Shown: positions 1 through 64,000 of the stretch, one piece after another
Numbering within the stretch: the stretch's first letter is position 1
Layout: every line of letters begins with the position of its first letter
Virus record (IMG/VR): IMGVR_UViG_3300025674_000018
Reading direction: 5' to 3' (one strand)
Source of the DNA: an uncultured virus (IMG/VR IMGVR_UViG_3300025674_000018)
Lineage: Duplodnaviria; Heunggongvirae; Uroviricota; Caudoviricetes; Kyanoviridae
Length of the DNA stretch: 64,000 bases
Notes under the pieces: generated by a model
Databases searched by the model: none
What the model was told of the DNA's origin: nothing
The model's input: the letters and a program-made list of their open reading frames with translations, nothing else
Translations under genes and position numbers: made by a program

Positions 1-39
1 GACTTCTCAGTTAGTAAGGGCGATACAATTACATTAGAG

Positions 40-1305
40 GTGGTGAGTATCACTCAGGGTCCTTTTGCTGGATCGGTCAGTCCCAAGATGTCAATCTTTG
101 ATGAGGCGACTCAACTGTTTGAGGGTGCGATGACCATCAGGTTGATGACAACCGCTGGCGATACTGATTCATATCCCATTCCATATCAATTGGGTAACAA
201 GGATGCTCTCCCGACAGATGGTCAGGTCAGAGGTATGGATATGCAACTGGCAGTATTGACTGGTGAAGATGGTAAGAATGGTGGTGATATTGTTTGGAAT
301 CTCACTGAGATGTATAAGATGTATGAGAATGGTGCGTTGGTTGACACTGACAACGAGTATGCATCCAAACTCACATGGTCCCAGAGAATGAATGGGATGA
401 ATAGAGGTTGGAATTACACCACTGGTAGCAGATATGGTGCTTACCTAGACTCATTTGGTATTGACTCTGGAGATGTCAGGCAGCACTTTAATAAGTTGAC
501 AACATCAGACTTGTTTAAGGATGGTAAGACTGGTAGACACAAGGTAGAGCCCAACCTTGCTGGAAGTAATACTAAGAATCACATCGAAACCCCTTACAAC
601 TACGCCAGACTTGCTAGATTCTCTGACAATGCAACTGTCTGGTGGGATGAGTCTGCCACTCGCTATGGAAACTCCACAACCAACAGTGAGATTCTAGATG
701 ATTTGTATGATGGCATCAGTCAAAACAATACGTTTGAATTCTATGAGCCTGGATACTTCATCCAAGACTATTACTTAGTCGATGATGATGCAAAGGATAA
801 GATTGACTTCACTAGGACTGCAAAGATTCGTGTGGGTATTACTTTCTATCCATACTCAACTGGTGCTTCTCTGACAACCTTTGGTAAGGCATACCGCAGG
901 AGCAACTTCTATGCTATAGTAGAGTTGCTTGAAGTCCTGAATGACGGTTATGGTTACTCGGAGGGTCAGGAGTTTGATCTTAAATGGCCAATTGATTACG
1001 AAAAGAAACAACGTAAGTGGGCAGACCAAGGCACTCCATCCCAGGTAGCAGATGACATCTTCTCCCCATTCCATCCGAAGCACCACAAACCAAACACATA
1101 TGGAGTTAACACAACATACAAAATCCCTCAAGAAGTTGGTATCTCCTATGAGTATCAAGATAAATATCAGGACACTGGCAAGAGTCCAGTAAGGGATGCA
1201 TTATATCAAGAGTCCCACAACAAACAATCTATGGTATGGTATCTTCGTAGGACAGATCCCAAAAATCATATCCATTTCAAAGTAAGAGTGAGCGATGTAT
1301 CATGA
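40..1305 (+). CDS. Putative virion structural protein (5' end probably outside the window)
   Basis: Long ORF that appears open back to the window edge; no recognisable catalytic motif. Confidence 0.55.
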   Translation: MVSITQGPFAGSVSPKMSIFDEATQLFEGAMTIRLMTTAGDTDSYPIPYQLGNKDALPTDGQVRGMDMQLAVLTGEDGKNGGDIVWNLTEMYKMYENGALVDTDNEYASKLTWSQRMNGMNRGWNYTTGSRYGAYLDSFGIDSGDVRQHFNKLTTSDLFKDGKTGRHKVEPNLAGSNTKNHIETPYNYARLARFSDNATVWWDESATRYGNSTTNSEILDDLYDGISQNNTFEFYEPGYFIQDYYLVDDDAKDKIDFTRTAKIRVGITFYPYSTGASLTTFGKAYRRSNFYAIVELLEVLNDGYGYSEGQEFDLKWPIDYEKKQRKWADQGTPSQVADDIFSPFHPKHHKPNTYGVNTTYKIPQEVGISYEYQDKYQDTGKSPVRDALYQESHNKQSMVWYLRRTDPKNHIHFKVRVSDVS

Positions 1306-1685
1306 GTGAAGGTTTCGGTGAATCTATTATCCCAACTAGCCAGGCAAAGCGTCATGCTGATTGGGCAGAGAGGAGTCTTGAAAAGTCTTCTAAAGAATTA
1401 AAAATGCTTCGTAGAGTCATTGAGCAATACAAGGATGACCCAAAGGGTCGTGCCAAGATGCTCAAGAAGATGAAGAAGTATTGGAGCAGCAACGTTGCTA
1501 CAATTAAAAACCTTGACTACAAACCCAAGGGAGAAGAATTCTGGGCGAATGTTGAGAATCAGATTCTCGATAAGCGTCAGGAGTTGACTGATCAGGAGGT
1601 AGAGGAGAATGCACCTCCGTCTCCTATCGAGATGGCAACGGAAGACATGCAGGCAATTCGAGAGTATTTGCAGGCAGAAGAATGA
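1302..1685 (+). CDS. Hypothetical protein
   Basis: 127-aa ORF with ATGA overlaps at both ends. Confidence 0.7.
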   Translation: MSEGFGESIIPTSQAKRHADWAERSLEKSSKELKMLRRVIEQYKDDPKGRAKMLKKMKKYWSSNVATIKNLDYKPKGEEFWANVENQILDKRQELTDQEVEENAPPSPIEMATEDMQAIREYLQAEE

Positions 1686-2824
1686 AAGTCGCTGTGATTG
1701 GCAGAGGATCGTCTGGTTTAATCACGACGATGAATCTTCTTGCCTATGGAATTCAAGTGGACGTTTATTACGATCCAAGCATACCCCAGTTACCTGTGGG
1801 TGAATCTACAACACCACAATTTCCAGATCTCATTGAGAAGACTCTTGGATATACAAGGAAAGATCTCTGTGATCTGGGTCTTGCATCGATGAAATATGGT
1901 ATTGAGTTTGATGGTTGGGGTAAGAGTGGTGAAGTCTTTACTCATGACTTCATCTTCTCAGATGCTATTCACTTCTTCACAAAGGATCTCAACCCATTCC
2001 TGTGTGAGAAACTAGAAGAGAAGGGTGTCCGTTTCATTTCCCAACCCGTCAGAAGTCCCGAAGTCCTTTACGAATCATATGACTTTGTGATATCATGTGC
2101 TGGGTTTGATGAGAAGTTTCGTATTCCCATCAAGCTTCCCACAGTTAATTCTGTGGTATACTACACAGAGGAATTGGATCCTGATGTCTTAGACCCTCAG
2201 TATACCAATCACCTTGCCCATGAGAATGGATGGAAGTTTACACTACCATTTCCAAACCTGGGTATTTGTCGTAGTGGATTCCTCTATAAGAGGGAGCACC
2301 TATCTGAAACCATCGCTCTGACCTATTGTCCAGAAGATGCAAAGGTGCTAAAATGGACACCATCATACTCCCCAAGTATGATTGTCTCAGACAAACTGGC
2401 ACTCAATGGAAACGCCTTGCTTTTCTTTGAGCCACTGCAGGCACTGTCTCTATTTCATTATGACTTCTTTGCTAAAAGAATCATCCAGTATCTCTGGCAT
2501 GGATCTCGTAGTGAAGTGTCAAAGATGAATGCGAATCTAACATACCGCCGTGCAGTTGAAGCATATTTGGATGCCCTTGCTTTCCATTATCAATTTGGAT
2601 CGCAATATGCTTCGTCATTTTGGACTGATGTATCCACTTACTCCCGTCAGAGAGTTGCTGATCGCTGGTGGAATTCACCAGCAGTTATCAATGAAGCATA
2701 TTCCGTCTGGTCTCGCAACAGAAAGTCTCCTGAGTGCTGTGACAAAGATTTCTTTTATGCTCCTGACCATACAGAGATCTTCGGGATCACCTGTATGTGG
2801 CAACTCCAAATGGGTTTAATGTGA
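1682..2824 (+). CDS. Tryptophan-halogenase-family FAD-dependent enzyme (short, divergent)
   Basis: GRGSSG FAD motif, VGESTTP, Lys in ASMKYGIEF, FFEPLQA; WxWxIP degenerate (GWKFTLP). Confidence 0.8.
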   Translation: MKVAVIGRGSSGLITTMNLLAYGIQVDVYYDPSIPQLPVGESTTPQFPDLIEKTLGYTRKDLCDLGLASMKYGIEFDGWGKSGEVFTHDFIFSDAIHFFTKDLNPFLCEKLEEKGVRFISQPVRSPEVLYESYDFVISCAGFDEKFRIPIKLPTVNSVVYYTEELDPDVLDPQYTNHLAHENGWKFTLPFPNLGICRSGFLYKREHLSETIALTYCPEDAKVLKWTPSYSPSMIVSDKLALNGNALLFFEPLQALSLFHYDFFAKRIIQYLWHGSRSEVSKMNANLTYRRAVEAYLDALAFHYQFGSQYASSFWTDVSTYSRQRVADRWWNSPAVINEAYSVWSRNRKSPECCDKDFFYAPDHTEIFGITCMWQLQMGLM

Positions 2825-2883
2825 AGTTGTAAAACTTCATATATATTATGTAACACTGATGATCCCTCAACTACTCGGATCTG

Positions 2884-2892
2884 TGCTACAAT
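2884..2892 (+). promoter_or_regulatory. Extended -10 sigma70-type promoter (TGcTACAAT)
   Basis: Lies about 80 nt upstream of the 2971 ATG. Confidence 0.55.
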
Positions 2893-2970
2893 ACACAGGC
2901 GGTCGGGAAGTCGATCCGACCCACCATCTGCGGGTAACCATTCCGCAAGAAACTTAACGAGGAAATTCAA

Positions 2971-3342
2971 ATGATCAAATCTTTCATCGCTGCAGCTGCT
3001 GCTGCCCCCCTGTTTGCTGGCGCTGCTTTCGCAGGTCCCTATGTCAACGTGGAAGCTAACTCTGGTTTTACTGGTAGCAACTACAGCGGCACCGATATCG
3101 ACACCCATGTGGGTTACGAGGGTGCTCTGGGCGAGTCTTCTTCCTGGTATGTCCAAGCTGGCGCTACCATCGTTGCTCCTGACAACGGTGCTACCGACAC
3201 CGTGCCCTCTGGCAAGGCTGGTCTGGGCGTGGGTCTGACCGACTCCCTCTCCGCTTACGGCGAAGTGTCCTTCAAGGGCTCGGGCGTTGCTGGTGTTGAC
3301 CGTAGCTACGGCACTAAGGCTGGTCTGAAGTATAGCTTCTGA
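2971..3342 (+). CDS. Small outer-membrane beta-barrel protein (host-like)
   Basis: Ala-rich signal peptide, amphipathic strands, C-terminal GLKYSF beta-signal, AGGA Shine-Dalgarno. Confidence 0.75.
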   Translation: MIKSFIAAAAAAPLFAGAAFAGPYVNVEANSGFTGSNYSGTDIDTHVGYEGALGESSSWYVQAGATIVAPDNGATDTVPSGKAGLGVGLTDSLSAYGEVSFKGSGVAGVDRSYGTKAGLKYSF

Positions 3343-3365
3343 TATAATATAGTCAACTAAATACT

Positions 3366-3388
3366 GGGGTCTTAGGACCCCTTTTTTT
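3366..3388 (+). terminator. Rho-independent terminator
   Basis: GGGGTC-ttag-GACCCC followed by T7. Confidence 0.9.
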
Positions 3389-3404
3389 ATTTCTGGAGGT
3401 AAAC

Positions 3405-3656
3405 GTGTCTAAAACCCCATCGCACACAGCAATTTACACTCGCCCAGGTTGTCCATATTGCACCAAGATCAAAGAGGTGTATAATATGAATGGTTGGTCC
3501 TTTGCTGAGTATGTGCTCAACACAAACTTTACTAGGGATCAATTCTACGCTGAGTTTGGTCAGCGTGCTACATTCCCACAAGTTATTGTTGGTGGTAGAA
3601 AAGTCGGTGGATGCACCGAAGCTGTTAAATTTCTGAGGGAAAACAAGTATCTGTGA
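3405..3656 (+). CDS. nrdC: Glutaredoxin
   Basis: CPYC active site, TFPQV, VGGC; GTG start with GGAGG. Confidence 0.92.
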   Translation: MSKTPSHTAIYTRPGCPYCTKIKEVYNMNGWSFAEYVLNTNFTRDQFYAEFGQRATFPQVIVGGRKVGGCTEAVKFLRENKYL

Positions 3657-4036
3657 TGAGCCAAATTAACACCCATGAATTGTATGAGTTGGTTGATCGA
3701 GCGATCGACTCTGCGTTTGCTGATGACCGATACATCTTTAAGATGTACGACTACTTGAAACTGGGTAAGTGGACTCGGCGTGATACACAAGAGTTTATCG
3801 AATCCCCCACGGCAGCCAGGTTAAGTGAGTTGGTCATGGACCTGGAAACATATACCAAAGGGAAGGATAAATTTCTCAAGGAAGCCTACGCACATCTAAC
3901 GAAACAGCAGGCCAAGAAGTTAAAGACATACTTTTATGGTATGCTGGAAGACTCCTGGAAGTATGCTGCCGAGCGAAAGCCTGGACGCAAACCTGGGACG
4001 AAAAATAAAACAACTTCCCGAAGGAAGACTAAATAG
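3653..4036 (+). CDS. Conserved cyanophage hypothetical protein
   Basis: Overlapping ORF with basic RKPGRK tail; usual position after nrdC. Confidence 0.7.
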   Translation: MMSQINTHELYELVDRAIDSAFADDRYIFKMYDYLKLGKWTRRDTQEFIESPTAARLSELVMDLETYTKGKDKFLKEAYAHLTKQQAKKLKTYFYGMLEDSWKYAAERKPGRKPGTKNKTTSRRKTK

Positions 4037-4066
4037 TTATTGACTGGACAAATTAGGGGGCAACGT

Positions 4067-4297
4067 ATGCAGGACTTATCCTTTCTTTATATTGCCTTCT
4101 TCCTCACGATTGGAAGTTTCTTTATTGGATTCTTAGTATCTTGGAATGTAAAGGATGTCTTTGATGTTTGGATCGCCAAGGCAGACTACGCAGCAATTAA
4201 GATGCACCCCGAAATGTATGAGGATGGAGAGTTAACAGACCAGCAACTTCTTTACCTGCGTATCGATAACGATGTATTTGATGACGAGGATGATTGA
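4067..4297 (+). CDS. Small membrane protein (DUF2973-like)
   Basis: N-terminal TM helix, HPEMYEDG..LLYLR; start moved to ATG after AGGGGG. Confidence 0.6.
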   Translation: MQDLSFLYIAFFLTIGSFFIGFLVSWNVKDVFDVWIAKADYAAIKMHPEMYEDGELTDQQLLYLRIDNDVFDDEDD

Positions 4298-4737
4298 TGA
4301 AACTTATGATCTCTGAAGTGCTACAAAAAGCACACAATGCAAAAACAAAACAAGAGAAGATCAAGATCCTCAGAGACAACAATAGTAGTGCTCTGAGGAC
4401 TATCTTCATTATGAATTATGATGACAGCCTGAAACCGAGAGTCCCTCTTGGTGAGGATGTGCCTTACAAACCTAATGATGCACCCCAGGGGACAGAGCAT
4501 ACTGTCCTTGAGACCCAAGCAAGTAAGTTTTACTATTACTTTAAGGGTGGGGCGGATCATCTCCCTCAGATGAAGATTGAGACGATGTTTATTCAGACAT
4601 TGGAAGGTCTTCACAGTGAAGAGGCACAGGTCTTGGTTAAGGCAATCAATAAGTCCCTTGGTAAGCGTTATAGGATCACCAAGGCAGTTGTTGATGAAGC
4701 ATTCCCTGAGATCATCTGGGGAGGTCGTGGTGCATGA
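4294..4737 (+). CDS. Conserved T4-like phage hypothetical protein
   Basis: ISEVLQK...MFIQTLEGLH.EEA pattern. Confidence 0.7.
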   Translation: MMKLMISEVLQKAHNAKTKQEKIKILRDNNSSALRTIFIMNYDDSLKPRVPLGEDVPYKPNDAPQGTEHTVLETQASKFYYYFKGGADHLPQMKIETMFIQTLEGLHSEEAQVLVKAINKSLGKRYRITKAVVDEAFPEIIWGGRGA

Positions 4738-5012
4738 GTGTCTACTTCGACCCTAGGAGACCCAGGGAAGAGGGACAAACCATCTCACTCCCTGAGGCAG
4801 AAGATCTCATCAAACAACTAGAGGAGAAAGAGAAGATTGAGATGGGCAAGAAAGTTGTTGCCGCTCTCACTAGACTCTTTGTTAGTCCTGTGATTCTTAT
4901 GCTAGTCTGGAATTGGTTGATGCCTGGACTGTTTGGTCTGGCAACTATCGGTTACCTCAAAGCGTTTGGTCTTGTTGTAATGTCCTCAATCCTCTTTAAT
5001 CGTAATGACTAA
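4734..5012 (+). CDS. Hypothetical membrane protein
   Basis: Two hydrophobic segments (WNWLMPGLFGL). Confidence 0.65.
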   Translation: MSVYFDPRRPREEGQTISLPEAEDLIKQLEEKEKIEMGKKVVAALTRLFVSPVILMLVWNWLMPGLFGLATIGYLKAFGLVVMSSILFNRND

Positions 5013-5727
5013 ACCTGTTATTGAAATTGCTACCCCTAAGGTCTGCTTTGTGTCTGCTACTCCAGATGCAGAGAAGACCATGGGGTATGTTGCTCGTGTG
5101 AGTAACCCCAGCAACCAGGAAAACCCTAACGTTGCTGGTCTCCTTGCCTATTGCATCAAACATGGGCACTGGAGCGTCTTTGAGCAGGCGCATATGACCC
5201 TTGAGATTAACACTACCAGGGGCATCGCAGCTCAAATACTTCGTCATAGATCCTTCACATATCAGGAGTTCTCTCAGCGTTATGCTGACACCAATCTTCT
5301 GTCCGATCGCATCCCTGTCCCTGATCTGAGGTCACAGGACACTAAGAATCGACAGAATTCTATTGACGATATCTCTCCTGCGGATAAAGCATTCTTCCAC
5401 GGTCGTATCTATCAGTATTTTGCTGAAGGTATGGACCTCTACAACGAATTGCTTCGGGCAGGTGTGGCAAAGGAATGTGCTCGCTTTGTGCTTCCCTTGG
5501 CAACGCCCACCAAAATTTACATGACTGGCTCTGTGCGGTCATGGATTCATTACATCGACCTTCGGTCTGCCCATGGCACACAAAAAGAGCACATGGACAT
5601 TGCTACTCTGTGCAAACAACATTTCATCTGCAAGTTTCCTATCACTGCCAAGGCACTTGACTGGGATTGTGTGGACTGCAAGTGCAATGAAGAGTGCTTC
5701 GATCAACCCTCTATCCTTATTGAATGA
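5005..5727 (+). CDS. thyX: FAD-dependent thymidylate synthase
   Basis: GHWSVFE, RHRSFTYQEFSQRY, ECARFVLP motifs. Confidence 0.95.
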   Translation: MTKPVIEIATPKVCFVSATPDAEKTMGYVARVSNPSNQENPNVAGLLAYCIKHGHWSVFEQAHMTLEINTTRGIAAQILRHRSFTYQEFSQRYADTNLLSDRIPVPDLRSQDTKNRQNSIDDISPADKAFFHGRIYQYFAEGMDLYNELLRAGVAKECARFVLPLATPTKIYMTGSVRSWIHYIDLRSAHGTQKEHMDIATLCKQHFICKFPITAKALDWDCVDCKCNEECFDQPSILIE

Positions 5728-5957
5728 TGCCTACATACCCCGTGATAAATAAGGTCACAGGAGAGAAACAAACTCTCTCAATGACCATGAAAGAATACTC
5801 AACCTGGAGGGAGGAAAATCCTGACTGGGATCGTGACTGGATGGAGGGAGTCGGAGGCACTACCTACGGCAAACCCAAACAGTCTGATGGATTCAAAGAG
5901 GTGATGCAAAAGATCCAATCTGAGCACCCACGAGCAAACCTTAGTAATTACACCTAA
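5724..5957 (+). CDS. Conserved hypothetical protein (FmdB-like position)
   Basis: MPTYPV...DGFKEVMQKI; lies between thyX and phoH. Confidence 0.65.
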   Translation: MMPTYPVINKVTGEKQTLSMTMKEYSTWREENPDWDRDWMEGVGGTTYGKPKQSDGFKEVMQKIQSEHPRANLSNYT

Positions 5958-6709
5958 TGCCAAGAGCAAAGAAGACCATGCCAGAATTCAAGAATGGTAT
6001 GACTGCGAAGCAGATGCGAAGGAAGAAGCCAATCAACCTGGAGCATCTCAAGACCATCGAACCTCTCACAGATAATCAGAGAGTTGTTTGGGACGCCTTT
6101 GCCAAAGGACAAAACTTGGTCTTACATGGTGCCGCTGGCACTGGTAAGACCTTTATTAGTTTGTACCTTGCACTGCAAGAGTGTCTAAATCCTGCTTCTC
6201 CCTATGAGAAGGTCTATATGATTAGATCTCTTGTCCCTACCAGAGAGATTGGTTTCCTTCCTGGAGACCATGAAGATAAGTCCAACCTTTACCAAATTCC
6301 CTACAAGAATATGGTAAAATATATGTTCCAGATGCCAGACGAGAATTCGTTTGAAGCATTGTATGCAAATCTGAGAGCACAGGAAACTATCTCTTTCTGG
6401 TCTACCTCATTCGTCCGTGGTGTTACTATGGATGATTGCATCATTATTGTTGACGAGTTTTCCAACCTCAACTTCCACGAGCTTGACTCAATGATCACTA
6501 GGGTTGGTGAAAACTGTCGCATCATTTTCTCTGGAGACTATTTCCAGTCTGACTTGGTTAAAAATTGGGAGAAAGATGGAGTCCTAGACTTCATGAAGAT
6601 CCTAAAGAATATGCCCTCCTTTACCTGCACTGAGTTTGGTATTGATGACATTGTTAGATCTGGACTTGTCAAAGAGTATCTGGTAAGTAAAATCAGTCTA
6701 GGTTATTGA
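5957..6709 (+). CDS. phoH: PhoH-family ATPase
   Basis: GAAGTGKT, IGFLPG, VRG, VDE, GDYFQSD, DIVRSGLV. Confidence 0.95.
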   Translation: MPRAKKTMPEFKNGMTAKQMRRKKPINLEHLKTIEPLTDNQRVVWDAFAKGQNLVLHGAAGTGKTFISLYLALQECLNPASPYEKVYMIRSLVPTREIGFLPGDHEDKSNLYQIPYKNMVKYMFQMPDENSFEALYANLRAQETISFWSTSFVRGVTMDDCIIIVDEFSNLNFHELDSMITRVGENCRIIFSGDYFQSDLVKNWEKDGVLDFMKILKNMPSFTCTEFGIDDIVRSGLVKEYLVSKISLGY

Positions 6710-6715
6710 TTCATT

Positions 6716-7405
6716 ATGTTTGATTATGTTGGTCCCCCTTGTGAAATCCCTGAATTAGAATCTAGGACACTCACCCAGGGTCGTTTCTATAAACTTGACG
6801 GCACCTGGGTGCCTTCTGTCACCACAGTTATTGGACATCAGTCCAAGGCAGGCATCCTTGCCTGGCAACAACGTGTTGGACACACTGAAGCAGAGAAGAT
6901 CCGAATGGCATCTTCTTGGAGAGGCACGAAATTCCACAATTTAGTTGAGTCTTATCTTCGTAATGAGTATACGGAGATGTATAAGAAATCACTTAAACCT
7001 GAGGAAGGTCAAGGTCTTACCAACTACCTTTTCAGGGCTGCTCGTAAGGATCTTGATCGGATCAATAACATTCACCTTATTGAATCCCCTCTTCACTCTG
7101 CTGCTCTCGGTCTTGCTGGTCGTGTTGACTGTCTTGCTGAGTTTGATGGTGAGCTTGCTGTAATTGACTTCAAGACTACCAAGGAATTGAAGAAGACTAA
7201 ATACCTAGAGAATTATTTCGTCCAGTGCTCAGCATATGCATACATGTATTATGAGCATACTGGTTTAGAGGTTGATAAACTTGTCATTATCTCTGTTTCT
7301 GAAAGCGGAGAGATGCAGGTTGAGCAACGATATAACAAAGAAGATTATGTAAACACCTTGATTGATTACATCAAGGAGTATCGTGAGTATGTTAAGTCCC
7401 TATGA
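6716..7405 (+). CDS. PD-(D/E)xK RecB-like exonuclease
   Basis: SVTTVI, RGTKFH, GRVDC, IDFKT, QCSAY. Confidence 0.85.
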   Translation: MFDYVGPPCEIPELESRTLTQGRFYKLDGTWVPSVTTVIGHQSKAGILAWQQRVGHTEAEKIRMASSWRGTKFHNLVESYLRNEYTEMYKKSLKPEEGQGLTNYLFRAARKDLDRINNIHLIESPLHSAALGLAGRVDCLAEFDGELAVIDFKTTKELKKTKYLENYFVQCSAYAYMYYEHTGLEVDKLVIISVSESGEMQVEQRYNKEDYVNTLIDYIKEYREYVKSL

Positions 7406-8034
7406 AAGATACATTCCTAGGTATACCCTTCTATAGATTCTATTATCCTGGTGATGTAGAATATGTTGCCGATGAAATGTCCAAGTTGGAATGGATTCGC
7501 AACGATACAAATTATATCTGGGGTGGCATCAAACAAAATGCAAAGGGTCAAGACATGCACACCCTTCCTCAATTCAAAGATCTATTTGATTGGATCAATG
7601 AATGCCTAGAGGAAGTCCGACAAGACATAGCACCACATGCAGAGAAAATGACTCTGGTTTCATCTTGGGCAAACAAGAATGATCCTGGTGACTATTTCTT
7701 TGACCACACCCACCCCAACTGCTTCCTGTCTAGCAATTACTATGCAACAGGAGAGCCACAAGACAAGACGGTGTGGTTGTATCCCAATCCTTACTACTCG
7801 GCAACGAATATTAGTCCCTTCGGTGACTATACTGACTTCAAATATCACCTCACACATGAGGAGCCTACTGAGCCTGGAAAGTTTATAGTATTTCCACCCA
7901 CAATTAGGCATTATGCACAACCAAACACAACAAGTATGCCTAGAATGACCATTGCTGCTAACGCTTTTCCGTCAGGTCTGATAGAATCTGGTGGAGTCTC
8001 TAGAATGAGACTGGAGGTCCTGCCCAATGGATGA
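7402..8034 (+). CDS. 2OG-Fe(II) oxygenase (TIGR02466-like)
   Basis: SWAN, HTH, FPPTIRH, RMTIAAN. Confidence 0.8.
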   Translation: MKDTFLGIPFYRFYYPGDVEYVADEMSKLEWIRNDTNYIWGGIKQNAKGQDMHTLPQFKDLFDWINECLEEVRQDIAPHAEKMTLVSSWANKNDPGDYFFDHTHPNCFLSSNYYATGEPQDKTVWLYPNPYYSATNISPFGDYTDFKYHLTHEEPTEPGKFIVFPPTIRHYAQPNTTSMPRMTIAANAFPSGLIESGGVSRMRLEVLPNG

Positions 8035-8272
8035 ACTTGAAAAGGAATTTATGACACAAGGCAAATTTACATCATTAGTTGAAGAGTTAGTGAAAGATAG
8101 TGGTGGTCTGTTGAATTACATTGAGGCAGTCACCACAATTTGTGAGGAATATGAGATCGAAATTGAGATCGTTAACAAACTAATCTCTCGTCCTCTGAAG
8201 GACAAACTCAAATGGGATGCACAAAAACTCAATTATGTAAAACGAACAAGTAGAGGAGTGTTACCATTGTGA
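8027..8272 (+). CDS. gp33: Late-promoter transcription coactivator gp33
   Basis: NYIEAV...LISRPLKDKLKWDAQKLN..LPL. Confidence 0.85.
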   Translation: MDELEKEFMTQGKFTSLVEELVKDSGGLLNYIEAVTTICEEYEIEIEIVNKLISRPLKDKLKWDAQKLNYVKRTSRGVLPL

Positions 8273-8619
8273 GTGACAGTTTTTTCCAGACAGAGCAGGT
8301 AGCAAAAGAGATGGAAGACATCCAGACTACCTACACAGATCTGCTCAAGATGTCTGCAGGTCTTAAAGACTTCAACCCCCAACAAAAATTGGATCATATT
8401 GAGAAGACTCTTGAGTTAATTGCCAAGCAGAAAGTCTTCTATGCTCGTCTTGCCCTTGCTTCCCACGAGCCAGGGACACAAGAAGAAGTGTCCTTCGTCA
8501 AGGATCGAGTGGACAAGATGTCTGAGATCTATTCTGGCGGAATGAATCTCATGCAGATCCTTCAGATGATGGAGGACAAACTTCAGGAGTGGCGTCGGGA
8601 ATTGAAATCCACCACTTGA
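8269..8619 (+). CDS. DUF1825-like protein
   Basis: FFQTEQV..KQKVFYARL; position before gp32. Confidence 0.65.
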   Translation: MSDSFFQTEQVAKEMEDIQTTYTDLLKMSAGLKDFNPQQKLDHIEKTLELIAKQKVFYARLALASHEPGTQEEVSFVKDRVDKMSEIYSGGMNLMQILQMMEDKLQEWRRELKSTT

Positions 8620-8692
8620 CAACGCCTAAATACTATGCCATCATTACATGGTGGCACACAGACCACACACATTAAATACGGAGAATACAAAC

Positions 8693-9589
8693 ATGTCTTT
8701 TGCAGCACTGAAGAAGTCTTCTGGATCTTCCTTCGCCAAACTGACCAAAGAGATTGAGAAACTTTCTAAACCCGCTGGTGCTAACGTAGACGAGCGTTTC
8801 TGGAAACCCACCTTGGATAAGAGTGGTAACGGTTACGCAGTCATTCGCTTCCTCCCCGAGCCTGATGGTGAGGACTTCCCCTGGGTGCAGGTGTGGAGTC
8901 ACGCTTTCCAAGGTCCTGGTGGATGGTATATTGAAAACTCTCTGACCACTTTGAATCAGAAGGACCCCGTGTCCGACCTCAACCGAGAGTTGTGGAATAG
9001 TGGCAGCGATGCAGACAAGGAGACCGCTCGGAAACAGAAGCGTAAACTGTCCTACTACAGCAACATTTATGTTGTTAAGGACGAGATGAATCCTGAGAAT
9101 GAAGGAAAAGTCTTCCTGTATAAATATGGTAAGCGTATCTATGATAAGATTCGCACTGCAGCACAACCTGAGTTTGAAGATGAGACCCCCATCAACCCCT
9201 TCGATCTTTGGCAGGGTGCAGACTTCCGACTGAAGATCTGTAAGGTTGCTGGATACTGGAATTATGATAAGTCTAGTTTCGCCAACCCGTCTACTCTCGG
9301 CAACTTCGATGACGATCAACTGGAAGAGATCTGGCGTCGCTCCTACTCTCTGAAGGCATTCAATTCTCAAGATCAATTCAAGACCTATGAGCAATTGGAA
9401 AAGCGTCTGAGTGAAGTGCTGAAGCAGTCCCCTCGTGTTGGCAACGTCCTTGATGAGTCTTTCGAGGACGAAGAAGAAACTGGCACACCGCCCCCTACTA
9501 AAGGGTTTGGCACTCGTGTAGAATCTTTCAAAGAGGAGTCCGATGATGTGGACCTCTCATACTTCGAGCGACTCGCTGAGGACGACTGA
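8693..9589 (+). CDS. gp32: Single-stranded DNA-binding protein gp32
   Basis: GNGYAVIRFLP, WYIENSLTT, acidic tail; start moved to ATG 8693 after GGAG; TTGACA at 8616 and TAAATA upstream. Confidence 0.95.
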   Translation: MSFAALKKSSGSSFAKLTKEIEKLSKPAGANVDERFWKPTLDKSGNGYAVIRFLPEPDGEDFPWVQVWSHAFQGPGGWYIENSLTTLNQKDPVSDLNRELWNSGSDADKETARKQKRKLSYYSNIYVVKDEMNPENEGKVFLYKYGKRIYDKIRTAAQPEFEDETPINPFDLWQGADFRLKICKVAGYWNYDKSSFANPSTLGNFDDDQLEEIWRRSYSLKAFNSQDQFKTYEQLEKRLSEVLKQSPRVGNVLDESFEDEEETGTPPPTKGFGTRVESFKEESDDVDLSYFERLAEDD

Positions 9590-9942
9590 TGACAACACCC
9601 AACTGGCAACACCATTCTAAGAAAGAAGCAAAGCGCACCTTGAAACCTCAGGCACTGCGCCAAGCGAAGAAGCGTCGTGCTGCCCTCAAGGCAAAACTAC
9701 TTGCTGCTTCGGTGGTGCTAGTTGGGTTTGCATCTCCTGCTCAAGCAGTAACCTGGAAAGAGTTTTGGGAGCCTTTCACTGAGGACCATCACCACCATCA
9801 CCACCATCATTACTCACGCCCAAGACCTCAAAGGGTCTGCTACAGGCAGGAGTATCGTGAAGAATACATCCCAGGCAACAGTCATACCCCAGGTTACGTC
9901 AGGGTATACCGAGACAAGGTTAGAATTCCTTGTGGGTGGTAA
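9589..9942 (+). CDS. Hypothetical protein: basic N-terminus, signal-like segment, His8 tract
   Basis: Overlaps the gp32 stop; followed by a terminator. Confidence 0.65.
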   Translation: MTTPNWQHHSKKEAKRTLKPQALRQAKKRRAALKAKLLAASVVLVGFASPAQAVTWKEFWEPFTEDHHHHHHHHYSRPRPQRVCYRQEYREEYIPGNSHTPGYVRVYRDKVRIPCGW

Positions 9943-9965
9943 AACAAAAATGACTTTTCGATTAC

Positions 9966-9999
9966 AAATACCCCGCTAAAAAACGCGGGGTATTTTTTT
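9966..9999. terminator. Terminator between convergent genes, possibly bidirectional
   Basis: AAATACCCCGC-taaaaaac-GCGGGGTATTT plus T-run. Confidence 0.8.
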
Positions 10000-10021
10000 G
10001 CCCCCAGGGTTTTTTAGAAAA

Positions 10022-10936
10022 TCAGTATCCGTTAGTATTCGTTTGAGTATTGCCCACACTACTTGCAGACTGATTGGTGGCAGCATCAGTAGATGTGAGA
10101 GTAAACGATCCAGCGGCTGAGAAGGGATCCAGTGTAGAGGAAGCGTCAGTAAATCCAGTAACTGCCTCTGCAGTGCTACTATAGACTCTATTAGTAAATT
10201 GCTGATCTGCGAGGAAGTTGATACTTGGCGTTTTTCCAATATCTGAGGTATATACCTCTTTCTTCGCTGTGAAGTTTTCTTCGACAACTTGGAATGTCGT
10301 CTTCACACCAGTTTCTTCGTCAACTTCATCACTCGGCAGATATTGCGTGAGTTGGAAGAATTCCTCTTTGAAGTCATTTAGGTAATCACGCTTGAGAATG
10401 TAAACCATGCGTTTTCTCTCATTCTCAAACATTTCATGCTCGTAGTATGAAATGGGTCTTATTAACTGTTCTCTAGGAACGACTGTGCCGTCAGATCTGG
10501 TATATGTGAAGGTATCGGACACCTCCAAATCTGCAGGCACTAAAACCATACCATTGCTATGTTTGACTTCTTGAGTCACATAATGATGCACACCACCCAA
10601 TTGGTCATCAGAGGTAAAACCATACTTTCTCTTGACAATCTCGTATAACTCAGTTTCTGTAACTGGCCAATCTTGGTAGATATTGATGATATTATTGCAC
10701 AACAGAATAACCCAGTCATACTGAGTTGTGCCATAAAACTTCTGACTCAGTTGATCTGGTCTTTCGCCGTTTTTGATGTAATACTTCTCGAAACCGAGGA
10801 TAATGTCAGTGAGGTTATCTCTGATTTTGATCCTTCTGAAAAGATTTTTCGCTCTGTAGTATGGGCTAGTGCTATCATTCCTAAACCCAGTTTTGCGAAT
10901 ATTAACCTCTGGGAGATATGTAAAATATTTGCTCAT
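10022..10936 (-). CDS. gp53: Baseplate wedge protein gp53
   Basis: KNLFRR, GERPDQLS..FYG...DWVILL.NNI, HHY. Confidence 0.88.
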   Translation of the reverse strand: MSKYFTYLPEVNIRKTGFRNDSTSPYYRAKNLFRRIKIRDNLTDIILGFEKYYIKNGERPDQLSQKFYGTTQYDWVILLCNNIINIYQDWPVTETELYEIVKRKYGFTSDDQLGGVHHYVTQEVKHSNGMVLVPADLEVSDTFTYTRSDGTVVPREQLIRPISYYEHEMFENERKRMVYILKRDYLNDFKEEFFQLTQYLPSDEVDEETGVKTTFQVVEENFTAKKEVYTSDIGKTPSINFLADQQFTNRVYSSTAEAVTGFTDASSTLDPFSAAGSFTLTSTDAATNQSASSVGNTQTNTNGY

Positions 10937-11970
10937 TACTCAGACTCCCCCGTTTCAGTTTCTGTTGTTTCCTTATTATCCTCACCTTCTTTATCATCAT
11001 CACCAATTTTGAGTTGATCAAAATTCCACTCACCATTACTGTTATATTCAAAGTTTGGATCGTAGTCATTCTTGGTGAGCAGACCCGTTTCGGCAAATGT
11101 TAGACCGATCTGATAAGACACAGGACCGTAATCTACTGTTTTATCGCCAAAATGACTCATCAAGCTTGCATAGTTTCCATCAGGTGAATAATCAATCGAC
11201 ATGTCCTTAAGGACCATTTTCTTGGGAAACTTAAACAGGTTAGACAACCCTGCTGCGTTACCTTGGGGTTTGCTGATCTTCTCCTTTCCACCATCATCGC
11301 TATATCTAACGATGGACAGTCTAAAGAAGTCAGGAATAGTCAACCAAGTGCCAGTATCGCCACCCTTACCAGGGAGCATTGCCAGTCTGAGTGTCTGAAT
11401 GATCTCTTGAATCACTGCAACGTCAGGACCATCTTTGGGCACAAGTTTCATGTTGAAGTTATGTGTCCTGAAATTCATCCCTTCAAATGTAGTCTCTTCA
11501 TAGGGATTGAAAACTCTTTTCTGAGTCAAAGCAGACAGACTGTTTGCGCTTAGATTTGAAGATCCGCCTGTAAGACTAACAACTGTGTTAATAGCATCAG
11601 ATCCCATTTTGAATCCGAGTTGTGCCTTACCTGATTGTGCAGCACCTTTAATCTGCTCAGTGAAGTCACCTTCACCATTCACCATACCAATTGCCTTAGC
11701 ACCTACAGCACCTAGTTTCTGGTTGGTGTAATTTGTGCTATACTGCTCAGCAAGCTTGTTTGGCAAGTATAAATAAATTGTCTTCGCAATAGTACCATCG
11801 TCCTTAGCCCCAATATTGTTATACGGGTTATTTGCTTGACTATCGTAGATGTCAATCTTCAAATAATCGATAACAGTAGTGGGATACGCTTCTTGTCTAG
11901 AGATCTTGCCTCTCAGCTCAGATTGCGTAGCACCATATGGTTTAGCTCTAGGAAAGATAAGGAGAGACAT
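10936..11970 (-). CDS. gp48: Baseplate tail-tube cap gp48
   Basis: IYLYLP, FNPYEETTFEGMNFRTHNF, LTFAET. Confidence 0.85.
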   Translation of the reverse strand: MSLLIFPRAKPYGATQSELRGKISRQEAYPTTVIDYLKIDIYDSQANNPYNNIGAKDDGTIAKTIYLYLPNKLAEQYSTNYTNQKLGAVGAKAIGMVNGEGDFTEQIKGAAQSGKAQLGFKMGSDAINTVVSLTGGSSNLSANSLSALTQKRVFNPYEETTFEGMNFRTHNFNMKLVPKDGPDVAVIQEIIQTLRLAMLPGKGGDTGTWLTIPDFFRLSIVRYSDDGGKEKISKPQGNAAGLSNLFKFPKKMVLKDMSIDYSPDGNYASLMSHFGDKTVDYGPVSYQIGLTFAETGLLTKNDYDPNFEYNSNGEWNFDQLKIGDDDKEGEDNKETTETETGESE

Positions 11971-11973
11971 CTA

Positions 11974-12408
11974 ATGAGTTACTCAGGACGATACAGACCT
12001 TCAAATCCAACAAAATATAAGGGTGATCCTACAAATATTATTTATAGAAGTTTGTGGGAGAGAAAATTCATGGTTTGGTGCGACAAAAATGAAAATGTCT
12101 TGGAGTGGGGCAGTGAAGAGATTATCATCCCCTACATTAGTCCTGTTGACGGTAGGGTTCATCGTTATTTTCCAGACTTCTATGTTAGAGCAAGGACCAG
12201 GGACGGAAGGTCTACGAAGCTCATTATCGAAGTTAAACCAAAGTCGCAGACTCATCCCCCCAAAAAGCAAAAAAGAGTAACAAAGAAATATCTAACAGAA
12301 GTCAAGACCTATGCTGTCAATGATGCGAAATGGAAGGCAGCAAGAGAATATTGTGCAGATCGTAAAATGAGTTTTGTGATCCTCACAGAAAAAGAGTTAA
12401 AGGTATGA
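11974..12408 (+). CDS. gp4: Head completion nuclease gp4
   Basis: YRSLWE, WGSEE, HRYFPDF, IEVKP, NDAKW; start at ATG 11974. Confidence 0.9.
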   Translation: MSYSGRYRPSNPTKYKGDPTNIIYRSLWERKFMVWCDKNENVLEWGSEEIIIPYISPVDGRVHRYFPDFYVRARTRDGRSTKLIIEVKPKSQTHPPKKQKRVTKKYLTEVKTYAVNDAKWKAAREYCADRKMSFVILTEKELKV

Positions 12409-12887
12409 CCCTATTTAAGGACGTAAAAGACCTCACTGGAGGAAAGAGAAAGTCAAAAGACTGGTATCGCAATCAGGTAAGATTTGGTGCCACCCCTTTC
12501 GATGGTCAGTTTACTCCTGGAAAGATTCTGATGTTTAATTATGGAGCGGCAACCCCAGATTTGCCCTTTTATGACACTAATCCACTGATGATTATTGTTA
12601 AGGCAAGTGAGAGTAACGGCACGTTTGAAGGTGGCAATATTCACTACCTGAGACCAGCCAGAAGAAAGGATGTAGGTGATTTGTGGTATCAGACTGGTAC
12701 ACGCTACTACCCTAAGCGTTGCCATCATAAATACTTTATGTCTAATGCTAGTGGAATATACCAGTTTAAGACGAGTGATTTTGAAGATTATGTGCCACTA
12801 CCCCTTGAGCAATTTGTCTTAAGGAAACCGACCATTGGACTGACAATGCCAGTCCCAAGCAATGTAATCTGGAGCCGATTGACGTAA
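12405..12887 (+). CDS. gp2: DNA end protector gp2-like protein
   Basis: LPFYDTNPL, GGNIHYL, HKY, PLEQF. Confidence 0.7.
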   Translation: MTLFKDVKDLTGGKRKSKDWYRNQVRFGATPFDGQFTPGKILMFNYGAATPDLPFYDTNPLMIIVKASESNGTFEGGNIHYLRPARRKDVGDLWYQTGTRYYPKRCHHKYFMSNASGIYQFKTSDFEDYVPLPLEQFVLRKPTIGLTMPVPSNVIWSRLT

Positions 12888-13681
12888 TGTCTGCTATTCT
12901 CAATCCAAATGATTTCGGTAAATTTGCCGATCTAATAGGTTCAGGTGATAAGACTCCCTCTAGATCTAACCTATTTGAGATCGTCATCGATCCTCCTCCT
13001 GCAATGTATTCTGCTGGCGGAAGATTCGGCAAAGCATTGGATAGTATCAATAAGGAAACGGCAAGTAAGTCATTAGAGGTATCCTCGAAAGATTATTACG
13101 ACTATATCAACTATTTTGCAGATTCCGTTACTGTCCCTGGAAGAAGACTGACAGTTGGATCTGTTAGAGATGTTGGTGCGATGCGTAGATTTGCCACAGA
13201 TACGAGTTTCTCGGAAATGCAAATCTCCTTCCTTGTGACTCAAGATTATTGGCACAGGAAGTTTTTTGAGCGTTGGATGAATTTCGCTGCATCTGACGCC
13301 GAAAATAGAGTCAACTTCTACCGAGAGTATGTCACAACTATCAAAATCATCAAGTGGGAAGTGGCATCCAACTATGTTGGCGTAAACAGAAAGAATGGTA
13401 AAACTTATAGAAGTCGCTTAAATGGCGTCACAGGTGCTTGGACGCTATATGGCGCATTTCCTTTCGATATGTCTTCTCTATCCCTAAATAATGGACCCAC
13501 TGACTTATTGAAACTGGATATTTCTTTCTATTATGAGAGATATCGTTTTGATACTGTCAACGGTAGGAAGATGTTTAGTGGTACTGAGAAGGACCGAGAG
13601 CTTTCCATGGAGAGTGCCAATGTATTGGGAGCACTCATGATCGACCCACAACTGACAGGCATTACCGCTGTTGGTATCTAA
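12887..13681 (+). CDS. Tail-tube initiator gp54 / gp19-like protein
   Basis: SRSNLFEI, PGR, FERWMN, LYGAFP; syntenic position. Confidence 0.7.
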   Translation: MSAILNPNDFGKFADLIGSGDKTPSRSNLFEIVIDPPPAMYSAGGRFGKALDSINKETASKSLEVSSKDYYDYINYFADSVTVPGRRLTVGSVRDVGAMRRFATDTSFSEMQISFLVTQDYWHRKFFERWMNFAASDAENRVNFYREYVTTIKIIKWEVASNYVGVNRKNGKTYRSRLNGVTGAWTLYGAFPFDMSSLSLNNGPTDLLKLDISFYYERYRFDTVNGRKMFSGTEKDRELSMESANVLGALMIDPQLTGITAVGI

Positions 13682-13708
13682 ATAGAATTAAGATAATGGT
13701 GACTTATT

Positions 13709-14419
13709 ATGCCTTTGCCTAAACTTGCATTGCCCGAGTATGACTTGGTGATGCCCCTTACAGGGAGAAAACTTACATATCGCCCCTTCCTCGTGAAGGA
13801 AGAGAAACTCCTCTATCTTGCTATGGAATCCAAGAATGAGAAGGAGATGATCAAGGCGGTCAAAACTATCATTAAAAACTGCACAAACCTTAAAGAGAAT
13901 GAGGTTGAGGGACTTGCCACTTTTGAAGTGGAATACATCTTCCTCAGAATTCGTGGTAAAGCAGTTGGTGAAGTGAGTGAATTTAAGGTCACTTGCCCAG
14001 ATGATGAAGTAACTCAGGTTGAAGTGCAGATTCCCCTGCAAGACGTTGAGATTGATGTGCCTGAGGGTCATGACACTAAGATCATGTTTGACAAGAAAGT
14101 TGGCGTGATCATGAAGTATCCTTCGCTGGATGTATTCGTCAATCAGAATATGACAGAAGGCGATGTTGGTATTGATGACATCTTTGAGCTTGCGGCAGGT
14201 TGTATTGCCCAAGCATTTGATGAAGATGAGACTTATGACAGCTTCACCAAAAAGGAAGCAATTGATTTCCTGGAGTCTCTGAATTCTGATCAGTTTGCTA
14301 AGGTCCAAAACTTCTTTGAGACTATGCCTAAACTGAGATATGAAATGACTGTGAGAAATCCCAAGACCAAAAAAGATAATGAGATTGTGTTTGAGGGATT
14401 GGCGTCTTTTTTCGCATAG
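13709..14419 (+). CDS. gp26: Baseplate hub subunit/chaperone gp26
   Basis: MPLPK, YRPFLVKEEK, EYIFLRIRGKAVGE, ends EGLASFFA. Confidence 0.88.
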   Translation: MPLPKLALPEYDLVMPLTGRKLTYRPFLVKEEKLLYLAMESKNEKEMIKAVKTIIKNCTNLKENEVEGLATFEVEYIFLRIRGKAVGEVSEFKVTCPDDEVTQVEVQIPLQDVEIDVPEGHDTKIMFDKKVGVIMKYPSLDVFVNQNMTEGDVGIDDIFELAAGCIAQAFDEDETYDSFTKKEAIDFLESLNSDQFAKVQNFFETMPKLRYEMTVRNPKTKKDNEIVFEGLASFFA

Positions 14420-14616
14420 CACTGCTGCATGATAATCTTGAGAATTACTACAAGACTAATTTTGCCCTGATGCAGCACCATAAGTATTCTCTAACAGAAT
14501 TGGAGGATATGATACCTTGGGAAAGAGATGTGTATGTGAATCTTCTCCTTGCTTTCCTACAAGAAGAAGAGCGTCGTCGTAATAGCGAAAAGAATAGCAA
14601 CCGAATCTCACTCTAA
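14407..14616 (+). CDS. gp51: gp51-like hub assembly domain in the -1 frame (first ATG at 14470; probably reached by frameshift)
   Basis: Frame reads HDNLENYYKTNFALMQHHKYSLTELEDMIPWERDVYV; absent from the ORF track. Confidence 0.8.
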   Translation, partial: FFRIALLHDNLENYYKTNFALMQHHKYSLTELEDMIPWERDVYVNLLLAFLQEEERRRNSEKNSNRISL

Positions 14617-17600
14617 TGGCAATAATCAGGTCATACCTAAAAGTTAAACCGTTTAAGGCTGTCACCAAAACAGGGCAAAATTTTAATGCCCTTCGGTTGT
14701 CTGTGAATCGCATTGGAGGCACGACCACAGGTATTGGTAAAAGTATTGAGAGCATGTATGAGTTGCTCAAGTTTCAAAATGAATTCCTGAATACAACTCA
14801 CAATCAAGCAATCGAGACTGACAAGAATAGGGTAAAGAATAAAAAGTTACTCAAGTCTAAACTTGCGAAGGAAGAAAATAAGAATACTCAGAAACTCAGA
14901 AGGGATTCATCTGCTAAGTTAGCAGTTGATCGCGGCAAGAAAGATGCTGGGAAGGTTGAGGATAAAAAGAAGGAGTTAAAACCTGTCAAGACATTCCTAG
15001 AAAAGATTGCAGGATTCTTCAGTGCAATCTTTGGTGCCTTCCTGGCATTTGGTGCCCTAGATTACATAGAGAAAAACGCAGATAAGATAGTAAAGGTAAT
15101 CCGACTATTTGTTGCCATTGGTAAGTTTGCCTACAAGATTACCAAGTTTGGTGTGTTCGCTGTTATGGACGGACTCACCAACATGTTTGGTGACCATAGT
15201 GCCAAGGGAATCAAGGAGAATGGAGTCAAGCGTGGACTTCGATTTGTATTTGGTTTCTTACAACTAACAGGAGGTCTCCTGGTCCTTAGATACCTAACTG
15301 GACCCTGGAGAATCCTTACAGATATCAAGTTTATTATCGGTGCATTCTCTGCAGTCAAGCAGACAGAGAATCAGGTTACCGATCAGCAGGAAAGGACTAG
15401 AGGCGGATATTTCGATAAGGAAACTGGCAAATTCTACTCTAAGCAAGAGTATGAAGCCATGCGTAGGGCACAAAAGCCTGGCGTGATGGGACGTGGATTA
15501 AACAAAGTTAAGGGTTTTGGTAGTAAGGTAAGTGCGAAGTTAGGTGGTGGTGCTGGACTGCTGTCAGCGGGTATGTCCGTTGTGGGTGGTGTTGGACGCA
15601 TCATGGAAGGCGACCGTGAGGGCGAGGAGAAGGGCACTGCGGTCGGTGCTGGCGTCGGTAAGGCAGTTGGTGGCATTGCTGGTGCAGCACTGGGCACAGC
15701 GTTTCTGACCCCCTTCCTGGGTCCGTTTGCTCCCATGGTGGGAGGATTCATCGGTGACTTCCTGGGTGAGTTTATTGGTGGTCAGATTGGACCCCTGATC
15801 GAGCCTATTTTTGGACCGATCAAGCGTTGGTTTGGCATGGGGATGGAAATCTTCAAGGCAGTCTTTGATCCCCTTCTGAAAGAGATTGGACCTTTCTTCA
15901 GTGCATTCTTTGGTGCAATAGGTAAGGTCGTCGGATTCGTAATGCAATTCGTCGGTCCCATCATGAAGTTTGTGGGATTCATTATTGGCGAAGGAGTTAA
16001 GACAATCTTCAAGATAATGTCTTTCCAATTCAATGTGATTAAGAATATTGTCAAATTTGCCATGAATCCGATTGGATTTGCTTGGGATGTAATTAGAGGT
16101 AAGAATCCTGGTGATGGTGTTGATCTAAAACAAGCAGCAAACCAGAAAGCAGCACAACAGAAACCAAATGTTGAGCAGTTTGCTGGTGGTGGTAAGGTTG
16201 TTGTCCCAGATATAGTCACACCCAAGATGATGATGGGTGGTCCTCTCGGCAACCCGATGATGATGGGTATGGCAAACCCACTGGCAACGTTTGATCTTGT
16301 TGGAAATGGTCTAACATCTGCCATTCTTGCTGGCGTTAATGCTTTTGGATTTGTTGCTCCTGATGTTTCTAGAGTAATTGCTCAGGATATTGCTAGGATA
16401 CAATCAGTATTTGGATCCGCTGCTCCTGCTGCATCAGGTGGCACATCACTGGGCACACTTGCGAGATCTGGTGATCTCGGTAGCACGAAGGATGTTAAAT
16501 CCAAGGAGGATAGTAAATACGAATCAACTCGAAATATTCTCGGTGGTAGTGGCAACTCTCTGGTCGGATTGCTTAAGAAGGCAGTTGAGGCTGCAGCAAA
16601 TCAGAAAAGTGGTGGTAGACGCAGTGCAGGCAATAATCAAAGTGGACCTTCAACAGCAGGTCCGACTGACTTCAGCGCAGAAATAACTGATGATGAAAGA
16701 GCAGCACTAGGCGTGCTTGCCAAATATGAGTCTGGTGCTGCTGGATATAATGCTGTCAACCAGGGTGGCAGCAATAACGGGCGTGGAGTGCTTGGTTTCT
16801 CTGGCAACATTATGGATGCACCTTGGAATCCTTCAAAGACACCACTTACCGATATGACTGTCGGTGAGATAAAACAAAGACAGGCAGAACAGACTCCAAG
16901 ACAAACTTGGGCGCAGTGGCAGTCGTCTGGTAAATTACACGCCGTTGGTAGATATCAGTTTGTTGGAAATACACTCCCAGGAGTGGCTTCCCGTGCTGGT
17001 GTCACTGATGACATGAAATTTAATAACACGGTTCAAGATAAGATGGCGATCCAACTCATTAAGGAGAGAGGGATACAGCCTTGGGTTGGACCTAGCGATA
17101 AAGCAACTGCTGCTGAAAGAGAATTGGTGAGAAAAGTCCAGTTTGCTGCAGCTGGCGGTAGGATAAGAAGAAGCGGTCGTTTTGGCATGGGGGAGCCCAC
17201 AGACATAAAGGTATATGAAAAGATACAGCAAGATATAGATGCGAAGCGCACAACTGACAAACCGAGGAAATTTTTTGCTGCAGGTGGTCTACTCGCCACC
17301 AATGGATCTGTATCTGATGTGCGTCTGTCGCCACAAACACCATTTAGTAGTTACCCACTTCACCACAATAAACCCGATACACATTCATACAACAATCATA
17401 GATTGGGTGGTCCTCCTATTGTTCCGAGAGATTATGTTGCAGTCAGGGACTGGGGCAATCAAGGTCTGGATAGAGGCACTCCAATTGTTGCTGGCGTAAG
17501 CGGTAAAGTAACCCATGCAGGTGGATCCCACAATACTGTCATTATTTCTTCAAATGGCAAGGAAAGAATGCAGTTCCACCACTTTGATGCGATCAAGACA

Positions 17601-18194
17601 AGTGTTGGACAGATGGTTGATGCTATGACTGTAATTGGATTACAGGGTAATATGCCATCAGGATCTGTGCATGTCCACTTGGATGCAACTCCAAGTGACC
17701 ATAGAGCATTTGCTGCTGCTCAACTTGGCGCTACATACGATCCAGATACAATGAAAGAAGGAAGCTCAACTCCTGCTGGTGACAATAGTGGTGGTGGGGA
17801 CGTTGATGAAGAGCCAGAAAAACCAGATACTATTGAGAATAGAATCGCTACTCTCAATGAGGCTCTTGCTAAATTTAGTGAAGCGATGAAGTCTGGTAAG
17901 GCACCACCGCTAGATAAGGATAAGTTAAAGGGCGAAGGACCTAAAACAGATCCAGCAAAAGCAAATCCTGAAGTGACTGCTGGATCTTCGAGTGATGTTA
18001 AATCTAAGCAAGCAGAAGCATTGCAAAAATCAGAAGCTGAAAGGAAGGAGCGTGAGCGTGCGCGTGCTAAGAGCACTAGACCTACCCTCGTGCCTGTGCC
18101 GATAAATAACGGTAGTGGTCAGCAACCCCCATCGTCGGGAGGAAAACCGACCAAACAGATTATGACTCCGACAACACCAGGACTGCATAGATAA
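14616..18194 (+). CDS. Tape-measure-like protein with lysozyme-like and M23 peptidase-like domains
   Basis: Helical N-terminus, hydrophobic Gly/Ala helices, YESG..GYNAVN...AVGRYQF, HxH in HVHLD. Confidence 0.7.
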   Translation: MAIIRSYLKVKPFKAVTKTGQNFNALRLSVNRIGGTTTGIGKSIESMYELLKFQNEFLNTTHNQAIETDKNRVKNKKLLKSKLAKEENKNTQKLRRDSSAKLAVDRGKKDAGKVEDKKKELKPVKTFLEKIAGFFSAIFGAFLAFGALDYIEKNADKIVKVIRLFVAIGKFAYKITKFGVFAVMDGLTNMFGDHSAKGIKENGVKRGLRFVFGFLQLTGGLLVLRYLTGPWRILTDIKFIIGAFSAVKQTENQVTDQQERTRGGYFDKETGKFYSKQEYEAMRRAQKPGVMGRGLNKVKGFGSKVSAKLGGGAGLLSAGMSVVGGVGRIMEGDREGEEKGTAVGAGVGKAVGGIAGAALGTAFLTPFLGPFAPMVGGFIGDFLGEFIGGQIGPLIEPIFGPIKRWFGMGMEIFKAVFDPLLKEIGPFFSAFFGAIGKVVGFVMQFVGPIMKFVGFIIGEGVKTIFKIMSFQFNVIKNIVKFAMNPIGFAWDVIRGKNPGDGVDLKQAANQKAAQQKPNVEQFAGGGKVVVPDIVTPKMMMGGPLGNPMMMGMANPLATFDLVGNGLTSAILAGVNAFGFVAPDVSRVIAQDIARIQSVFGSAAPAASGGTSLGTLARSGDLGSTKDVKSKEDSKYESTRNILGGSGNSLVGLLKKAVEAAANQKSGGRRSAGNNQSGPSTAGPTDFSAEITDDERAALGVLAKYESGAAGYNAVNQGGSNNGRGVLGFSGNIMDAPWNPSKTPLTDMTVGEIKQRQAEQTPRQTWAQWQSSGKLHAVGRYQFVGNTLPGVASRAGVTDDMKFNNTVQDKMAIQLIKERGIQPWVGPSDKATAAERELVRKVQFAAAGGRIRRSGRFGMGEPTDIKVYEKIQQDIDAKRTTDKPRKFFAAGGLLATNGSVSDVRLSPQTPFSSYPLHHNKPDTHSYNNHRLGGPPIVPRDYVAVRDWGNQGLDRGTPIVAGVSGKVTHAGGSHNTVIISSNGKERMQFHHFDAIKTSVGQMVDAMTVIGLQGNMPSGSVHVHLDATPSDHRAFAAAQLGATYDPDTMKEGSSTPAGDNSGGGDVDEEPEKPDTIENRIATLNEALAKFSEAMKSGKAPPLDKDKLKGEGPKTDPAKANPEVTAGSSSDVKSKQAEALQKSEAERKERERARAKSTRPTLVPVPINNGSGQQPPSSGGKPTKQIMTPTTPGLHR

Positions 18195-21100
18195 TGGCAG
18201 AAAGACCGACAATACGAGTCACGAAACCAGCACTTTACAAGATGGTTTCATTCAAGGGGATTGACACTGAGGCGTCAACCGAAACTTCTAGTGGTCTGAA
18301 GTCAACGATTTCTGCTGTTAATAGTTTGGGTGGCACCTTAAATTCTATTGCTATTGCAATGGAAGGTGTGCTATCTGAGATGAAGAAATCAACTCAGATT
18401 CAGATTCAAAATCAAGCAGCACTAACCAAATACAACGCTAAGAGAGACGCTGAGGAGAAACTACAGCAGAAAAGAGACGAAGCAGATAGAAAGAAAAAAC
18501 TGCAGAGATCGAAGAGAGATTCTGACTCTGTTATTAAAGAAGGTCCCATGAAGAAACTCATGGAAGGATTTGCAGTTGGCGTTGCAAAAACTTTCGGAGG
18601 TTTGTTTGGTCTTTTGGCAGGTGTTGCCAAGTGGTTGTTGGGAGGGTTTATTAAGTTTGCCGTCCTTGACTGGATTATCAAAAACCCAGACAAGGTAAAG
18701 AAACTTGCTAAAGGTTTACTCGCTATTGCAAAATTTGCATATAAGATTACTGAGTTTCTGGTTGGATCTGCCCTTGATGGTTTAGTTAAATTCTTAGAGA
18801 ATCCCCTGAGTATTTCAGGATTCTTCGGTGCCATTCAGTTTGTCCTGAGTGCGGCACCACTATTTGCTGCCATGGCAGTATTGAAAAACCCCAAACTAGC
18901 AGTCGATGGGGTGATGTGGGTTGTCAAGAATCTTGCCAAGTCACTTATCAATATCATGAAAGGGAGCAAGATTGCTTCCAAGTTGAAGCGCCTGCCTGGA
19001 AAGATTATGGGCAATAAATTTGGCAGGGCAGCAGTTGTTGGTGGTGGCATAGGTCTTGCATCTGCCGCTATGTTTGGTGGCGAGGACCAGAGTAAGGCAA
19101 GTTTGGCAGGATCTGCTGTAGGCGGTGCTGCTGGTTATGCTGCTGGTGAAGGTTTAGCGAATGCTGCTGGACTAGGTGCTCTAGCACCTGTTGCTGGTGC
19201 TGCTGGTGCTTTTGTTGGCGGTGCCATTGGTGGTCCTATTGGCGAGATGCTTGCGCCTATCATCGATCCAATCAAAGAATTCTTTGGAATGGTTGGAGAT
19301 CTGTTTAATGCAGTCTTCAAACCGATCAAAGACGCAACACATGAATTCTTCACTGCCCTTGGCAATGTGATGACGAAGATCTTAGACTTCATCGAACCAC
19401 ATATGCCTCTTCTGAAGAAGATCGCAGGATTCTTCGGCACTGCAGCATTCCTACCTTTGATTGCTCTACTCAAAGCATTGACATGGATTCTTAACTTCTT
19501 CTCTGGTGCTGGTGGAGATAAAAAACCTAAGAAGGAGACCACCACAAAGAGGGCGTCAGGGGGTCCTGTAGTGACCCCTGTGGTGGTCCCACAGATGGCT
19601 GAGGGTGGAGAGAGCGCAGCGGGTGGATTTAATCTTCCTAATATCAATCCATTCGACCCACAATCCATTCAGAGACAACTCATCACTAAAGTCGCCGCTT
19701 TAGGTGAATTGATGAGATTGCCACTGAAAGCAATCGGTTTGGGTATTGTATCTGCTATTGGAAAGGTATCTAGGACATTTGCTAAATTCCTACCTGCACC
19801 AATTAAGCAGATGTTGGGGAATCTTCTCAACCCCATTGCTTCGGCATTTGGTATACCCCTGAGTATGCTTGGTCTGGGTGGTAGTGAAAAAGGTGCTGAA
19901 GATTCTGCACAGTCTGGTAAGGACCAGGAAAGGCAAGAAGATGGTATTGGTAAAGTAAATGAGATTCTTGCTGGAGGCAAAGAGTCTGTCCTAGGTTTGA
20001 TGGGAAAACTTGTCGGACACCTCGCTGAAAGAAGTAAAGGTCCTACTGCAGAATCTGACAAAGCATTCAAGTTTTGGAATCCTTCAACTTGGTTTGCCGA
20101 AGGTGGACAAGTGCCACAATCTCTTGGTGGATTTGCCAAAGGTGGGTGGATCAATGGTCCTATGTCAGGTTACCCAGTATCCCTTGACGGTGGTAAATCG
20201 ACTTCCTTTATTGGACATGGACTTGAGTGGGTTGGATATCCTGGCAGAGCGTCAGGTGGTAGCGCATTCGTTGTCCCATTTAACACCCCAGCAACTCGCA
20301 ATAACAAGGGTCTTACTGGCAGGAGAATGAAGGAAGCAGCAAAAGGTGGGTATGCCCTACCCTTCGCTGCTGGTGGACAGTATCAACCCACAACAGTTAA
20401 ATGGAATCTCCTCCCACAGTATGCTGAAGGTGGTCAGTATGACTTTTTCATTGGCGATAGTATTGCCTCTGGGTTTGCTGGTCACAATGGACCCAACCAG
20501 CAACTTGTGAGCAAACCCAATGGTGAGACCATGGTTGGAGCACAACCTGGACAAGTGCTTCAGATGATCAGCAGAAGAAAAGATGACATCAAAGGTAAGA
20601 CAGTATTCCTGTCTTCTGGTGCCACCAATGCATATACAAATGTCCCATATGACAGCATTGAAAGGCAACTTACAATGCTCAAGCAAGCAGGTGCAAAGCA
20701 AGTTATCCTTGGTGGTGTTTCTAGTGATGCTGCATCTAAAGGTTACCCAGATTTCAAGAGTGAAGAAATCAACAACAAACTGAAAGCACTTGCAGCTGCG
20801 GGTGGGGCAGGATTCGGTGGATCTTTCACTACAACTGATGGACTGCATCCGTCTGGATCTGCCCCAGATCCCAGCAAGTTGGCAGCGCCAACTAATGACA
20901 GCAGTGGCGATTCTAGCAGCAGTGACTCTACTTCTAGTGCAGAAACTTCTGAGAAGCAAGACCCTGGAAAGGCACTGGAAGAGGCATTGAAGAAGTTTAG
21001 TGAGGCAATGAAGCAAGGGAAGGGAGAAGCAATCACTTCCGCAATTCTCCAAGAAAATGCAGATACATTTAATACGATTGCACAGGATAAGGAATACATG

Positions 21101-21310
21101 GCTGCCATGGAGAATGCATTTGACCCTCGCAAGGCGGCTGCATCAGGAAACAACATGCCATTCGAGATTCCTGCTGAGGGTGATGATACCAACTTTATTG
21201 TTACACCCCCATTGAATAAGAATTTAGAAGCAGATCCATTCCAAGTTTCTAAGTTTAACCCCTTTGTAATAAATAACCCCGATATGAATTTCACCGCAAC
21301 GATTAAGTAA
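18194..21310 (+). CDS. Second tape-measure-like paralog with SGNH/GDSL hydrolase domain
   Basis: Same N-terminal architecture; FIGDSIASG, SGATN, DGLHPS. Confidence 0.7.
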   Translation: MAERPTIRVTKPALYKMVSFKGIDTEASTETSSGLKSTISAVNSLGGTLNSIAIAMEGVLSEMKKSTQIQIQNQAALTKYNAKRDAEEKLQQKRDEADRKKKLQRSKRDSDSVIKEGPMKKLMEGFAVGVAKTFGGLFGLLAGVAKWLLGGFIKFAVLDWIIKNPDKVKKLAKGLLAIAKFAYKITEFLVGSALDGLVKFLENPLSISGFFGAIQFVLSAAPLFAAMAVLKNPKLAVDGVMWVVKNLAKSLINIMKGSKIASKLKRLPGKIMGNKFGRAAVVGGGIGLASAAMFGGEDQSKASLAGSAVGGAAGYAAGEGLANAAGLGALAPVAGAAGAFVGGAIGGPIGEMLAPIIDPIKEFFGMVGDLFNAVFKPIKDATHEFFTALGNVMTKILDFIEPHMPLLKKIAGFFGTAAFLPLIALLKALTWILNFFSGAGGDKKPKKETTTKRASGGPVVTPVVVPQMAEGGESAAGGFNLPNINPFDPQSIQRQLITKVAALGELMRLPLKAIGLGIVSAIGKVSRTFAKFLPAPIKQMLGNLLNPIASAFGIPLSMLGLGGSEKGAEDSAQSGKDQERQEDGIGKVNEILAGGKESVLGLMGKLVGHLAERSKGPTAESDKAFKFWNPSTWFAEGGQVPQSLGGFAKGGWINGPMSGYPVSLDGGKSTSFIGHGLEWVGYPGRASGGSAFVVPFNTPATRNNKGLTGRRMKEAAKGGYALPFAAGGQYQPTTVKWNLLPQYAEGGQYDFFIGDSIASGFAGHNGPNQQLVSKPNGETMVGAQPGQVLQMISRRKDDIKGKTVFLSSGATNAYTNVPYDSIERQLTMLKQAGAKQVILGGVSSDAASKGYPDFKSEEINNKLKALAAAGGAGFGGSFTTTDGLHPSGSAPDPSKLAAPTNDSSGDSSSSDSTSSAETSEKQDPGKALEEALKKFSEAMKQGKGEAITSAILQENADTFNTIAQDKEYMAAMENAFDPRKAAASGNNMPFEIPAEGDDTNFIVTPPLNKNLEADPFQVSKFNPFVINNPDMNFTATIK

Positions 21311-22716
21311 TGGCAAGTCGTAAAGCAAAACAAATAGCATTAAACGAATGCAGCATCACTCTCGGAGCGGAAATGGATTGGGAAGCACCCCTCAATCCAA
21401 AACAAAGATCGAGTGGTAAGGATGCTATTGATATTCGAGAGCTTGTAGCAGAAATTAACTACTACGAATCGATTGATGCACCATTCTTAAGATGTGATAT
21501 CACTGTAGTTGATGCTATTGACTTATATAAGAGTCTGCGTGGTAAAGAGGTCGTAAAGGTAAAACTAACATCAGAGAGCTCTAATGACGAGCCCCTTGAA
21601 GTCATCTTCCGACTGTTTAAGGTTGGAAGTTTTGTTAAGAATGAAAGAGCAGTTGTGTATATCCTTCATTGTGTATCTCATGAGCAATTCTTGAATGAGG
21701 CAAGAAGAATCTTTGGTGCCTTTGGTCCTTGTGAGAAGCACAAAAATAAAGAGCATTTTCCCAAATACGTTGCCAAAGATATCCTCAAGGGAGGGAGCAA
21801 GGTCAAAAGTGAAAACTTTGAGGCACATTCCCAGATCTGTTTCTACAGTCCAAATTGGAGACCCATCGATGCCATCGTATACTGCTCCGACAAAGTTGTC
21901 AGAAAAGGTGGATCTGCTGGTGGTAAGGTATCTGAAGCACAGTCTGGATTCCTCTTCTACGAAAACAAAGATGGATTCCATTTCAAGTCTATTGATGCCC
22001 TGTGCAGCCAAGGAGTGAGTGGAAGGAAGTTTACATACTCACAGCAATCTGTTGAGACTAACGACCCCATTGACGAGTTTTACAAGATTCAGTCAGCAAC
22101 ATATCCAGACAAGACAAATCATCTAGAGAAGTTACGCTCTGGTCTCTACAAGACATCAGTGTTGGGTATTTCTGTTGCTGCTCAAGGTCAATCATTCCTT
22201 CCAAGTGGAGGGAGTGGATCTGGCAATAGCACAGCGAATGTGAAGATTAAGAATATGGAGCCCACATTCGAGAATACCTTCAAAAAAGCAAACACTATTG
22301 ATACTGAGCCACCATTCCCAGGCACTAAGTTTACCAATCCAGATACACAGCCAGCGACAAGATATAAGTTTAGGGTGATGCCGTCACTTAACCACATGCC
22401 TAAGGGAGGTGGTAACGCCAATGGAGGCACGACAGAGCACATCGATACTATTCAAGTCGCTTCATATGCATCGGCAAGATATGCCTTGCTTAACTCTATC
22501 CAACTAACGATTGTAGTGCCAGGAAATACTATGCTAACGATCGGACAGATCATTGAGGTTAGTATCCCTGAATCTAAATCCGAGGATGGTCAAGTTGTTG
22601 AAGATAGAGTCTACTCTGGAAAATACTTAATTGCAAGCCTTCACCACGCTTTCAGAAAGCAAGGGATGATCACAACTCTGTATCTAACAAAAGATTCGAT
22701 TAGGAAAGCAAAGTAA
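21310..22716 (+). CDS. Baseplate hub / tail protein (gp27-like)
   Basis: YYESID, FLFYENKDGFHFKSID, VPGN..IGQII, SGKYLI. Confidence 0.7.
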   Translation: MASRKAKQIALNECSITLGAEMDWEAPLNPKQRSSGKDAIDIRELVAEINYYESIDAPFLRCDITVVDAIDLYKSLRGKEVVKVKLTSESSNDEPLEVIFRLFKVGSFVKNERAVVYILHCVSHEQFLNEARRIFGAFGPCEKHKNKEHFPKYVAKDILKGGSKVKSENFEAHSQICFYSPNWRPIDAIVYCSDKVVRKGGSAGGKVSEAQSGFLFYENKDGFHFKSIDALCSQGVSGRKFTYSQQSVETNDPIDEFYKIQSATYPDKTNHLEKLRSGLYKTSVLGISVAAQGQSFLPSGGSGSGNSTANVKIKNMEPTFENTFKKANTIDTEPPFPGTKFTNPDTQPATRYKFRVMPSLNHMPKGGGNANGGTTEHIDTIQVASYASARYALLNSIQLTIVVPGNTMLTIGQIIEVSIPESKSEDGQVVEDRVYSGKYLIASLHHAFRKQGMITTLYLTKDSIRKAK

Positions 22717-22746
22717 TAAATACTTTAGTATTACTGTAAACATAAA

Positions 22747-22959
22747 ATGGAATCGATTGAAAAGCATATAGAGGCAGACAAAGAGGAGCTCTCTAATCCT
22801 ACTATCTCTGCTCAACGTCGCCGCCATCTGGAATCTGAATTGGAAGATCTTGAGTCGTATCATGAGAATCATCCTGAGGATCATCACGATCCCACTTCTC
22901 TGGAATTGTATTGTGACAACAACCCAAGCTCGCCTGAGTGTCTAGTCTACGACGATTGA
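22747..22959 (+). CDS. cp12: Calvin-cycle inhibitor CP12
   Basis: C-terminal LELYCDNNPSSPECLVYDD. Confidence 0.93.
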   Translation: MESIEKHIEADKEELSNPTISAQRRRHLESELEDLESYHENHPEDHHDPTSLELYCDNNPSSPECLVYDD

Positions 22960-22960
22960 C

Positions 22961-22989
22961 TTGACAACATCCTCAATAATAATTAGAAT
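22961..22989 (+). promoter_or_regulatory. Sigma70-type promoter
   Basis: TTGACA-17 nt-TAGAAT upstream of cpeT. Confidence 0.8.
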
Positions 22990-23010
22990 GAGCTTGTCGG
23001 TTTTCAGAGA

Positions 23011-23469
23011 ATGTTTGAAGAACAGCTTATAGGACACTATAAAAATACAAAGCAGGCATATTCCAATCCTTCTCTTTGGCCCCATATAAATTTACTCTTC
23101 GAGATAGAAGAAGAAGGGAAAGTATTCACTTCTAAGTCTTGGTATGACTATCAAGGGGCGCACAAACCATATCGTCATGCCAGGCACACTTGGCATCACA
23201 TCCATAAAGACATCGTAAAGATTCACACCTACGACTTAATTAAAGATCGTGAGGGGTGTCCTTACTTGTTTGTAAAAATGGATGGTGGGACTTGGTGGGG
23301 TGAGACTGAGGGACCGTGTATGCACAATAAGATCCTTGTGACCAGTGTTGCCCGTTTTAACGGTGAAGATTATTGGGCTTTGGATAACGGAAGAGATAAG
23401 ACTGGAAAACTCATTTGGGGCACCCCTGATCACCAGGGTGAGTATCACTTTAAGAAAGTGAATAAATAA
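23011..23469 (+). CDS. cpeT: CpeT/CpcT-like phycobilin lyase
   Basis: QAYSNPSLWPHI, PYR, DNGRD.TGKLIWG, YHFKK. Confidence 0.8.
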   Translation: MFEEQLIGHYKNTKQAYSNPSLWPHINLLFEIEEEGKVFTSKSWYDYQGAHKPYRHARHTWHHIHKDIVKIHTYDLIKDREGCPYLFVKMDGGTWWGETEGPCMHNKILVTSVARFNGEDYWALDNGRDKTGKLIWGTPDHQGEYHFKKVNK

Positions 23470-23491
23470 ATTCGTAGATACAAGTTAAATA

Positions 23492-26089
23492 ATGGCAGCT
23501 GACTATTCAGGATCAGATGGATTTGTATGGTGGATTGGAGAGGTTGAGGACAACAAAGATCCTCTTCAACTTGGTCGTGTCAAGGTGCGTATCTATGGTT
23601 GGAATACTGGTGGTAATGACAAAGAGAATTACCTAAAGAAACTACCAACAGAAGCACTGCCTTGGGCAAACTGTTTAGTCCCTACTGATAAAGCACAGGT
23701 CAAACAAGTTGGCACCATGTCCAACCTCCAAGAAGGTGCCATGGTTGTTGGCTTCTTTATGGATGGTGAGCAAGGGCAGATTCCCATGGTCATGGGTGCC
23801 TATCACACAACTAAAGACGTTGATCTTAAAAGTGATACTTTTGCTGCAGATCCCACTCAAGCAAATGCAGATGCAGACTCTCCTCCTGCTGCTGAGACCC
23901 TTACTGGACAGAAAGTCCAAGGTGGAAACACTGCTCCTAAGGTAGTTGCTGCTCCAGATGGTCCTGGATTGGCAAAGGACGAATCTAGGGGTGCTCTAGG
24001 TGAAGCAGCTGCTGCCCTTGCCAATAAGGGAGATGCAACATCCAACCCCCAGGTGGTCCCCTCTGAGAGGCAGGGTGTCGCTGATGGTGTTAAGGGTCCT
24101 GCAGGTGAGGGATTCCTAACTGACCTGAAGCGTATGCTTACAGAGTTGGCAAATATGACCACCATGCTCGCCAAGGGTAGAGATGGTAATTATATTTCAT
24201 TGATCACTGGTAAGAAGGTGCTTGGTGATCCTGTCTTGGATCGCTTGAGCAAAATCATGAATTTCATTTACGGTGGAATTTCTGGTATTCTTGCTCCCCT
24301 AAAGAATGCCTTGGCAGAGATTATTGTTAAGGTTGTCAACATCATTGTGAAGGCAATTTCTTCCTTTGTGCCTCTGATTGTTATTACAACAATTCTGAGT
24401 TTCCTGGGCGAAATTCTTGATATCTTCTGCATCCCTCACCCCGCTTGGTTAGGTATTGTGCAGGGTGCAATATCAGATGTGGCAAACTTTGCAAACCAGT
24501 TAGCAAACGCTATTGTTGATAAAATTGCTGACGTGCTTGCTGGTGTCCTGGATAGAGTGGCGGGTATCACCGATAGAATCTTGCAGGGTGTGCAAAATGC
24601 TCTAGCCCAAACGGCAGATATTATCAACACAGTTATATCCGCTGTTGAGGTTGCTCAGAGTCTTGGAGCTGCTGTTGGTAATCTCGGTAAGATCCTTTCT
24701 GTTGACTTCTCCAAGTTGGATTGGGGATCTCTGCTTGGTATTATTCTGGCAATCTTGAAAGCGATCTTCGGTAAGTTATGTGATCGACCTGTTAAAGACA
24801 CGCAGGTGAAAGGTTGGTATCCACTTGTAGGCACTACAAGTTGTGGAGATTTAGGCACAACGTTAGCAACTGCAGGATATCGCAACCTAGATCAATATCG
24901 AAACGCTTCTGGGTCTGGTGCTGGTTATTTCCAAGATCTATTTACTAATCTCGATCCATATAGACAAGCCACACAAACATTTTTGAATGGCACGAGCATC
25001 ATCGAAGATGCTACGCCAGGAAAAGAGAAGCGTATTGTGAGTGGTCCTGGTGCAGTCTCCACAATTGAAGACTCTATTGGTAACGTCCATAAAAACGTCC
25101 CCAACAACGATACTAGAATCATTGGTAAGGATTGTTGTGAAACTGTCAAGGGCAACAAGACTATGACTATTGAGGGTGATTTCCACCTCAAAGTTATGGG
25201 TAACATGCACCTTGAAGTTATTGGTGCATATAACGAAAATACAAGTAATGGTCCACAAACAGAAGCAACTGGATCCTCTAAAGAAGGGGCACCAACTGCA
25301 TCTGCAGACAACGCACAGGGCGCAACTAACAGCGGATCCAACAACGCTGCCAACCTTGAAAACTCTGTTGAGTCTATTACATTGGCAGAGAAGTATGGTT
25401 TCTATCCTCCGATTCCTAGAGAGCCTGGTGCTGACAAGTGGGGTCGTCGTCCTGGTGGATCTCAACTCTCACAAGGTAAGAAAGATGATAAGGAGCAGGG
25501 TAGTGCTGCTCTGAAACATGGTGACCACACCATTGGATATACTGGTGACGTTAAGATTCAAGGTGCCAATGTAAACGTCACTTCTGTCAGAAACACAAAC
25601 ATTTGCTCTCAGGTTACAAAAATTGAGGGTAACGTCATCGATCTGGTTGCAGACGGTGAGATCGATATGGAAGCAAACTGGATCACATCTATTGTGAAGT
25701 CTGGTCACTTGAATCTGATCAATATCTTCCCGTCTCTGATTCCACCTCCTGTGAGTGGTATCTTTAATATTGTTAATGGATCTATTATTGACCTGACAAC
25801 AGATGTGCCCATTCCTGCCACAACACCACCCATTCAAATGCGTATTTCCTTTGCGAATACCAACGTTGGTGGTATGGCAGATATCGTCCTAGGCACAACT
25901 GGGGCACACTTTACATTCATCAACACCGCTACTGGTGGTATTGCTGAGATTGTAAACTCTGCTGGTGGTGCTATCATTAACCAAGTTTCCACAGGTCTTG
26001 CATCCTACGGTGTGGGCACTGGATTCATGGCAACAGGTTGCTCCGCTGGTCCTCATCAGGTCTATGGGTTGCCACTGCTACTGAATTGA
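23492..26089 (+). CDS. gp5: Baseplate central spike gp5 (no recognisable lysozyme domain)
   Basis: WWIGEVEDNKDPLQLGRVKVR, LPWA, VVGFFMDG..Q.PMVMG, beta-helix repeats. Confidence 0.88.
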   Translation: MAADYSGSDGFVWWIGEVEDNKDPLQLGRVKVRIYGWNTGGNDKENYLKKLPTEALPWANCLVPTDKAQVKQVGTMSNLQEGAMVVGFFMDGEQGQIPMVMGAYHTTKDVDLKSDTFAADPTQANADADSPPAAETLTGQKVQGGNTAPKVVAAPDGPGLAKDESRGALGEAAAALANKGDATSNPQVVPSERQGVADGVKGPAGEGFLTDLKRMLTELANMTTMLAKGRDGNYISLITGKKVLGDPVLDRLSKIMNFIYGGISGILAPLKNALAEIIVKVVNIIVKAISSFVPLIVITTILSFLGEILDIFCIPHPAWLGIVQGAISDVANFANQLANAIVDKIADVLAGVLDRVAGITDRILQGVQNALAQTADIINTVISAVEVAQSLGAAVGNLGKILSVDFSKLDWGSLLGIILAILKAIFGKLCDRPVKDTQVKGWYPLVGTTSCGDLGTTLATAGYRNLDQYRNASGSGAGYFQDLFTNLDPYRQATQTFLNGTSIIEDATPGKEKRIVSGPGAVSTIEDSIGNVHKNVPNNDTRIIGKDCCETVKGNKTMTIEGDFHLKVMGNMHLEVIGAYNENTSNGPQTEATGSSKEGAPTASADNAQGATNSGSNNAANLENSVESITLAEKYGFYPPIPREPGADKWGRRPGGSQLSQGKKDDKEQGSAALKHGDHTIGYTGDVKIQGANVNVTSVRNTNICSQVTKIEGNVIDLVADGEIDMEANWITSIVKSGHLNLINIFPSLIPPPVSGIFNIVNGSIIDLTTDVPIPATTPPIQMRISFANTNVGGMADIVLGTTGAHFTFINTATGGIAEIVNSAGGAIINQVSTGLASYGVGTGFMATGCSAGPHQVYGLPLLLN

Positions 26090-26097
26090 TGTATGAT
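26069..26097 (+). promoter_or_regulatory. Sigma70-type promoter
   Basis: TTGCCA-17 nt-TATGAT. Confidence 0.6.
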
Positions 26098-26119
26098 GTG
26101 GGGGTTGAGAGAGGTCCCC

Positions 26120-26305
26120 ATGTCAGACGCCATTTCGCACATCTTCGTAAAATTCTCGGCAAGACAATTTACTATCGTTGACGAAGAAGGATACGAAGAC
26201 GTTGTTAAATATAAGTGGGACCAAGATGGTGCCGAAGGTTTTCACGAAACCATCAGTAACATCAAAGGATCCGTCCCAGATGACATGATTACTTACATCC
26301 CATGA
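26120..26305 (+). CDS. Hypothetical protein
   Basis: GAGG Shine-Dalgarno before ATG 26120. Confidence 0.6.
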   Translation: MSDAISHIFVKFSARQFTIVDEEGYEDVVKYKWDQDGAEGFHETISNIKGSVPDDMITYIP

Positions 26306-26556
26306 GCACTATTATTACACTGACGGTAGAAGAAATCGAAGATAACTTTGATTTCGCTATTAAATTGGTTGAAAAAGGTCACACTATTAAGATAATCACC
26401 GACAACGGTAAAGCAGTTATCATGACCCCAGTTATGGGTTATACTCAGTTAGATCCTGGAGTCAATATTCCAGATCCTGAAGAATTCACTCCTGATCCTG
26501 CTGCTGTCGGTGCTTATGTCGCAGAGTCGCTAGCAGAGATGACGAGGGATTTCTAA
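26302..26556 (+). CDS. Phd/YefM antitoxin-like protein
   Basis: TVEEIEDNFDFAIKLVEKGHTIKIITDNGKAVIMTP resembles the Phd/YefM N-terminal pattern. Confidence 0.5.
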   Translation: MSTIITLTVEEIEDNFDFAIKLVEKGHTIKIITDNGKAVIMTPVMGYTQLDPGVNIPDPEEFTPDPAAVGAYVAESLAEMTRDF

Positions 26557-26826
26557 ATGAAGATAAGGGTAACAAGCAATTATGCAATCATCGAAGAGGT
26601 AGGGATTGTTAAACTCTACAAGATATGTGGAATCCCTTACACCTTCGATGAGTTACCCAAAATCATTCAAGACGATCCAGAAGTCCAGCTTGACGCAGCC
26701 ACAACTACGTCATATACCATGGAAGACCTCTATCGTATGTCCTACTACTTGGTCGCTGAAGAGTGTCATCCACTACTCTTCCCGATGGAAGACATGATAG
26801 AAAATTTTGAAGAAGTGCCTGATTAG
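26557..26826 (+). CDS. Hypothetical protein
   Basis: Abuts the previous gene; stop codon lies inside tRNA-Thr. Confidence 0.6.
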   Translation: MKIRVTSNYAIIEEVGIVKLYKICGIPYTFDELPKIIQDDPEVQLDAATTTSYTMEDLYRMSYYLVAEECHPLLFPMEDMIENFEEVPD

Positions 26827-26890
26827 CTCAGCTGGATAGAGCAACGGTTTTGTAAACCGTAGGTCGTCGGTTCAAGTCCGACATCAGGCT
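26817..26890 (+). tRNA. tRNA-Thr(TGT)
   Basis: Acceptor GCCTGAT/ATCAGGC, anticodon arm ACGGT-ttTGTaa-ACCGT, GTTCAAGT T-loop. Confidence 0.95.
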
Positions 26891-26892
26891 TT

Positions 26893-26979
26893 GGAGAGTT
26901 GTCCGAGTGGTTTAAGGAGCAGCACTGGAAATGCTGTATGGGGGCAACCTCATCTAGGGTTCAAATCCCTAACTCTCCG
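26893..26979 (+). tRNA. tRNA-Ser(GGA)
   Basis: Acceptor GGAGAGT/ACTCTCC, CAGCA-ctGGAaa-TGCTG, long variable arm. Confidence 0.95.
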
Positions 26980-26985
26980 TCCCAT

Positions 26986-27057
26986 TCCTCCTTAGCACAG
27001 CGGTAGTGCAAACGACTGTTAATCGTTGGGTCCCAGGTTCGAATCCTGGAGGGGGAG
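26986..27057 (+). tRNA. tRNA-Asn(GTT)
   Basis: Acceptor TCCTCCT/AGGGGGA, AACGA-ctGTTaa-TCGTT, GTTCGAAT. Confidence 0.95.
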
Positions 27058-27058
27058 C

Positions 27059-27087
27059 TTGACAAGGAAATGGGTATCGGGTATCAT
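27059..27087 (+). promoter_or_regulatory. Sigma70-type promoter
   Basis: TTGACA-17 nt-TATCAT. Confidence 0.75.
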
Positions 27088-27154
27088 ATATACTTCGTGC
27101 CACCCAACGAATCATCTCTCGTCCGTTGGTGGATGTCGATTTCTATTTAACCAA

Positions 27155-27757
27155 ATGCTTAAACAACTGATGATCCTTCCGACGCTCGCCGTAGGACTTC
27201 CCGCTTGTGCTTACCCCAGCATCAGCGAGATCGAAGCCCCGCCCAAAGTGTCTGAGGCACCAAAGGTTGCTCCCGCACCAAAACCTGCTCCTGTAGCAAA
27301 AACGTGGAAGTGTCCTGGTTGCAATAGCAACGAAAAAACTACACTGTCCTTTTTCCAGAAGCGTGGTATTTCTGATAGAAATGCCCTGGCATCTATTATG
27401 GGCAATATCAAAGCGGAAAGTAATTTCCACCCTAACATCTGTGAAGGTGGTGCAAGAGTTACTTATCCCAATTGTCGCAGTGGTGGATTTGGTTTAATCC
27501 AATGGACAACCACCCAACGTTATGTGGGTCTTGGTAAATTCGCCATGAAGTATGGTGGCGATCCTTCTACCCTTGACACACAACTACGTTATCTTGTCAA
27601 TGAGCAACAGTGGATTGGCATCGAACCCAAGATGAAAACTCCTGGCAATTCTGTCGAGTGGTATATCAACCAGTCATATCCTTGGTTGGGTTGGGGTATC
27701 CATGGAAACCGCACCTATTTTGCTCACAAGTATACACAACGAATGGTCTTTGCATAG
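27155..27757 (+). CDS. Exported protein with phage tail-type lysozyme domain
   Basis: Signal-like N-terminus, Pro-rich linker, IMGNIKAES, GFGLIQWT, TQLRYL; start moved to ATG 27155. Confidence 0.8.
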   Translation: MLKQLMILPTLAVGLPACAYPSISEIEAPPKVSEAPKVAPAPKPAPVAKTWKCPGCNSNEKTTLSFFQKRGISDRNALASIMGNIKAESNFHPNICEGGARVTYPNCRSGGFGLIQWTTTQRYVGLGKFAMKYGGDPSTLDTQLRYLVNEQQWIGIEPKMKTPGNSVEWYINQSYPWLGWGIHGNRTYFAHKYTQRMVFA

Positions 27758-27768
27758 ATCCTAAGGGG

Positions 27769-27776
27769 TATAAATA
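27769..27776 (+). promoter_or_regulatory. T4-type late promoter TATAAATA
   Basis: Exact consensus upstream of the tail genes; (C/A)TAAATA variants also precede the ORFs at 13709, 22747, 23492, 31375, 34971, 37040, 39467 and 60003. Confidence 0.85.
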
Positions 27777-27801
27777 AAACTGTAACTGATGCGGTTGTGC
27801 T

Positions 27802-29142
27802 GTGGCAACAAAGAGAATATCTCAACTTAGTGCGATTACTGATGCAGAGGTAACTGGAGAATCTATTCTTCCAGTGGTCATTTCTGACCCTCTGCAACCA
27901 AACCGCAAGGCAAAGGTTAATCAACTTCACAGAGGTGTGAGTGCAGGATCTGCTTCATCTCCTGGACTTTGTTTTGACCTTGACCGAGACACTGGTCTCT
28001 ATCAGTCTGCAGTTAATGAGATCGGTATTACTTTTGGTAGTGCAACTCTCTACAATAGTAGAATCGCTAACACTGACGGATCTTCAACTCTGAATGTCCA
28101 AGCAATTGACAGTGCTTCTGCTAACAGTAATGTGCAGATCACACCTCAGGGTAGTGGTTATTTCACTGTCCAAGGTGTCACACAACTGAAAGACGTTGAG
28201 TTTTATCTGACTGGTGACCAAAACCCTGCGAAGAGAGCATTCTTTAACGCAGATACAATTTCAGCACAATCTGGCACCAAGCGTTTTGATCTTCCTGACG
28301 TGGGAGCAAACACGTCCACAACGCTCGTTGCTAATGACACATTCCAAACTCTGACCAACAAAACAATCATTATCAAAGATAGTGAATTGTCTATCACTGG
28401 ATCCACATCAACTGATAAGGTCGCTAAACTGGAATGTGACGCTTGGGAATCTCCTGGCACTCACATCTATCGCTTGCCCGATTTCGGTGCTACAGTGACT
28501 CAATCGACACTGCTCGATGACATCACCGATCAGAATGTGTTTAACAAGAATATGGTTAACCCCACATTCTCCAACACACCTTCTGGTGATCCTGAGAATC
28601 CCACTGCTAGAGTTATCTTTGACTCTTCCAACCTAACTATTGATAGGCAGGTTGTTTTCCCCGACCTCAACGTTGAGGTTGTTGGCACTGAGTCTTCTCA
28701 AACTCTTAGCAACAAAATTTATCAGGGTGCAGTGTTTGCTGACACAGATCCTGCTTTGGGTATTGGTAGAAAGATTCAGTTTGATCTTTCCAACATTGAG
28801 GATAACCAAACATATGACTTTGGTTTCCCAAACAACGATCCAGCATTCCCCCTAAATACATCAGGCACCAGCATTCTGGTGACTGAGTTAAAAACTCAAA
28901 CTCTAGTCAATAAGACTGTTGAGAATTTCAAAATCAACAATCCACTTGACTTGAATGGTATCATCAATATCGATGCATCAAACATTGATAACTCAGTTAC
29001 CATTCAATTCCCCAACGCAGATGCTACGTTGTTGTCTACCAACAACATCTCTGACGTGGGTATTAGTTTCGGTGGTCCGATCTCGGCACCTGTCCTTGGC
29101 GGACGACTCAGACTTCAAGCATACTTTCAGTCAGGATGGTAA
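27802..29142 (+). CDS. Virion structural / tail-fibre protein
   Basis: Repeated QTLTNK-type motifs; late promoter upstream. Confidence 0.7.
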   Translation: MATKRISQLSAITDAEVTGESILPVVISDPLQPNRKAKVNQLHRGVSAGSASSPGLCFDLDRDTGLYQSAVNEIGITFGSATLYNSRIANTDGSSTLNVQAIDSASANSNVQITPQGSGYFTVQGVTQLKDVEFYLTGDQNPAKRAFFNADTISAQSGTKRFDLPDVGANTSTTLVANDTFQTLTNKTIIIKDSELSITGSTSTDKVAKLECDAWESPGTHIYRLPDFGATVTQSTLLDDITDQNVFNKNMVNPTFSNTPSGDPENPTARVIFDSSNLTIDRQVVFPDLNVEVVGTESSQTLSNKIYQGAVFADTDPALGIGRKIQFDLSNIEDNQTYDFGFPNNDPAFPLNTSGTSILVTELKTQTLVNKTVENFKINNPLDLNGIINIDASNIDNSVTIQFPNADATLLSTNNISDVGISFGGPISAPVLGGRLRLQAYFQSGW

Positions 29143-29149
29143 TTAAAAA

Positions 29150-31330
29150 ATGGTAGCAGGAAGACTCGCTGCTGTAAATCCAGCGGCAACTACAAATACT
29201 TTGCTCTATAGGGCAGCGATTGAAGACACTGCTTCCGCTGTCGTAAGCGTCTGTAATCAAGATGGATCTGCTGGCACCTTTAGAGTAGCATTGCGAGATT
29301 ACGATCAGGTTTTGCACCTAGACGGTCTCAACGTAAGTAACTATGCATTCGCAAAGGGCAACCCAGTCACATCTTATTACCTGGATTTGAATCCTGGTTT
29401 CCAAGATGCTTCTGCTATTCCTGGCACAAACATCACAACAACTGCTGGTGCTACTGCTACCCTGCTTGATGTATACAAACCCACAGAAGATGTTACTTTC
29501 TACACCAAGGTAGAAGAGATCATTCAGATCTCTTATGCTCAGGATAGTCTCTCTGGTTTGGAGGAAGACGGTGACACCATCACTGGCGATACTTCTGGTT
29601 TGGTTGCTAAGTTTAGAGGCGGTCTAGCAACTCAGGGATCTGGTGCTTATATCAACATTCCCGACGTTTCTAACTCTGCGACTTCTGTCCAAGTTGACCG
29701 CAATACTGGTCTTGCCGATGGTATGTATCTGACCATTGGAGACCCTCAGGAATCGACAAACACTGATGAAGTTATCAGTATTGATGCTTCTGGTATTAAC
29801 CTCACAACCAATACACTCACGGTGACTCGTGGTGCTCTTGGCACAACTGCTGCAGCAATTCCTGCTGGTCGTCTGTCTACTGCATGGTCTGCCTCTGCTA
29901 CTGTCAGCACAATCAACGAAGGTGCTACCTACGCTGCAGGTGATGCAACTCTGACAGTCACAGACTCTACTGGTTTCGTTACAGGTGGTTTCATCCTGGT
30001 TGATAACGAGATTATGGAGATTGTTGGTGTTGCTGGTAATGATCTGACTGTTACTCGTGGATCTTACGGCACGTCCGATGTTAACCACAACAACGGTCAA
30101 ACCGTAACTCTTCTGACAAACAATGGTCAGTATCTTCTCAACTTCTTTAGTGCAGATGAAGGTTTGACTTTCTCCAGCGGTGCTGCTGCTGTGATCTCCT
30201 TCAGTGCTACTGCCTCTCAGACTATCGACACTAAGTTTATTTTCTCTGAGACATCTACAGTTGCTGATGATCACATTTTCACCCAGACTCGCTCTTTGGA
30301 CGTAGATAGGACTTATATCTTCGACCAGGCACATGTGTCTAACACTGGGTATGATTTGAGATTCTCTGATGATGATCAAGAGGGTGCTAATGGCAGTGGC
30401 ACAGAATATACTATCGGTGTTACTAAGACTGGATCTGGTGGCACAAATGGTATCGTTGAGATTTCAATTACCGACCAGACTTCTAACCTGCTCAACATCT
30501 ATGCTGAGCAAACTGATGGTATCGGTTTGACTGCTAACGTCCAACTTCAACCAACTTACAGTAGAATCTACATCTACAACATTGGTGGGGAGTCACTCGC
30601 AGCTGCTGATACATTTACCATCGGTGGTGTTACTCAGACAATTCAGGCAAATGGTGTTAATCCTGGTGCTTACGGTTATGTCCATGAATGGGATCCTGCA
30701 GCAAACCATCTGAAGGTCTCTACGGACACTGGATCCCCCTCATTCTCTGTGGGTGATCAATTCTATGACTCCCCGACAAGAATTAACGGCACGAGATCTT
30801 TCGTTGAAGTTGTTGACGGTAAGATCCTCACCATCACCAATATTGGTGGAGCAGATGCTTCCCGCAGTGCTGGCACATACACTGTTTCTGGCACTTCCTC
30901 TGGTAGTGGCATTAACCAGTCCTTTGAAGTTGTTGTTGATGGATCTGGTGCGGCAACTGTAACCATCCTTAACGGTGGTAAGAATCACGTTGCTGCCGAT
31001 ACTATCACTATCCTGGATTCTCTGCTCGGTGGTGGTGGCGCTGCCGATCTGACCCTTGACGTTGCTACTATCTCCACGGGTCTTCAAGCAGATACGACTG
31101 ATGTTTATTCTGCTTCTGATTGGATGTATTATGATGAGGACCTTGCCGCCACAACAACAGCTAAGGTTTCTGGCGTTGTAGTTGGTCCTGGTCAAAATCT
31201 TTTGGTATATTCTAGTAATGCTAATACTTCTTTTGTGTTGAATGGTTTTGAGTCTTCGAGTGATGACTATGATGTGATCAACATGACTAAGGCAGCAGTT
31301 GATGACGGCGCTGGTGCTGCTGTCCCCTAA
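29150..31330 (+). CDS. Virion structural protein
   Basis: Thr/Gly-rich with LTVTRG repeats. Confidence 0.7.
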   Translation: MVAGRLAAVNPAATTNTLLYRAAIEDTASAVVSVCNQDGSAGTFRVALRDYDQVLHLDGLNVSNYAFAKGNPVTSYYLDLNPGFQDASAIPGTNITTTAGATATLLDVYKPTEDVTFYTKVEEIIQISYAQDSLSGLEEDGDTITGDTSGLVAKFRGGLATQGSGAYINIPDVSNSATSVQVDRNTGLADGMYLTIGDPQESTNTDEVISIDASGINLTTNTLTVTRGALGTTAAAIPAGRLSTAWSASATVSTINEGATYAAGDATLTVTDSTGFVTGGFILVDNEIMEIVGVAGNDLTVTRGSYGTSDVNHNNGQTVTLLTNNGQYLLNFFSADEGLTFSSGAAAVISFSATASQTIDTKFIFSETSTVADDHIFTQTRSLDVDRTYIFDQAHVSNTGYDLRFSDDDQEGANGSGTEYTIGVTKTGSGGTNGIVEISITDQTSNLLNIYAEQTDGIGLTANVQLQPTYSRIYIYNIGGESLAAADTFTIGGVTQTIQANGVNPGAYGYVHEWDPAANHLKVSTDTGSPSFSVGDQFYDSPTRINGTRSFVEVVDGKILTITNIGGADASRSAGTYTVSGTSSGSGINQSFEVVVDGSGAATVTILNGGKNHVAADTITILDSLLGGGGAADLTLDVATISTGLQADTTDVYSASDWMYYDEDLAATTTAKVSGVVVGPGQNLLVYSSNANTSFVLNGFESSSDDYDVINMTKAAVDDGAGAAVP

Positions 31331-31374
31331 CGTCAACTGATAACCTAAATAACCATATACAAGGATAACAAGTA

Positions 31375-34300
31375 ATGGCACTTACTCGTCTTAAGAATAT
31401 CATCACGTCTAGGACGGGACGTATTATCTACGTCAACCCTGATGACTTCGATGCATCGGACGCATATGATAACCGAGGTAACTCGGCATTGCGTCCGTTT
31501 AAGACGTTGCAGCGTGCCTTTCTTGAAGTCTCTAGATTTTCGTATCGAGTGGGTCTGTCAAACGACGAATTTGACGCCTTCTCGATTTATTTGTATCCAT
31601 CTGAATATGTAATCGACAACCGTCCTGGTCTTGCTGATTACAACCAGATTCAACCATTTAACGAAAATACTAACTTCGATATCACCTCTGCTTCCAACGA
31701 GTTATATAAATTTAACTCAGTTAGGGGTGGTGTTATCTGTCCTAGAGGTTGCTCCGTTGTTGGATCTGACCTAAGACGCACAAAAATTGTGCCTAAGTAT
31801 GTCCCATACCCAACAGTGCAGGGTAGTTTGGGCATTACTGCTGCCAATGAACCTGCATCTACATCCATCTTTAAGGTTACTGGTGCAACATACTTCTGGC
31901 AGTTTTCTTTCTTTGATGGTGACACTAACGGGGTCTACTACCGTGACGATTTGTCCCAAATTGCCCCAAATTTCTCACACCACAAACTAACTTGCTTCAC
32001 CTTCGCTAATACAGAAGATCTTAACCTGTATTACCAGAAGATCTCTAAAGCATACGCTACAATTCCTGACTCCTCTGGTATCATCTCTCAAGACCAATTG
32101 CAGGCGAGAGTTGAGGAAAACAGAATTGTGGGTCCGATTTCGGACGAATTTGCTGTTTCTCAGATTATTAGAAATGGTCAGACGGCAACGGCATTTACCG
32201 TTGATGAATTGGGTAACCCCAAGAATCACGGTTTCTCGGTGGGTGTGGCAGTTAATATTTCTGGCGTCACTGGTCCTACTGATCAGGATCAGTTACTATA
32301 TAACGGGTCATTCTTCGTAACCTCAGCACAAGGTAACCAATTTACCTATCAGATGTCATCTGAGCCTTCAGGTAATGCTATCGGTAGTAATATCCTGGTG
32401 AAGGTTGAGATTGATACAGTTGACTCTGCATCTCCATATGCATTCAACCTCTCACTTAGATCGGTGTGGGGTATCAATGGTATGCACGCTGATGGTGCTG
32501 AAGCAACTGGTTTCAAATCGATGGTGGTTGCACAGTTTACTGGCATTTCACTACAAAAAGATGACAGAGCATTCGTTGTATACAACCCAACGACTGAGCA
32601 ATATGAAGCACAAGCAGCAGGATCTGGTGCTCACATTAACGGTCTAGCGAAGTATCGCAAAGGATGGAGACACGCACACATTAAAGCATCGAATGACGCA
32701 TTCATTCAGGTTGTGTCTGTGTTTGCTGTGGGATTTGGTGATCACTTCTTCTCAGAGAGTGGTGGTGACCTTTCAATTACTAACTCCAACTCTAACTTTG
32801 GTAACACATCACTTAGATCTAAAGGATTTAAGTCAGCAGCATTCACCAAAGATAAAGCAGGACAATTCACACACGTTATTCCACCAAAATCTCTTGATGA
32901 TGTCGATGAGATCGCTATCAACTGGATCACGATTGACATTAACAAGACTCGTGCTGCAGCAGACCCAACAAAACTCTACTTGTATGGTTATTCTGTAGAG
33001 ACTGGTAGACCTCCCACAAAGATTCAGGGTTACACTATTGGTGCTAGGCAGGATGATGTCAACAGTCCTGATAAAATCTATGTGCAGTTGATTGCTTCTG
33101 GTGCAACCGAACCAACTGTACACTACGCAAACATTACACCCACTGGTCCTACAGTTACAGGCACCGCTGCTGGTGATGATGAATCACCTCTCAAGTGGGA
33201 CTCTGCTGTTGGTAACTGGTATATCCAAGTAGAAAGCACTGCTAATACCATTTACACCACACTGCAGTCCAATAGCATCTATCAGAATCTTGGATTCACA
33301 CCGACAACATTTATCCGTCGTGTGCCCGATGCTCGTAACTTGGTTGACAGAATCTATCGTTATCGTTATGTGCTGGACAAGGATGCATTCCCTGTGCCCA
33401 GAGTGCCCATCACGGGTTTCGTGATTCAACCGAGATCTTCTGAAACCAACTCTCCTGCATATACTAGGACATACTACATTTACGCTGTTGAAACATATCA
33501 AGTGTTTGAGCGTGGTGTTGCTGATGGTATCTATTATCTGACATTGTTGAATGCTTCGGTAACTCCGACCACAACCAACTTTGATGACTTTGAATTCTCT
33601 CAGCAAACTGTTGACCTTTATCCTGCATTTGACAGAGACAACCCTGTTGCAGACCCTGCAGCATCCATCTCTATTGCAGATAACGAGACTTTAGGTCTTG
33701 TGAAGACAACTGATGGAGCACAACCCACTCCCAATCTCAATACTCAGTTGTCTATTACTAAGGAGACAGCACAGTATTTCCTGCAAGAGAGTCAAAACAA
33801 CCTTGGTTATACCACTGCATCTAACGTGCTGAATGGTATCTCAGTTACTGCACGTCTGGGTGATGCTGAAGAGCGTAAGATTCCTCTGAAACTTAACTCT
33901 GATGGTAGTGTCCAACCCTTGCTCATTGAGTTGAGAAGATACTCCATTCTTAGAGCATCTGGTCACACGTTTGAATATCTTGGTTTCGGTCCTGGTAACT
34001 ACTCAACTGCATTCCCCTCTACACAGGTGGAAGTGTTGAGTCCTGAGCAAGTTAGATTGTCTCAGTCACTCAAAGAAGCAGCAGGTGTGGCATACTATTC
34101 TGGTGTTAACTCTGACGGTGAGTTGTTTGTTGGTAACCAAGTTATCAACCCAGTTACAGGTCAGATCACTAACGAAGATATTGCACAATTGAATGTGTTG
34201 GGTGAAGAAGACACAACCATTGAAACTTTCTCTGAGTTGGTGCTTACCGACAAACTGACTGTTATTGGTGGTGCATCTAACCAGTTGGAATCTGTATTCT

Positions 34301-34947
34301 CTGGTCCTGTAACCTTCCAGAAGAAGATTACATCACAGGATGAGATTCAGTCTCTAGAGTTTACATACTCTAACGATGATGGCACTGTTTTGAGGAAGAC
34401 CTTCCTTGCTGAGGAAGATAGTAATGGTCTTCCCGATCTTGAGACAGGTCTTGCCTTTAACACAGGCGACATGTGCTATAACATTGACTGGACCCCTGGT
34501 CAAGCACTGGGTTGGATTTATGACAACAACGTCTGGTATAAGTTTGGTCTCAGTGATACCACTGCTATCACATCTAATAGATATAGTGGTGTGACACATT
34601 ATGGTGTTGGTATTGCACCAGATGCAACAAATAGAATGAAGATTGGTGGTAACCTCCACGTTGAGGGCGATCTGGAAGTTACAGGTAAGTATGGTGCTGT
34701 AGATAAATACTCTTTGGCGACGGGTATTGCTAACGCTAACAATGGGACAACCTATGCAGGCGACGGTGCAACCTCAACATTTGCTATCTCTTCTGGTCAC
34801 AGTGCATATTCACTGCTTGTATTCTTGAATGGTGTTTGCCAAACGCCTGGAGTTGATTATCAAGTTGTCGGTAACTCTGTTGACTTCTCCATCGGCACAA
34901 TTCCTCAAACAGGGGATACTGTGCATGTTAGAGAATTGGTCATCTAA
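31375..34947 (+). CDS. Large tail-fibre/structural protein
   Basis: MALTRLKNII..IYVNP.DFDASD..RGNSALRPFKTLQRA N-terminus; VFLNGV.Q.PG.DY C-terminal module. Confidence 0.8.
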   Translation: MALTRLKNIITSRTGRIIYVNPDDFDASDAYDNRGNSALRPFKTLQRAFLEVSRFSYRVGLSNDEFDAFSIYLYPSEYVIDNRPGLADYNQIQPFNENTNFDITSASNELYKFNSVRGGVICPRGCSVVGSDLRRTKIVPKYVPYPTVQGSLGITAANEPASTSIFKVTGATYFWQFSFFDGDTNGVYYRDDLSQIAPNFSHHKLTCFTFANTEDLNLYYQKISKAYATIPDSSGIISQDQLQARVEENRIVGPISDEFAVSQIIRNGQTATAFTVDELGNPKNHGFSVGVAVNISGVTGPTDQDQLLYNGSFFVTSAQGNQFTYQMSSEPSGNAIGSNILVKVEIDTVDSASPYAFNLSLRSVWGINGMHADGAEATGFKSMVVAQFTGISLQKDDRAFVVYNPTTEQYEAQAAGSGAHINGLAKYRKGWRHAHIKASNDAFIQVVSVFAVGFGDHFFSESGGDLSITNSNSNFGNTSLRSKGFKSAAFTKDKAGQFTHVIPPKSLDDVDEIAINWITIDINKTRAAADPTKLYLYGYSVETGRPPTKIQGYTIGARQDDVNSPDKIYVQLIASGATEPTVHYANITPTGPTVTGTAAGDDESPLKWDSAVGNWYIQVESTANTIYTTLQSNSIYQNLGFTPTTFIRRVPDARNLVDRIYRYRYVLDKDAFPVPRVPITGFVIQPRSSETNSPAYTRTYYIYAVETYQVFERGVADGIYYLTLLNASVTPTTTNFDDFEFSQQTVDLYPAFDRDNPVADPAASISIADNETLGLVKTTDGAQPTPNLNTQLSITKETAQYFLQESQNNLGYTTASNVLNGISVTARLGDAEERKIPLKLNSDGSVQPLLIELRRYSILRASGHTFEYLGFGPGNYSTAFPSTQVEVLSPEQVRLSQSLKEAAGVAYYSGVNSDGELFVGNQVINPVTGQITNEDIAQLNVLGEEDTTIETFSELVLTDKLTVIGGASNQLESVFSGPVTFQKKITSQDEIQSLEFTYSNDDGTVLRKTFLAEEDSNGLPDLETGLAFNTGDMCYNIDWTPGQALGWIYDNNVWYKFGLSDTTAITSNRYSGVTHYGVGIAPDATNRMKIGGNLHVEGDLEVTGKYGAVDKYSLATGIANANNGTTYAGDGATSTFAISSGHSAYSLLVFLNGVCQTPGVDYQVVGNSVDFSIGTIPQTGDTVHVRELVI

Positions 34948-34970
34948 ATACTACTAGACTGAGGGTATAA

Positions 34971-35870
34971 ATGTCTACAAAAATCAACGGTAATCAGATT
35001 GATGCCGCTACCAGAGCAATTATCACAGCACTCTCGGTAACGGAACAGATCAATCTGCCCCCATTGACAGAGGTTGCCATTCAAGGTTTAGGCACTCCTG
35101 CTTACGGCACGATTGTCTATAATACCGATGAAGATATGGCACAGATATATCTTCAGGATGCCAAGGCAGGTGTGCCTGGGTGGGATGATGTCGGTGGCGG
35201 TGGTCCTTCAGTTGGTGAAGATTCGATTATCCGCACCAATGCCAACTTCATCAATGAGAATATTACCGTTGGTCCTATCGCCAATGGTGGTGAGGAGTTT
35301 AGAAACGGTTTTACTGCTGGACCTGTTGAAGTGCAGCAAGGTTTTACTGTAACCATCGAACCTAATGCCTCTTGGTTTATTGTTGGTGGTGAGGAAAATG
35401 ACCTTAGAGAGGGTGAAGTTGTCCAACTTCGTATGTCTATGACACCCCCTAATCGTTATCTGATCAACTCACAAGAGTTGTCACAGATTCCTGACCTAGA
35501 AGTCTCTATTGCCCCCACGCACACTAACTCTAAGATTGTGTTGTTGGCAATGGTCAATTCATCTGCTCGTCACGTCTGCTCATTTGGTTTCTTCCGTGAT
35601 GGTAATATCCTGACCACTGGTTTGAATGGCAACACCAATATCAGTAGTGGATCTGTTGCCACCACATATACTGGTTATGATGGTGACGACTACATGTATT
35701 GCAATAATCTTCAATATATGGATGTCCCAGGCACAACCAACTCGGTTACATATACTGTTGGTGCCTCTTCTTCTTGGAGTGGTGGTAATCGCAATCTTTA
35801 TATTAACGATAGAGCAGGTAATGATATGAGAGGCATCAGCACATTGATCGCTATGGAGGTTAGATCGTGA
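34971..35870 (+). CDS. Tail-fibre-associated protein
   Basis: SIIRTN..I.ENITV, GPV..; C-terminal VSIAPTHTNSKIVL...STLIAMEV domain. Confidence 0.65.
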   Translation: MSTKINGNQIDAATRAIITALSVTEQINLPPLTEVAIQGLGTPAYGTIVYNTDEDMAQIYLQDAKAGVPGWDDVGGGGPSVGEDSIIRTNANFINENITVGPIANGGEEFRNGFTAGPVEVQQGFTVTIEPNASWFIVGGEENDLREGEVVQLRMSMTPPNRYLINSQELSQIPDLEVSIAPTHTNSKIVLLAMVNSSARHVCSFGFFRDGNILTTGLNGNTNISSGSVATTYTGYDGDDYMYCNNLQYMDVPGTTNSVTYTVGASSSWSGGNRNLYINDRAGNDMRGISTLIAMEVRS

Positions 35871-36202
35871 TCGAGAATACTTGGAGAAAATTATTTGAGC
35901 GTCTTCGCTCAGGAAACGTTACACCTGATGATGAAGGTGTAATTACACAAGCAATTGCTAAGGTATATCCTGGGCGTGATTATGTCTTGGTGAATAGCAA
36001 TATCTTTGATATCAGATTTTCCGATGGAGAAGCATACTCTCCAGAAGTTATCATGGAAGCAATCAAAGACCTAGAATATACTCCTTCTGCTAATAGACCT
36101 AGCAACACTGCACTGTTGGATGCTCTCTTCCAAGACATAAAAGATGGCACGCTAAATACTAACGGAGCATTCTACAAGGCACTGGATCCTTACTTAGACT
36201 GA
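35867..36202 (+). CDS. Hypothetical protein (possible fibre chaperone)
   Basis: LDALFQDI...GAFYKA resembles the 39467 gene. Confidence 0.55.
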   Translation: MIENTWRKLFERLRSGNVTPDDEGVITQAIAKVYPGRDYVLVNSNIFDIRFSDGEAYSPEVIMEAIKDLEYTPSANRPSNTALLDALFQDIKDGTLNTNGAFYKALDPYLD

Positions 36203-36203
36203 T

Positions 36204-37013
36204 ATGGCACTACTTAGAGTTAATCAAATTCAAGACCCATCAGGATCTGTAGGTTTTACAGTTAGTAACTCCACAGTGAGTGTGAGTGGTACTTTGACCG
36301 TTAACGATCTAGTTGTCAATGGCACTATTACTGGGTCATCTTCTTATATTGTGCCATCTCAAGCAGGTCAAAGTGGTGCATTTTTAAGCACCGATGGCAC
36401 TAATCCTACCTGGTCACCATTGAGCACCAGAGCAGGAATCCGATCAATGCAGGTATTTACTGCTAATGGCACATGGACCAGACCATTTGGATGTAAAAAC
36501 ATCATGGTCACATGTGTTGGCGCAGGTGGGGGTGGGTCAGGTTACTGCGAAGCAGGCGGTGCTGGCGGCATGTCCCAACGACAGGTTGATGTTACTAACA
36601 TCGCATCTGTTTCCGTTACTGTTGGTTCTCCTGGTGGTGGTAACAACTATTCTGGTTGTGGTGGTAACGGAAACACTTCCTCTTTTGGATCTTATTGCAG
36701 TGCCTCTGGTGGTATTGGTGCTAACTGCTCTCAGCAGCACGCTGGAGGTTACGGTGGCAATGGATCTGGTGGAGCTCTAAATGTCCATGGTGGCGGTGGT
36801 AATGGTCACGGATCGCACCATAGTTATGGTAACTATGCTTCTGGCGTTAGTTATTATGGTGGTGGACAACCCGCAGGTCACAACCAAGTTAACTGGTCAC
36901 ACAGACACGAATTGCACGCTGCTTGGGGTGCTGGTGGTAACGGATCTCGCCATAGTAATAGAGGCGCTAGAGGTCGTGAAGGTATCGTGGTTATCCACGA
37001 ATACTGGGGTTAA
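36204..37013 (+). CDS. Glycine-rich tail adhesin-like protein, paralog A
   Basis: NGTWTRP, VGAGGGG, GNTSSFG, GIVVIHEY. Confidence 0.75.
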   Translation: MALLRVNQIQDPSGSVGFTVSNSTVSVSGTLTVNDLVVNGTITGSSSYIVPSQAGQSGAFLSTDGTNPTWSPLSTRAGIRSMQVFTANGTWTRPFGCKNIMVTCVGAGGGGSGYCEAGGAGGMSQRQVDVTNIASVSVTVGSPGGGNNYSGCGGNGNTSSFGSYCSASGGIGANCSQQHAGGYGGNGSGGALNVHGGGGNGHGSHHSYGNYASGVSYYGGGQPAGHNQVNWSHRHELHAAWGAGGNGSRHSNRGARGREGIVVIHEYWG

Positions 37014-37039
37014 TAAATAAATCTAGGATCTGAAACACC

Positions 37040-38629
37040 ATGAGTCTACTCAAAGTATCTTCAATTAGCGACCTCACCGATACAGGTGGTTTCCAACTTT
37101 CTAACGGTGGCATCACTGCAACGCTGCCTCTTGTGGTTGGTAACCTTATCCTGAATGGTGCTATTATCGGAGAGTCCAATCACATTATCCCCAAACAGGG
37201 TGGTAATGCAGGAAGACTTCTTCAAACAGATGGCACATCGATGGCGTGGGTTGATCAGGCAGGTGTGTCTGGTATTAGATCGATGCAGGTCTGGACAAGT
37301 AATGGCACCTGGAATAGACCTAACGATTGCACGTCAATCATGGTCACAGTTGTTGGCGCTGGCGGTGGTGGATCAGGATACTGTGAAGCAGGTGGTGCTG
37401 GTGGAATGGCACAAAGAGTTATTGATGTCAGCAATGTTACTTCAGTTAGTGTTACTGTTGGTAATCCTGGTGGTGGCAATAACTATGCTGGGTGTGGTGG
37501 TAACGGTAACACGTCATCTTTCGGATCCTATTGCAGTGGCGCTGGTGGAGGCGGATCTAATTGTATTCAGCAACACGAAGGTGGATTAGGGGGAGAAGGT
37601 ATTGGTGGTACACTAAACGTCTACGGTGGAGGCGGGAATGCACATGGTTCCCACCACAGTTATGGAAACCACGCTGGTGGCGCAAGTTACTACGGGGGAA
37701 GTCAACCGTCATCCCACAGACAAAGTAATTACTCCCACAGACATGAAGGTCACTCGGCATGGGGTGCTGGTGGTAACGGATCTCAGCATAGTAACCGTGG
37801 TGCCTCTGGTCGCCAAGGTGTTGTTGTGGTCCATGAGTATTATGGTAGACCATCTGCTGCTGATACCACTTACGGCACAACTGAAGCAACTGCTGCCCCT
37901 TCTGCTCAAGAAATTAAGAGAAGAAATCCTGGTGCATCTGATGGTGTTTACTGGATCGCCCTGGATGGTGGTCGCACCAGACAAATCTATTGCTTGATGG
38001 ATGATCGCTGGTTGGGTGGTGGTTGGATGATGGGTATGAAAGCGACCCGTGGCACCACATTCCAATGGGGAGCAAATTACTGGACAAGTGATAACGTCCT
38101 CAACGAAACTCAGTACAATACCAATGATGGTGATGCCAAATTTGAGGTCATGAATAGATTCGCTGCCAAGGACATTATGGCGATTTGGCCTGATATTGGC
38201 AGCGGAGGTTGCGTCCCTAGTAGTAATCGTGGTTGGACATGGTTTGAGACTGACTTCAACACAGGATATGGACGTGGTGGTAGAATCTATCCCATCAACT
38301 TCTGGAATGAGGTTGATAGATTCTACAAGACTAATGCCAATGAATTCTGTGGTATCAATAACTTCTCTGGTCAATCGCACGTTAGATTCTATGGTTTCAA
38401 CTATAGAAACAATGGTGGGTGGGCACGCACACGTTGGGGATTTGGATGGAATGAAAACGGTGGTGGATCAGGTGGTTATCCTGAAGCAGACATGAACTCT
38501 GACGACGTGTCAGGTGGTATTGGTATGAGTAGTAACTTCGGTAACTACAGTGCTGGTGATAGAATCAGTTGCTGCCAAAACCGCACTGGGATAAATAGAT
38601 CTGCAAGGGTGGAGTTGTATTTTAGATGA
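37040..38629 (+). CDS. Glycine-rich paralog B with C-terminal fibrinogen-like domain
   Basis: Same Gly-rich domain, then SAQEIK..DGVYWI..IYCLMD..GGGWM. Confidence 0.75.
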   Translation: MSLLKVSSISDLTDTGGFQLSNGGITATLPLVVGNLILNGAIIGESNHIIPKQGGNAGRLLQTDGTSMAWVDQAGVSGIRSMQVWTSNGTWNRPNDCTSIMVTVVGAGGGGSGYCEAGGAGGMAQRVIDVSNVTSVSVTVGNPGGGNNYAGCGGNGNTSSFGSYCSGAGGGGSNCIQQHEGGLGGEGIGGTLNVYGGGGNAHGSHHSYGNHAGGASYYGGSQPSSHRQSNYSHRHEGHSAWGAGGNGSQHSNRGASGRQGVVVVHEYYGRPSAADTTYGTTEATAAPSAQEIKRRNPGASDGVYWIALDGGRTRQIYCLMDDRWLGGGWMMGMKATRGTTFQWGANYWTSDNVLNETQYNTNDGDAKFEVMNRFAAKDIMAIWPDIGSGGCVPSSNRGWTWFETDFNTGYGRGGRIYPINFWNEVDRFYKTNANEFCGINNFSGQSHVRFYGFNYRNNGGWARTRWGFGWNENGGGSGGYPEADMNSDDVSGGIGMSSNFGNYSAGDRISCCQNRTGINRSARVELYFR

Positions 38630-39435
38630 GCACTATACGAGTAACCCAAGTTAGAGACCTCGCTGGTATCTCTGGATTTACACTAACCACTGGTGGCATC
38701 ACCGCAGAGGCATCATTGACCTGTGGCGACTTGACCATTAACGGCACAATTACTGGCACTTCCAAGTATATTATTCCAAGTATGAGTGGTCAGGCAGGAA
38801 AATACCTGCAGACAAATGGCACGAATCTTTCCTGGGGTAATGTTTCTTCCACATCTGGATTCAGATCGATGCAGGTCTGGACAGGTAATGGCACCTGGAG
38901 TAGACCCTCAGACGTTAAATCCATTATGATCACCGTTGTTGGTGCTGGTGGTGGTGGATCTGGGTATACTGAATCTGGTGGCGCTGGTGGTATGTCTCAG
39001 CGTGTTTTAGATGTTACTAACATCGCATCTGTTTCCGTTACTGTGGGTAATCCTGGTGGTGGCACAAACTACTCAGGATGTGGTGGCAATGGCAACACAT
39101 CTAGTTTTGGTGGTTATCTGTCTGCCTCTGGTGGTGTTGGCGCTAACTGCTCCCAACAGCACTCTGGAGGTTATGGTGGTAATGGATCAGGTGGAAACCT
39201 GAATGTCCACGGTGGTGGTGGCAATGGTCACGGATCTCACCACAGTTATGGCAACCACTCTGGCGGTAGATCTTATTATGGAGGATCTCAACCGTCCTCA
39301 CATAGACAAGGTAATTATTCACATAGACACGAAAACCATGCTGCCTGGGGTGCAGGTGGCAATGGATCTCAGCACAGCGATAGAGGTGCTAGAGGTCGTC
39401 AAGGTGTTGTTGTGGTCCACGAGTTTTACGGTTGA
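38626..39435 (+). CDS. Glycine-rich tail adhesin-like protein, paralog C
   Basis: 269 aa and colinear with paralog A. Confidence 0.75.
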   Translation: MSTIRVTQVRDLAGISGFTLTTGGITAEASLTCGDLTINGTITGTSKYIIPSMSGQAGKYLQTNGTNLSWGNVSSTSGFRSMQVWTGNGTWSRPSDVKSIMITVVGAGGGGSGYTESGGAGGMSQRVLDVTNIASVSVTVGNPGGGTNYSGCGGNGNTSSFGGYLSASGGVGANCSQQHSGGYGGNGSGGNLNVHGGGGNGHGSHHSYGNHSGGRSYYGGSQPSSHRQGNYSHRHENHAAWGAGGNGSQHSDRGARGRQGVVVVHEFYG

Positions 39436-39466
39436 TAAATAACAACGAAGGAGTTATTGTTTTCCA

Positions 39467-39874
39467 ATGAAAAGAGCAATTGTACAGGGTGATTCTGGTA
39501 TTATCACCGACATCTGCGAAGCAGGTGATGAATTTCAAATTTATGAAGGTGCTGACGCCAACATGAAATGGTGTGATGTCCCTGATGACACTACTAACCA
39601 GTCTGTCATGATCAATGGCGTGGTGTATGATAGAGACGAATTGGAAGATCAACAGGCAGCACTTACTGTGCAAAGAATGATTGCTTATGGTAGTATGGGT
39701 GAGCAACTCGATATGATCTATAAGGATCAACTCGATGGTGGCACTCGCTTCAGAGATCATATAGCAAACGTCAAAGCAACAACTGCTGCTCCATCTACTG
39801 CTCCCGAGTATGTAGAGGATATTCGCAAAGTCCAAGTCCCTGGTCGTAAAGCATGGGAACCATTTCCTGAATAA
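39467..39874 (+). CDS. Tail-fibre assembly-like protein
   Basis: R.IAYGSMGEQLDMIYKD..F.DHIANVK. Confidence 0.55.
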   Translation: MKRAIVQGDSGIITDICEAGDEFQIYEGADANMKWCDVPDDTTNQSVMINGVVYDRDELEDQQAALTVQRMIAYGSMGEQLDMIYKDQLDGGTRFRDHIANVKATTAAPSTAPEYVEDIRKVQVPGRKAWEPFPE

Positions 39875-39877
39875 TCT

Positions 39878-41389
39878 ATGAAATTTTATATTATTGGTGG
39901 TGGATCATCTGGTTGGATGACTGCTGCCACACTGGTGAAAGCATTTCCACAATCTGATATTGTAGTCGTAGAGTCCCCCAACGTGCCTTCAGTTGGTGTA
40001 GGTGAGTCTACGACTCAGTATTTTAGACCATGGATACACTATCTTGGTCTCACAGATGAGGACTGGATGCCTCATTGTGACGCAACGTACAAGATTAGCG
40101 TCAGGTTTTCTAACTTCCACAAAGATAAGGATGATCCTTGGCAGTATCCTTTTGGATCCCCCAGATATGATGCACCAGCACCAGACGTATGGTTTTGGAA
40201 TGCATACAAGAAAGGGTGGAAGAATGATAAGTTTGCCAGGGATTATTTCGTGGCGGCAGAATGTGCCGAAAGATCAATTCTGCCCATAAATGCCCCATAT
40301 TTTTCACTCAGGCACAACAGTGGGTTTCATTTTGATGCTGTCAAATTTGCTCATTATCTGAGAGATCATTACTGCAAAGATAAAGTCACTCACATACTTG
40401 CTGATGTAAATGGTGTTGTGTATGGTGAGGACAAGTATGTGCAGTCCCTGATGATTGGCGGCAAACGATATGATGATGGTGATTTCTACATTGATTGCAC
40501 AGGATTCAAATCTCTTTTGAGTCAATCTGAGTGGGTAGATTACTCCGACTGGTTACCCAATAACTCTGCATGGGTGACACGTTTGCAATACAAAGACAAG
40601 GCATCTGAGATGGTGCCGTATACTCAATGCACAGCACTATCCTCTGGATGGGTGTGGAGAGTGCCAACTTGGAGTAGAATCGGGACAGGTTATGTTTATT
40701 CGGACAAATACATTTCAGACGATGATGCTCGTGAAGAGTTTCAACAACACCTCGGTGATGAGCATGACGAATTGGTCCTGCTTAGAAACCTTAAATTCAA
40801 AGTTGGACGAAAGAAAGAAATCTGGTGGAATAATGTTTTGTCCATCGGATTGTCTGCTGGTTTTATAGAACCACTAGAGTCAAATGGATTACTATCTGTG
40901 CATGAGTTTTTGCTCAGATTTGTCCGACAGATACAGGGTAGAGATGTTGTCACACAATATATGCGTGACACATTCAACAAACAAGTCAACTTTGCATTTG
41001 ATGGATTTGCATCTTTCGTTGCATTGCATTATAGTATGACACAACGCAATGATACACGTTATTGGCAAGCAGTATCCAACACCAAATATCCTCAGCAAGG
41101 TATGCTTGAGTCTGCTTCTATAATTCTTCAGGAGGAGTCTGTTAACTTTGCTGGTAAATTAAACTTCAACAATGGATTTACTGGCGACTCACTGATGTCT
41201 GTTATGGCGGGACATGGATGGAATCCATTCAATGAAGTAATTGAAAAAGAAGTTTTGTTTTATGGTCCAATTCCAGAAGAGTCACACTTGAATAGTTGGA
41301 GTCCTAGTTGGAATTACGACCATTGGGATTTGGATAGATATTGTGAAGTGCCGTATCATTATTACTTGAGGACATTGTATGCGAATTGA
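39878..41389 (+). CDS. Flavin-dependent (tryptophan) halogenase
   Basis: GGGSSG, VGVGEST, ATYK (catalytic Lys), IDCTGF, GWVWRVP, FIEPLES. Confidence 0.9.
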   Translation: MKFYIIGGGSSGWMTAATLVKAFPQSDIVVVESPNVPSVGVGESTTQYFRPWIHYLGLTDEDWMPHCDATYKISVRFSNFHKDKDDPWQYPFGSPRYDAPAPDVWFWNAYKKGWKNDKFARDYFVAAECAERSILPINAPYFSLRHNSGFHFDAVKFAHYLRDHYCKDKVTHILADVNGVVYGEDKYVQSLMIGGKRYDDGDFYIDCTGFKSLLSQSEWVDYSDWLPNNSAWVTRLQYKDKASEMVPYTQCTALSSGWVWRVPTWSRIGTGYVYSDKYISDDDAREEFQQHLGDEHDELVLLRNLKFKVGRKKEIWWNNVLSIGLSAGFIEPLESNGLLSVHEFLLRFVRQIQGRDVVTQYMRDTFNKQVNFAFDGFASFVALHYSMTQRNDTRYWQAVSNTKYPQQGMLESASIILQEESVNFAGKLNFNNGFTGDSLMSVMAGHGWNPFNEVIEKEVLFYGPIPEESHLNSWSPSWNYDHWDLDRYCEVPYHYYLRTLYAN

Positions 41390-43007
41390 TTCATTCTGTG
41401 TTGTTGGTGGGGGATCTTCGGGATGGATGACTGCTGCTGCTCTGCTGCGTGCATTTCCTGAGAAAGATATTACTATCATCGAACCTAAAGATAGGAATAT
41501 CATTGGTGTTGGTGAATCTACCCTTGGACATATCAACAGATTCTTCAGATTTCTGGGTCTGAGTGATAGAGAGTGGATGCCATATTGTAGTGCAACCTAC
41601 AAGTCATCTATTGCTTTCCAAAACTTCAGAGATGGAGAGGGTGAGCGTTTTCAGTATCCATTCGGAAGAATTGATCACTCTGATTATAGAAGTGATTACA
41701 TGACATTCTTTGAGTTGAGGGCAAGATTCCCTCAACACTATCCACCTGAAGAGTTTGCTAGATTCTTCAATCCAAATACCATTATGGCAGAGGAAAATCG
41801 GATTACTTCCGATTATGTGTGCAATGAGCATCCATCTTGGAGATTCTCTGAAGATACTGCATATCACATGGACTCTGAGAAGTTTGGTGAGTATCTAGAC
41901 AAAGAATATTGCAAAGATGCAATCACCAGAGTATATGGCACTGTGTCTGGTGGTGTGAAGACACCTGACGGCAGACTTGCATCTGTGATTGTTGATGATG
42001 GCACAGGTGCTGCTCAAGTTGTAAAGGCAGATCTCTTCATCGACTGCACAGGATTCAAATCTGTGGTGCTTGAAGGCATCATGGGATCTGAGTTTGTATC
42101 ATTTAATGATGTGCTGTTTAATGACACAGCATTTGCTGCTCGTGTTGACTATACAGACAGAGAGAATCAGATGGATCTCTATACTGACTGTGTTGGATTG
42201 TCTAGTGGTTGGGTGTGGAATATCCCACTGTGGGATAGAGTTGGCACTGGATATGTATTCAGCAAGAAGTATATTGACCCAGACATTGCTTATGAAGAGT
42301 TTGTTGAATACATTGCGAAGAGGTATAGTCCAAAGGTTGCCGATGCTGCCCAATATAAACTGATCAACATCAGACATGGTAAGCGTAAGAAGGCGTGGGT
42401 GCAGAATGTTGTTGGTATCGGTCTTGCATATGGATTCTTAGAACCACTGGAATCTACTGGTTTGATGACAACTCATGAGAATATCCTTTATCTGATTGAT
42501 ACTCTCATGAGACGCAATCAGGTCACTCGTATTGATGTTGATTCATACAACTACACTGTGGATAATGCTATCGAGTCCATGAAGAATTTCATTACGATGC
42601 ATTATGTCCTCACAGGTCGTGATGATACGAAATACTGGAGAGACTGTGCAAATGTAGACTTTGCAGGTAAGAATGATCTCTTCCAGATTAAGGAAGATCC
42701 CCTTACTTGGCATAGTATGCTACAATCTAGGTTGGAATACTATCAGTTGTTTGATGGACTCAGGAAAAACTTCTGGAGTGAAGATAAGTTTGCTGGTCTA
42801 ATCTACATCGCTGCTGGTCAGGATTTCTCGCCAATCAACGAGTTTAATGTTTATGAGGCACACCACTTGTATCCTGTCAGGAAGTCAACAATCAATGATT
42901 ACCACAAACAATGGCAAGAGGATCGCAAGGCAATATATAATGCAGTCAGACAACTTCCAACACACTACGAATACTTGAGGGACTACATTTATGTGGAAAA
43001 AGATTAA
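41379..43007 (+). CDS. Flavin-dependent (tryptophan) halogenase
   Basis: GGGSSG, IGVGEST, ATYK, IDCTGF, GWVWNIP, FLEPLEST. Confidence 0.92.
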   Translation: MRIDSFCVVGGGSSGWMTAAALLRAFPEKDITIIEPKDRNIIGVGESTLGHINRFFRFLGLSDREWMPYCSATYKSSIAFQNFRDGEGERFQYPFGRIDHSDYRSDYMTFFELRARFPQHYPPEEFARFFNPNTIMAEENRITSDYVCNEHPSWRFSEDTAYHMDSEKFGEYLDKEYCKDAITRVYGTVSGGVKTPDGRLASVIVDDGTGAAQVVKADLFIDCTGFKSVVLEGIMGSEFVSFNDVLFNDTAFAARVDYTDRENQMDLYTDCVGLSSGWVWNIPLWDRVGTGYVFSKKYIDPDIAYEEFVEYIAKRYSPKVADAAQYKLINIRHGKRKKAWVQNVVGIGLAYGFLEPLESTGLMTTHENILYLIDTLMRRNQVTRIDVDSYNYTVDNAIESMKNFITMHYVLTGRDDTKYWRDCANVDFAGKNDLFQIKEDPLTWHSMLQSRLEYYQLFDGLRKNFWSEDKFAGLIYIAAGQDFSPINEFNVYEAHHLYPVRKSTINDYHKQWQEDRKAIYNAVRQLPTHYEYLRDYIYVEKD

Positions 43008-43842
43008 AGCAAAGTTTCAGAAACCATGGATTAGATTCTATTCTATGGACGCTGGTGTTGCAGAGTTTTTCCCTCTGTATCCTTCTAAGAAACTCAAGAG
43101 AAAGTGGAGAGTTGATGTAGTCAAAGATCAGGCAAAGAAGCGTAGTGAGTGCCCAGTGATGGCACTCAGAGAAACATTCGACAACCTCAAGATGCAGGAC
43201 AATGGCATCAAAGAACATGCCGCAACTTGCCCTGCATTGACTGCAATCATGGACAGTGGTTGGATACTCCCTGCCCCAGCAGATTTTGCTATTCGTCCTA
43301 AAGAGGATGGCACATTCCAGTGGGTCACCAGACAATTATTTGTTGGTGGTAAGTATGTCACGTCACACATTGAGCGACAGACTGATGGGATGAGAGATCT
43401 TGTCAACAAAGGTATGCCAACCCTCGGTCAAGTTGTGAAGTTGGAGACACCCTGGAGAGTGCAAGCACACCCTGATATTGTTATCTTGCAGATTCCAGTT
43501 GCATATCATGAAGACATGAGATTTAGTGCTCCTTATGGTATAGTGGATCCACAGTATTCATATGAAATCAATGTGCAACTCTTCTGGCACGCTATGGAGG
43601 GTGATCACATTGTAAAAGCAGGCACACCATTGTGCCAATGGATTCCTATTCCTCGCAAATGGTTGGACTCTAGTGAGTTTCAAATTGTTGTAGAGACTGC
43701 TAATGAGCATGACTACAAATGCGAGCAGATGATGGATTATTTGAAGACTAAATCATTCATCGAAAACACAACCTTGGATGAGCGTATTAAAGACCATGCC
43801 AAGATCAACTCACTAAATAAGAATCTAGAGAGGTTTAACTAA
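42991..43842 (+). CDS. Hypothetical protein of the kind found in phage oxygenase clusters
   Basis: ATCPALTAIMDSGWILP, ETPW, KAGTPLCQWIP. Confidence 0.65.
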   Translation: MWKKIKAKFQKPWIRFYSMDAGVAEFFPLYPSKKLKRKWRVDVVKDQAKKRSECPVMALRETFDNLKMQDNGIKEHAATCPALTAIMDSGWILPAPADFAIRPKEDGTFQWVTRQLFVGGKYVTSHIERQTDGMRDLVNKGMPTLGQVVKLETPWRVQAHPDIVILQIPVAYHEDMRFSAPYGIVDPQYSYEINVQLFWHAMEGDHIVKAGTPLCQWIPIPRKWLDSSEFQIVVETANEHDYKCEQMMDYLKTKSFIENTTLDERIKDHAKINSLNKNLERFN

Positions 43843-44213
43843 TGGAAGCACAAACGTTTAGTAATCTGCCTGAAGTTGAGAATGTAGACATCAATGATTT
43901 GGCAGGTGTCAGCAAAGAAGAGAGATTAGGTATCTTCTGTGATGAGGATGGCAATCCTGTGAGGTTGACATATGATCAACTGGTAGCAGATCTTATTTCT
44001 CAGTATGAAGAGACTATCGCTGAGTATAGGAAACTCACTGAGGCATTGGATAACCTTTCCTATTCATCTACAGTAACTCGTGTGTCCCTTGAGGGTATGC
44101 AAGAGAAGAAAGATAAGTTGAATAAACTGCAGGGTGCTATCGAAGCATTGTATCTGTATAGTATCCATGTGGATCCCAATGTAACCGACAAAGAGTTTAC
44201 TTTCGCTGAATAA
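43842..44213 (+). CDS. Hypothetical coiled-coil protein
   Basis: KLQGAIEAL; TAATG overlap. Confidence 0.65.
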   Translation: MEAQTFSNLPEVENVDINDLAGVSKEERLGIFCDEDGNPVRLTYDQLVADLISQYEETIAEYRKLTEALDNLSYSSTVTRVSLEGMQEKKDKLNKLQGAIEALYLYSIHVDPNVTDKEFTFAE

Positions 44214-44215
44214 TT

Positions 44216-44896
44216 ATGTTGAAATGTGATTACTGGTTTCCCAGAGGTATCTGGCACCAGAAGGATTGTGGACTAGACACCCAACAATTCGTTGACTTTG
44301 CTATTGACCATCGTGGTGCAATGTCTGGTAGACAAGCATCAAATGAAGGTGGATACCAATCAAATGATTGGGGAAGTGAAATGATTCACACCATAGAACC
44401 ATGGAAGGGATTATCTGAGGTAATCTATAGTGCAGTGGATGTAGCATGTCAGGATCTTGGATTCAAAGATTTTGCCATGCTGATCACTAATGGTTGGTTA
44501 AATATCAATGGACCTGGAGATCTCAATCATTGTCACTCACATCCTGGTGCAATGTTTGCTGGTGTTTATTATGCTAAGGTGCCCCCAAAGTCTGGTGGTA
44601 TCACATTCCTCCGACCATTTGATGAGGGGCATAAGTTTAAGTCTTGGGGCACAGCATATAACTATGTGCATGGCACCAATCCATTAAACAATGAGATAGC
44701 AGCATATGATCCCGAACCTGATCAGTTGTTTATCTTCCCAGCAGACACACTGCACCGAGTAGAGACAAATAAAGGCAGTGAGGAGAGAATCTCTTACTCT
44801 TTCAATGTGACGTTGTATTCAACACATATTAACTATGGCAGTATCCAGAAGTCTATCGAATCTTTTACCCAAAGCGTATCTGAATCGCCTGAATGA
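44216..44896 (+). CDS. 2OG-Fe(II) oxygenase (TIGR02466-like)
   Basis: SNEGGYQS, WLNIN, HSH, GVYY, FP..LH.V, RISYSFN. Confidence 0.88.
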   Translation: MLKCDYWFPRGIWHQKDCGLDTQQFVDFAIDHRGAMSGRQASNEGGYQSNDWGSEMIHTIEPWKGLSEVIYSAVDVACQDLGFKDFAMLITNGWLNINGPGDLNHCHSHPGAMFAGVYYAKVPPKSGGITFLRPFDEGHKFKSWGTAYNYVHGTNPLNNEIAAYDPEPDQLFIFPADTLHRVETNKGSEERISYSFNVTLYSTHINYGSIQKSIESFTQSVSESPE

Positions 44897-45491
44897 TGTG
44901 ATGACGAGCAGGGGATTCCCTTGGTATTTCCTGCCCAATGATGTCACATATGGCAGTGGGTATGAGTATAAGTTTGGTGATCAAAATCTATTTGGGATGA
45001 GTCCAACCGATCAAACATCATGTGGTTGGACTCATGTGCTGTGTCATGACAGTGAACCAGTATCACAATATTATGATCTATTCATTCCCATTGTAGATCA
45101 CATTCAAGACAGACTTGGTTGCAGTTTTAATATCTTTCGACTGAGACTTGCGATGCTGCATAATAGTCATCATGTCAAAGATTACAACACACCACACACA
45201 GATCACGAGACTAAGCATCACACAGGACTATTCTATTTCCATGATGCTGATGGTGACACAGTGTTATTTGATCAGGTTGATGATCCAACCAAAGAATTGA
45301 ATGATCGAATATTCAATACATTCAATCAAGAATACACTGTATGTGAGAGACATAAACCAGAGGCAAACAAGTTTGTATTGTTTGATGGTAATAGATACCA
45401 CGGATCATCTAATCCTGTGCAATCGCAGTATAGAATTGTATTAAACTTCAACTTCCACGGTATGCCCGATGACGTTATTATTGCCGATTAA
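44835..45491 (+). CDS. 2OG-Fe(II) oxygenase
   Basis: FPWY, PHTD, DGDTVLF, FDGNRYH, RIVLNFN. Confidence 0.85.
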   Translation: MAVSRSLSNLLPKAYLNRLNDVMTSRGFPWYFLPNDVTYGSGYEYKFGDQNLFGMSPTDQTSCGWTHVLCHDSEPVSQYYDLFIPIVDHIQDRLGCSFNIFRLRLAMLHNSHHVKDYNTPHTDHETKHHTGLFYFHDADGDTVLFDQVDDPTKELNDRIFNTFNQEYTVCERHKPEANKFVLFDGNRYHGSSNPVQSQYRIVLNFNFHGMPDDVIIAD

Positions 45492-46191
45492 ACTATACGA
45501 TAGAGACTGGGATCATGATGTCCCACACTACTATGAGGGTGTAATCGATCAGGAAGAGTGTAATTCTATTTGCACATGGAGTGATGTTGAGTATTGCTTA
45601 AACAACCCACAATTCTTTGATATTGATGTTGTCAGTCGTCATAGAATTGAAAAGATCAATCCGCCCAAATATGCTCGTAGTTGGTCTAAGTATGATTTTG
45701 AAGAGAAAGAGGAATTGTTTCATGCCCTGAGAGATGGGCACACAATTATCATCAACAACTATTCATTCAGAGATAGACGTAGGTCTGAAATGGTGGGCGA
45801 ATGGGAGTCAATATTCCCTGGCGATTCACAATTTCAGATCTATTGTGGTCTTGGAAAGAGTAATAGTTTTTATATTCATGAGGATCTACCTAGTAACTTT
45901 ATTGTGCAGTTGAAGGGCACAACTCATTGGCGTGTATATAATGAAAGACGTGCAACATTTGTGATTCAAGCAGACCCAGGTGATCCAACAGTAAACTATG
46001 ATTCATTCACTCCTGCTATTGATGTAATATTGAAACCTGGAGATGCTCTATACATACCACCAAGATGTTATCATTGTGCATCACCATCTGAAGAAAGAAT
46101 CTCTTTAAGTATTCCTGTCCATCACTATCATTTGTATCATGCGAAATCCTTTACCCGACCAGTTGATAGGAAATGGTATTCAATCCGTTAA
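45469..46191 (+). CDS. JmjC/cupin-4 (YcfD/RoxA-like) oxygenase
   Basis: HED..NFIVQLKG.THWRVY, LKPGDALYIP..YH, RISLS. Confidence 0.85.
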   Translation: MTLLLPIKLYDRDWDHDVPHYYEGVIDQEECNSICTWSDVEYCLNNPQFFDIDVVSRHRIEKINPPKYARSWSKYDFEEKEELFHALRDGHTIIINNYSFRDRRRSEMVGEWESIFPGDSQFQIYCGLGKSNSFYIHEDLPSNFIVQLKGTTHWRVYNERRATFVIQADPGDPTVNYDSFTPAIDVILKPGDALYIPPRCYHCASPSEERISLSIPVHHYHLYHAKSFTRPVDRKWYSIR

Positions 46192-46807
46192 TCCTTATCC
46201 ATTCATCTTCAGGTCACAATATGATTTCACTGACATCTGGAATGAAATAATCCCAGAGACTGATTATTATCTAGACATCATTGATGATCCTCAGAGTGTA
46301 TATCGTAACTCTGCACTTGAGAAGGGTGGCACATCATCTGTTGGTAGATGTAGGCACGATCCTCCACATGGATGGAAAGTATTTGAAGACTTTACTGGCA
46401 ATCATATCCCCATGGTTGTTGATGACATTTGGGATAGATGGTCACTGAAGAGAGTATATCGAAACATCACAGAATCGTGGATCAATAGACATCCTCCTGG
46501 TGCAACTACACTAGAGCATCATCATCAAAATGTCACAGTTGCCGTGGTTGCCTATCTACAGGTGCCTGAGGGTAGTGGTAACTTACAGATCAAGAATCCA
46601 TTTGATATATACAAACTCTCAGAACCTGTGTCTGATGAGTATGAAATGCCCAACGAAGATAACTGGATAGATATACCAGTTAAGACAAATGACGTGCTAT
46701 TCTTTCCTGGATGGTTACGTCATCGCACTGGTCCTAACAATGGACAGGGCACACGTTATGTAATGACATTGAATATCACTGCTCTAGTATCATGCAACAT
46801 CCCTTGA
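46139..46807 (+). CDS. 2OG-Fe(II) oxygenase (TIGR02466-like); start uncertain
   Basis: SWINRH, HHH, FFPGWLRH, RYVMTLN. Confidence 0.82.
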   Translation: MRNPLPDQLIGNGIQSVNPYPFIFRSQYDFTDIWNEIIPETDYYLDIIDDPQSVYRNSALEKGGTSSVGRCRHDPPHGWKVFEDFTGNHIPMVVDDIWDRWSLKRVYRNITESWINRHPPGATTLEHHHQNVTVAVVAYLQVPEGSGNLQIKNPFDIYKLSEPVSDEYEMPNEDNWIDIPVKTNDVLFFPGWLRHRTGPNNGQGTRYVMTLNITALVSCNIP

Positions 46808-47517
46808 TTCAAGTATTTGACACTGACATTCTAGACAGTGAGATATGCCAGAGAGTTATTGAATTGCCCTACTGGCATGGTAGACAGGATCTGCCCCAAA
46901 CTAATATAGAAGAGGTAGATCTTCGTGGCACATATTACACCCATGATTTCTACAGTGTGGATCATCATGGCACCACACCTTTCACACAATGCAGTCTGAA
47001 TCCTCTCTATGAGAATGTGTTAGATAGATTGGAATCTCTCCGCTGTCCAATACCTCCCAGGAAAGATCTCTACAGTGCATATATGAATGTGCTGAAGTTT
47101 GGTGATGCTCCACGCATACATTGTGATGCACCACATTGGTGTGACAATCAGGTCACAATGATTGTGTATATGAATGAGTTTTGGATACCTAACTATGGTG
47201 GTGAAACTATATTCTATGATCACAATCTAGATATTCTTCATGCTGTCTGTCCTAAACCTGGCAGAGTTGTTATCTTTGATGGGAGAATACCTCACAGTGC
47301 TCGCACACCTACTCCATACTTCTTGTGGAATAGATATATGCTTGCCTTTAAGTTTATGGCACTCGATGAAAGGAATGAATTGCTAGATGCAGCATCTAAA
47401 CAACTACATCCCTACACAGAATATGATCAAGGTGTGCCTGGTTTTAGTCCTAGTAGAGTAGAAGAGTTAATTAGTGATACAAACTATACAAAATACTATG
47501 AAACTCAAACTAAATAG
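46792..47517 (+). CDS. 2OG-Fe(II) prolyl-hydroxylase-like oxygenase
   Basis: HCD, YMN..W..NYGGET, PKPGRVVIFDG.IPH, RYMLAFK. Confidence 0.87.
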   Translation: MQHPLIQVFDTDILDSEICQRVIELPYWHGRQDLPQTNIEEVDLRGTYYTHDFYSVDHHGTTPFTQCSLNPLYENVLDRLESLRCPIPPRKDLYSAYMNVLKFGDAPRIHCDAPHWCDNQVTMIVYMNEFWIPNYGGETIFYDHNLDILHAVCPKPGRVVIFDGRIPHSARTPTPYFLWNRYMLAFKFMALDERNELLDAASKQLHPYTEYDQGVPGFSPSRVEELISDTNYTKYYETQTK

Positions 47518-47540
47518 GGTATCCATGCTTGGGGGATACG

Positions 47541-47699
47541 ATGTGGGCAAAATCTGCAATCCTATCTGACGAAGAGAAAAAGGTCGTCAAACAATCGCTC
47601 TTTCTCTACAGTAATAAACACCTCGCTAGCGGGGGTTTATCACCCAAACAAGAGCAGTTGTTGAAACACATTCGAGAAACACTGCATCTTAATCAATGA
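47541..47699 (+). CDS. Small hypothetical protein (52 aa, not in track)
   Basis: GGGGGA Shine-Dalgarno, CTAAATA upstream, ATGA overlap with the next ORF. Confidence 0.55.
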   Translation: MWAKSAILSDEEKKVVKQSLFLYSNKHLASGGLSPKQEQLLKHIRETLHLNQ

Positions 47700-48025
47700 C
47701 AACACCACTCCTAATCGGTAACAGTCCTGCTATTGAATTGAGAAACATTATGAAGTATTTTGTGAAGGGTGCTCGCGCCCGTTTCGATGGTTTTGAGGGC
47801 AATATCGAGTTTGTAGGAGATGAGTATGTCACTCTATGCATCAGCAAGAATGAGACTGAAGACGAACATGCATTTAGTAGAGTCAACAAGTGTTGCATTG
47901 TTATCTACCCTCATCAATGGGAAGATGTAGAGATGGAACCCATTAAACAGTATGGCAAATCCTATACTGGAGTTGTTGACGATCACCCAGGTAACGATAT
48001 GTTGCCTGAGTTAGATAAACGGTGA
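47696..48025 (+). CDS. Hypothetical protein
   Basis: G.IEFVGDEYVTLCI...IYPHQW. Confidence 0.6.
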   Translation: MTTPLLIGNSPAIELRNIMKYFVKGARARFDGFEGNIEFVGDEYVTLCISKNETEDEHAFSRVNKCCIVIYPHQWEDVEMEPIKQYGKSYTGVVDDHPGNDMLPELDKR

Positions 48026-48118
48026 TATATAGCGTAGAATCTTATGGTGATACAAATGAGATGAAACTCCTTTATATCATTTATATCATGTGACCAACTT
48101 GAGAAAGGAGGTTGTGAT

Positions 48119-48292
48119 ATGCACAATATCATACCTAGGCAACAGTTAACTGAATGGCGTCACTTTGAGTCTACGGTCAATCGAGCGTTGGAGGATTATG
48201 ACACGATCAATGACTATTTTGACTGCCTAATTGAATGCTCATTAGAAGAAACACCTGCACAATGTAGGAGGGTTTGCAGACTACTAATCTAG
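48119..48292 (+). CDS. 57-aa CxxxC-x8-CxxxC protein (not in track)
   Basis: AAAGGAGG Shine-Dalgarno; MHNIIPRQQLTEWRHF...DYFDCLIECSLEETPAQCRRVCRLLI. Confidence 0.75.
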   Translation: MHNIIPRQQLTEWRHFESTVNRALEDYDTINDYFDCLIECSLEETPAQCRRVCRLLI

Positions 48293-48314
48293 TGGACGGT
48301 CATATATCCGTCAC

Positions 48315-48338
48315 AGGGCACCTATGGGTGCCCTTTTT
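48315..48338 (+). terminator. Terminator-like hairpin adjoining the next promoter
   Basis: AGGGCACC-tatg-GGTGCCCT-TTTT; TATAAT at 48343. Confidence 0.75.
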
Positions 48339-48374
48339 CGTGTATAATATCTGGAGACAAGCGCCCAGCACTCC

Positions 48375-49613
48375 ATGCCCATTACCCTTCGCCCTCACCA
48401 GCAGCGTGCTCTAGAGGCGATGGAATCATATAACAAAGGTCAGATCATTGTCCCCACTGGTGGTGGCAAGACCTTCATTATGATTCAAGATGCTATCAAT
48501 AAACTGCAGAAAGGTGCCACTATTGTAGTTGTCGCACCTCGTATTCTCCTCGCAAATCAACTCTGCGATGAGTTTATGCAGTTTGTTGATAAGAGCAACG
48601 TGCATGTGTGTCATGCTCATAGTGGTGAAACTCACTTCTACAGCAGCACCAAGAGCGACAACATTGCTCTCTTCGCTAACACTGCTCGCGCTGCAGGTGA
48701 GTCCTGCATTATCTTTACCACCTATCATTCTCTCCATCGTGTTGCTAACTCTGGCATTACTATTGACTGTGCTTACTTTGACGAAGCACATAACAGTGTT
48801 GCAAAGTCTTTCTTTGTTTCTACTGTTTGTGTTAGTGACATCGCTTCCTCTGCTTACTTCTTTACTGCTACTCCTCGCATTAGTCATCGTGACCGCCGTG
48901 GTATGAATAACGCAGATGTGTATGGCAACGTTATTTGTAGTGTGCCTGCACCTGAATTGATTGCTGGTGGTAGCATCATCCCTCCCACTATTGTGCCCTT
49001 CACTATCAACAAGAGCATCAGTAAGGATGAGGCACATGTGCATCACTCGCAATCTATTCAAGATGTGCTAGACAATCTCGACGAGACTCACGCTGCTAAA
49101 GTGTTGGTTGCTGTGCCATCTTCCAAGGTGCTCGGTAACATCATCGGTCACACTTCTATCCTCCAAGAGTTGAAAGAGCGTGGTTATGATGTGCTCCATG
49201 TTACCTCTAAGTTTGGTGCATATGTCAACGATAAGAAGGTCAATCGTGAAGTATTCTTCGACACGTTGACTGCATGGGGTAAGGAAGATGGACGCAAGTT
49301 TGTTATCTTCCACTACTCTATTCTCTCTGAAGGTATCAACGTCCCTGGTCTCACTCATTGCATCCTGCTGCGTAATCTTAACGTGGTTGAGATGGCACAA
49401 ACGATCGGACGTGTGATCCGTCTACATAAAGATGACGCTGCAGATTTGCAATCTGGTGCTCTCACTCCTGGTGCATTTGCTAACTATCGCAAACCCACTG
49501 GTTTCGTGACTGTGCCCGTGCATCAGAATTATGGTGCTCAAGTTGTCAAGCGCCTGCAGCGCGTTGTTGATGAGATCTTCATCAAAGGTGTCCCTCCTAC
49601 TGCACTCGTATGA
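48375..49613 (+). CDS. SF2 DEAH-box helicase (type III Res-like)
   Basis: LRPHQ, PTGGGKT, DEAH, TATP, LSEGINV, QTIGRVIR. Confidence 0.9.
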   Translation: MPITLRPHQQRALEAMESYNKGQIIVPTGGGKTFIMIQDAINKLQKGATIVVVAPRILLANQLCDEFMQFVDKSNVHVCHAHSGETHFYSSTKSDNIALFANTARAAGESCIIFTTYHSLHRVANSGITIDCAYFDEAHNSVAKSFFVSTVCVSDIASSAYFFTATPRISHRDRRGMNNADVYGNVICSVPAPELIAGGSIIPPTIVPFTINKSISKDEAHVHHSQSIQDVLDNLDETHAAKVLVAVPSSKVLGNIIGHTSILQELKERGYDVLHVTSKFGAYVNDKKVNREVFFDTLTAWGKEDGRKFVIFHYSILSEGINVPGLTHCILLRNLNVVEMAQTIGRVIRLHKDDAADLQSGALTPGAFANYRKPTGFVTVPVHQNYGAQVVKRLQRVVDEIFIKGVPPTALV

Positions 49614-50037
49614 TACCCATTATTATTCAAGAACCACTGCACTGGAAACCTATTGAGGTGCCTGCTGCTATTGTAAGGCAATGTGATGACTACTACCCAT
49701 ACATTGATGCATATAACATTAACGATCCAACTGAAGAATTGATGATGCTTGATTGCTACTGGCACAAGATGGGTTACTATGATACAAAGCATCCAATTCC
49801 TGTTTTACCCTATCATCCAATCGTAGAAGAGTTTGAATGAAACTATGGCGACTATGGTGTAAAGCACTCGGAGAAAAAGCATCCAATGATAAACGAGAAG
49901 CAGACAACATTGCTAGTATACGGTCTATTATATTTGTCACTTATTTCCTCACTAATTGTTTCATTGTTGCAGGAGTGATCAGACATTGGAATGATGTGCC
50001 AGTCGCCAAACCGTCCACTATTTGCACCGCACGGTGA
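49610..50037 (+). CDS. Two small hypothetical ORFs (49610-49840, 49837-50037)
   Basis: ATGA-coupled; the second has WCKALGEKAS...AGVIRHWN. Confidence 0.6.
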
Positions 50038-50076
50038 TTTTGTCTGTATATTAGTAAGGTCAAAGCAATTCGATCA

Positions 50077-50682
50077 ATGGCAACAAACGCACAACTCGCT
50101 GATCAACTCTTTCGCCTGATTCCTGCCGCTCTCAACCTCACCACCCAGCGTCTTTCTAAAGGTCTCAGCATCATCTCTGGCGGTCGTTATGGCGATCTCG
50201 ATGAGTATTTTGGTGAGAATACTGTTGACAAGACTAAACTGCTTGCCAACATCTTCAACCCTGCTCTAGAGGATGCTGCCAAGAATCTCGGAGTTGATTA
50301 CATCACCGAAGAGACTACTGGTTATGATGCTATCCTGTTGCAGGAAGAGTTGGAGAATAAACTGACACTGGGTCAGGATACTTCATCCTTCGCTACTGGC
50401 AACAACCACAGCAAGACTAAGGTTGATAAGGTCTTTGTCTGCAAAGTGCAGCAGGTTGGTAACATCTTCCCTCGTTGTTTCGCTGCTATTGTTGACCTCT
50501 CCCTCGCCACTAATGAGGCGACTGGGTGGACTGACAGCGTTACAAAGACTGGCAAGAATAACAACGGTTTCAGCAAACTGCAGATCCACAAAGATGATGC
50601 TGCTTGCATTACTGTGATCTATGGTAAAATCAGAAGCACCACCAAGTTTATCCACACCGAATATGAAACTCTCGCTCAATGA
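50077..50682 (+). CDS. Candidate PD-(D/E)xK endonuclease
   Basis: GYDAILLQEELENK (D...ExK); overlaps the methyltransferase start. Confidence 0.45.
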   Translation: MATNAQLADQLFRLIPAALNLTTQRLSKGLSIISGGRYGDLDEYFGENTVDKTKLLANIFNPALEDAAKNLGVDYITEETTGYDAILLQEELENKLTLGQDTSSFATGNNHSKTKVDKVFVCKVQQVGNIFPRCFAAIVDLSLATNEATGWTDSVTKTGKNNNGFSKLQIHKDDAACITVIYGKIRSTTKFIHTEYETLAQ

Positions 50683-51502
50683 TACTTACCTGATGAATTG
50701 CATCGATGGGATGCAACTCATGGATGAGGAGAGTGTGGATCTAGTGATCACCTCTCCTCCCTACGATGACCTGCGGACATACAATGACAGCAGCAAGTGG
50801 GACCATGAGGTATTCAAGAGGGTAGCAGATAGCATCGTCAGGGTATTGAAACCTGGCGGTGTTATCATGTGGAATGTCAACGACGCAACGGTAAAAGGTA
50901 GTGAAACTGGTAGTAGTTTTCGTCAGTGCCTATACTTTATGGATGCTCATGGTCTCCGTCTACATGATACTATGATCTATGAAAAGACAGGCACAGCATT
51001 TGCTTCTGGTCCTAATAGCGTGAGATATACTCAAATCTTTGAGTATTGTTTTATCCTCTCCAAGGGCAAACCTAAGACCATCAATCTTATCCAAGATAAG
51101 AAAAATGCATGGGCAGGTTATACTTCCTTCGGAAATGCTAAAACCAGGCGCAAGGATGGGACAATGCATGACCCAGGCAAGAAGAGCAAAGAAATCAGAG
51201 AATATGGTGTAAGGACCAATATTTGGAAGATTAAGAATAGCGGTGGGTTTGGACAATCATCCAAAGAGTCATACAAACACCCTGCAACCATGCCTGAGGA
51301 GTTAGCAAGAGGTCATATTATCACCTGGAGTGATAAGAATGATGTGGTGCTTGATCCTTTCATGGGTAGTGGCACAACTGCTCAGGTGTGTATAGAAGAG
51401 GGCAGGAAGTTTATTGGTTTTGAGATTGATCAAACTTACTGTGAAATGGCACAGAAACGTGCTAAACTTTGCAAACCTCACCTATTGACAATTCTCACAT
51501 GA
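50663..51502 (+). CDS. Beta-class amino DNA methyltransferase (probably N4-cytosine)
   Basis: VITSPPY (motif IV) before HPATMP and VLDPFMGSGTT (motif I). Confidence 0.92.
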   Translation: MKLSLNDTYLMNCIDGMQLMDEESVDLVITSPPYDDLRTYNDSSKWDHEVFKRVADSIVRVLKPGGVIMWNVNDATVKGSETGSSFRQCLYFMDAHGLRLHDTMIYEKTGTAFASGPNSVRYTQIFEYCFILSKGKPKTINLIQDKKNAWAGYTSFGNAKTRRKDGTMHDPGKKSKEIREYGVRTNIWKIKNSGGFGQSSKESYKHPATMPEELARGHIITWSDKNDVVLDPFMGSGTTAQVCIEEGRKFIGFEIDQTYCEMAQKRAKLCKPHLLTILT

Positions 51503-52123
51503 TTCATGAGGCACCCGATGGGTATCATTACAGCGTCGCTGAGTTTAACAAGACTTACGATGTTGTGTGGTTACATCATCACTATCCCTACGTTTATACC
51601 ACTGAACCAGTTAAAACTGTGTGGGGATTTATCAAGAAGAAAACAGGAGCAATTCATTCTCCTATAAATGCAAAGAAAGTAGGAAGTGAGATTGATAAAG
51701 ATCTCACCACACCATTCACCGCAATGCCACCACCATGCTAAGAAATACTGCCATCGTTATACCTATCAGCGACAAAGCAAGGAATGATCTTGCTCAGTAT
51801 CTGAATAACAAAAACCAAGTGAGAGTAGAGCACAAGAAGGGCAATCGCATCTTCGTTAGTGCATGGGACAACCCAGATTATTGGTTTTGGGTTGATGCTC
51901 CACAAGATGATAATTGGTTGATTGAAGAAAACAAATGACACACTTCACACGCACATCAGATGCTCCATATGATCGACATCGTTATAAAGTATGGTGTGTC
52001 GATGGTAGTGTCAAGATTCTAGATGATTATGAAGATGTGATGAGAGCATGGTGGAACTTCCCACAACATCTATCACATGTTGAGGTGCTTGATGCTAAGA
52101 CAAAAGGAGGAGGATTCAAGTGA
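51499..52123 (+). CDS. Three small hypothetical ORFs (51499-51741, 51735-51938, 51935-52123)
   Basis: Coupled overlapping ORFs. Confidence 0.6.
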
Positions 52124-52641
52124 AAGATCTAATTAAGGTCATCGATGATAGATACCCTACCTGGATGCTTTCAGAGGCATCACAGCGCCTTCTAGAGTAT
52201 CCTGTGCGCTTCACAAACTCACCCTATGGTAACTATCAGAAGAGCAGATTCTTCGGGACGATGATGGTATCCAATGGAAGATGGGTTGGTCCTGAGTATG
52301 ATTGGTTTGTTGAATATCTCAACGCTGATGTTACTCATGATGATGATCTGTTGCCTGGATATAAAGTGCAACGCACACTGTTAAACTTTCAAAGTGTTGG
52401 ACTATTGTCTGAAGAGCATACTGATGCTGATGAGATTGGTCCAATGAGTGTAGTTTACATGGTGGAGGGTGTTGATGGTGATTTGATCTTTGCAGATCAT
52501 TCTACTGAATCACTGCACAGGATACCATTCAAAGAGAATAGAATGGTGATATTTCCATCCCATTTGCATCACTGGGGCAATCCACCATCTAGAGGAGTTA
52601 GACTCACTCTAGGACTAATCTGTGTCCCACCTGAAATCTGA
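52120..52641 (+). CDS. 2OG-Fe(II) oxygenase
   Basis: HTD, NRMVIFPSHLHH, RLTL. Confidence 0.75.
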   Translation: MKDLIKVIDDRYPTWMLSEASQRLLEYPVRFTNSPYGNYQKSRFFGTMMVSNGRWVGPEYDWFVEYLNADVTHDDDLLPGYKVQRTLLNFQSVGLLSEEHTDADEIGPMSVVYMVEGVDGDLIFADHSTESLHRIPFKENRMVIFPSHLHHWGNPPSRGVRLTLGLICVPPEI

Positions 52642-52710
52642 AATCATCCTTAAGTTTCGGTGCTGAAGTCCATACATAGAGTAGACTGTGTTTCTGTTTG
52701 AAGACAACCA

Positions 52711-55700
52711 ATGATCGATCTCGAATCAATGTCACACGAAGATAAGGAGGCATTAGCAGAAGATTGTGAGGATTATTTGTTGCACCGACACATCCCTCTC
52801 CGCTCACATTCGTATGATAATATAATCATACATGCATTGCGTGAGGGTTATCAACTCAGTCGATCGCCCCTCTATCGTTGATTGTGCCACTCTACAAACC
52901 TCCACACTCCAAGCGCCCAGTGACCCGCTGTGCCCTACAATACTCAGGTAACAAACAAACAAAGCAACGTGACTGACTTCATTTGTGCATACTTCGGTGG
53001 TGATCAGTCTGGTATCACCTGGACTATCACTGCCCGTGGGTTTGCATCTGCTAGGCAGGCAGAAAAGCACGGTTTGTTTATGATGCCAACTGCAGGAGTC
53101 TTCGGTTTCGCTGTTATCAAAGAGACCGAAGATTCTTGGCAAGTTATTGAGAGCAACTCCATGTTGCCTGACAATGGTTACTCCATCGGTCCCGATGGAA
53201 TTAACTCTTTCAAAGTTACAAATGTCCCTCAACTGCAACTTGTTTGATTATGACTGACGCTTACACCTTCCACCTGGAATCTGAAGTGAATAAAAAGTAT
53301 GCTGAGCAACGTCGCCAACGTCTTGATGAGGCGATCGGTGATTATCTCAACTCCGATGATACAAATCCTCGGCAATGTTATGATGAGTTAGTGTCTGCTA
53401 TTGAGGATACGATTGCATACCATGATCTACATCGATCACGCGCACAGACTCTACTGAATCTAATCACGGATGGTAGTGTGCCACTTGAATAACCTGCACA
53501 CCAAATGAGCACAGGCACCAGATCTGTGCAAATATAACAAGGTCAAAGCAATTCGACATGACTACCAAAGCACAAGCACTTCAGCAGTTTAAGTATAACT
53601 GGAAAGTCATCACTATTGCACATCCCAAACTCAAGAATGATGTAGTTTGGAAGCGCACTGAATGGAATGACTTTACTGATCAACTGTGCAAAGAGGGTTA
53701 TATCACTCTCTCACAATATGAGCGTTGGAGCAATCCTTTCTGATGATCACTTCTGCAGCAAATGATAGTGACTGGATCGACTTTTGGGAGAATCCAGATC
53801 TAACTCTACAAGATGAAGATCTCGATGAAGACATCTTCATCACAGAGTTAAATAAGTGTGATCTCGCTATTCTTCGCGGTCTCGTTGAGAATACTCCACA
53901 CACTGATTTGCTTCAAAAAATCATTCAACTTCAACATTCTAAATGATCATGGATTACGACATCAACGAGAAGGAAACCAGCATCGAAAACATGGGTGAAA
54001 CCTATTTCCTTCGCTTGACTGATCTTGTTAAGGAAGGAAAGAATGAGGACGCCATTGCTGTATGTGAAGAGTGGATTGTTGATGGTGTTGATCCTCAAGA
54101 TGGCGAGTATGAATGGACTTTCATGAATAATCTTTATGTCTGATACATCACAAACATTAGAAACAATTCTTGCACAAATTGATGAGATTGAGAAGCAAAT
54201 TGATGATCCACATGTAACATTCAAGGATTTCTTGAGGAGGCATCTTATCTCATTGCGTGTTGAGTTTGAGAGGCAATTATCTCTCGCAAACAACGATCAC
54301 AAGAAACTCGATCAATCTTACTGAATCATGCTAAGTGTTGCTTTCACTGTCATAGGTTTCGCCTTGGGTTATAAGATCGGTTTTTTGTATGGTTTCAGGT
54401 GCGGGCGGGATGATCAGGTCGTGCTCGCTAGAATCATCGAAAAAGAGCGATCTGAGGCAAGACAGGGACAGGGATCTCAGGATCAGCACCCCTGGGATTG
54501 AGCAGCATACCACCAGCAGCACCCAAACTAGGGTAGTGTGCCAATCCAACAACCTGCACACAAAATGGGCACAGGCACCCGATCTGTGCAAATATAACAA
54601 GGTCAAAGAAACGAGAGCAAATGCAACTCACCTCCAAAGATGGCAACATGGTTGTTGACTTCTATCCCGTCAAATATTCTGATGGCACTATCAGCAAACA
54701 GATGAAACTCAAGATTGTTACTTTCATGGGATCTGGTCAGTCTAAGCGTTACATTCGCAACCGCGAGTTTCAGCGTGAAGTAGATTCTCGCGTTGAGGGT
54801 TATGGTTATCAAGTGACCGACATGCACACTGATGCACAACTCTTCAACAGCGGACTTGCGCTCGCTTGCTGATATAAATTACTTGAAATCATTCTTTCAC
54901 TAGAATAATGGCAAAACTCACAATCGACATCAACAACTACATTCTCGACAACTTCGATGATATCCCTGAGGATGATGTGCCGTTGATTGCAGAATACATC
55001 TCTCGCAATTTCGATTATACTAATCTCTACGATCAACTGGATGATTGTATTGATAATGCAAAGAAAGATCTGTGTGAGAGTATTCTTCCATTCGATGATT
55101 TGAATGAGGATGATGAGCGAATCATTGCAGCATACTTTCAACATAATGATGCCAGTTGACGTAGTGGCACACTGATGCCCCCAGATCGCCCGATGCCGTG
55201 CTTATAATGGTAGGACACCAAACAAAGCAAATGACTCACTCTCCTTCTTTCTCCATCACTGGCAAGCGTATCATGATCGACAACGAAACTGGCAAGTTCT
55301 TTGTCTCTCTCGCTGAGGATAAGGACTTTCAGAGTGCAATCGAAGGTCTCTACGATTTCGTGATTGATACTAACGCTGATGCAGATATGGCATACGATTG
55401 GGTATGCGATCAGTGTGACATTCAGACCTTCGTTGCTGATACTTACGCCTGGGACATGTTTTACAACGTGTGGGAGCAGGCAGCGGCATGATGCCCAAAT
55501 ACGACGCAAACTGGTTTTCTAATTACAACAACGCAATGCAAAACGTTTACACCGATTACATTCAAGAGAAGGGATTCACCGTCGCTGAGTGTTACCGACC
55601 TGCTGCAAAACAGCAGTTTCCTAAGACTATTCATGGTCGCACTTTCTTCACTGAAGAAGAATATAATGAGGCAATGGCAGACTTTCTGAATGGCATGTGA

Positions 55701-57546
55701 CAGTCAGACAACCTGCACACAAAATGAGCACAGGCACCTGATCTGTGCAAATATACTCTCACAACAAACAAAACGAATGACCAACCCCATCTCCATTGAT
55801 TACACCAAGCGCCTGGATACTGTCGCCTATTGTGAAGATATCTGGATCGAGGAAGATTCTATCTGGGTGGGTGAGAATCGTCTCGCTGCTTTCTCTATCA
55901 CTGCAGATTACTCTGAGGATGAGGGAAACTATCGTGTAAATGCACGTCGTCGTCAAGATCTTGCTGATGGCAATACTGTGTGGATCTATCCGCGCATTGC
56001 GGGATTCGATACTGTTGCCGAGTGCAAAGATTTCATCGTTGAGTATATCAACACCGCGCCATGTGTTGCTATCTTCAATGATCAACATGTGAAGGCACTG
56101 GATGCACTGATCGCATGACAACAGTGATACTTGGTGCCCTCATCATCCTCTGGTTTTTCACACCTCTCAATAAATGATTTCAAACTCAATGTTTAACTCT
56201 GCACTCAAAACTCTTCCTCAATTCATTACATCCACTGATGCAGATTGGGGTCAGGTTTATGACTACATGGAGAGCATGTGTGGTGATCTGAAAGATTATC
56301 ACTGGGAAGAAGTTGCCTCTGTCTATCGTCAATTCATCAACGATTCACGTTACTGATTTACATCATGAGATTCGTACTCGCTGGTTTCGTTCTTGTCATT
56401 GGTGGCATGATTGGTGTCTCCGCTATTGATTCAGTCAACAAAATGCAGGACAGTAAGATGGAGCGTTTTTGCAAACAAATCCCTGTAGGTGCATCCTATG
56501 ATGACGTTTGCGCGAGGTTTAGAAAGTAAAATTGTGCCAGTTGGCACACTGTCCACTTTTCTGGCACAGACCCCCAAAATGCCCTATATTCAATGTCGTG
56601 GGGGGGATCGCACCTTCCACATTCACTCTAACTCCAAAACCATGCGTAAGATTGAAAAGCAAATGAATCAGGCAATCGCTGATTCTATCAACTGGCAATC
56701 TGGTAACACTTCTGTGCAATTTGATGAGCAAGATAATGTGTCTCGTGTATATCTGCACGGCAATCATATCGCCACTGTGAGTGATGATTGTGTGCAACTG
56801 TTTGATGGTGGTTGGCAGTCTGTGACCACTAAATCACGCCTCAATGCTATCTGCGACGCTAATGCAATCGCTGGCGAAGGTGTATTTCAAAAGGATCATG
56901 TTTGGTATGTGCGTCAGTATAACAACAGCACTCAATCTTTCGAGGTTGTGCCATTCTATTCTGGTCTGAATCTTGGTGAGTCTGCTCTTCCTCTTGCTGC
57001 CTGATTAAATGGCACGACGTAAGTATCTGACCTTCAAATCACCCAACAAAATGAAAGTCATTGGTCTAATCTTCATTGTTTCTTTCTTCATCTTCCCTGG
57101 TGTAAGATATAACACAGGCGAAGCACTTCACCTCACTGCTGATCTCATTCAACGCACCACACGATGACACAAACTGTCCGCATTGAAGTTGAAACCTACG
57201 ACGAATGTCGCACTATTTGGTATGAAAAGACTCGCCTAAAGAATCCCACTGATGTAATTTGCAAACGTGTAGGTGAGCAACTCTCAGGATTAAATCTTCA
57301 CCGCGTTACTGTTACTCTCGCCCCTGCTACTGTTTAACAACAATGCATTTCCAAGTTACTGCAATCGAGTTTGACTTTGAAGATGATAGTTTTCCTGAAG
57401 TAGATTCAGACTATCAAGAGAAGGTAACTGATGAAGCAATCGGTGAAATCTGGGAGGCAGATGATGGTGATGATCTAATCGAAGAGATCACAGCAGCAAC
57501 GGGTTGGTGTATTAAATCCATTGACTATCGTCATGTGCTCGTATAA
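52711..57546 (+). CDS. Array of about 20 small early hypothetical ORFs (52711-52881, 52969-53247, 53244-53492, 53558-53743, 53743-53946, 53943-54143, 54136-54324, 54328-54501, 54621-54872, 54908-55159, 55231-55491, 55470-55700, 55777-56118, 56115-56177, 56174-56356, 56365-56529, 56642-57004, 57009-57167, 57164-57337, 57343-57546)
   Basis: All on the + strand, tightly packed behind repeated promoter cassettes; several read manually and absent from the track. Confidence 0.6.
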
Positions 57547-57572
57547 AATAGTATTACACAACTCCGCCCCAA

Positions 57573-58196
57573 ATGACTAACTTATCTGACAATCTAGAGG
57601 ATACAGTAACACAGGAGATTTATGGTCTTTTTCCACAACCTGTAGGACGATATGCTCTCAAAGATTATCCTGCCCTCCGAAATGAAATCTACACTTACAT
57701 CAACAAAGTTAAGTTAGTTGATGAAACTGGAAGAGAGTCAATCTCTCATAATGTAAAACAAATTGGATCACGCAATGAGTGTATTGAGCAATCCCCATTA
57801 CTGTCCCAACAGTTAATCGAAATTGCTAATCTTTTCAATACTCAGACATACAATTATGATGTCAATCTTGCCATCAGTGAAGCATACTTAGAGATGGCAG
57901 GTGAAGGAGCATTGTATGCACCACATGAGCACTCTAATTGTTTGTATTCTGCCACTGTTTTAATTAACTACGAGAAAGGACATGCACCTGTAAAGTTTAG
58001 ACGTAATGTCACATCAAACTATTACCCAGTCATGCAATTTCCATCTAAAGGTTACTCTCCCTATAATCTTACGGAAGCAACAACACCTATGGAAGAAGGT
58101 GATGTTATCATCTATCCAAGCATGATTACACATGGTTATGAAGGCAATGCTACGCCTAATCGTATCACTCTCACTGTTAACTTCGTGCCCATCTAA
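57573..58196 (+). CDS. 2OG-Fe(II) oxygenase (TIGR02466-like)
   Basis: LFPQPV, HEH, YPSMITH, RITLTVN. Confidence 0.82.
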   Translation: MTNLSDNLEDTVTQEIYGLFPQPVGRYALKDYPALRNEIYTYINKVKLVDETGRESISHNVKQIGSRNECIEQSPLLSQQLIEIANLFNTQTYNYDVNLAISEAYLEMAGEGALYAPHEHSNCLYSATVLINYEKGHAPVKFRRNVTSNYYPVMQFPSKGYSPYNLTEATTPMEEGDVIIYPSMITHGYEGNATPNRITLTVNFVPI

Positions 58197-58214
58197 ATGA
58201 TACTCTCCGCGTAG

Positions 58215-58595
58215 TTTTCCACAGGATTGTTGATAACTTGTGGAAAAACTTGTGGAAAACTAAATACCTTAAAAAACATATGTTTGTGTTAAATACTCCG
58301 AGAAATGTGTGATCTTTTAGTCACCTCGGACTGTAACACATCGACTCAGATCTCGCAAGATCTCAGAGGACACTACACAAACCCTCACAGACCACTTGAC
58401 AATAACTCAGATAAGACTTATCCTCTTATTTGTAACTCACTCAAACCCTCTCAAACATAACTAATGGGACGCACTTACAAACGCAATGATCCTTACAACT
58501 CTCGGAGACCTAAGAGTATTCGAGAGAAAAGACAGTGGGGTAATAGTAAGAAATCCTCCACCAATTATGATGACTTTTCCACAGACTTTTCCACA
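58215..58595. repeat. DnaA-box cluster (TTTTCCACA)
   Basis: Copies at 58215(+), 58239(-), 58251(-), 58575(+), 58587(+); variant TTATCAACA at 58228(-). Confidence 0.8.
58396..58424 (+). promoter_or_regulatory. Sigma70-type promoter
   Basis: TTGACA-17 nt-TATCCT. Confidence 0.65.
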
Positions 58596-59430
58596 GGTAA
58601 GTATCAACGAAAGAATTCAGTTGATGATTATGCCCAGGGAGACTACGAGTCATGATTGATCCTAACACCGATTGGATTGACGAGTTTCTGAGTGAAGAAG
58701 CAGAGGACGATCTAGACCTCTATGATGATAGTGAAGGACCTGAATTCTCTGAGGATATTAGAGGAGACTGGTCGTGAGTAATACTATCCAACTCCAAACA
58801 ATTCCTCCTGTTGATATAAGAGTATGGGAGAAGAGTAGGAAATACTTTTGGGCATACAATTACGATGGTTGTCCTAAGTATGGTCCATTCAAATCACAGC
58901 AACTCGCTATCAATGATGCAAAGCAATTCTCAGGCGTATGAGTGACACCTACGGCAGCAAGATCGCCTCTATTCCTAATAGTCTAGAGGCACTCCTTGAT
59001 CTATACGATGAGGGACAATTACCACCACAAGAGCAAGTCGAATTAGCACAACAGTTAATAGACCTGGACCTTGATGATTACCTCACACAGTATCAACAAT
59101 TCTGTGACTATTGCATTGCTGAAGGGTTATGCTATGATGTGCATGTTGGGGACTATTAGTTACTCTGAGAGCAGTGTATTCTTGGGGGTGATGGTGTATA
59201 TTAAAAACGCATAAGTCCCTAACCTACAAAAGTATAGCATCGACCTCGATGTATCTCCCCATATTATCAAAATGAAACTACGGGTCCCCCCCTCTGAAAA
59301 AAATTTTGAGGGTATAAAAACTCCCCTCAGAGTCACGCCAAGAGAGCAAATAGAATATATTTCAATAACCCTCTCAGAGACTCTCAGGATCGCCTACAAG
59401 GCACTTGTAACACGCTTCAGGGGTAAGTAA
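58464..59430 (+). CDS. Small hypothetical ORFs (58464-58655, 58652-58777, 58774-58941, 58938-59159, 59272-59430)
   Basis: The first four are chained by ATGA/GTGA overlaps. Confidence 0.55.
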
Positions 59431-59504
59431 CCCACTCATACAGTATTTGCAATTTTGTCAAATATTGTTTTGTCTACATACACATGACAGGTATTGCAAA
59501 ACCT

Positions 59505-59675
59505 ATGAGTAAAAGATACACAATTCCAGTGGAAGAAGATGAGCATGGAGAATGTTTCATCACCCTACCCGAAGAGTTACTCGACGAGACTGGATGGGTC
59601 GAAGGAGATCTCTTAGAATACACAGAGGAGATCGATGGGTCGATCTACATTAAGAAGGTTGAGGAATCTGAGTAA
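59505..59675 (+). CDS. AbrB/MazE/SpoVT-family DNA-binding protein
   Basis: ITLPEELLDETGWVEGDLLEY..DGSIYIKK. Confidence 0.75.
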   Translation: MSKRYTIPVEEDEHGECFITLPEELLDETGWVEGDLLEYTEEIDGSIYIKKVEESE

Positions 59676-59715
59676 TTTCAAAAACCGCGAAAAACCAAAA
59701 CCGCGTTGAGCATCT

Positions 59716-59997
59716 ATGAATCCTATCAACTACAACACATCCTCCACCCCAGATGGGGTTGTCATCACCCCAGATATGAGTGATACTGATCAGTTGGCGT
59801 ATCTGTTAACACAGGTGGGTAAGGCAATTGAGAATCTATCCAAGCGAGTGGCGATATGTGAAGGTGCTCTACAGAAACTCCCTCCGCCTTCGGCGGATAT
59901 GATTCAGTATAAACCTCAAGGGGCGGACGAATATCTCAACATGAAACAGATCTTTGATGATCTGTATGAGCGACTAAATAAATTGGAAGCTCAATAA
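59716..59997 (+). CDS. Hypothetical protein
   Basis: QYKP...LDDLYERLNKLE-type coiled-coil end. Confidence 0.6.
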   Translation: MNPINYNTSSTPDGVVITPDMSDTDQLAYLLTQVGKAIENLSKRVAICEGALQKLPPPSADMIQYKPQGADEYLNMKQIFDDLYERLNKLEAQ

Positions 59998-60002
59998 ATT
60001 GA

Positions 60003-63000
60003 ATGCCCGCCTTTATTCTTGAAACAGGTCGCAGTTTCCCAAACCCGATCGATGGGGAAGATTATGAGAGACCTATGTTTGACTACGATGGGTCAGCATA
60101 CACTCTCTCCTTTCTCGATGAGGGTCCTGGGTCGATGCCGCTTGGCAAAGATAATGTGCATTACATTGGCGATGAAGAGCCTACCTGTGTAAGTAATTGC
60201 GATTTCGAGAGACAACCAATATATCGTTGGTATCGTGGAGCAAAATACGATCACAAATACACACACCGAGATCAGTTAAGACAAGAAGATGCTGTCGGTG
60301 ATAATGAATCGTGGCGTAAAGTTTTAAGAGGATATAACCCTGAGCCTAGACAGGGTGATATTCCTGTGTTTTTTATTATGAGGACACAAGTCCAAGGATC
60401 GGTGCCGCTGTATTCTCATTACAGAGGTAAAAGTAATGATGATTCGATTCTTACATTATCTGCTACACCCCCTGCAAGTGACAATAGTGCGCCGTATCGA
60501 TATGTCTCAAAGTTGGGATATGTGTTTACGACTCCTGGTGCTGCAGCAGACTACCTAGGGAGTGGTGAATCTATCCTACCACTGTATCACTATTTCAAAG
60601 ATAACGTCATTCATAGCGGCACACCCGAGTCTGACAACTTCTATACCACTACACCTGCTGGCGAAGTCAACCTGAGTGGCGGTCCTATCGCCCCCAAAGA
60701 CGCCATGAATGGCGAATATGAGTATCAGGGTATCCTCTGCTATGTTTTTGGTGGTGACGCACCTGATGCAGGCAGTAAGAGAATTATCGATATTGGTAAG
60801 ATTGGTCCTACAGGGCAGTGTATTGACAAGTCTGGGTGGTATGCATGGAATACTACTACCCACTCATACCTCAGATATCGCAGAAATAGTGACATTGGTG
60901 TCCCTGCTGTCGATGGATATGGATGGCCATTGAATGATAACGTTGAAGGTGGTGGATCTGGTGTTACCATTCTCAATGAAGAAGCACGTTTCGAGTGGTT
61001 GTATGGTCTGAATGGTGCCATCAAGGGCGCTGTGCCACGCTTCCTAGGGTTTCAATATGGGTATGACTCCCAATTCATGTATTACCTGTATGACACAACC
61101 TACCCCTGGAATGGTCCGATCTTTGGCATTCAGTATGAATTGAGTGATAGAGCATGTTGTCCAAACGCAACTTGCACCTCAGAAGGTGCTCAGGGGTCTG
61201 GCGCTTCAAGGTCATATCCTTGCTGCATACCCAATACCGACTTCTATTCGCACTTCTATCAGATCAGAGAGGATGCATGGAAGACTACAAAGTCCAAGAT
61301 TACCCTAGAAGGACCTGGGGGTAGTGGTCTAGAGGAGTCGTTTTCCACTGCTGGCACTGATGATAGGCGTATCTTTTTCCGCTATACCTCATCTTCGGGT
61401 AGTTTTAAGAAGGGTGAAATCTTCCAAGGGTGGTTGATCAACCGCGTTTTCTACTTTGGAGACAAAATGAAGTGCGGTTATATGGACCTATCGCGCTATG
61501 AAGGTGTAGATGGCAACAAATTTACCTACCAACAGGCGATTACTGCGGCAGATGGTGCTACTGCAGTGGTCTTGGCAGGGTATGGCATCGCAGATAAGGT
61601 CGCATTTTGGGGTGTTTACGAGTTTGAGAAGAATATTCAATACTATAAAGTCAAGATTGACCCTCAAGCATTGATACCAACCCGCACTTTGGACCTTGCT
61701 GAGGCAGAAGCAGTGGTCAATACCCAGGGTGAAGTGGTAGAAATCAACATCATCAACGGTGGAGTAGGGTATATCAACCCCCAAATCGTCATTTCCGACC
61801 CACAAATCCTCGAAGAATTCTCTGCACAAGACACTGCAGAGGGAGTTAGGCGTGGATTCAAGTCACAATACGAGGAAAACACCAATCAATTCCCACAATT
61901 GGAGACAAATCGCACTGGATCTTCCCAACAGAGACGAGTTCTTAACAAAGTAGCGCAAGGTTATAACAAAAGATCGCGTGAATTTGACACAGTTTTGCAA
62001 TATAAAGCAGCAGAAGCGAAAATCACGGACATTTCTCCCTCGGGAATCATCAGAAAGGTCACAATTATCAATCGTGGCAGTGGTTATGACCCCCAAAACC
62101 CGCCAGTTGTCTATATTGCCGAGCAAGGATTGCAAGTTGAGGCAGAATCTAAGCTCGATAACGAGAGTATTCGCAAACAACCCGATGCTTTGAGTGGGAT
62201 GTTGGACTCAGATACGCTTGGAAAGGACATGACACCCTTCCAAGACATCATTAAGCAGAGTTTTGGCGTTTTGACTGAGGGGAATAAGACAAATATTCCA
62301 ATCACATACATGGAATTGGCGGAAGTTGACCCAGATGGTCAATTTGCTTTCTGTCAAGCACTCCCTGCTGACTGTATTGACATCACAATGGGGATGCCAT
62401 TGACAAAAGCCTTCCCTCCAAGCGGAATGTTTGACGTTTTGAATGTAAATTCTGGCGTTGCTGAATATCAGAGCAAGTATCACTCGGAAATTCAGCAAGA
62501 TATTCAGACAGCAGAGAAAACTACCGATGCTTTCAACGGTTTGTATGGTGCTTTTGGCGGAAATCGCTGCATTTACGTCGATCAACCGATTATTTACAAT
62601 ATCAAGAAGTGGTTTCAGATGCCATGTGCCTATATGGCAGCGGATGAAGACGAAGAATCACGCACATATGGCAAAACAGTCGCTTTTGGTTACCTCCCAT
62701 ACAAATATTGTGCGCCAAAAGACGAGGAAGCGCAATTCCAAGTCAATTTGAGCATTGAAGGGACCACAACTGGATCTCAGGGTCAGCAATTTATGGAATT
62801 TTTGAATGGCTTACCGAAACCACGCTTGACTGAGCGTAGAAAAGTGTCTGGTGGCACAAAAACTTGGAATTGTAGTCGTGGATCTGTCTCAGGTCGTTGC
62901 TATCGTGATCCAAACAACAACAATGACCTAATTTTCGTCCCAACGGGATCTGATGAAAATACGTTTGACTATAATCGCAGTAATTTCACAGAATTAGAGC

Positions 63001-63632
63001 AATTCCAACTTTGGCTGGGAGATAACGTCGAAGGATACACTCCAAACTCCACTTATGGGTTCTGGACCACATATTCTTACAGTCCCACAGATCCACTTGC
63101 CGATGAAGAAGGTTTTGTGGAGGGGCAGGACAGCGCAGTCTACACTTCTATCCGTGTTAACGATAATGAGTGTCCTACAGACCCTCTAGGCATCCCTGAG
63201 GACTGCTGGGACCGCTATGTGAGGAAGGGATCTAATACAGATGGTCCTTTGGACGTATTTTGTGGTTATGACGCAAATGGTAATGGTCTTCCTGGTCTAA
63301 CTTACTACGAAATCACTCCACCAACTTCAGCGACTCCATATTCGCTCTTCTTCTCTCAGCAAGACAACAGTGGCACTGGATTGTGTAATGGATGTGTTGC
63401 ATTGGAGAGTGTTGCGGACGTTTCCATCGCTATTGACCCTAGTAGGATCACCCAAGGTAAATATAGAATGAAGATGGGTCCATATTCGGGCACATTCAAA
63501 GTTTTGAATTATTTGTCGGGTGGCACAACTGCACTTAGTAGGACAATCCGAAATTTGGGCAATCCATATTTCGATGAATGTCAAGATCAGTATCCATACG
63601 ACATTGGCAGATCATTGGAGGGAGTAACCTAA
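60003..63632 (+). CDS. Large virion structural protein
   Basis: PLYHY-type repeats, INGGVGY/NRGSGY motifs, late promoter upstream. Confidence 0.75.
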   Translation: MPAFILETGRSFPNPIDGEDYERPMFDYDGSAYTLSFLDEGPGSMPLGKDNVHYIGDEEPTCVSNCDFERQPIYRWYRGAKYDHKYTHRDQLRQEDAVGDNESWRKVLRGYNPEPRQGDIPVFFIMRTQVQGSVPLYSHYRGKSNDDSILTLSATPPASDNSAPYRYVSKLGYVFTTPGAAADYLGSGESILPLYHYFKDNVIHSGTPESDNFYTTTPAGEVNLSGGPIAPKDAMNGEYEYQGILCYVFGGDAPDAGSKRIIDIGKIGPTGQCIDKSGWYAWNTTTHSYLRYRRNSDIGVPAVDGYGWPLNDNVEGGGSGVTILNEEARFEWLYGLNGAIKGAVPRFLGFQYGYDSQFMYYLYDTTYPWNGPIFGIQYELSDRACCPNATCTSEGAQGSGASRSYPCCIPNTDFYSHFYQIREDAWKTTKSKITLEGPGGSGLEESFSTAGTDDRRIFFRYTSSSGSFKKGEIFQGWLINRVFYFGDKMKCGYMDLSRYEGVDGNKFTYQQAITAADGATAVVLAGYGIADKVAFWGVYEFEKNIQYYKVKIDPQALIPTRTLDLAEAEAVVNTQGEVVEINIINGGVGYINPQIVISDPQILEEFSAQDTAEGVRRGFKSQYEENTNQFPQLETNRTGSSQQRRVLNKVAQGYNKRSREFDTVLQYKAAEAKITDISPSGIIRKVTIINRGSGYDPQNPPVVYIAEQGLQVEAESKLDNESIRKQPDALSGMLDSDTLGKDMTPFQDIIKQSFGVLTEGNKTNIPITYMELAEVDPDGQFAFCQALPADCIDITMGMPLTKAFPPSGMFDVLNVNSGVAEYQSKYHSEIQQDIQTAEKTTDAFNGLYGAFGGNRCIYVDQPIIYNIKKWFQMPCAYMAADEDEESRTYGKTVAFGYLPYKYCAPKDEEAQFQVNLSIEGTTTGSQGQQFMEFLNGLPKPRLTERRKVSGGTKTWNCSRGSVSGRCYRDPNNNNDLIFVPTGSDENTFDYNRSNFTELEQFQLWLGDNVEGYTPNSTYGFWTTYSYSPTDPLADEEGFVEGQDSAVYTSIRVNDNECPTDPLGIPEDCWDRYVRKGSNTDGPLDVFCGYDANGNGLPGLTYYEITPPTSATPYSLFFSQQDNSGTGLCNGCVALESVADVSIAIDPSRITQGKYRMKMGPYSGTFKVLNYLSGGTTALSRTIRNLGNPYFDECQDQYPYDIGRSLEGVT

Positions 63633-64000
63633 TGCCATTCGGATTAGTAAAACCAGTTGCAGCATTAAATGGTCTTCCTTGCTCAGGACACGGATTGTGT
63701 TTGCCTCCTGTGGTCCATAGCACTCAACCATGTAAGTCACCACCAAAACCTAGGACTATTCGTATCAAAGAATATTCCTGTTGGTGGCCACCTTTGAATC
63801 TAATACCGATTTTCCCAATCACACCAGATAGGGCAACTGTTTTGGTGCATGGATTCCCAATTATGCTGGCAGGAGATAAGTTTATTCCACACCCGAGCAC
63901 CTGCACTAACATTATCGTCTATATGTGCCCCTGTGGCAACGCTGTGTGCCCCGTGCCGACCCCTATTCCATGCTCTGTGCTAACTCTAGAGGATAAGGGC
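63632..64000 (+). CDS. PAAR-like spike-tip protein (runs off the window)
   Basis: MPFGLVKPVAALNGLPCSGHG...TVLVHGFPIMLAGDKFIPH; TAATG overlap; not in track. Confidence 0.7.
   Translation, partial: MPFGLVKPVAALNGLPCSGHGLCLPPVVHSTQPCKSPPKPRTIRIKEYSCWWPPLNLIPIFPITPDRATVLVHGFPIMLAGDKFIPHPSTCTNIIVYMCPCGNAVCPVPTPIPCSVLTLEDKG

Follow-up and report, generated by a model that had tools for sequence, protein, structure and literature searches.

Depletion of GAAC, GTTC and GTAC accompanies a predicted nuclease-methyltransferase cassette in marine T4-like cyanophages

Chloroviruses encode Type II restriction-modification systems, among them CviQI, which reads GTAC, and CviAI and CviAII of PBCV-1, and the accepted use of these systems is to attack host DNA while viral DNA is spared. 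In T4, EndoII and EndoIV break down host DNA and hydroxymethylcytosine shields that of the phage. Bacterial genomes are said to avoid the words that their own restriction-modification systems recognise, as Gelfand and Koonin reportedly described in 1997 and Rocha et al. in 2001. For phages, Rusinov et al. are reported to have surveyed host-driven restriction-site avoidance in 2018.

The locus described here resembles the chlorovirus systems in that a lytic virus would carry a four-base cutter together with a methylase, and one of the words concerned, GTAC, is also that of CviQI. However, the host is bacterial, the nuclease family is undescribed, the putative word is degenerate and no plain palindrome, and protection would come largely from purging rather than from methylation alone. 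Like T4, the phage must discriminate its own DNA while nucleases are active, but no modified base is implied; the phage would instead be told apart by lacking the word, with its few remaining sites methylated. As in bacterial self-site avoidance, a genome that carries an enzyme has lost the putative sites of that enzyme, although here the genome is that of a virulent phage and the depletion, with observed/expected ratios of 0.06–0.19, is far stronger than that reportedly seen in bacteria. Finally, short words have been lost by synonymous change, as in host-driven avoidance, but the depletion appears to track a gene of the phage rather than the host. The main text of the 2018 survey (PMC6286503) contains neither cyano nor Synechococcus nor GTAC, and a full-text literature search on cyanophage avoidance and phage restriction-modification found no paper on this avoidance or cassette.

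The window, by which we mean the whole 64,000-base stretch analysed, comes from a T4-like marine cyanomyovirus whose nearest named phage is P-TIM40; megablast against named phages gave no match, whereas a distant-mode search did. Over positions 1–64,000 it contains 27 GAAC, 18 GTTC, 12 GTAC and 406 GATC. Base composition predicts 252, 232, 242 and 242, respectively, and a maximal-order Markov model predicts 254 GAAC, 234 GTTC and 174 GTAC. As a control, we made 200 within-gene shuffles of synonymous codons, which cover 91.4% of the window and preserve every protein and each gene's codon usage. The shuffles contained 195.3 ± 9.0 (s.d.) GAAC with a minimum of 169 (observed/expected 0.14, z = −18.7), 223.2 ± 10.9 GTTC with a minimum of 195 (0.08, z = −18.8) and 165.7 ± 10.3 GTAC with a minimum of 134 (0.07, z = −15.0), whereas GATC is mildly enriched over its mean of 333.5 ± 12.2 (1.22, z = +5.9). 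The depletion of the three words is therefore real, holds on both strands and acts at the codon level. A preliminary description of this DNA had read their avoidance, and the abundance of GATC, from the letters alone, and had named codon-shuffled controls as the check, with ratios near 1 counting against it; both observations hold.

The 57 remaining sites are spread evenly over the window (chi-square, 8-kb bins, p = 0.15). The first is the GTAC at 3745, as had been noted; since the largest gap expected by chance is ~4.5 kb, the word-free first 3.7 kb is nothing special and we dropped any particular meaning for it. Glu-Pro codon pairs (GAA-CCN) account for 17 of the 27 surviving GAAC, and 3 of the 18 surviving GTTC lie in the T-loops (26870, 26959 and 27037) of the tRNA-Thr, tRNA-Ser and tRNA-Asn genes at 26817–27058 on the plus strand, which agrees with the two classes of survivor singled out at first reading. 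One more survivor is held in place by adjacent avoided words, and the only two intergenic ones, GTAC at 56374 and GTTC at 56389, are 15 bases apart (56374–56392). A free synonymous alternative is available at 34 of the 57 sites.

Judged against the same codon shuffles, other words are as strongly depleted in the window, a point that the preliminary description had missed: CCGG occurs 0 times against 92 expected and GGCC 7 against 83, and the RGCY series is also low (AGCT 40 against 199, GGCT 19 against 155 and AGCC 40 against 108). CCGG, GGCC and RGCY are purged in nearly all relatives, with or without the gene pair discussed below.

The preliminary description had offered two causes, a host defence that reads GWAC and a phage-encoded nuclease, and had suggested comparing related phages. 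We assembled 65 cyanophage sequences of at least 8 kb, comprising the window, 9 named-phage loci and 55 IMG/VR loci, the last being what was left of 80 loci gathered around the helicase gene after 25 below 8 kb were dropped. In all 11 sequences that carry a nuclease gene homologous to the one at 50077 of the window with a methylase gene beside it, GAAC/GTTC has an observed/expected ratio of 0.06–0.19 and GTAC of 0.01–0.36, whereas in all 52 sequences without the pair GAAC/GTTC stands at 0.75–1.54 (Mann-Whitney p = 2e-7). Two further contigs were assigned to neither group: L011 (0.33) and L045 (0.25) show the depletion, and no pair was seen in their records, which are truncated and stop 70 and 1,721 bases, respectively, upstream of the helicase gene. 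In a pooled k-mer contrast of carriers (379 kb) with non-carriers (942 kb), GAAC/GTTC stands at 0.12 against 1.15 and GTAC at 0.20 against 0.76; these are the two tetramers that distinguish carriers while being undepleted in non-carriers. CCGG gives an equally low ratio (0.12) yet is purged in both groups. In G007, a complete 186-kb carrier genome, 160 GAAC/GTTC are found against 1458 expected, so the depletion there is genome-wide.

The difference persists when the host is held constant. Phages of NATL2A (P-TIM40 0.06, P-RSM6 1.12), WH8102 (S-H35 0.17, S-SSM5 1.19), MW02 (S-MS29 0.14, S-H38 1.34) and WH7803 (S-MbCM25 0.18, S-M1 1.30) differ in the same direction in all four pairs. The carriers are spread over no fewer than three separate clades of a helicase tree, and Syn9 (0.15) adjoins a contig without the pair (1.05). 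Phylogenetically independent contrasts on well-supported branches numbered five, of which three went as expected, none went the opposite way and two showed no difference, a weak test (sign test p = 0.25). In orthologous alignments, where non-carriers have GAAC, GTTC or GTAC, carriers retain the word at 0–18% of sites, against 20–66% for control tetramers. At sites that were lost, substitutions hit each of the four positions; C-to-T at position 4 is the most frequent one for GAAC (73 changes in 204 aligned sites), and GCAC is the most frequent substitute for GTAC (26 of 96). Some phages lacking the pair show strong depletion of GTAC only (L033 0.00, L031 0.09), and something other than the cassette could hence account for a portion of the GTAC signal. 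The reading we favour, a correlational one, is that the depletion goes with the phage's own gene pair and not with its host.

The candidate reader of the purged words, which the preliminary description had already pointed to, is a 201-residue protein encoded at 50077–50682 on the plus strand, a homolog of Syn9 gp61 that falls in PHROG 11812 (phrog_11812, 1e-89) and whose counterpart in P-TIM40 is gp059. No Pfam family matched at E up to 5 in 28 members scanned, a profile of the nuclease family matched no solved chain at E up to 10, and the protein was not found to belong to a curated restriction-enzyme sequence family. RE_Eco47II scored 20.3 bits, under its 25.9 cut-off, in one distant homolog among 93 scanned; a language-model look-alike search (score 0.92) returned clusters in which 21% (RE_ScaI) and 90% (RE_NgoBV) of members bear such a family, which serves as a lead only. 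The predicted structure has a pLDDT of 88.2 and a pTM of 0.85. VIA-align against 48,161 chains gave NaeI as the best match (Z = 9.1, r.m.s.d. 4.1, 156 residues aligned), followed by SfiI (7.2), BglI (6.9), SwaI (6.8), 3ndh (6.8) and DpnI (6.4), and ranks 1–17 are nucleases only. Foldseek favours the same enzymes weakly (best NaeI, E = 7.5e-3), with no solved structure at E 0.001 or better.

Within the family, G-Y-D84 and E93-x-K95 are invariant across 28 homologs, and D84, E93 and K95 are at least 90% conserved in 40 homologs down to 20% identity; these D...ExK residues map to strands 84–87 and 90–98 of the model. The protein is thus predicted to have a restriction-endonuclease core fold with a D...(D/E)-x-K motif. 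It shares its fold and the D...ExK order with NaeI and the EcoRV/PvuII-like PD-(D/E)XK branch (PDB 1ev7, 1eo3, 1ni0 and 4esj), but differs in its low identity (4–13%), the lack of any Pfam match or profile hit, and its small size. Because the catalytic residues are invariant across 28 diverged phage homologs, the nuclease itself appears to have been kept working. All 98 close homologs lie in phage-like sequence and none has a cyanobacterial name; a search of genome contigs with a single distant homolog gave no match, and for distant homologs the source name was either blank or just 'hypothetical protein'. A promoter scan around the cassette was uninformative (12 hits, 10.9 expected). No homolog was found in the record of P-HM2, a phage that also degrades host DNA, according to PMC7852597.

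The partner gene lies directly downstream on the same strand, at 50663–51502. Its frame is open from 50621, and its likely start, the ATG at 50663, overlaps the end of the nuclease gene by 20 bases. The product matches the N6_N4 methyltransferase family (PF01555, 5e-44), its best solved relatives are cytosine-N4 methyltransferases (8s9n, 1.6e-17), and its sequence reads V-I-T-S-P-P-Y, with T-S-P-P-Y as motif IV. This motif is S-P-P-Y/F in N4-cytosine methylases and D-P-P-Y in adenine enzymes. Judged by its sequence, the partner would be a beta-class DNA methyltransferase of the N4-cytosine type. It follows the nuclease gene directly in 11 of 11 carriers of the window's clade, with an identity among carriers (77–96%) above that of the nuclease (53–81%). 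The two genes are adjacent and appear to be inherited together, as in Type II restriction-modification.

A distant second nuclease clade of 17 loci shows a partial version of the depletion that extends to GATC (median GAAC 0.42, GTAC 0.49, GATC 0.48). The methylase is directly downstream in 6 of these loci, and the other 11 are partly purged without a methylase beside the nuclease. A Dam-like methylase was considered as the reason for GATC sparing in the window's clade and was rejected, as PF02086 occurs in 5 of 5 genomes tested, one of which belongs to the GATC-purging clade.

Taken together, the cause of the depletion is probably a phage-borne, Type II restriction-modification-like cassette that reads GAAC, GTTC and GTAC, the phage having purged its own sites. 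The cassette would consist of a small PD-(D/E)XK nuclease of an undescribed family, translationally coupled to an N4-cytosine-type methyltransferase. Its recognition word is deduced only from the words missing in carriers, and would be GWAC on either strand, which is GWWC without GATC. Unmethylated DNA bearing the word would be cut by the predicted nuclease, whether that of the host, of rival phages or of both, and the EcoRV-like fold would lead one to predict blunt ends. A working methylase should make purging needless, so the strength of the depletion requires an added kinetic argument. Since replication of a T4-like phage quickly yields genomes by the hundred, methylation of each new site could not be depended on, and selection would therefore have removed about nine in ten sites through synonymous changes and some amino-acid changes, those left over being shielded by the methylase. 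Against this reading stand the 57 sites left in 64 kb, many with a free alternative, the GTAC-only depletion in some phages, the second-clade loci whose nuclease has no methylase beside it, the weak Foldseek hits, and the breakdown of host DNA by P-HM2. What ties the words to the enzyme is a correlation. The depletion, its association with the cassette, and the fold and motifs are observed here; that the nuclease cuts, which word it reads, which base is methylated and what purpose the cassette serves are inferred from them.

An unlikely alternative makes the cassette a shield: restriction systems with this specificity would occur in natural hosts or rival phages, and purging and the matching methylase, captured with its nuclease, would be two parallel protections. 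It accounts equally well for the association between carriage and depletion, fits the better conservation of the methylase than of the nuclease, and finds a parallel in other nuclease-methylase cassettes of other cyanophages, for example S-H38. The invariant catalytic residues of the 28 nuclease homologs argue against it, however, as does the absence of cyanobacterial names among the 98 close homologs. Moreover, a phage that always methylates itself would gain little by purging against an outside enzyme, and of 17 marine strains of Synechococcus and Prochlorococcus, just 4 are reported to have recognisable active defences (PMC6708340).

It is very improbable that the methylase is itself the cause, with methylated GWAC being harmful, through modification-dependent host nucleases or mutation-prone bases, so that such sites decay or are removed by selection. 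In its favour are the occurrence of the methylase in every carrier of the window's clade and the lead of C-to-T at position 4 among changes at former GAAC sites. Nevertheless, all four positions change, the top GTAC replacement, GCAC, leaves the cytosine intact, and 11 second-clade loci show partial depletion around a nuclease that has no adjacent methylase. A harmful methylase would also simply be lost.

Slimmer still is the chance that the words were lost to the hosts, by Dnd restriction at GAAC/GTTC together with an RsaI-type system at GTAC, the first of the two causes originally offered. GAAC/GTTC is a Dnd phosphorothioation motif and GTAC the RsaI site, and the GTAC-only depletion in some phages without the pair would suit such a cause. 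Yet avoidance driven by host defence should follow the host, and all four host-matched pairs disagree, on which ground Dnd is strongly disfavoured as the cause; instead the depletion follows the phage gene over at least three clades. Two independent host systems would not predict the joint loss of GAAC and GTAC in 11 of 11 carriers, and active defences are uncommon in these hosts (PMC6708340). The second of the original suggestions, a phage-encoded nuclease with the 50077 product as candidate, is the one that the comparative data, predicted fold and motif favour, its presence predicting depletion. An artefactual origin of the depletion, from base or amino-acid composition or from codon usage, is refuted by the codon shuffles (z = −15 to −19) and by relatives of the same GC content at observed/expected ratios of about 1.1–1.2.

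Where phages avoid words, host restriction enzymes are usually held responsible; in this case the trace leads back to a gene of the phage itself, in phages whose hosts mostly lack restriction systems. The cassette offers a candidate route by which cyanophages with unmodified DNA may spare themselves while degrading other DNA, and it suggests what a restriction-enzyme family not described before may recognise; a degenerate word of four bases would be of practical interest as well. Since the laboratory models Syn9 (genes 61 and 62) and P-TIM40 carry the cassette, experiments are within reach. More tentatively, marine T4-like cyanophages might recognise themselves by vocabulary: every lineage would be safe mainly through having erased, genome-wide, the four-base word that its nuclease cuts. 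The nucleases, some accompanied by a methylase and some not, would belong to several families unrelated to one another and be directed against host DNA and co-infecting rivals. The window would then represent a new nuclease family with an unusual non-palindromic, degenerate word, GWAC, or GWWC sparing GATC, and its sister clade would purge, in part, all four GWWC words. Genome composition would in this way offer a reading of phage-against-phage conflict and, if the vocabulary reading is true, the patchwork of purged words would record an arms race among phages more than one between phage and host.

The window is, judging from its gene content, a T4-like cyanomyovirus. PHROG and Pfam scans identified gp32, gp5, baseplate and tail-fibre genes, together with genes for CpeT, CP12, PhoH, thymidylate synthase and numerous 2OG-Fe(II) oxygenases, and three genes resembling tryptophan halogenases. 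Its GC content is 43.8%. Among named phages it is closest to Cyanophage P-TIM40 (a Libanvirus of the Kyanoviridae whose host is Prochlorococcus NATL2A), the two being ~75% identical in nucleotide sequence across 7 kb that encode structural proteins. Three paralogous tail-fibre-assembly genes (PHROG 863) lie in a row at 36204-39435, the middle one twice the length of the others, and a small open frame in the early region (59484-59675) contains a MazE-type antitoxin domain (PF04014, 4e-6).

The window contains 27 GAAC, 18 GTTC, 12 GTAC and 406 GATC, compared with a base-composition expectation of ~232-252 for each. When synonymous codons were shuffled 200 times inside each gene, leaving the proteins and per-gene codon usage unchanged, the expected counts were 195, 223, 166 and 334, respectively, and the observed counts of the first three words lie below the lowest of all shuffles (169, 195 and 134). 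The avoidance of GAAC, GTTC and GTAC claimed in the preliminary description is thus borne out, the observed/expected ratio staying at 0.07-0.14 under codon control rather than nearing 1. The abundance of GATC, also claimed there, holds as a mild excess. This excess is at least partly a by-product: at 17 of 213 aligned sites the GTTC of relatives reads GATC in carriers, that is, sequences with the pair formed by a nuclease-like gene (50077-50682, + strand) and a methyltransferase gene (50663-51502, + strand).

The 57 surviving sites are distributed evenly over the window, and its site-free first 3.7 kb is no more than a chance gap. The preliminary description noted many survivors at Glu-Pro codons or tRNA T-loops, and this is where many lie: 17 of the 27 GAAC are Glu-Pro, all spelled GAA-CCN, and three GTTC are in T-loops. 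The sole other Glu-Pro spelling, GAG-CCN, creates AGCC, itself a purged word, and five of the seven GGCC survivors are Trp-Pro, which has no other spelling. Both dipeptides are scarce (Glu-Pro, 34 versus 50 expected; Trp-Pro, 5 versus 13). The only two intergenic survivors, a GTAC and a GTTC 15 bases apart (56374-56392), share the gap between the open frames at 56356 and 56489.

Further depletions had escaped the preliminary description, namely CCGG (0 versus 92 expected) and the RGCY words GGCC, AGCT, GGCT and AGCC (ratios of 0.08-0.37). The hexamer palindromes GTGCAC, TTTAAA, ATTAAT, ACTAGT and GCATGC are absent from the window, where codon shuffles expect 5-23 each. The CCGG/GGCC/RGCY purge occurs in nearly all sampled cyanomyovirus loci with or without the gene pair (exceptions: L029, L036 and L044), which is odd beside the rarity of host restriction systems. 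CGCG and GCGC are near-absent from the NATL2A phages P-TIM40 and P-RSM6 (0-2 versus 10-32 expected) and only mildly depleted in the window (0.48 and 0.79). In S-M1, GATC is down to 0.19 despite an annotated DNA adenine methylase gene, and GAAC is normal (1.30). The S-H38 locus (L116:37882-39448) encodes, in the same early region, a protein annotated 'restriction endonuclease II' and then a protein bearing the methylase motif N-P-P-Y, which makes another cassette; TTTAAA, GATATC, AGTACT and GTGCAC are absent from S-H38. GTAC alone is strongly depleted (0.00-0.30), with normal GAAC, in six loci that contain no 50077 homolog (L033, L031, L068, L077, L051 and L079); some lineages avoid GTAC for a separate reason.

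Four syntenic relatives, P-TIM40, S-SZBM1, S-WAM1 and P-RSM6, were compared first. All four share the CCGG, GGCC and RGCY purge, and only P-TIM40 has that of GAAC/GTTC and GTAC (0.06 and 0.18), GAAC being at 1.12-1.20 in the other three. The gene pair follows the helicase gene in the window and P-TIM40 and is not at that place in the others. When 50,697 phage records were searched by tblastn, 17 contained 50077 homologs, namely those of P-TIM40, S-MbCM6, S-MbCM25, S-MS29, S-RIM4, S-H35, Syn10 and Syn9 (gp61). In every fetched named-phage locus the methylase gene directly follows the homolog, and all such loci are depleted (GAAC 0.14-0.19, GTAC 0.20-0.36).

For a wider sample, the surroundings of the helicase gene were taken from 80 IMG/VR loci; with a minimum of 8 kb (25 short loci dropped), 65 sequences remained, including the window and the named loci. 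GAAC/GTTC and GTAC are at 0.06-0.19 and 0.01-0.36 in 11 of 11 sequences with the pair, versus 0.75-1.54 and 0.00-1.24 in 52 of 52 without it. The comparison with related phages proposed in the preliminary description therefore links depletion to the pair. Two contigs that are depleted without a visible pair (L045, 0.25; L011, 0.33) are assigned to neither group. On the upstream side of the helicase gene they end after 1,721 and 70 bases, and their nearest relatives have the pair at a distance of 5-6 kb on that side; a search of their whole records, run with a positive control, found no copy. When carriers (379 kb) and non-carriers (942 kb) were pooled, the ratios were 0.12 versus 1.15 for GAAC/GTTC and 0.20 versus 0.76 for GTAC, the two tetramers that distinguish carriers while undepleted in non-carriers; CCGG has an equally low ratio (0.12) but is purged in both. 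Every flanking context is depleted at least 2-fold, T-GAAC-A being the lowest (5 versus 415). Throughout a complete 186-kb carrier genome, 160 GAAC/GTTC (1458 expected) and 133 GTAC (527 expected) occur.

Could common ancestry account for the association? On a helicase tree, carriers are spread over at least three clades interspersed with non-carriers, and the carrier label needs seven changes, at least five of which well-supported branches make unavoidable. The sister of Syn9 (0.15) is a contig without the pair in the 10 kb upstream (GAAC 1.05). Independent contrasts, a weak test with n = 5 only, gave three in the expected direction, none opposite and two without difference (p 0.25). Host-matched phage pairs are clearer, as four of four differ (NATL2A, WH8102, MW02 and WH7803); P-TIM40 and P-RSM6 have the same isolation host strain. 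No 50077 homolog was found anywhere in the records of six named non-carriers (0/6). A host defence that reads these words, the other cause offered in the preliminary description, is not supported, since same-host phages differ and depletion goes with the gene pair, and it is made less likely by a report that, of 17 marine strains of Synechococcus and Prochlorococcus, only four have recognisable active defences (PMC6708340). In orthologous alignments, carriers keep 0-18% of non-carriers' GAAC/GTTC/GTAC sites versus 20-66% for control tetramers, and replacements hit all four positions (GTAC most often becoming GCAC) in seven carrier/non-carrier pairs that are not independent, the window being the carrier in four, which argues for selection against the word rather than decay of one base.

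For the 201-aa 50077 protein, neither a Pfam family nor a solved structure of related sequence was found. Its 98 close homologs are all in phage-like sequence, and the family alignment has an invariant G-Y-D84 ... E93-x-K95, the PD-(D/E)XK nuclease signature, and two more invariant blocks; the signature is kept in 40 homologs with identities as low as 20%. In an all-against-all structural search, a confident AlphaFold2 model (pLDDT 88.2, pTM 0.85) best matched restriction enzymes, namely NaeI (Z 9.1), SfiI (7.2), BglI (6.9), SwaI (6.8), 3ndh (6.8) and DpnI (6.4), followed by BcnI, NhoI, NlaIV, MvaI, EcoRV and MspI; Z <8 can reflect a common arrangement, but NaeI exceeds it and the list is one-sided, ranks 1-17 being nucleases without exception. 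Foldseek returned the same enzymes, none at E <=0.001, and a language-model search gave, as a lead only, clusters rich in viral members with the annotations RE_ScaI and RE_NgoBV.

The methyltransferase is a beta-class N6_N4 enzyme (PF01555) with T-S-P-P-Y as motif IV and cytosine-N4 methyltransferases as its closest solved relatives. Its likely start is the ATG at 50663, a 20-base overlap with the end of the nuclease gene. As GAAC and GTTC both end in C, a predicted N4-cytosine enzyme could methylate either strand of the site.

The nuclease family has a second, distant clade (25-29% identity), confined to uncultured viral contigs. An SPPY methylase follows the nuclease gene in 6 of its 17 loci, and in two loci (L095:9115-9909 and L091:8843-9781) an extra SPPY-type methylase gene just upstream places the nuclease gene between two methylase genes. 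Across the 17, median GAAC is 0.42 (range 0.04-0.82), and GTAC (0.49) and GATC (0.48) are both depleted; the strongest case, L090, has 0.04, 0.11 and 0.08. The nuclease family overall thus goes with loss of GWWC words, the window's clade sparing GATC. A Dam-like methylase was rejected as the reason for this sparing, being present in five of five genomes tested from both clades.

The phage nuclease at 50077, already suggested as a possible cause in the preliminary description, is favoured by its association with depletion, its fold and its motif. Our preferred reading is that the phage carries a cassette resembling a Type II restriction-modification system, in which the nuclease would read GAAC, GTTC and GTAC, the phage having purged its own sites because methylation may be an unreliable shield during rapid replication; the methylase would protect sites still present. 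Full-text literature searches found no published account of this avoidance or cassette. Host DNA breakdown is reported for Syn9 and P-TIM40 (PMC6708340) and for P-HM2 (PMC7852597); tblastn found no nuclease homolog in the P-HM2 record, so the cassette would not be the sole route. The cassette may be directed against host DNA, against rival phages or against both.
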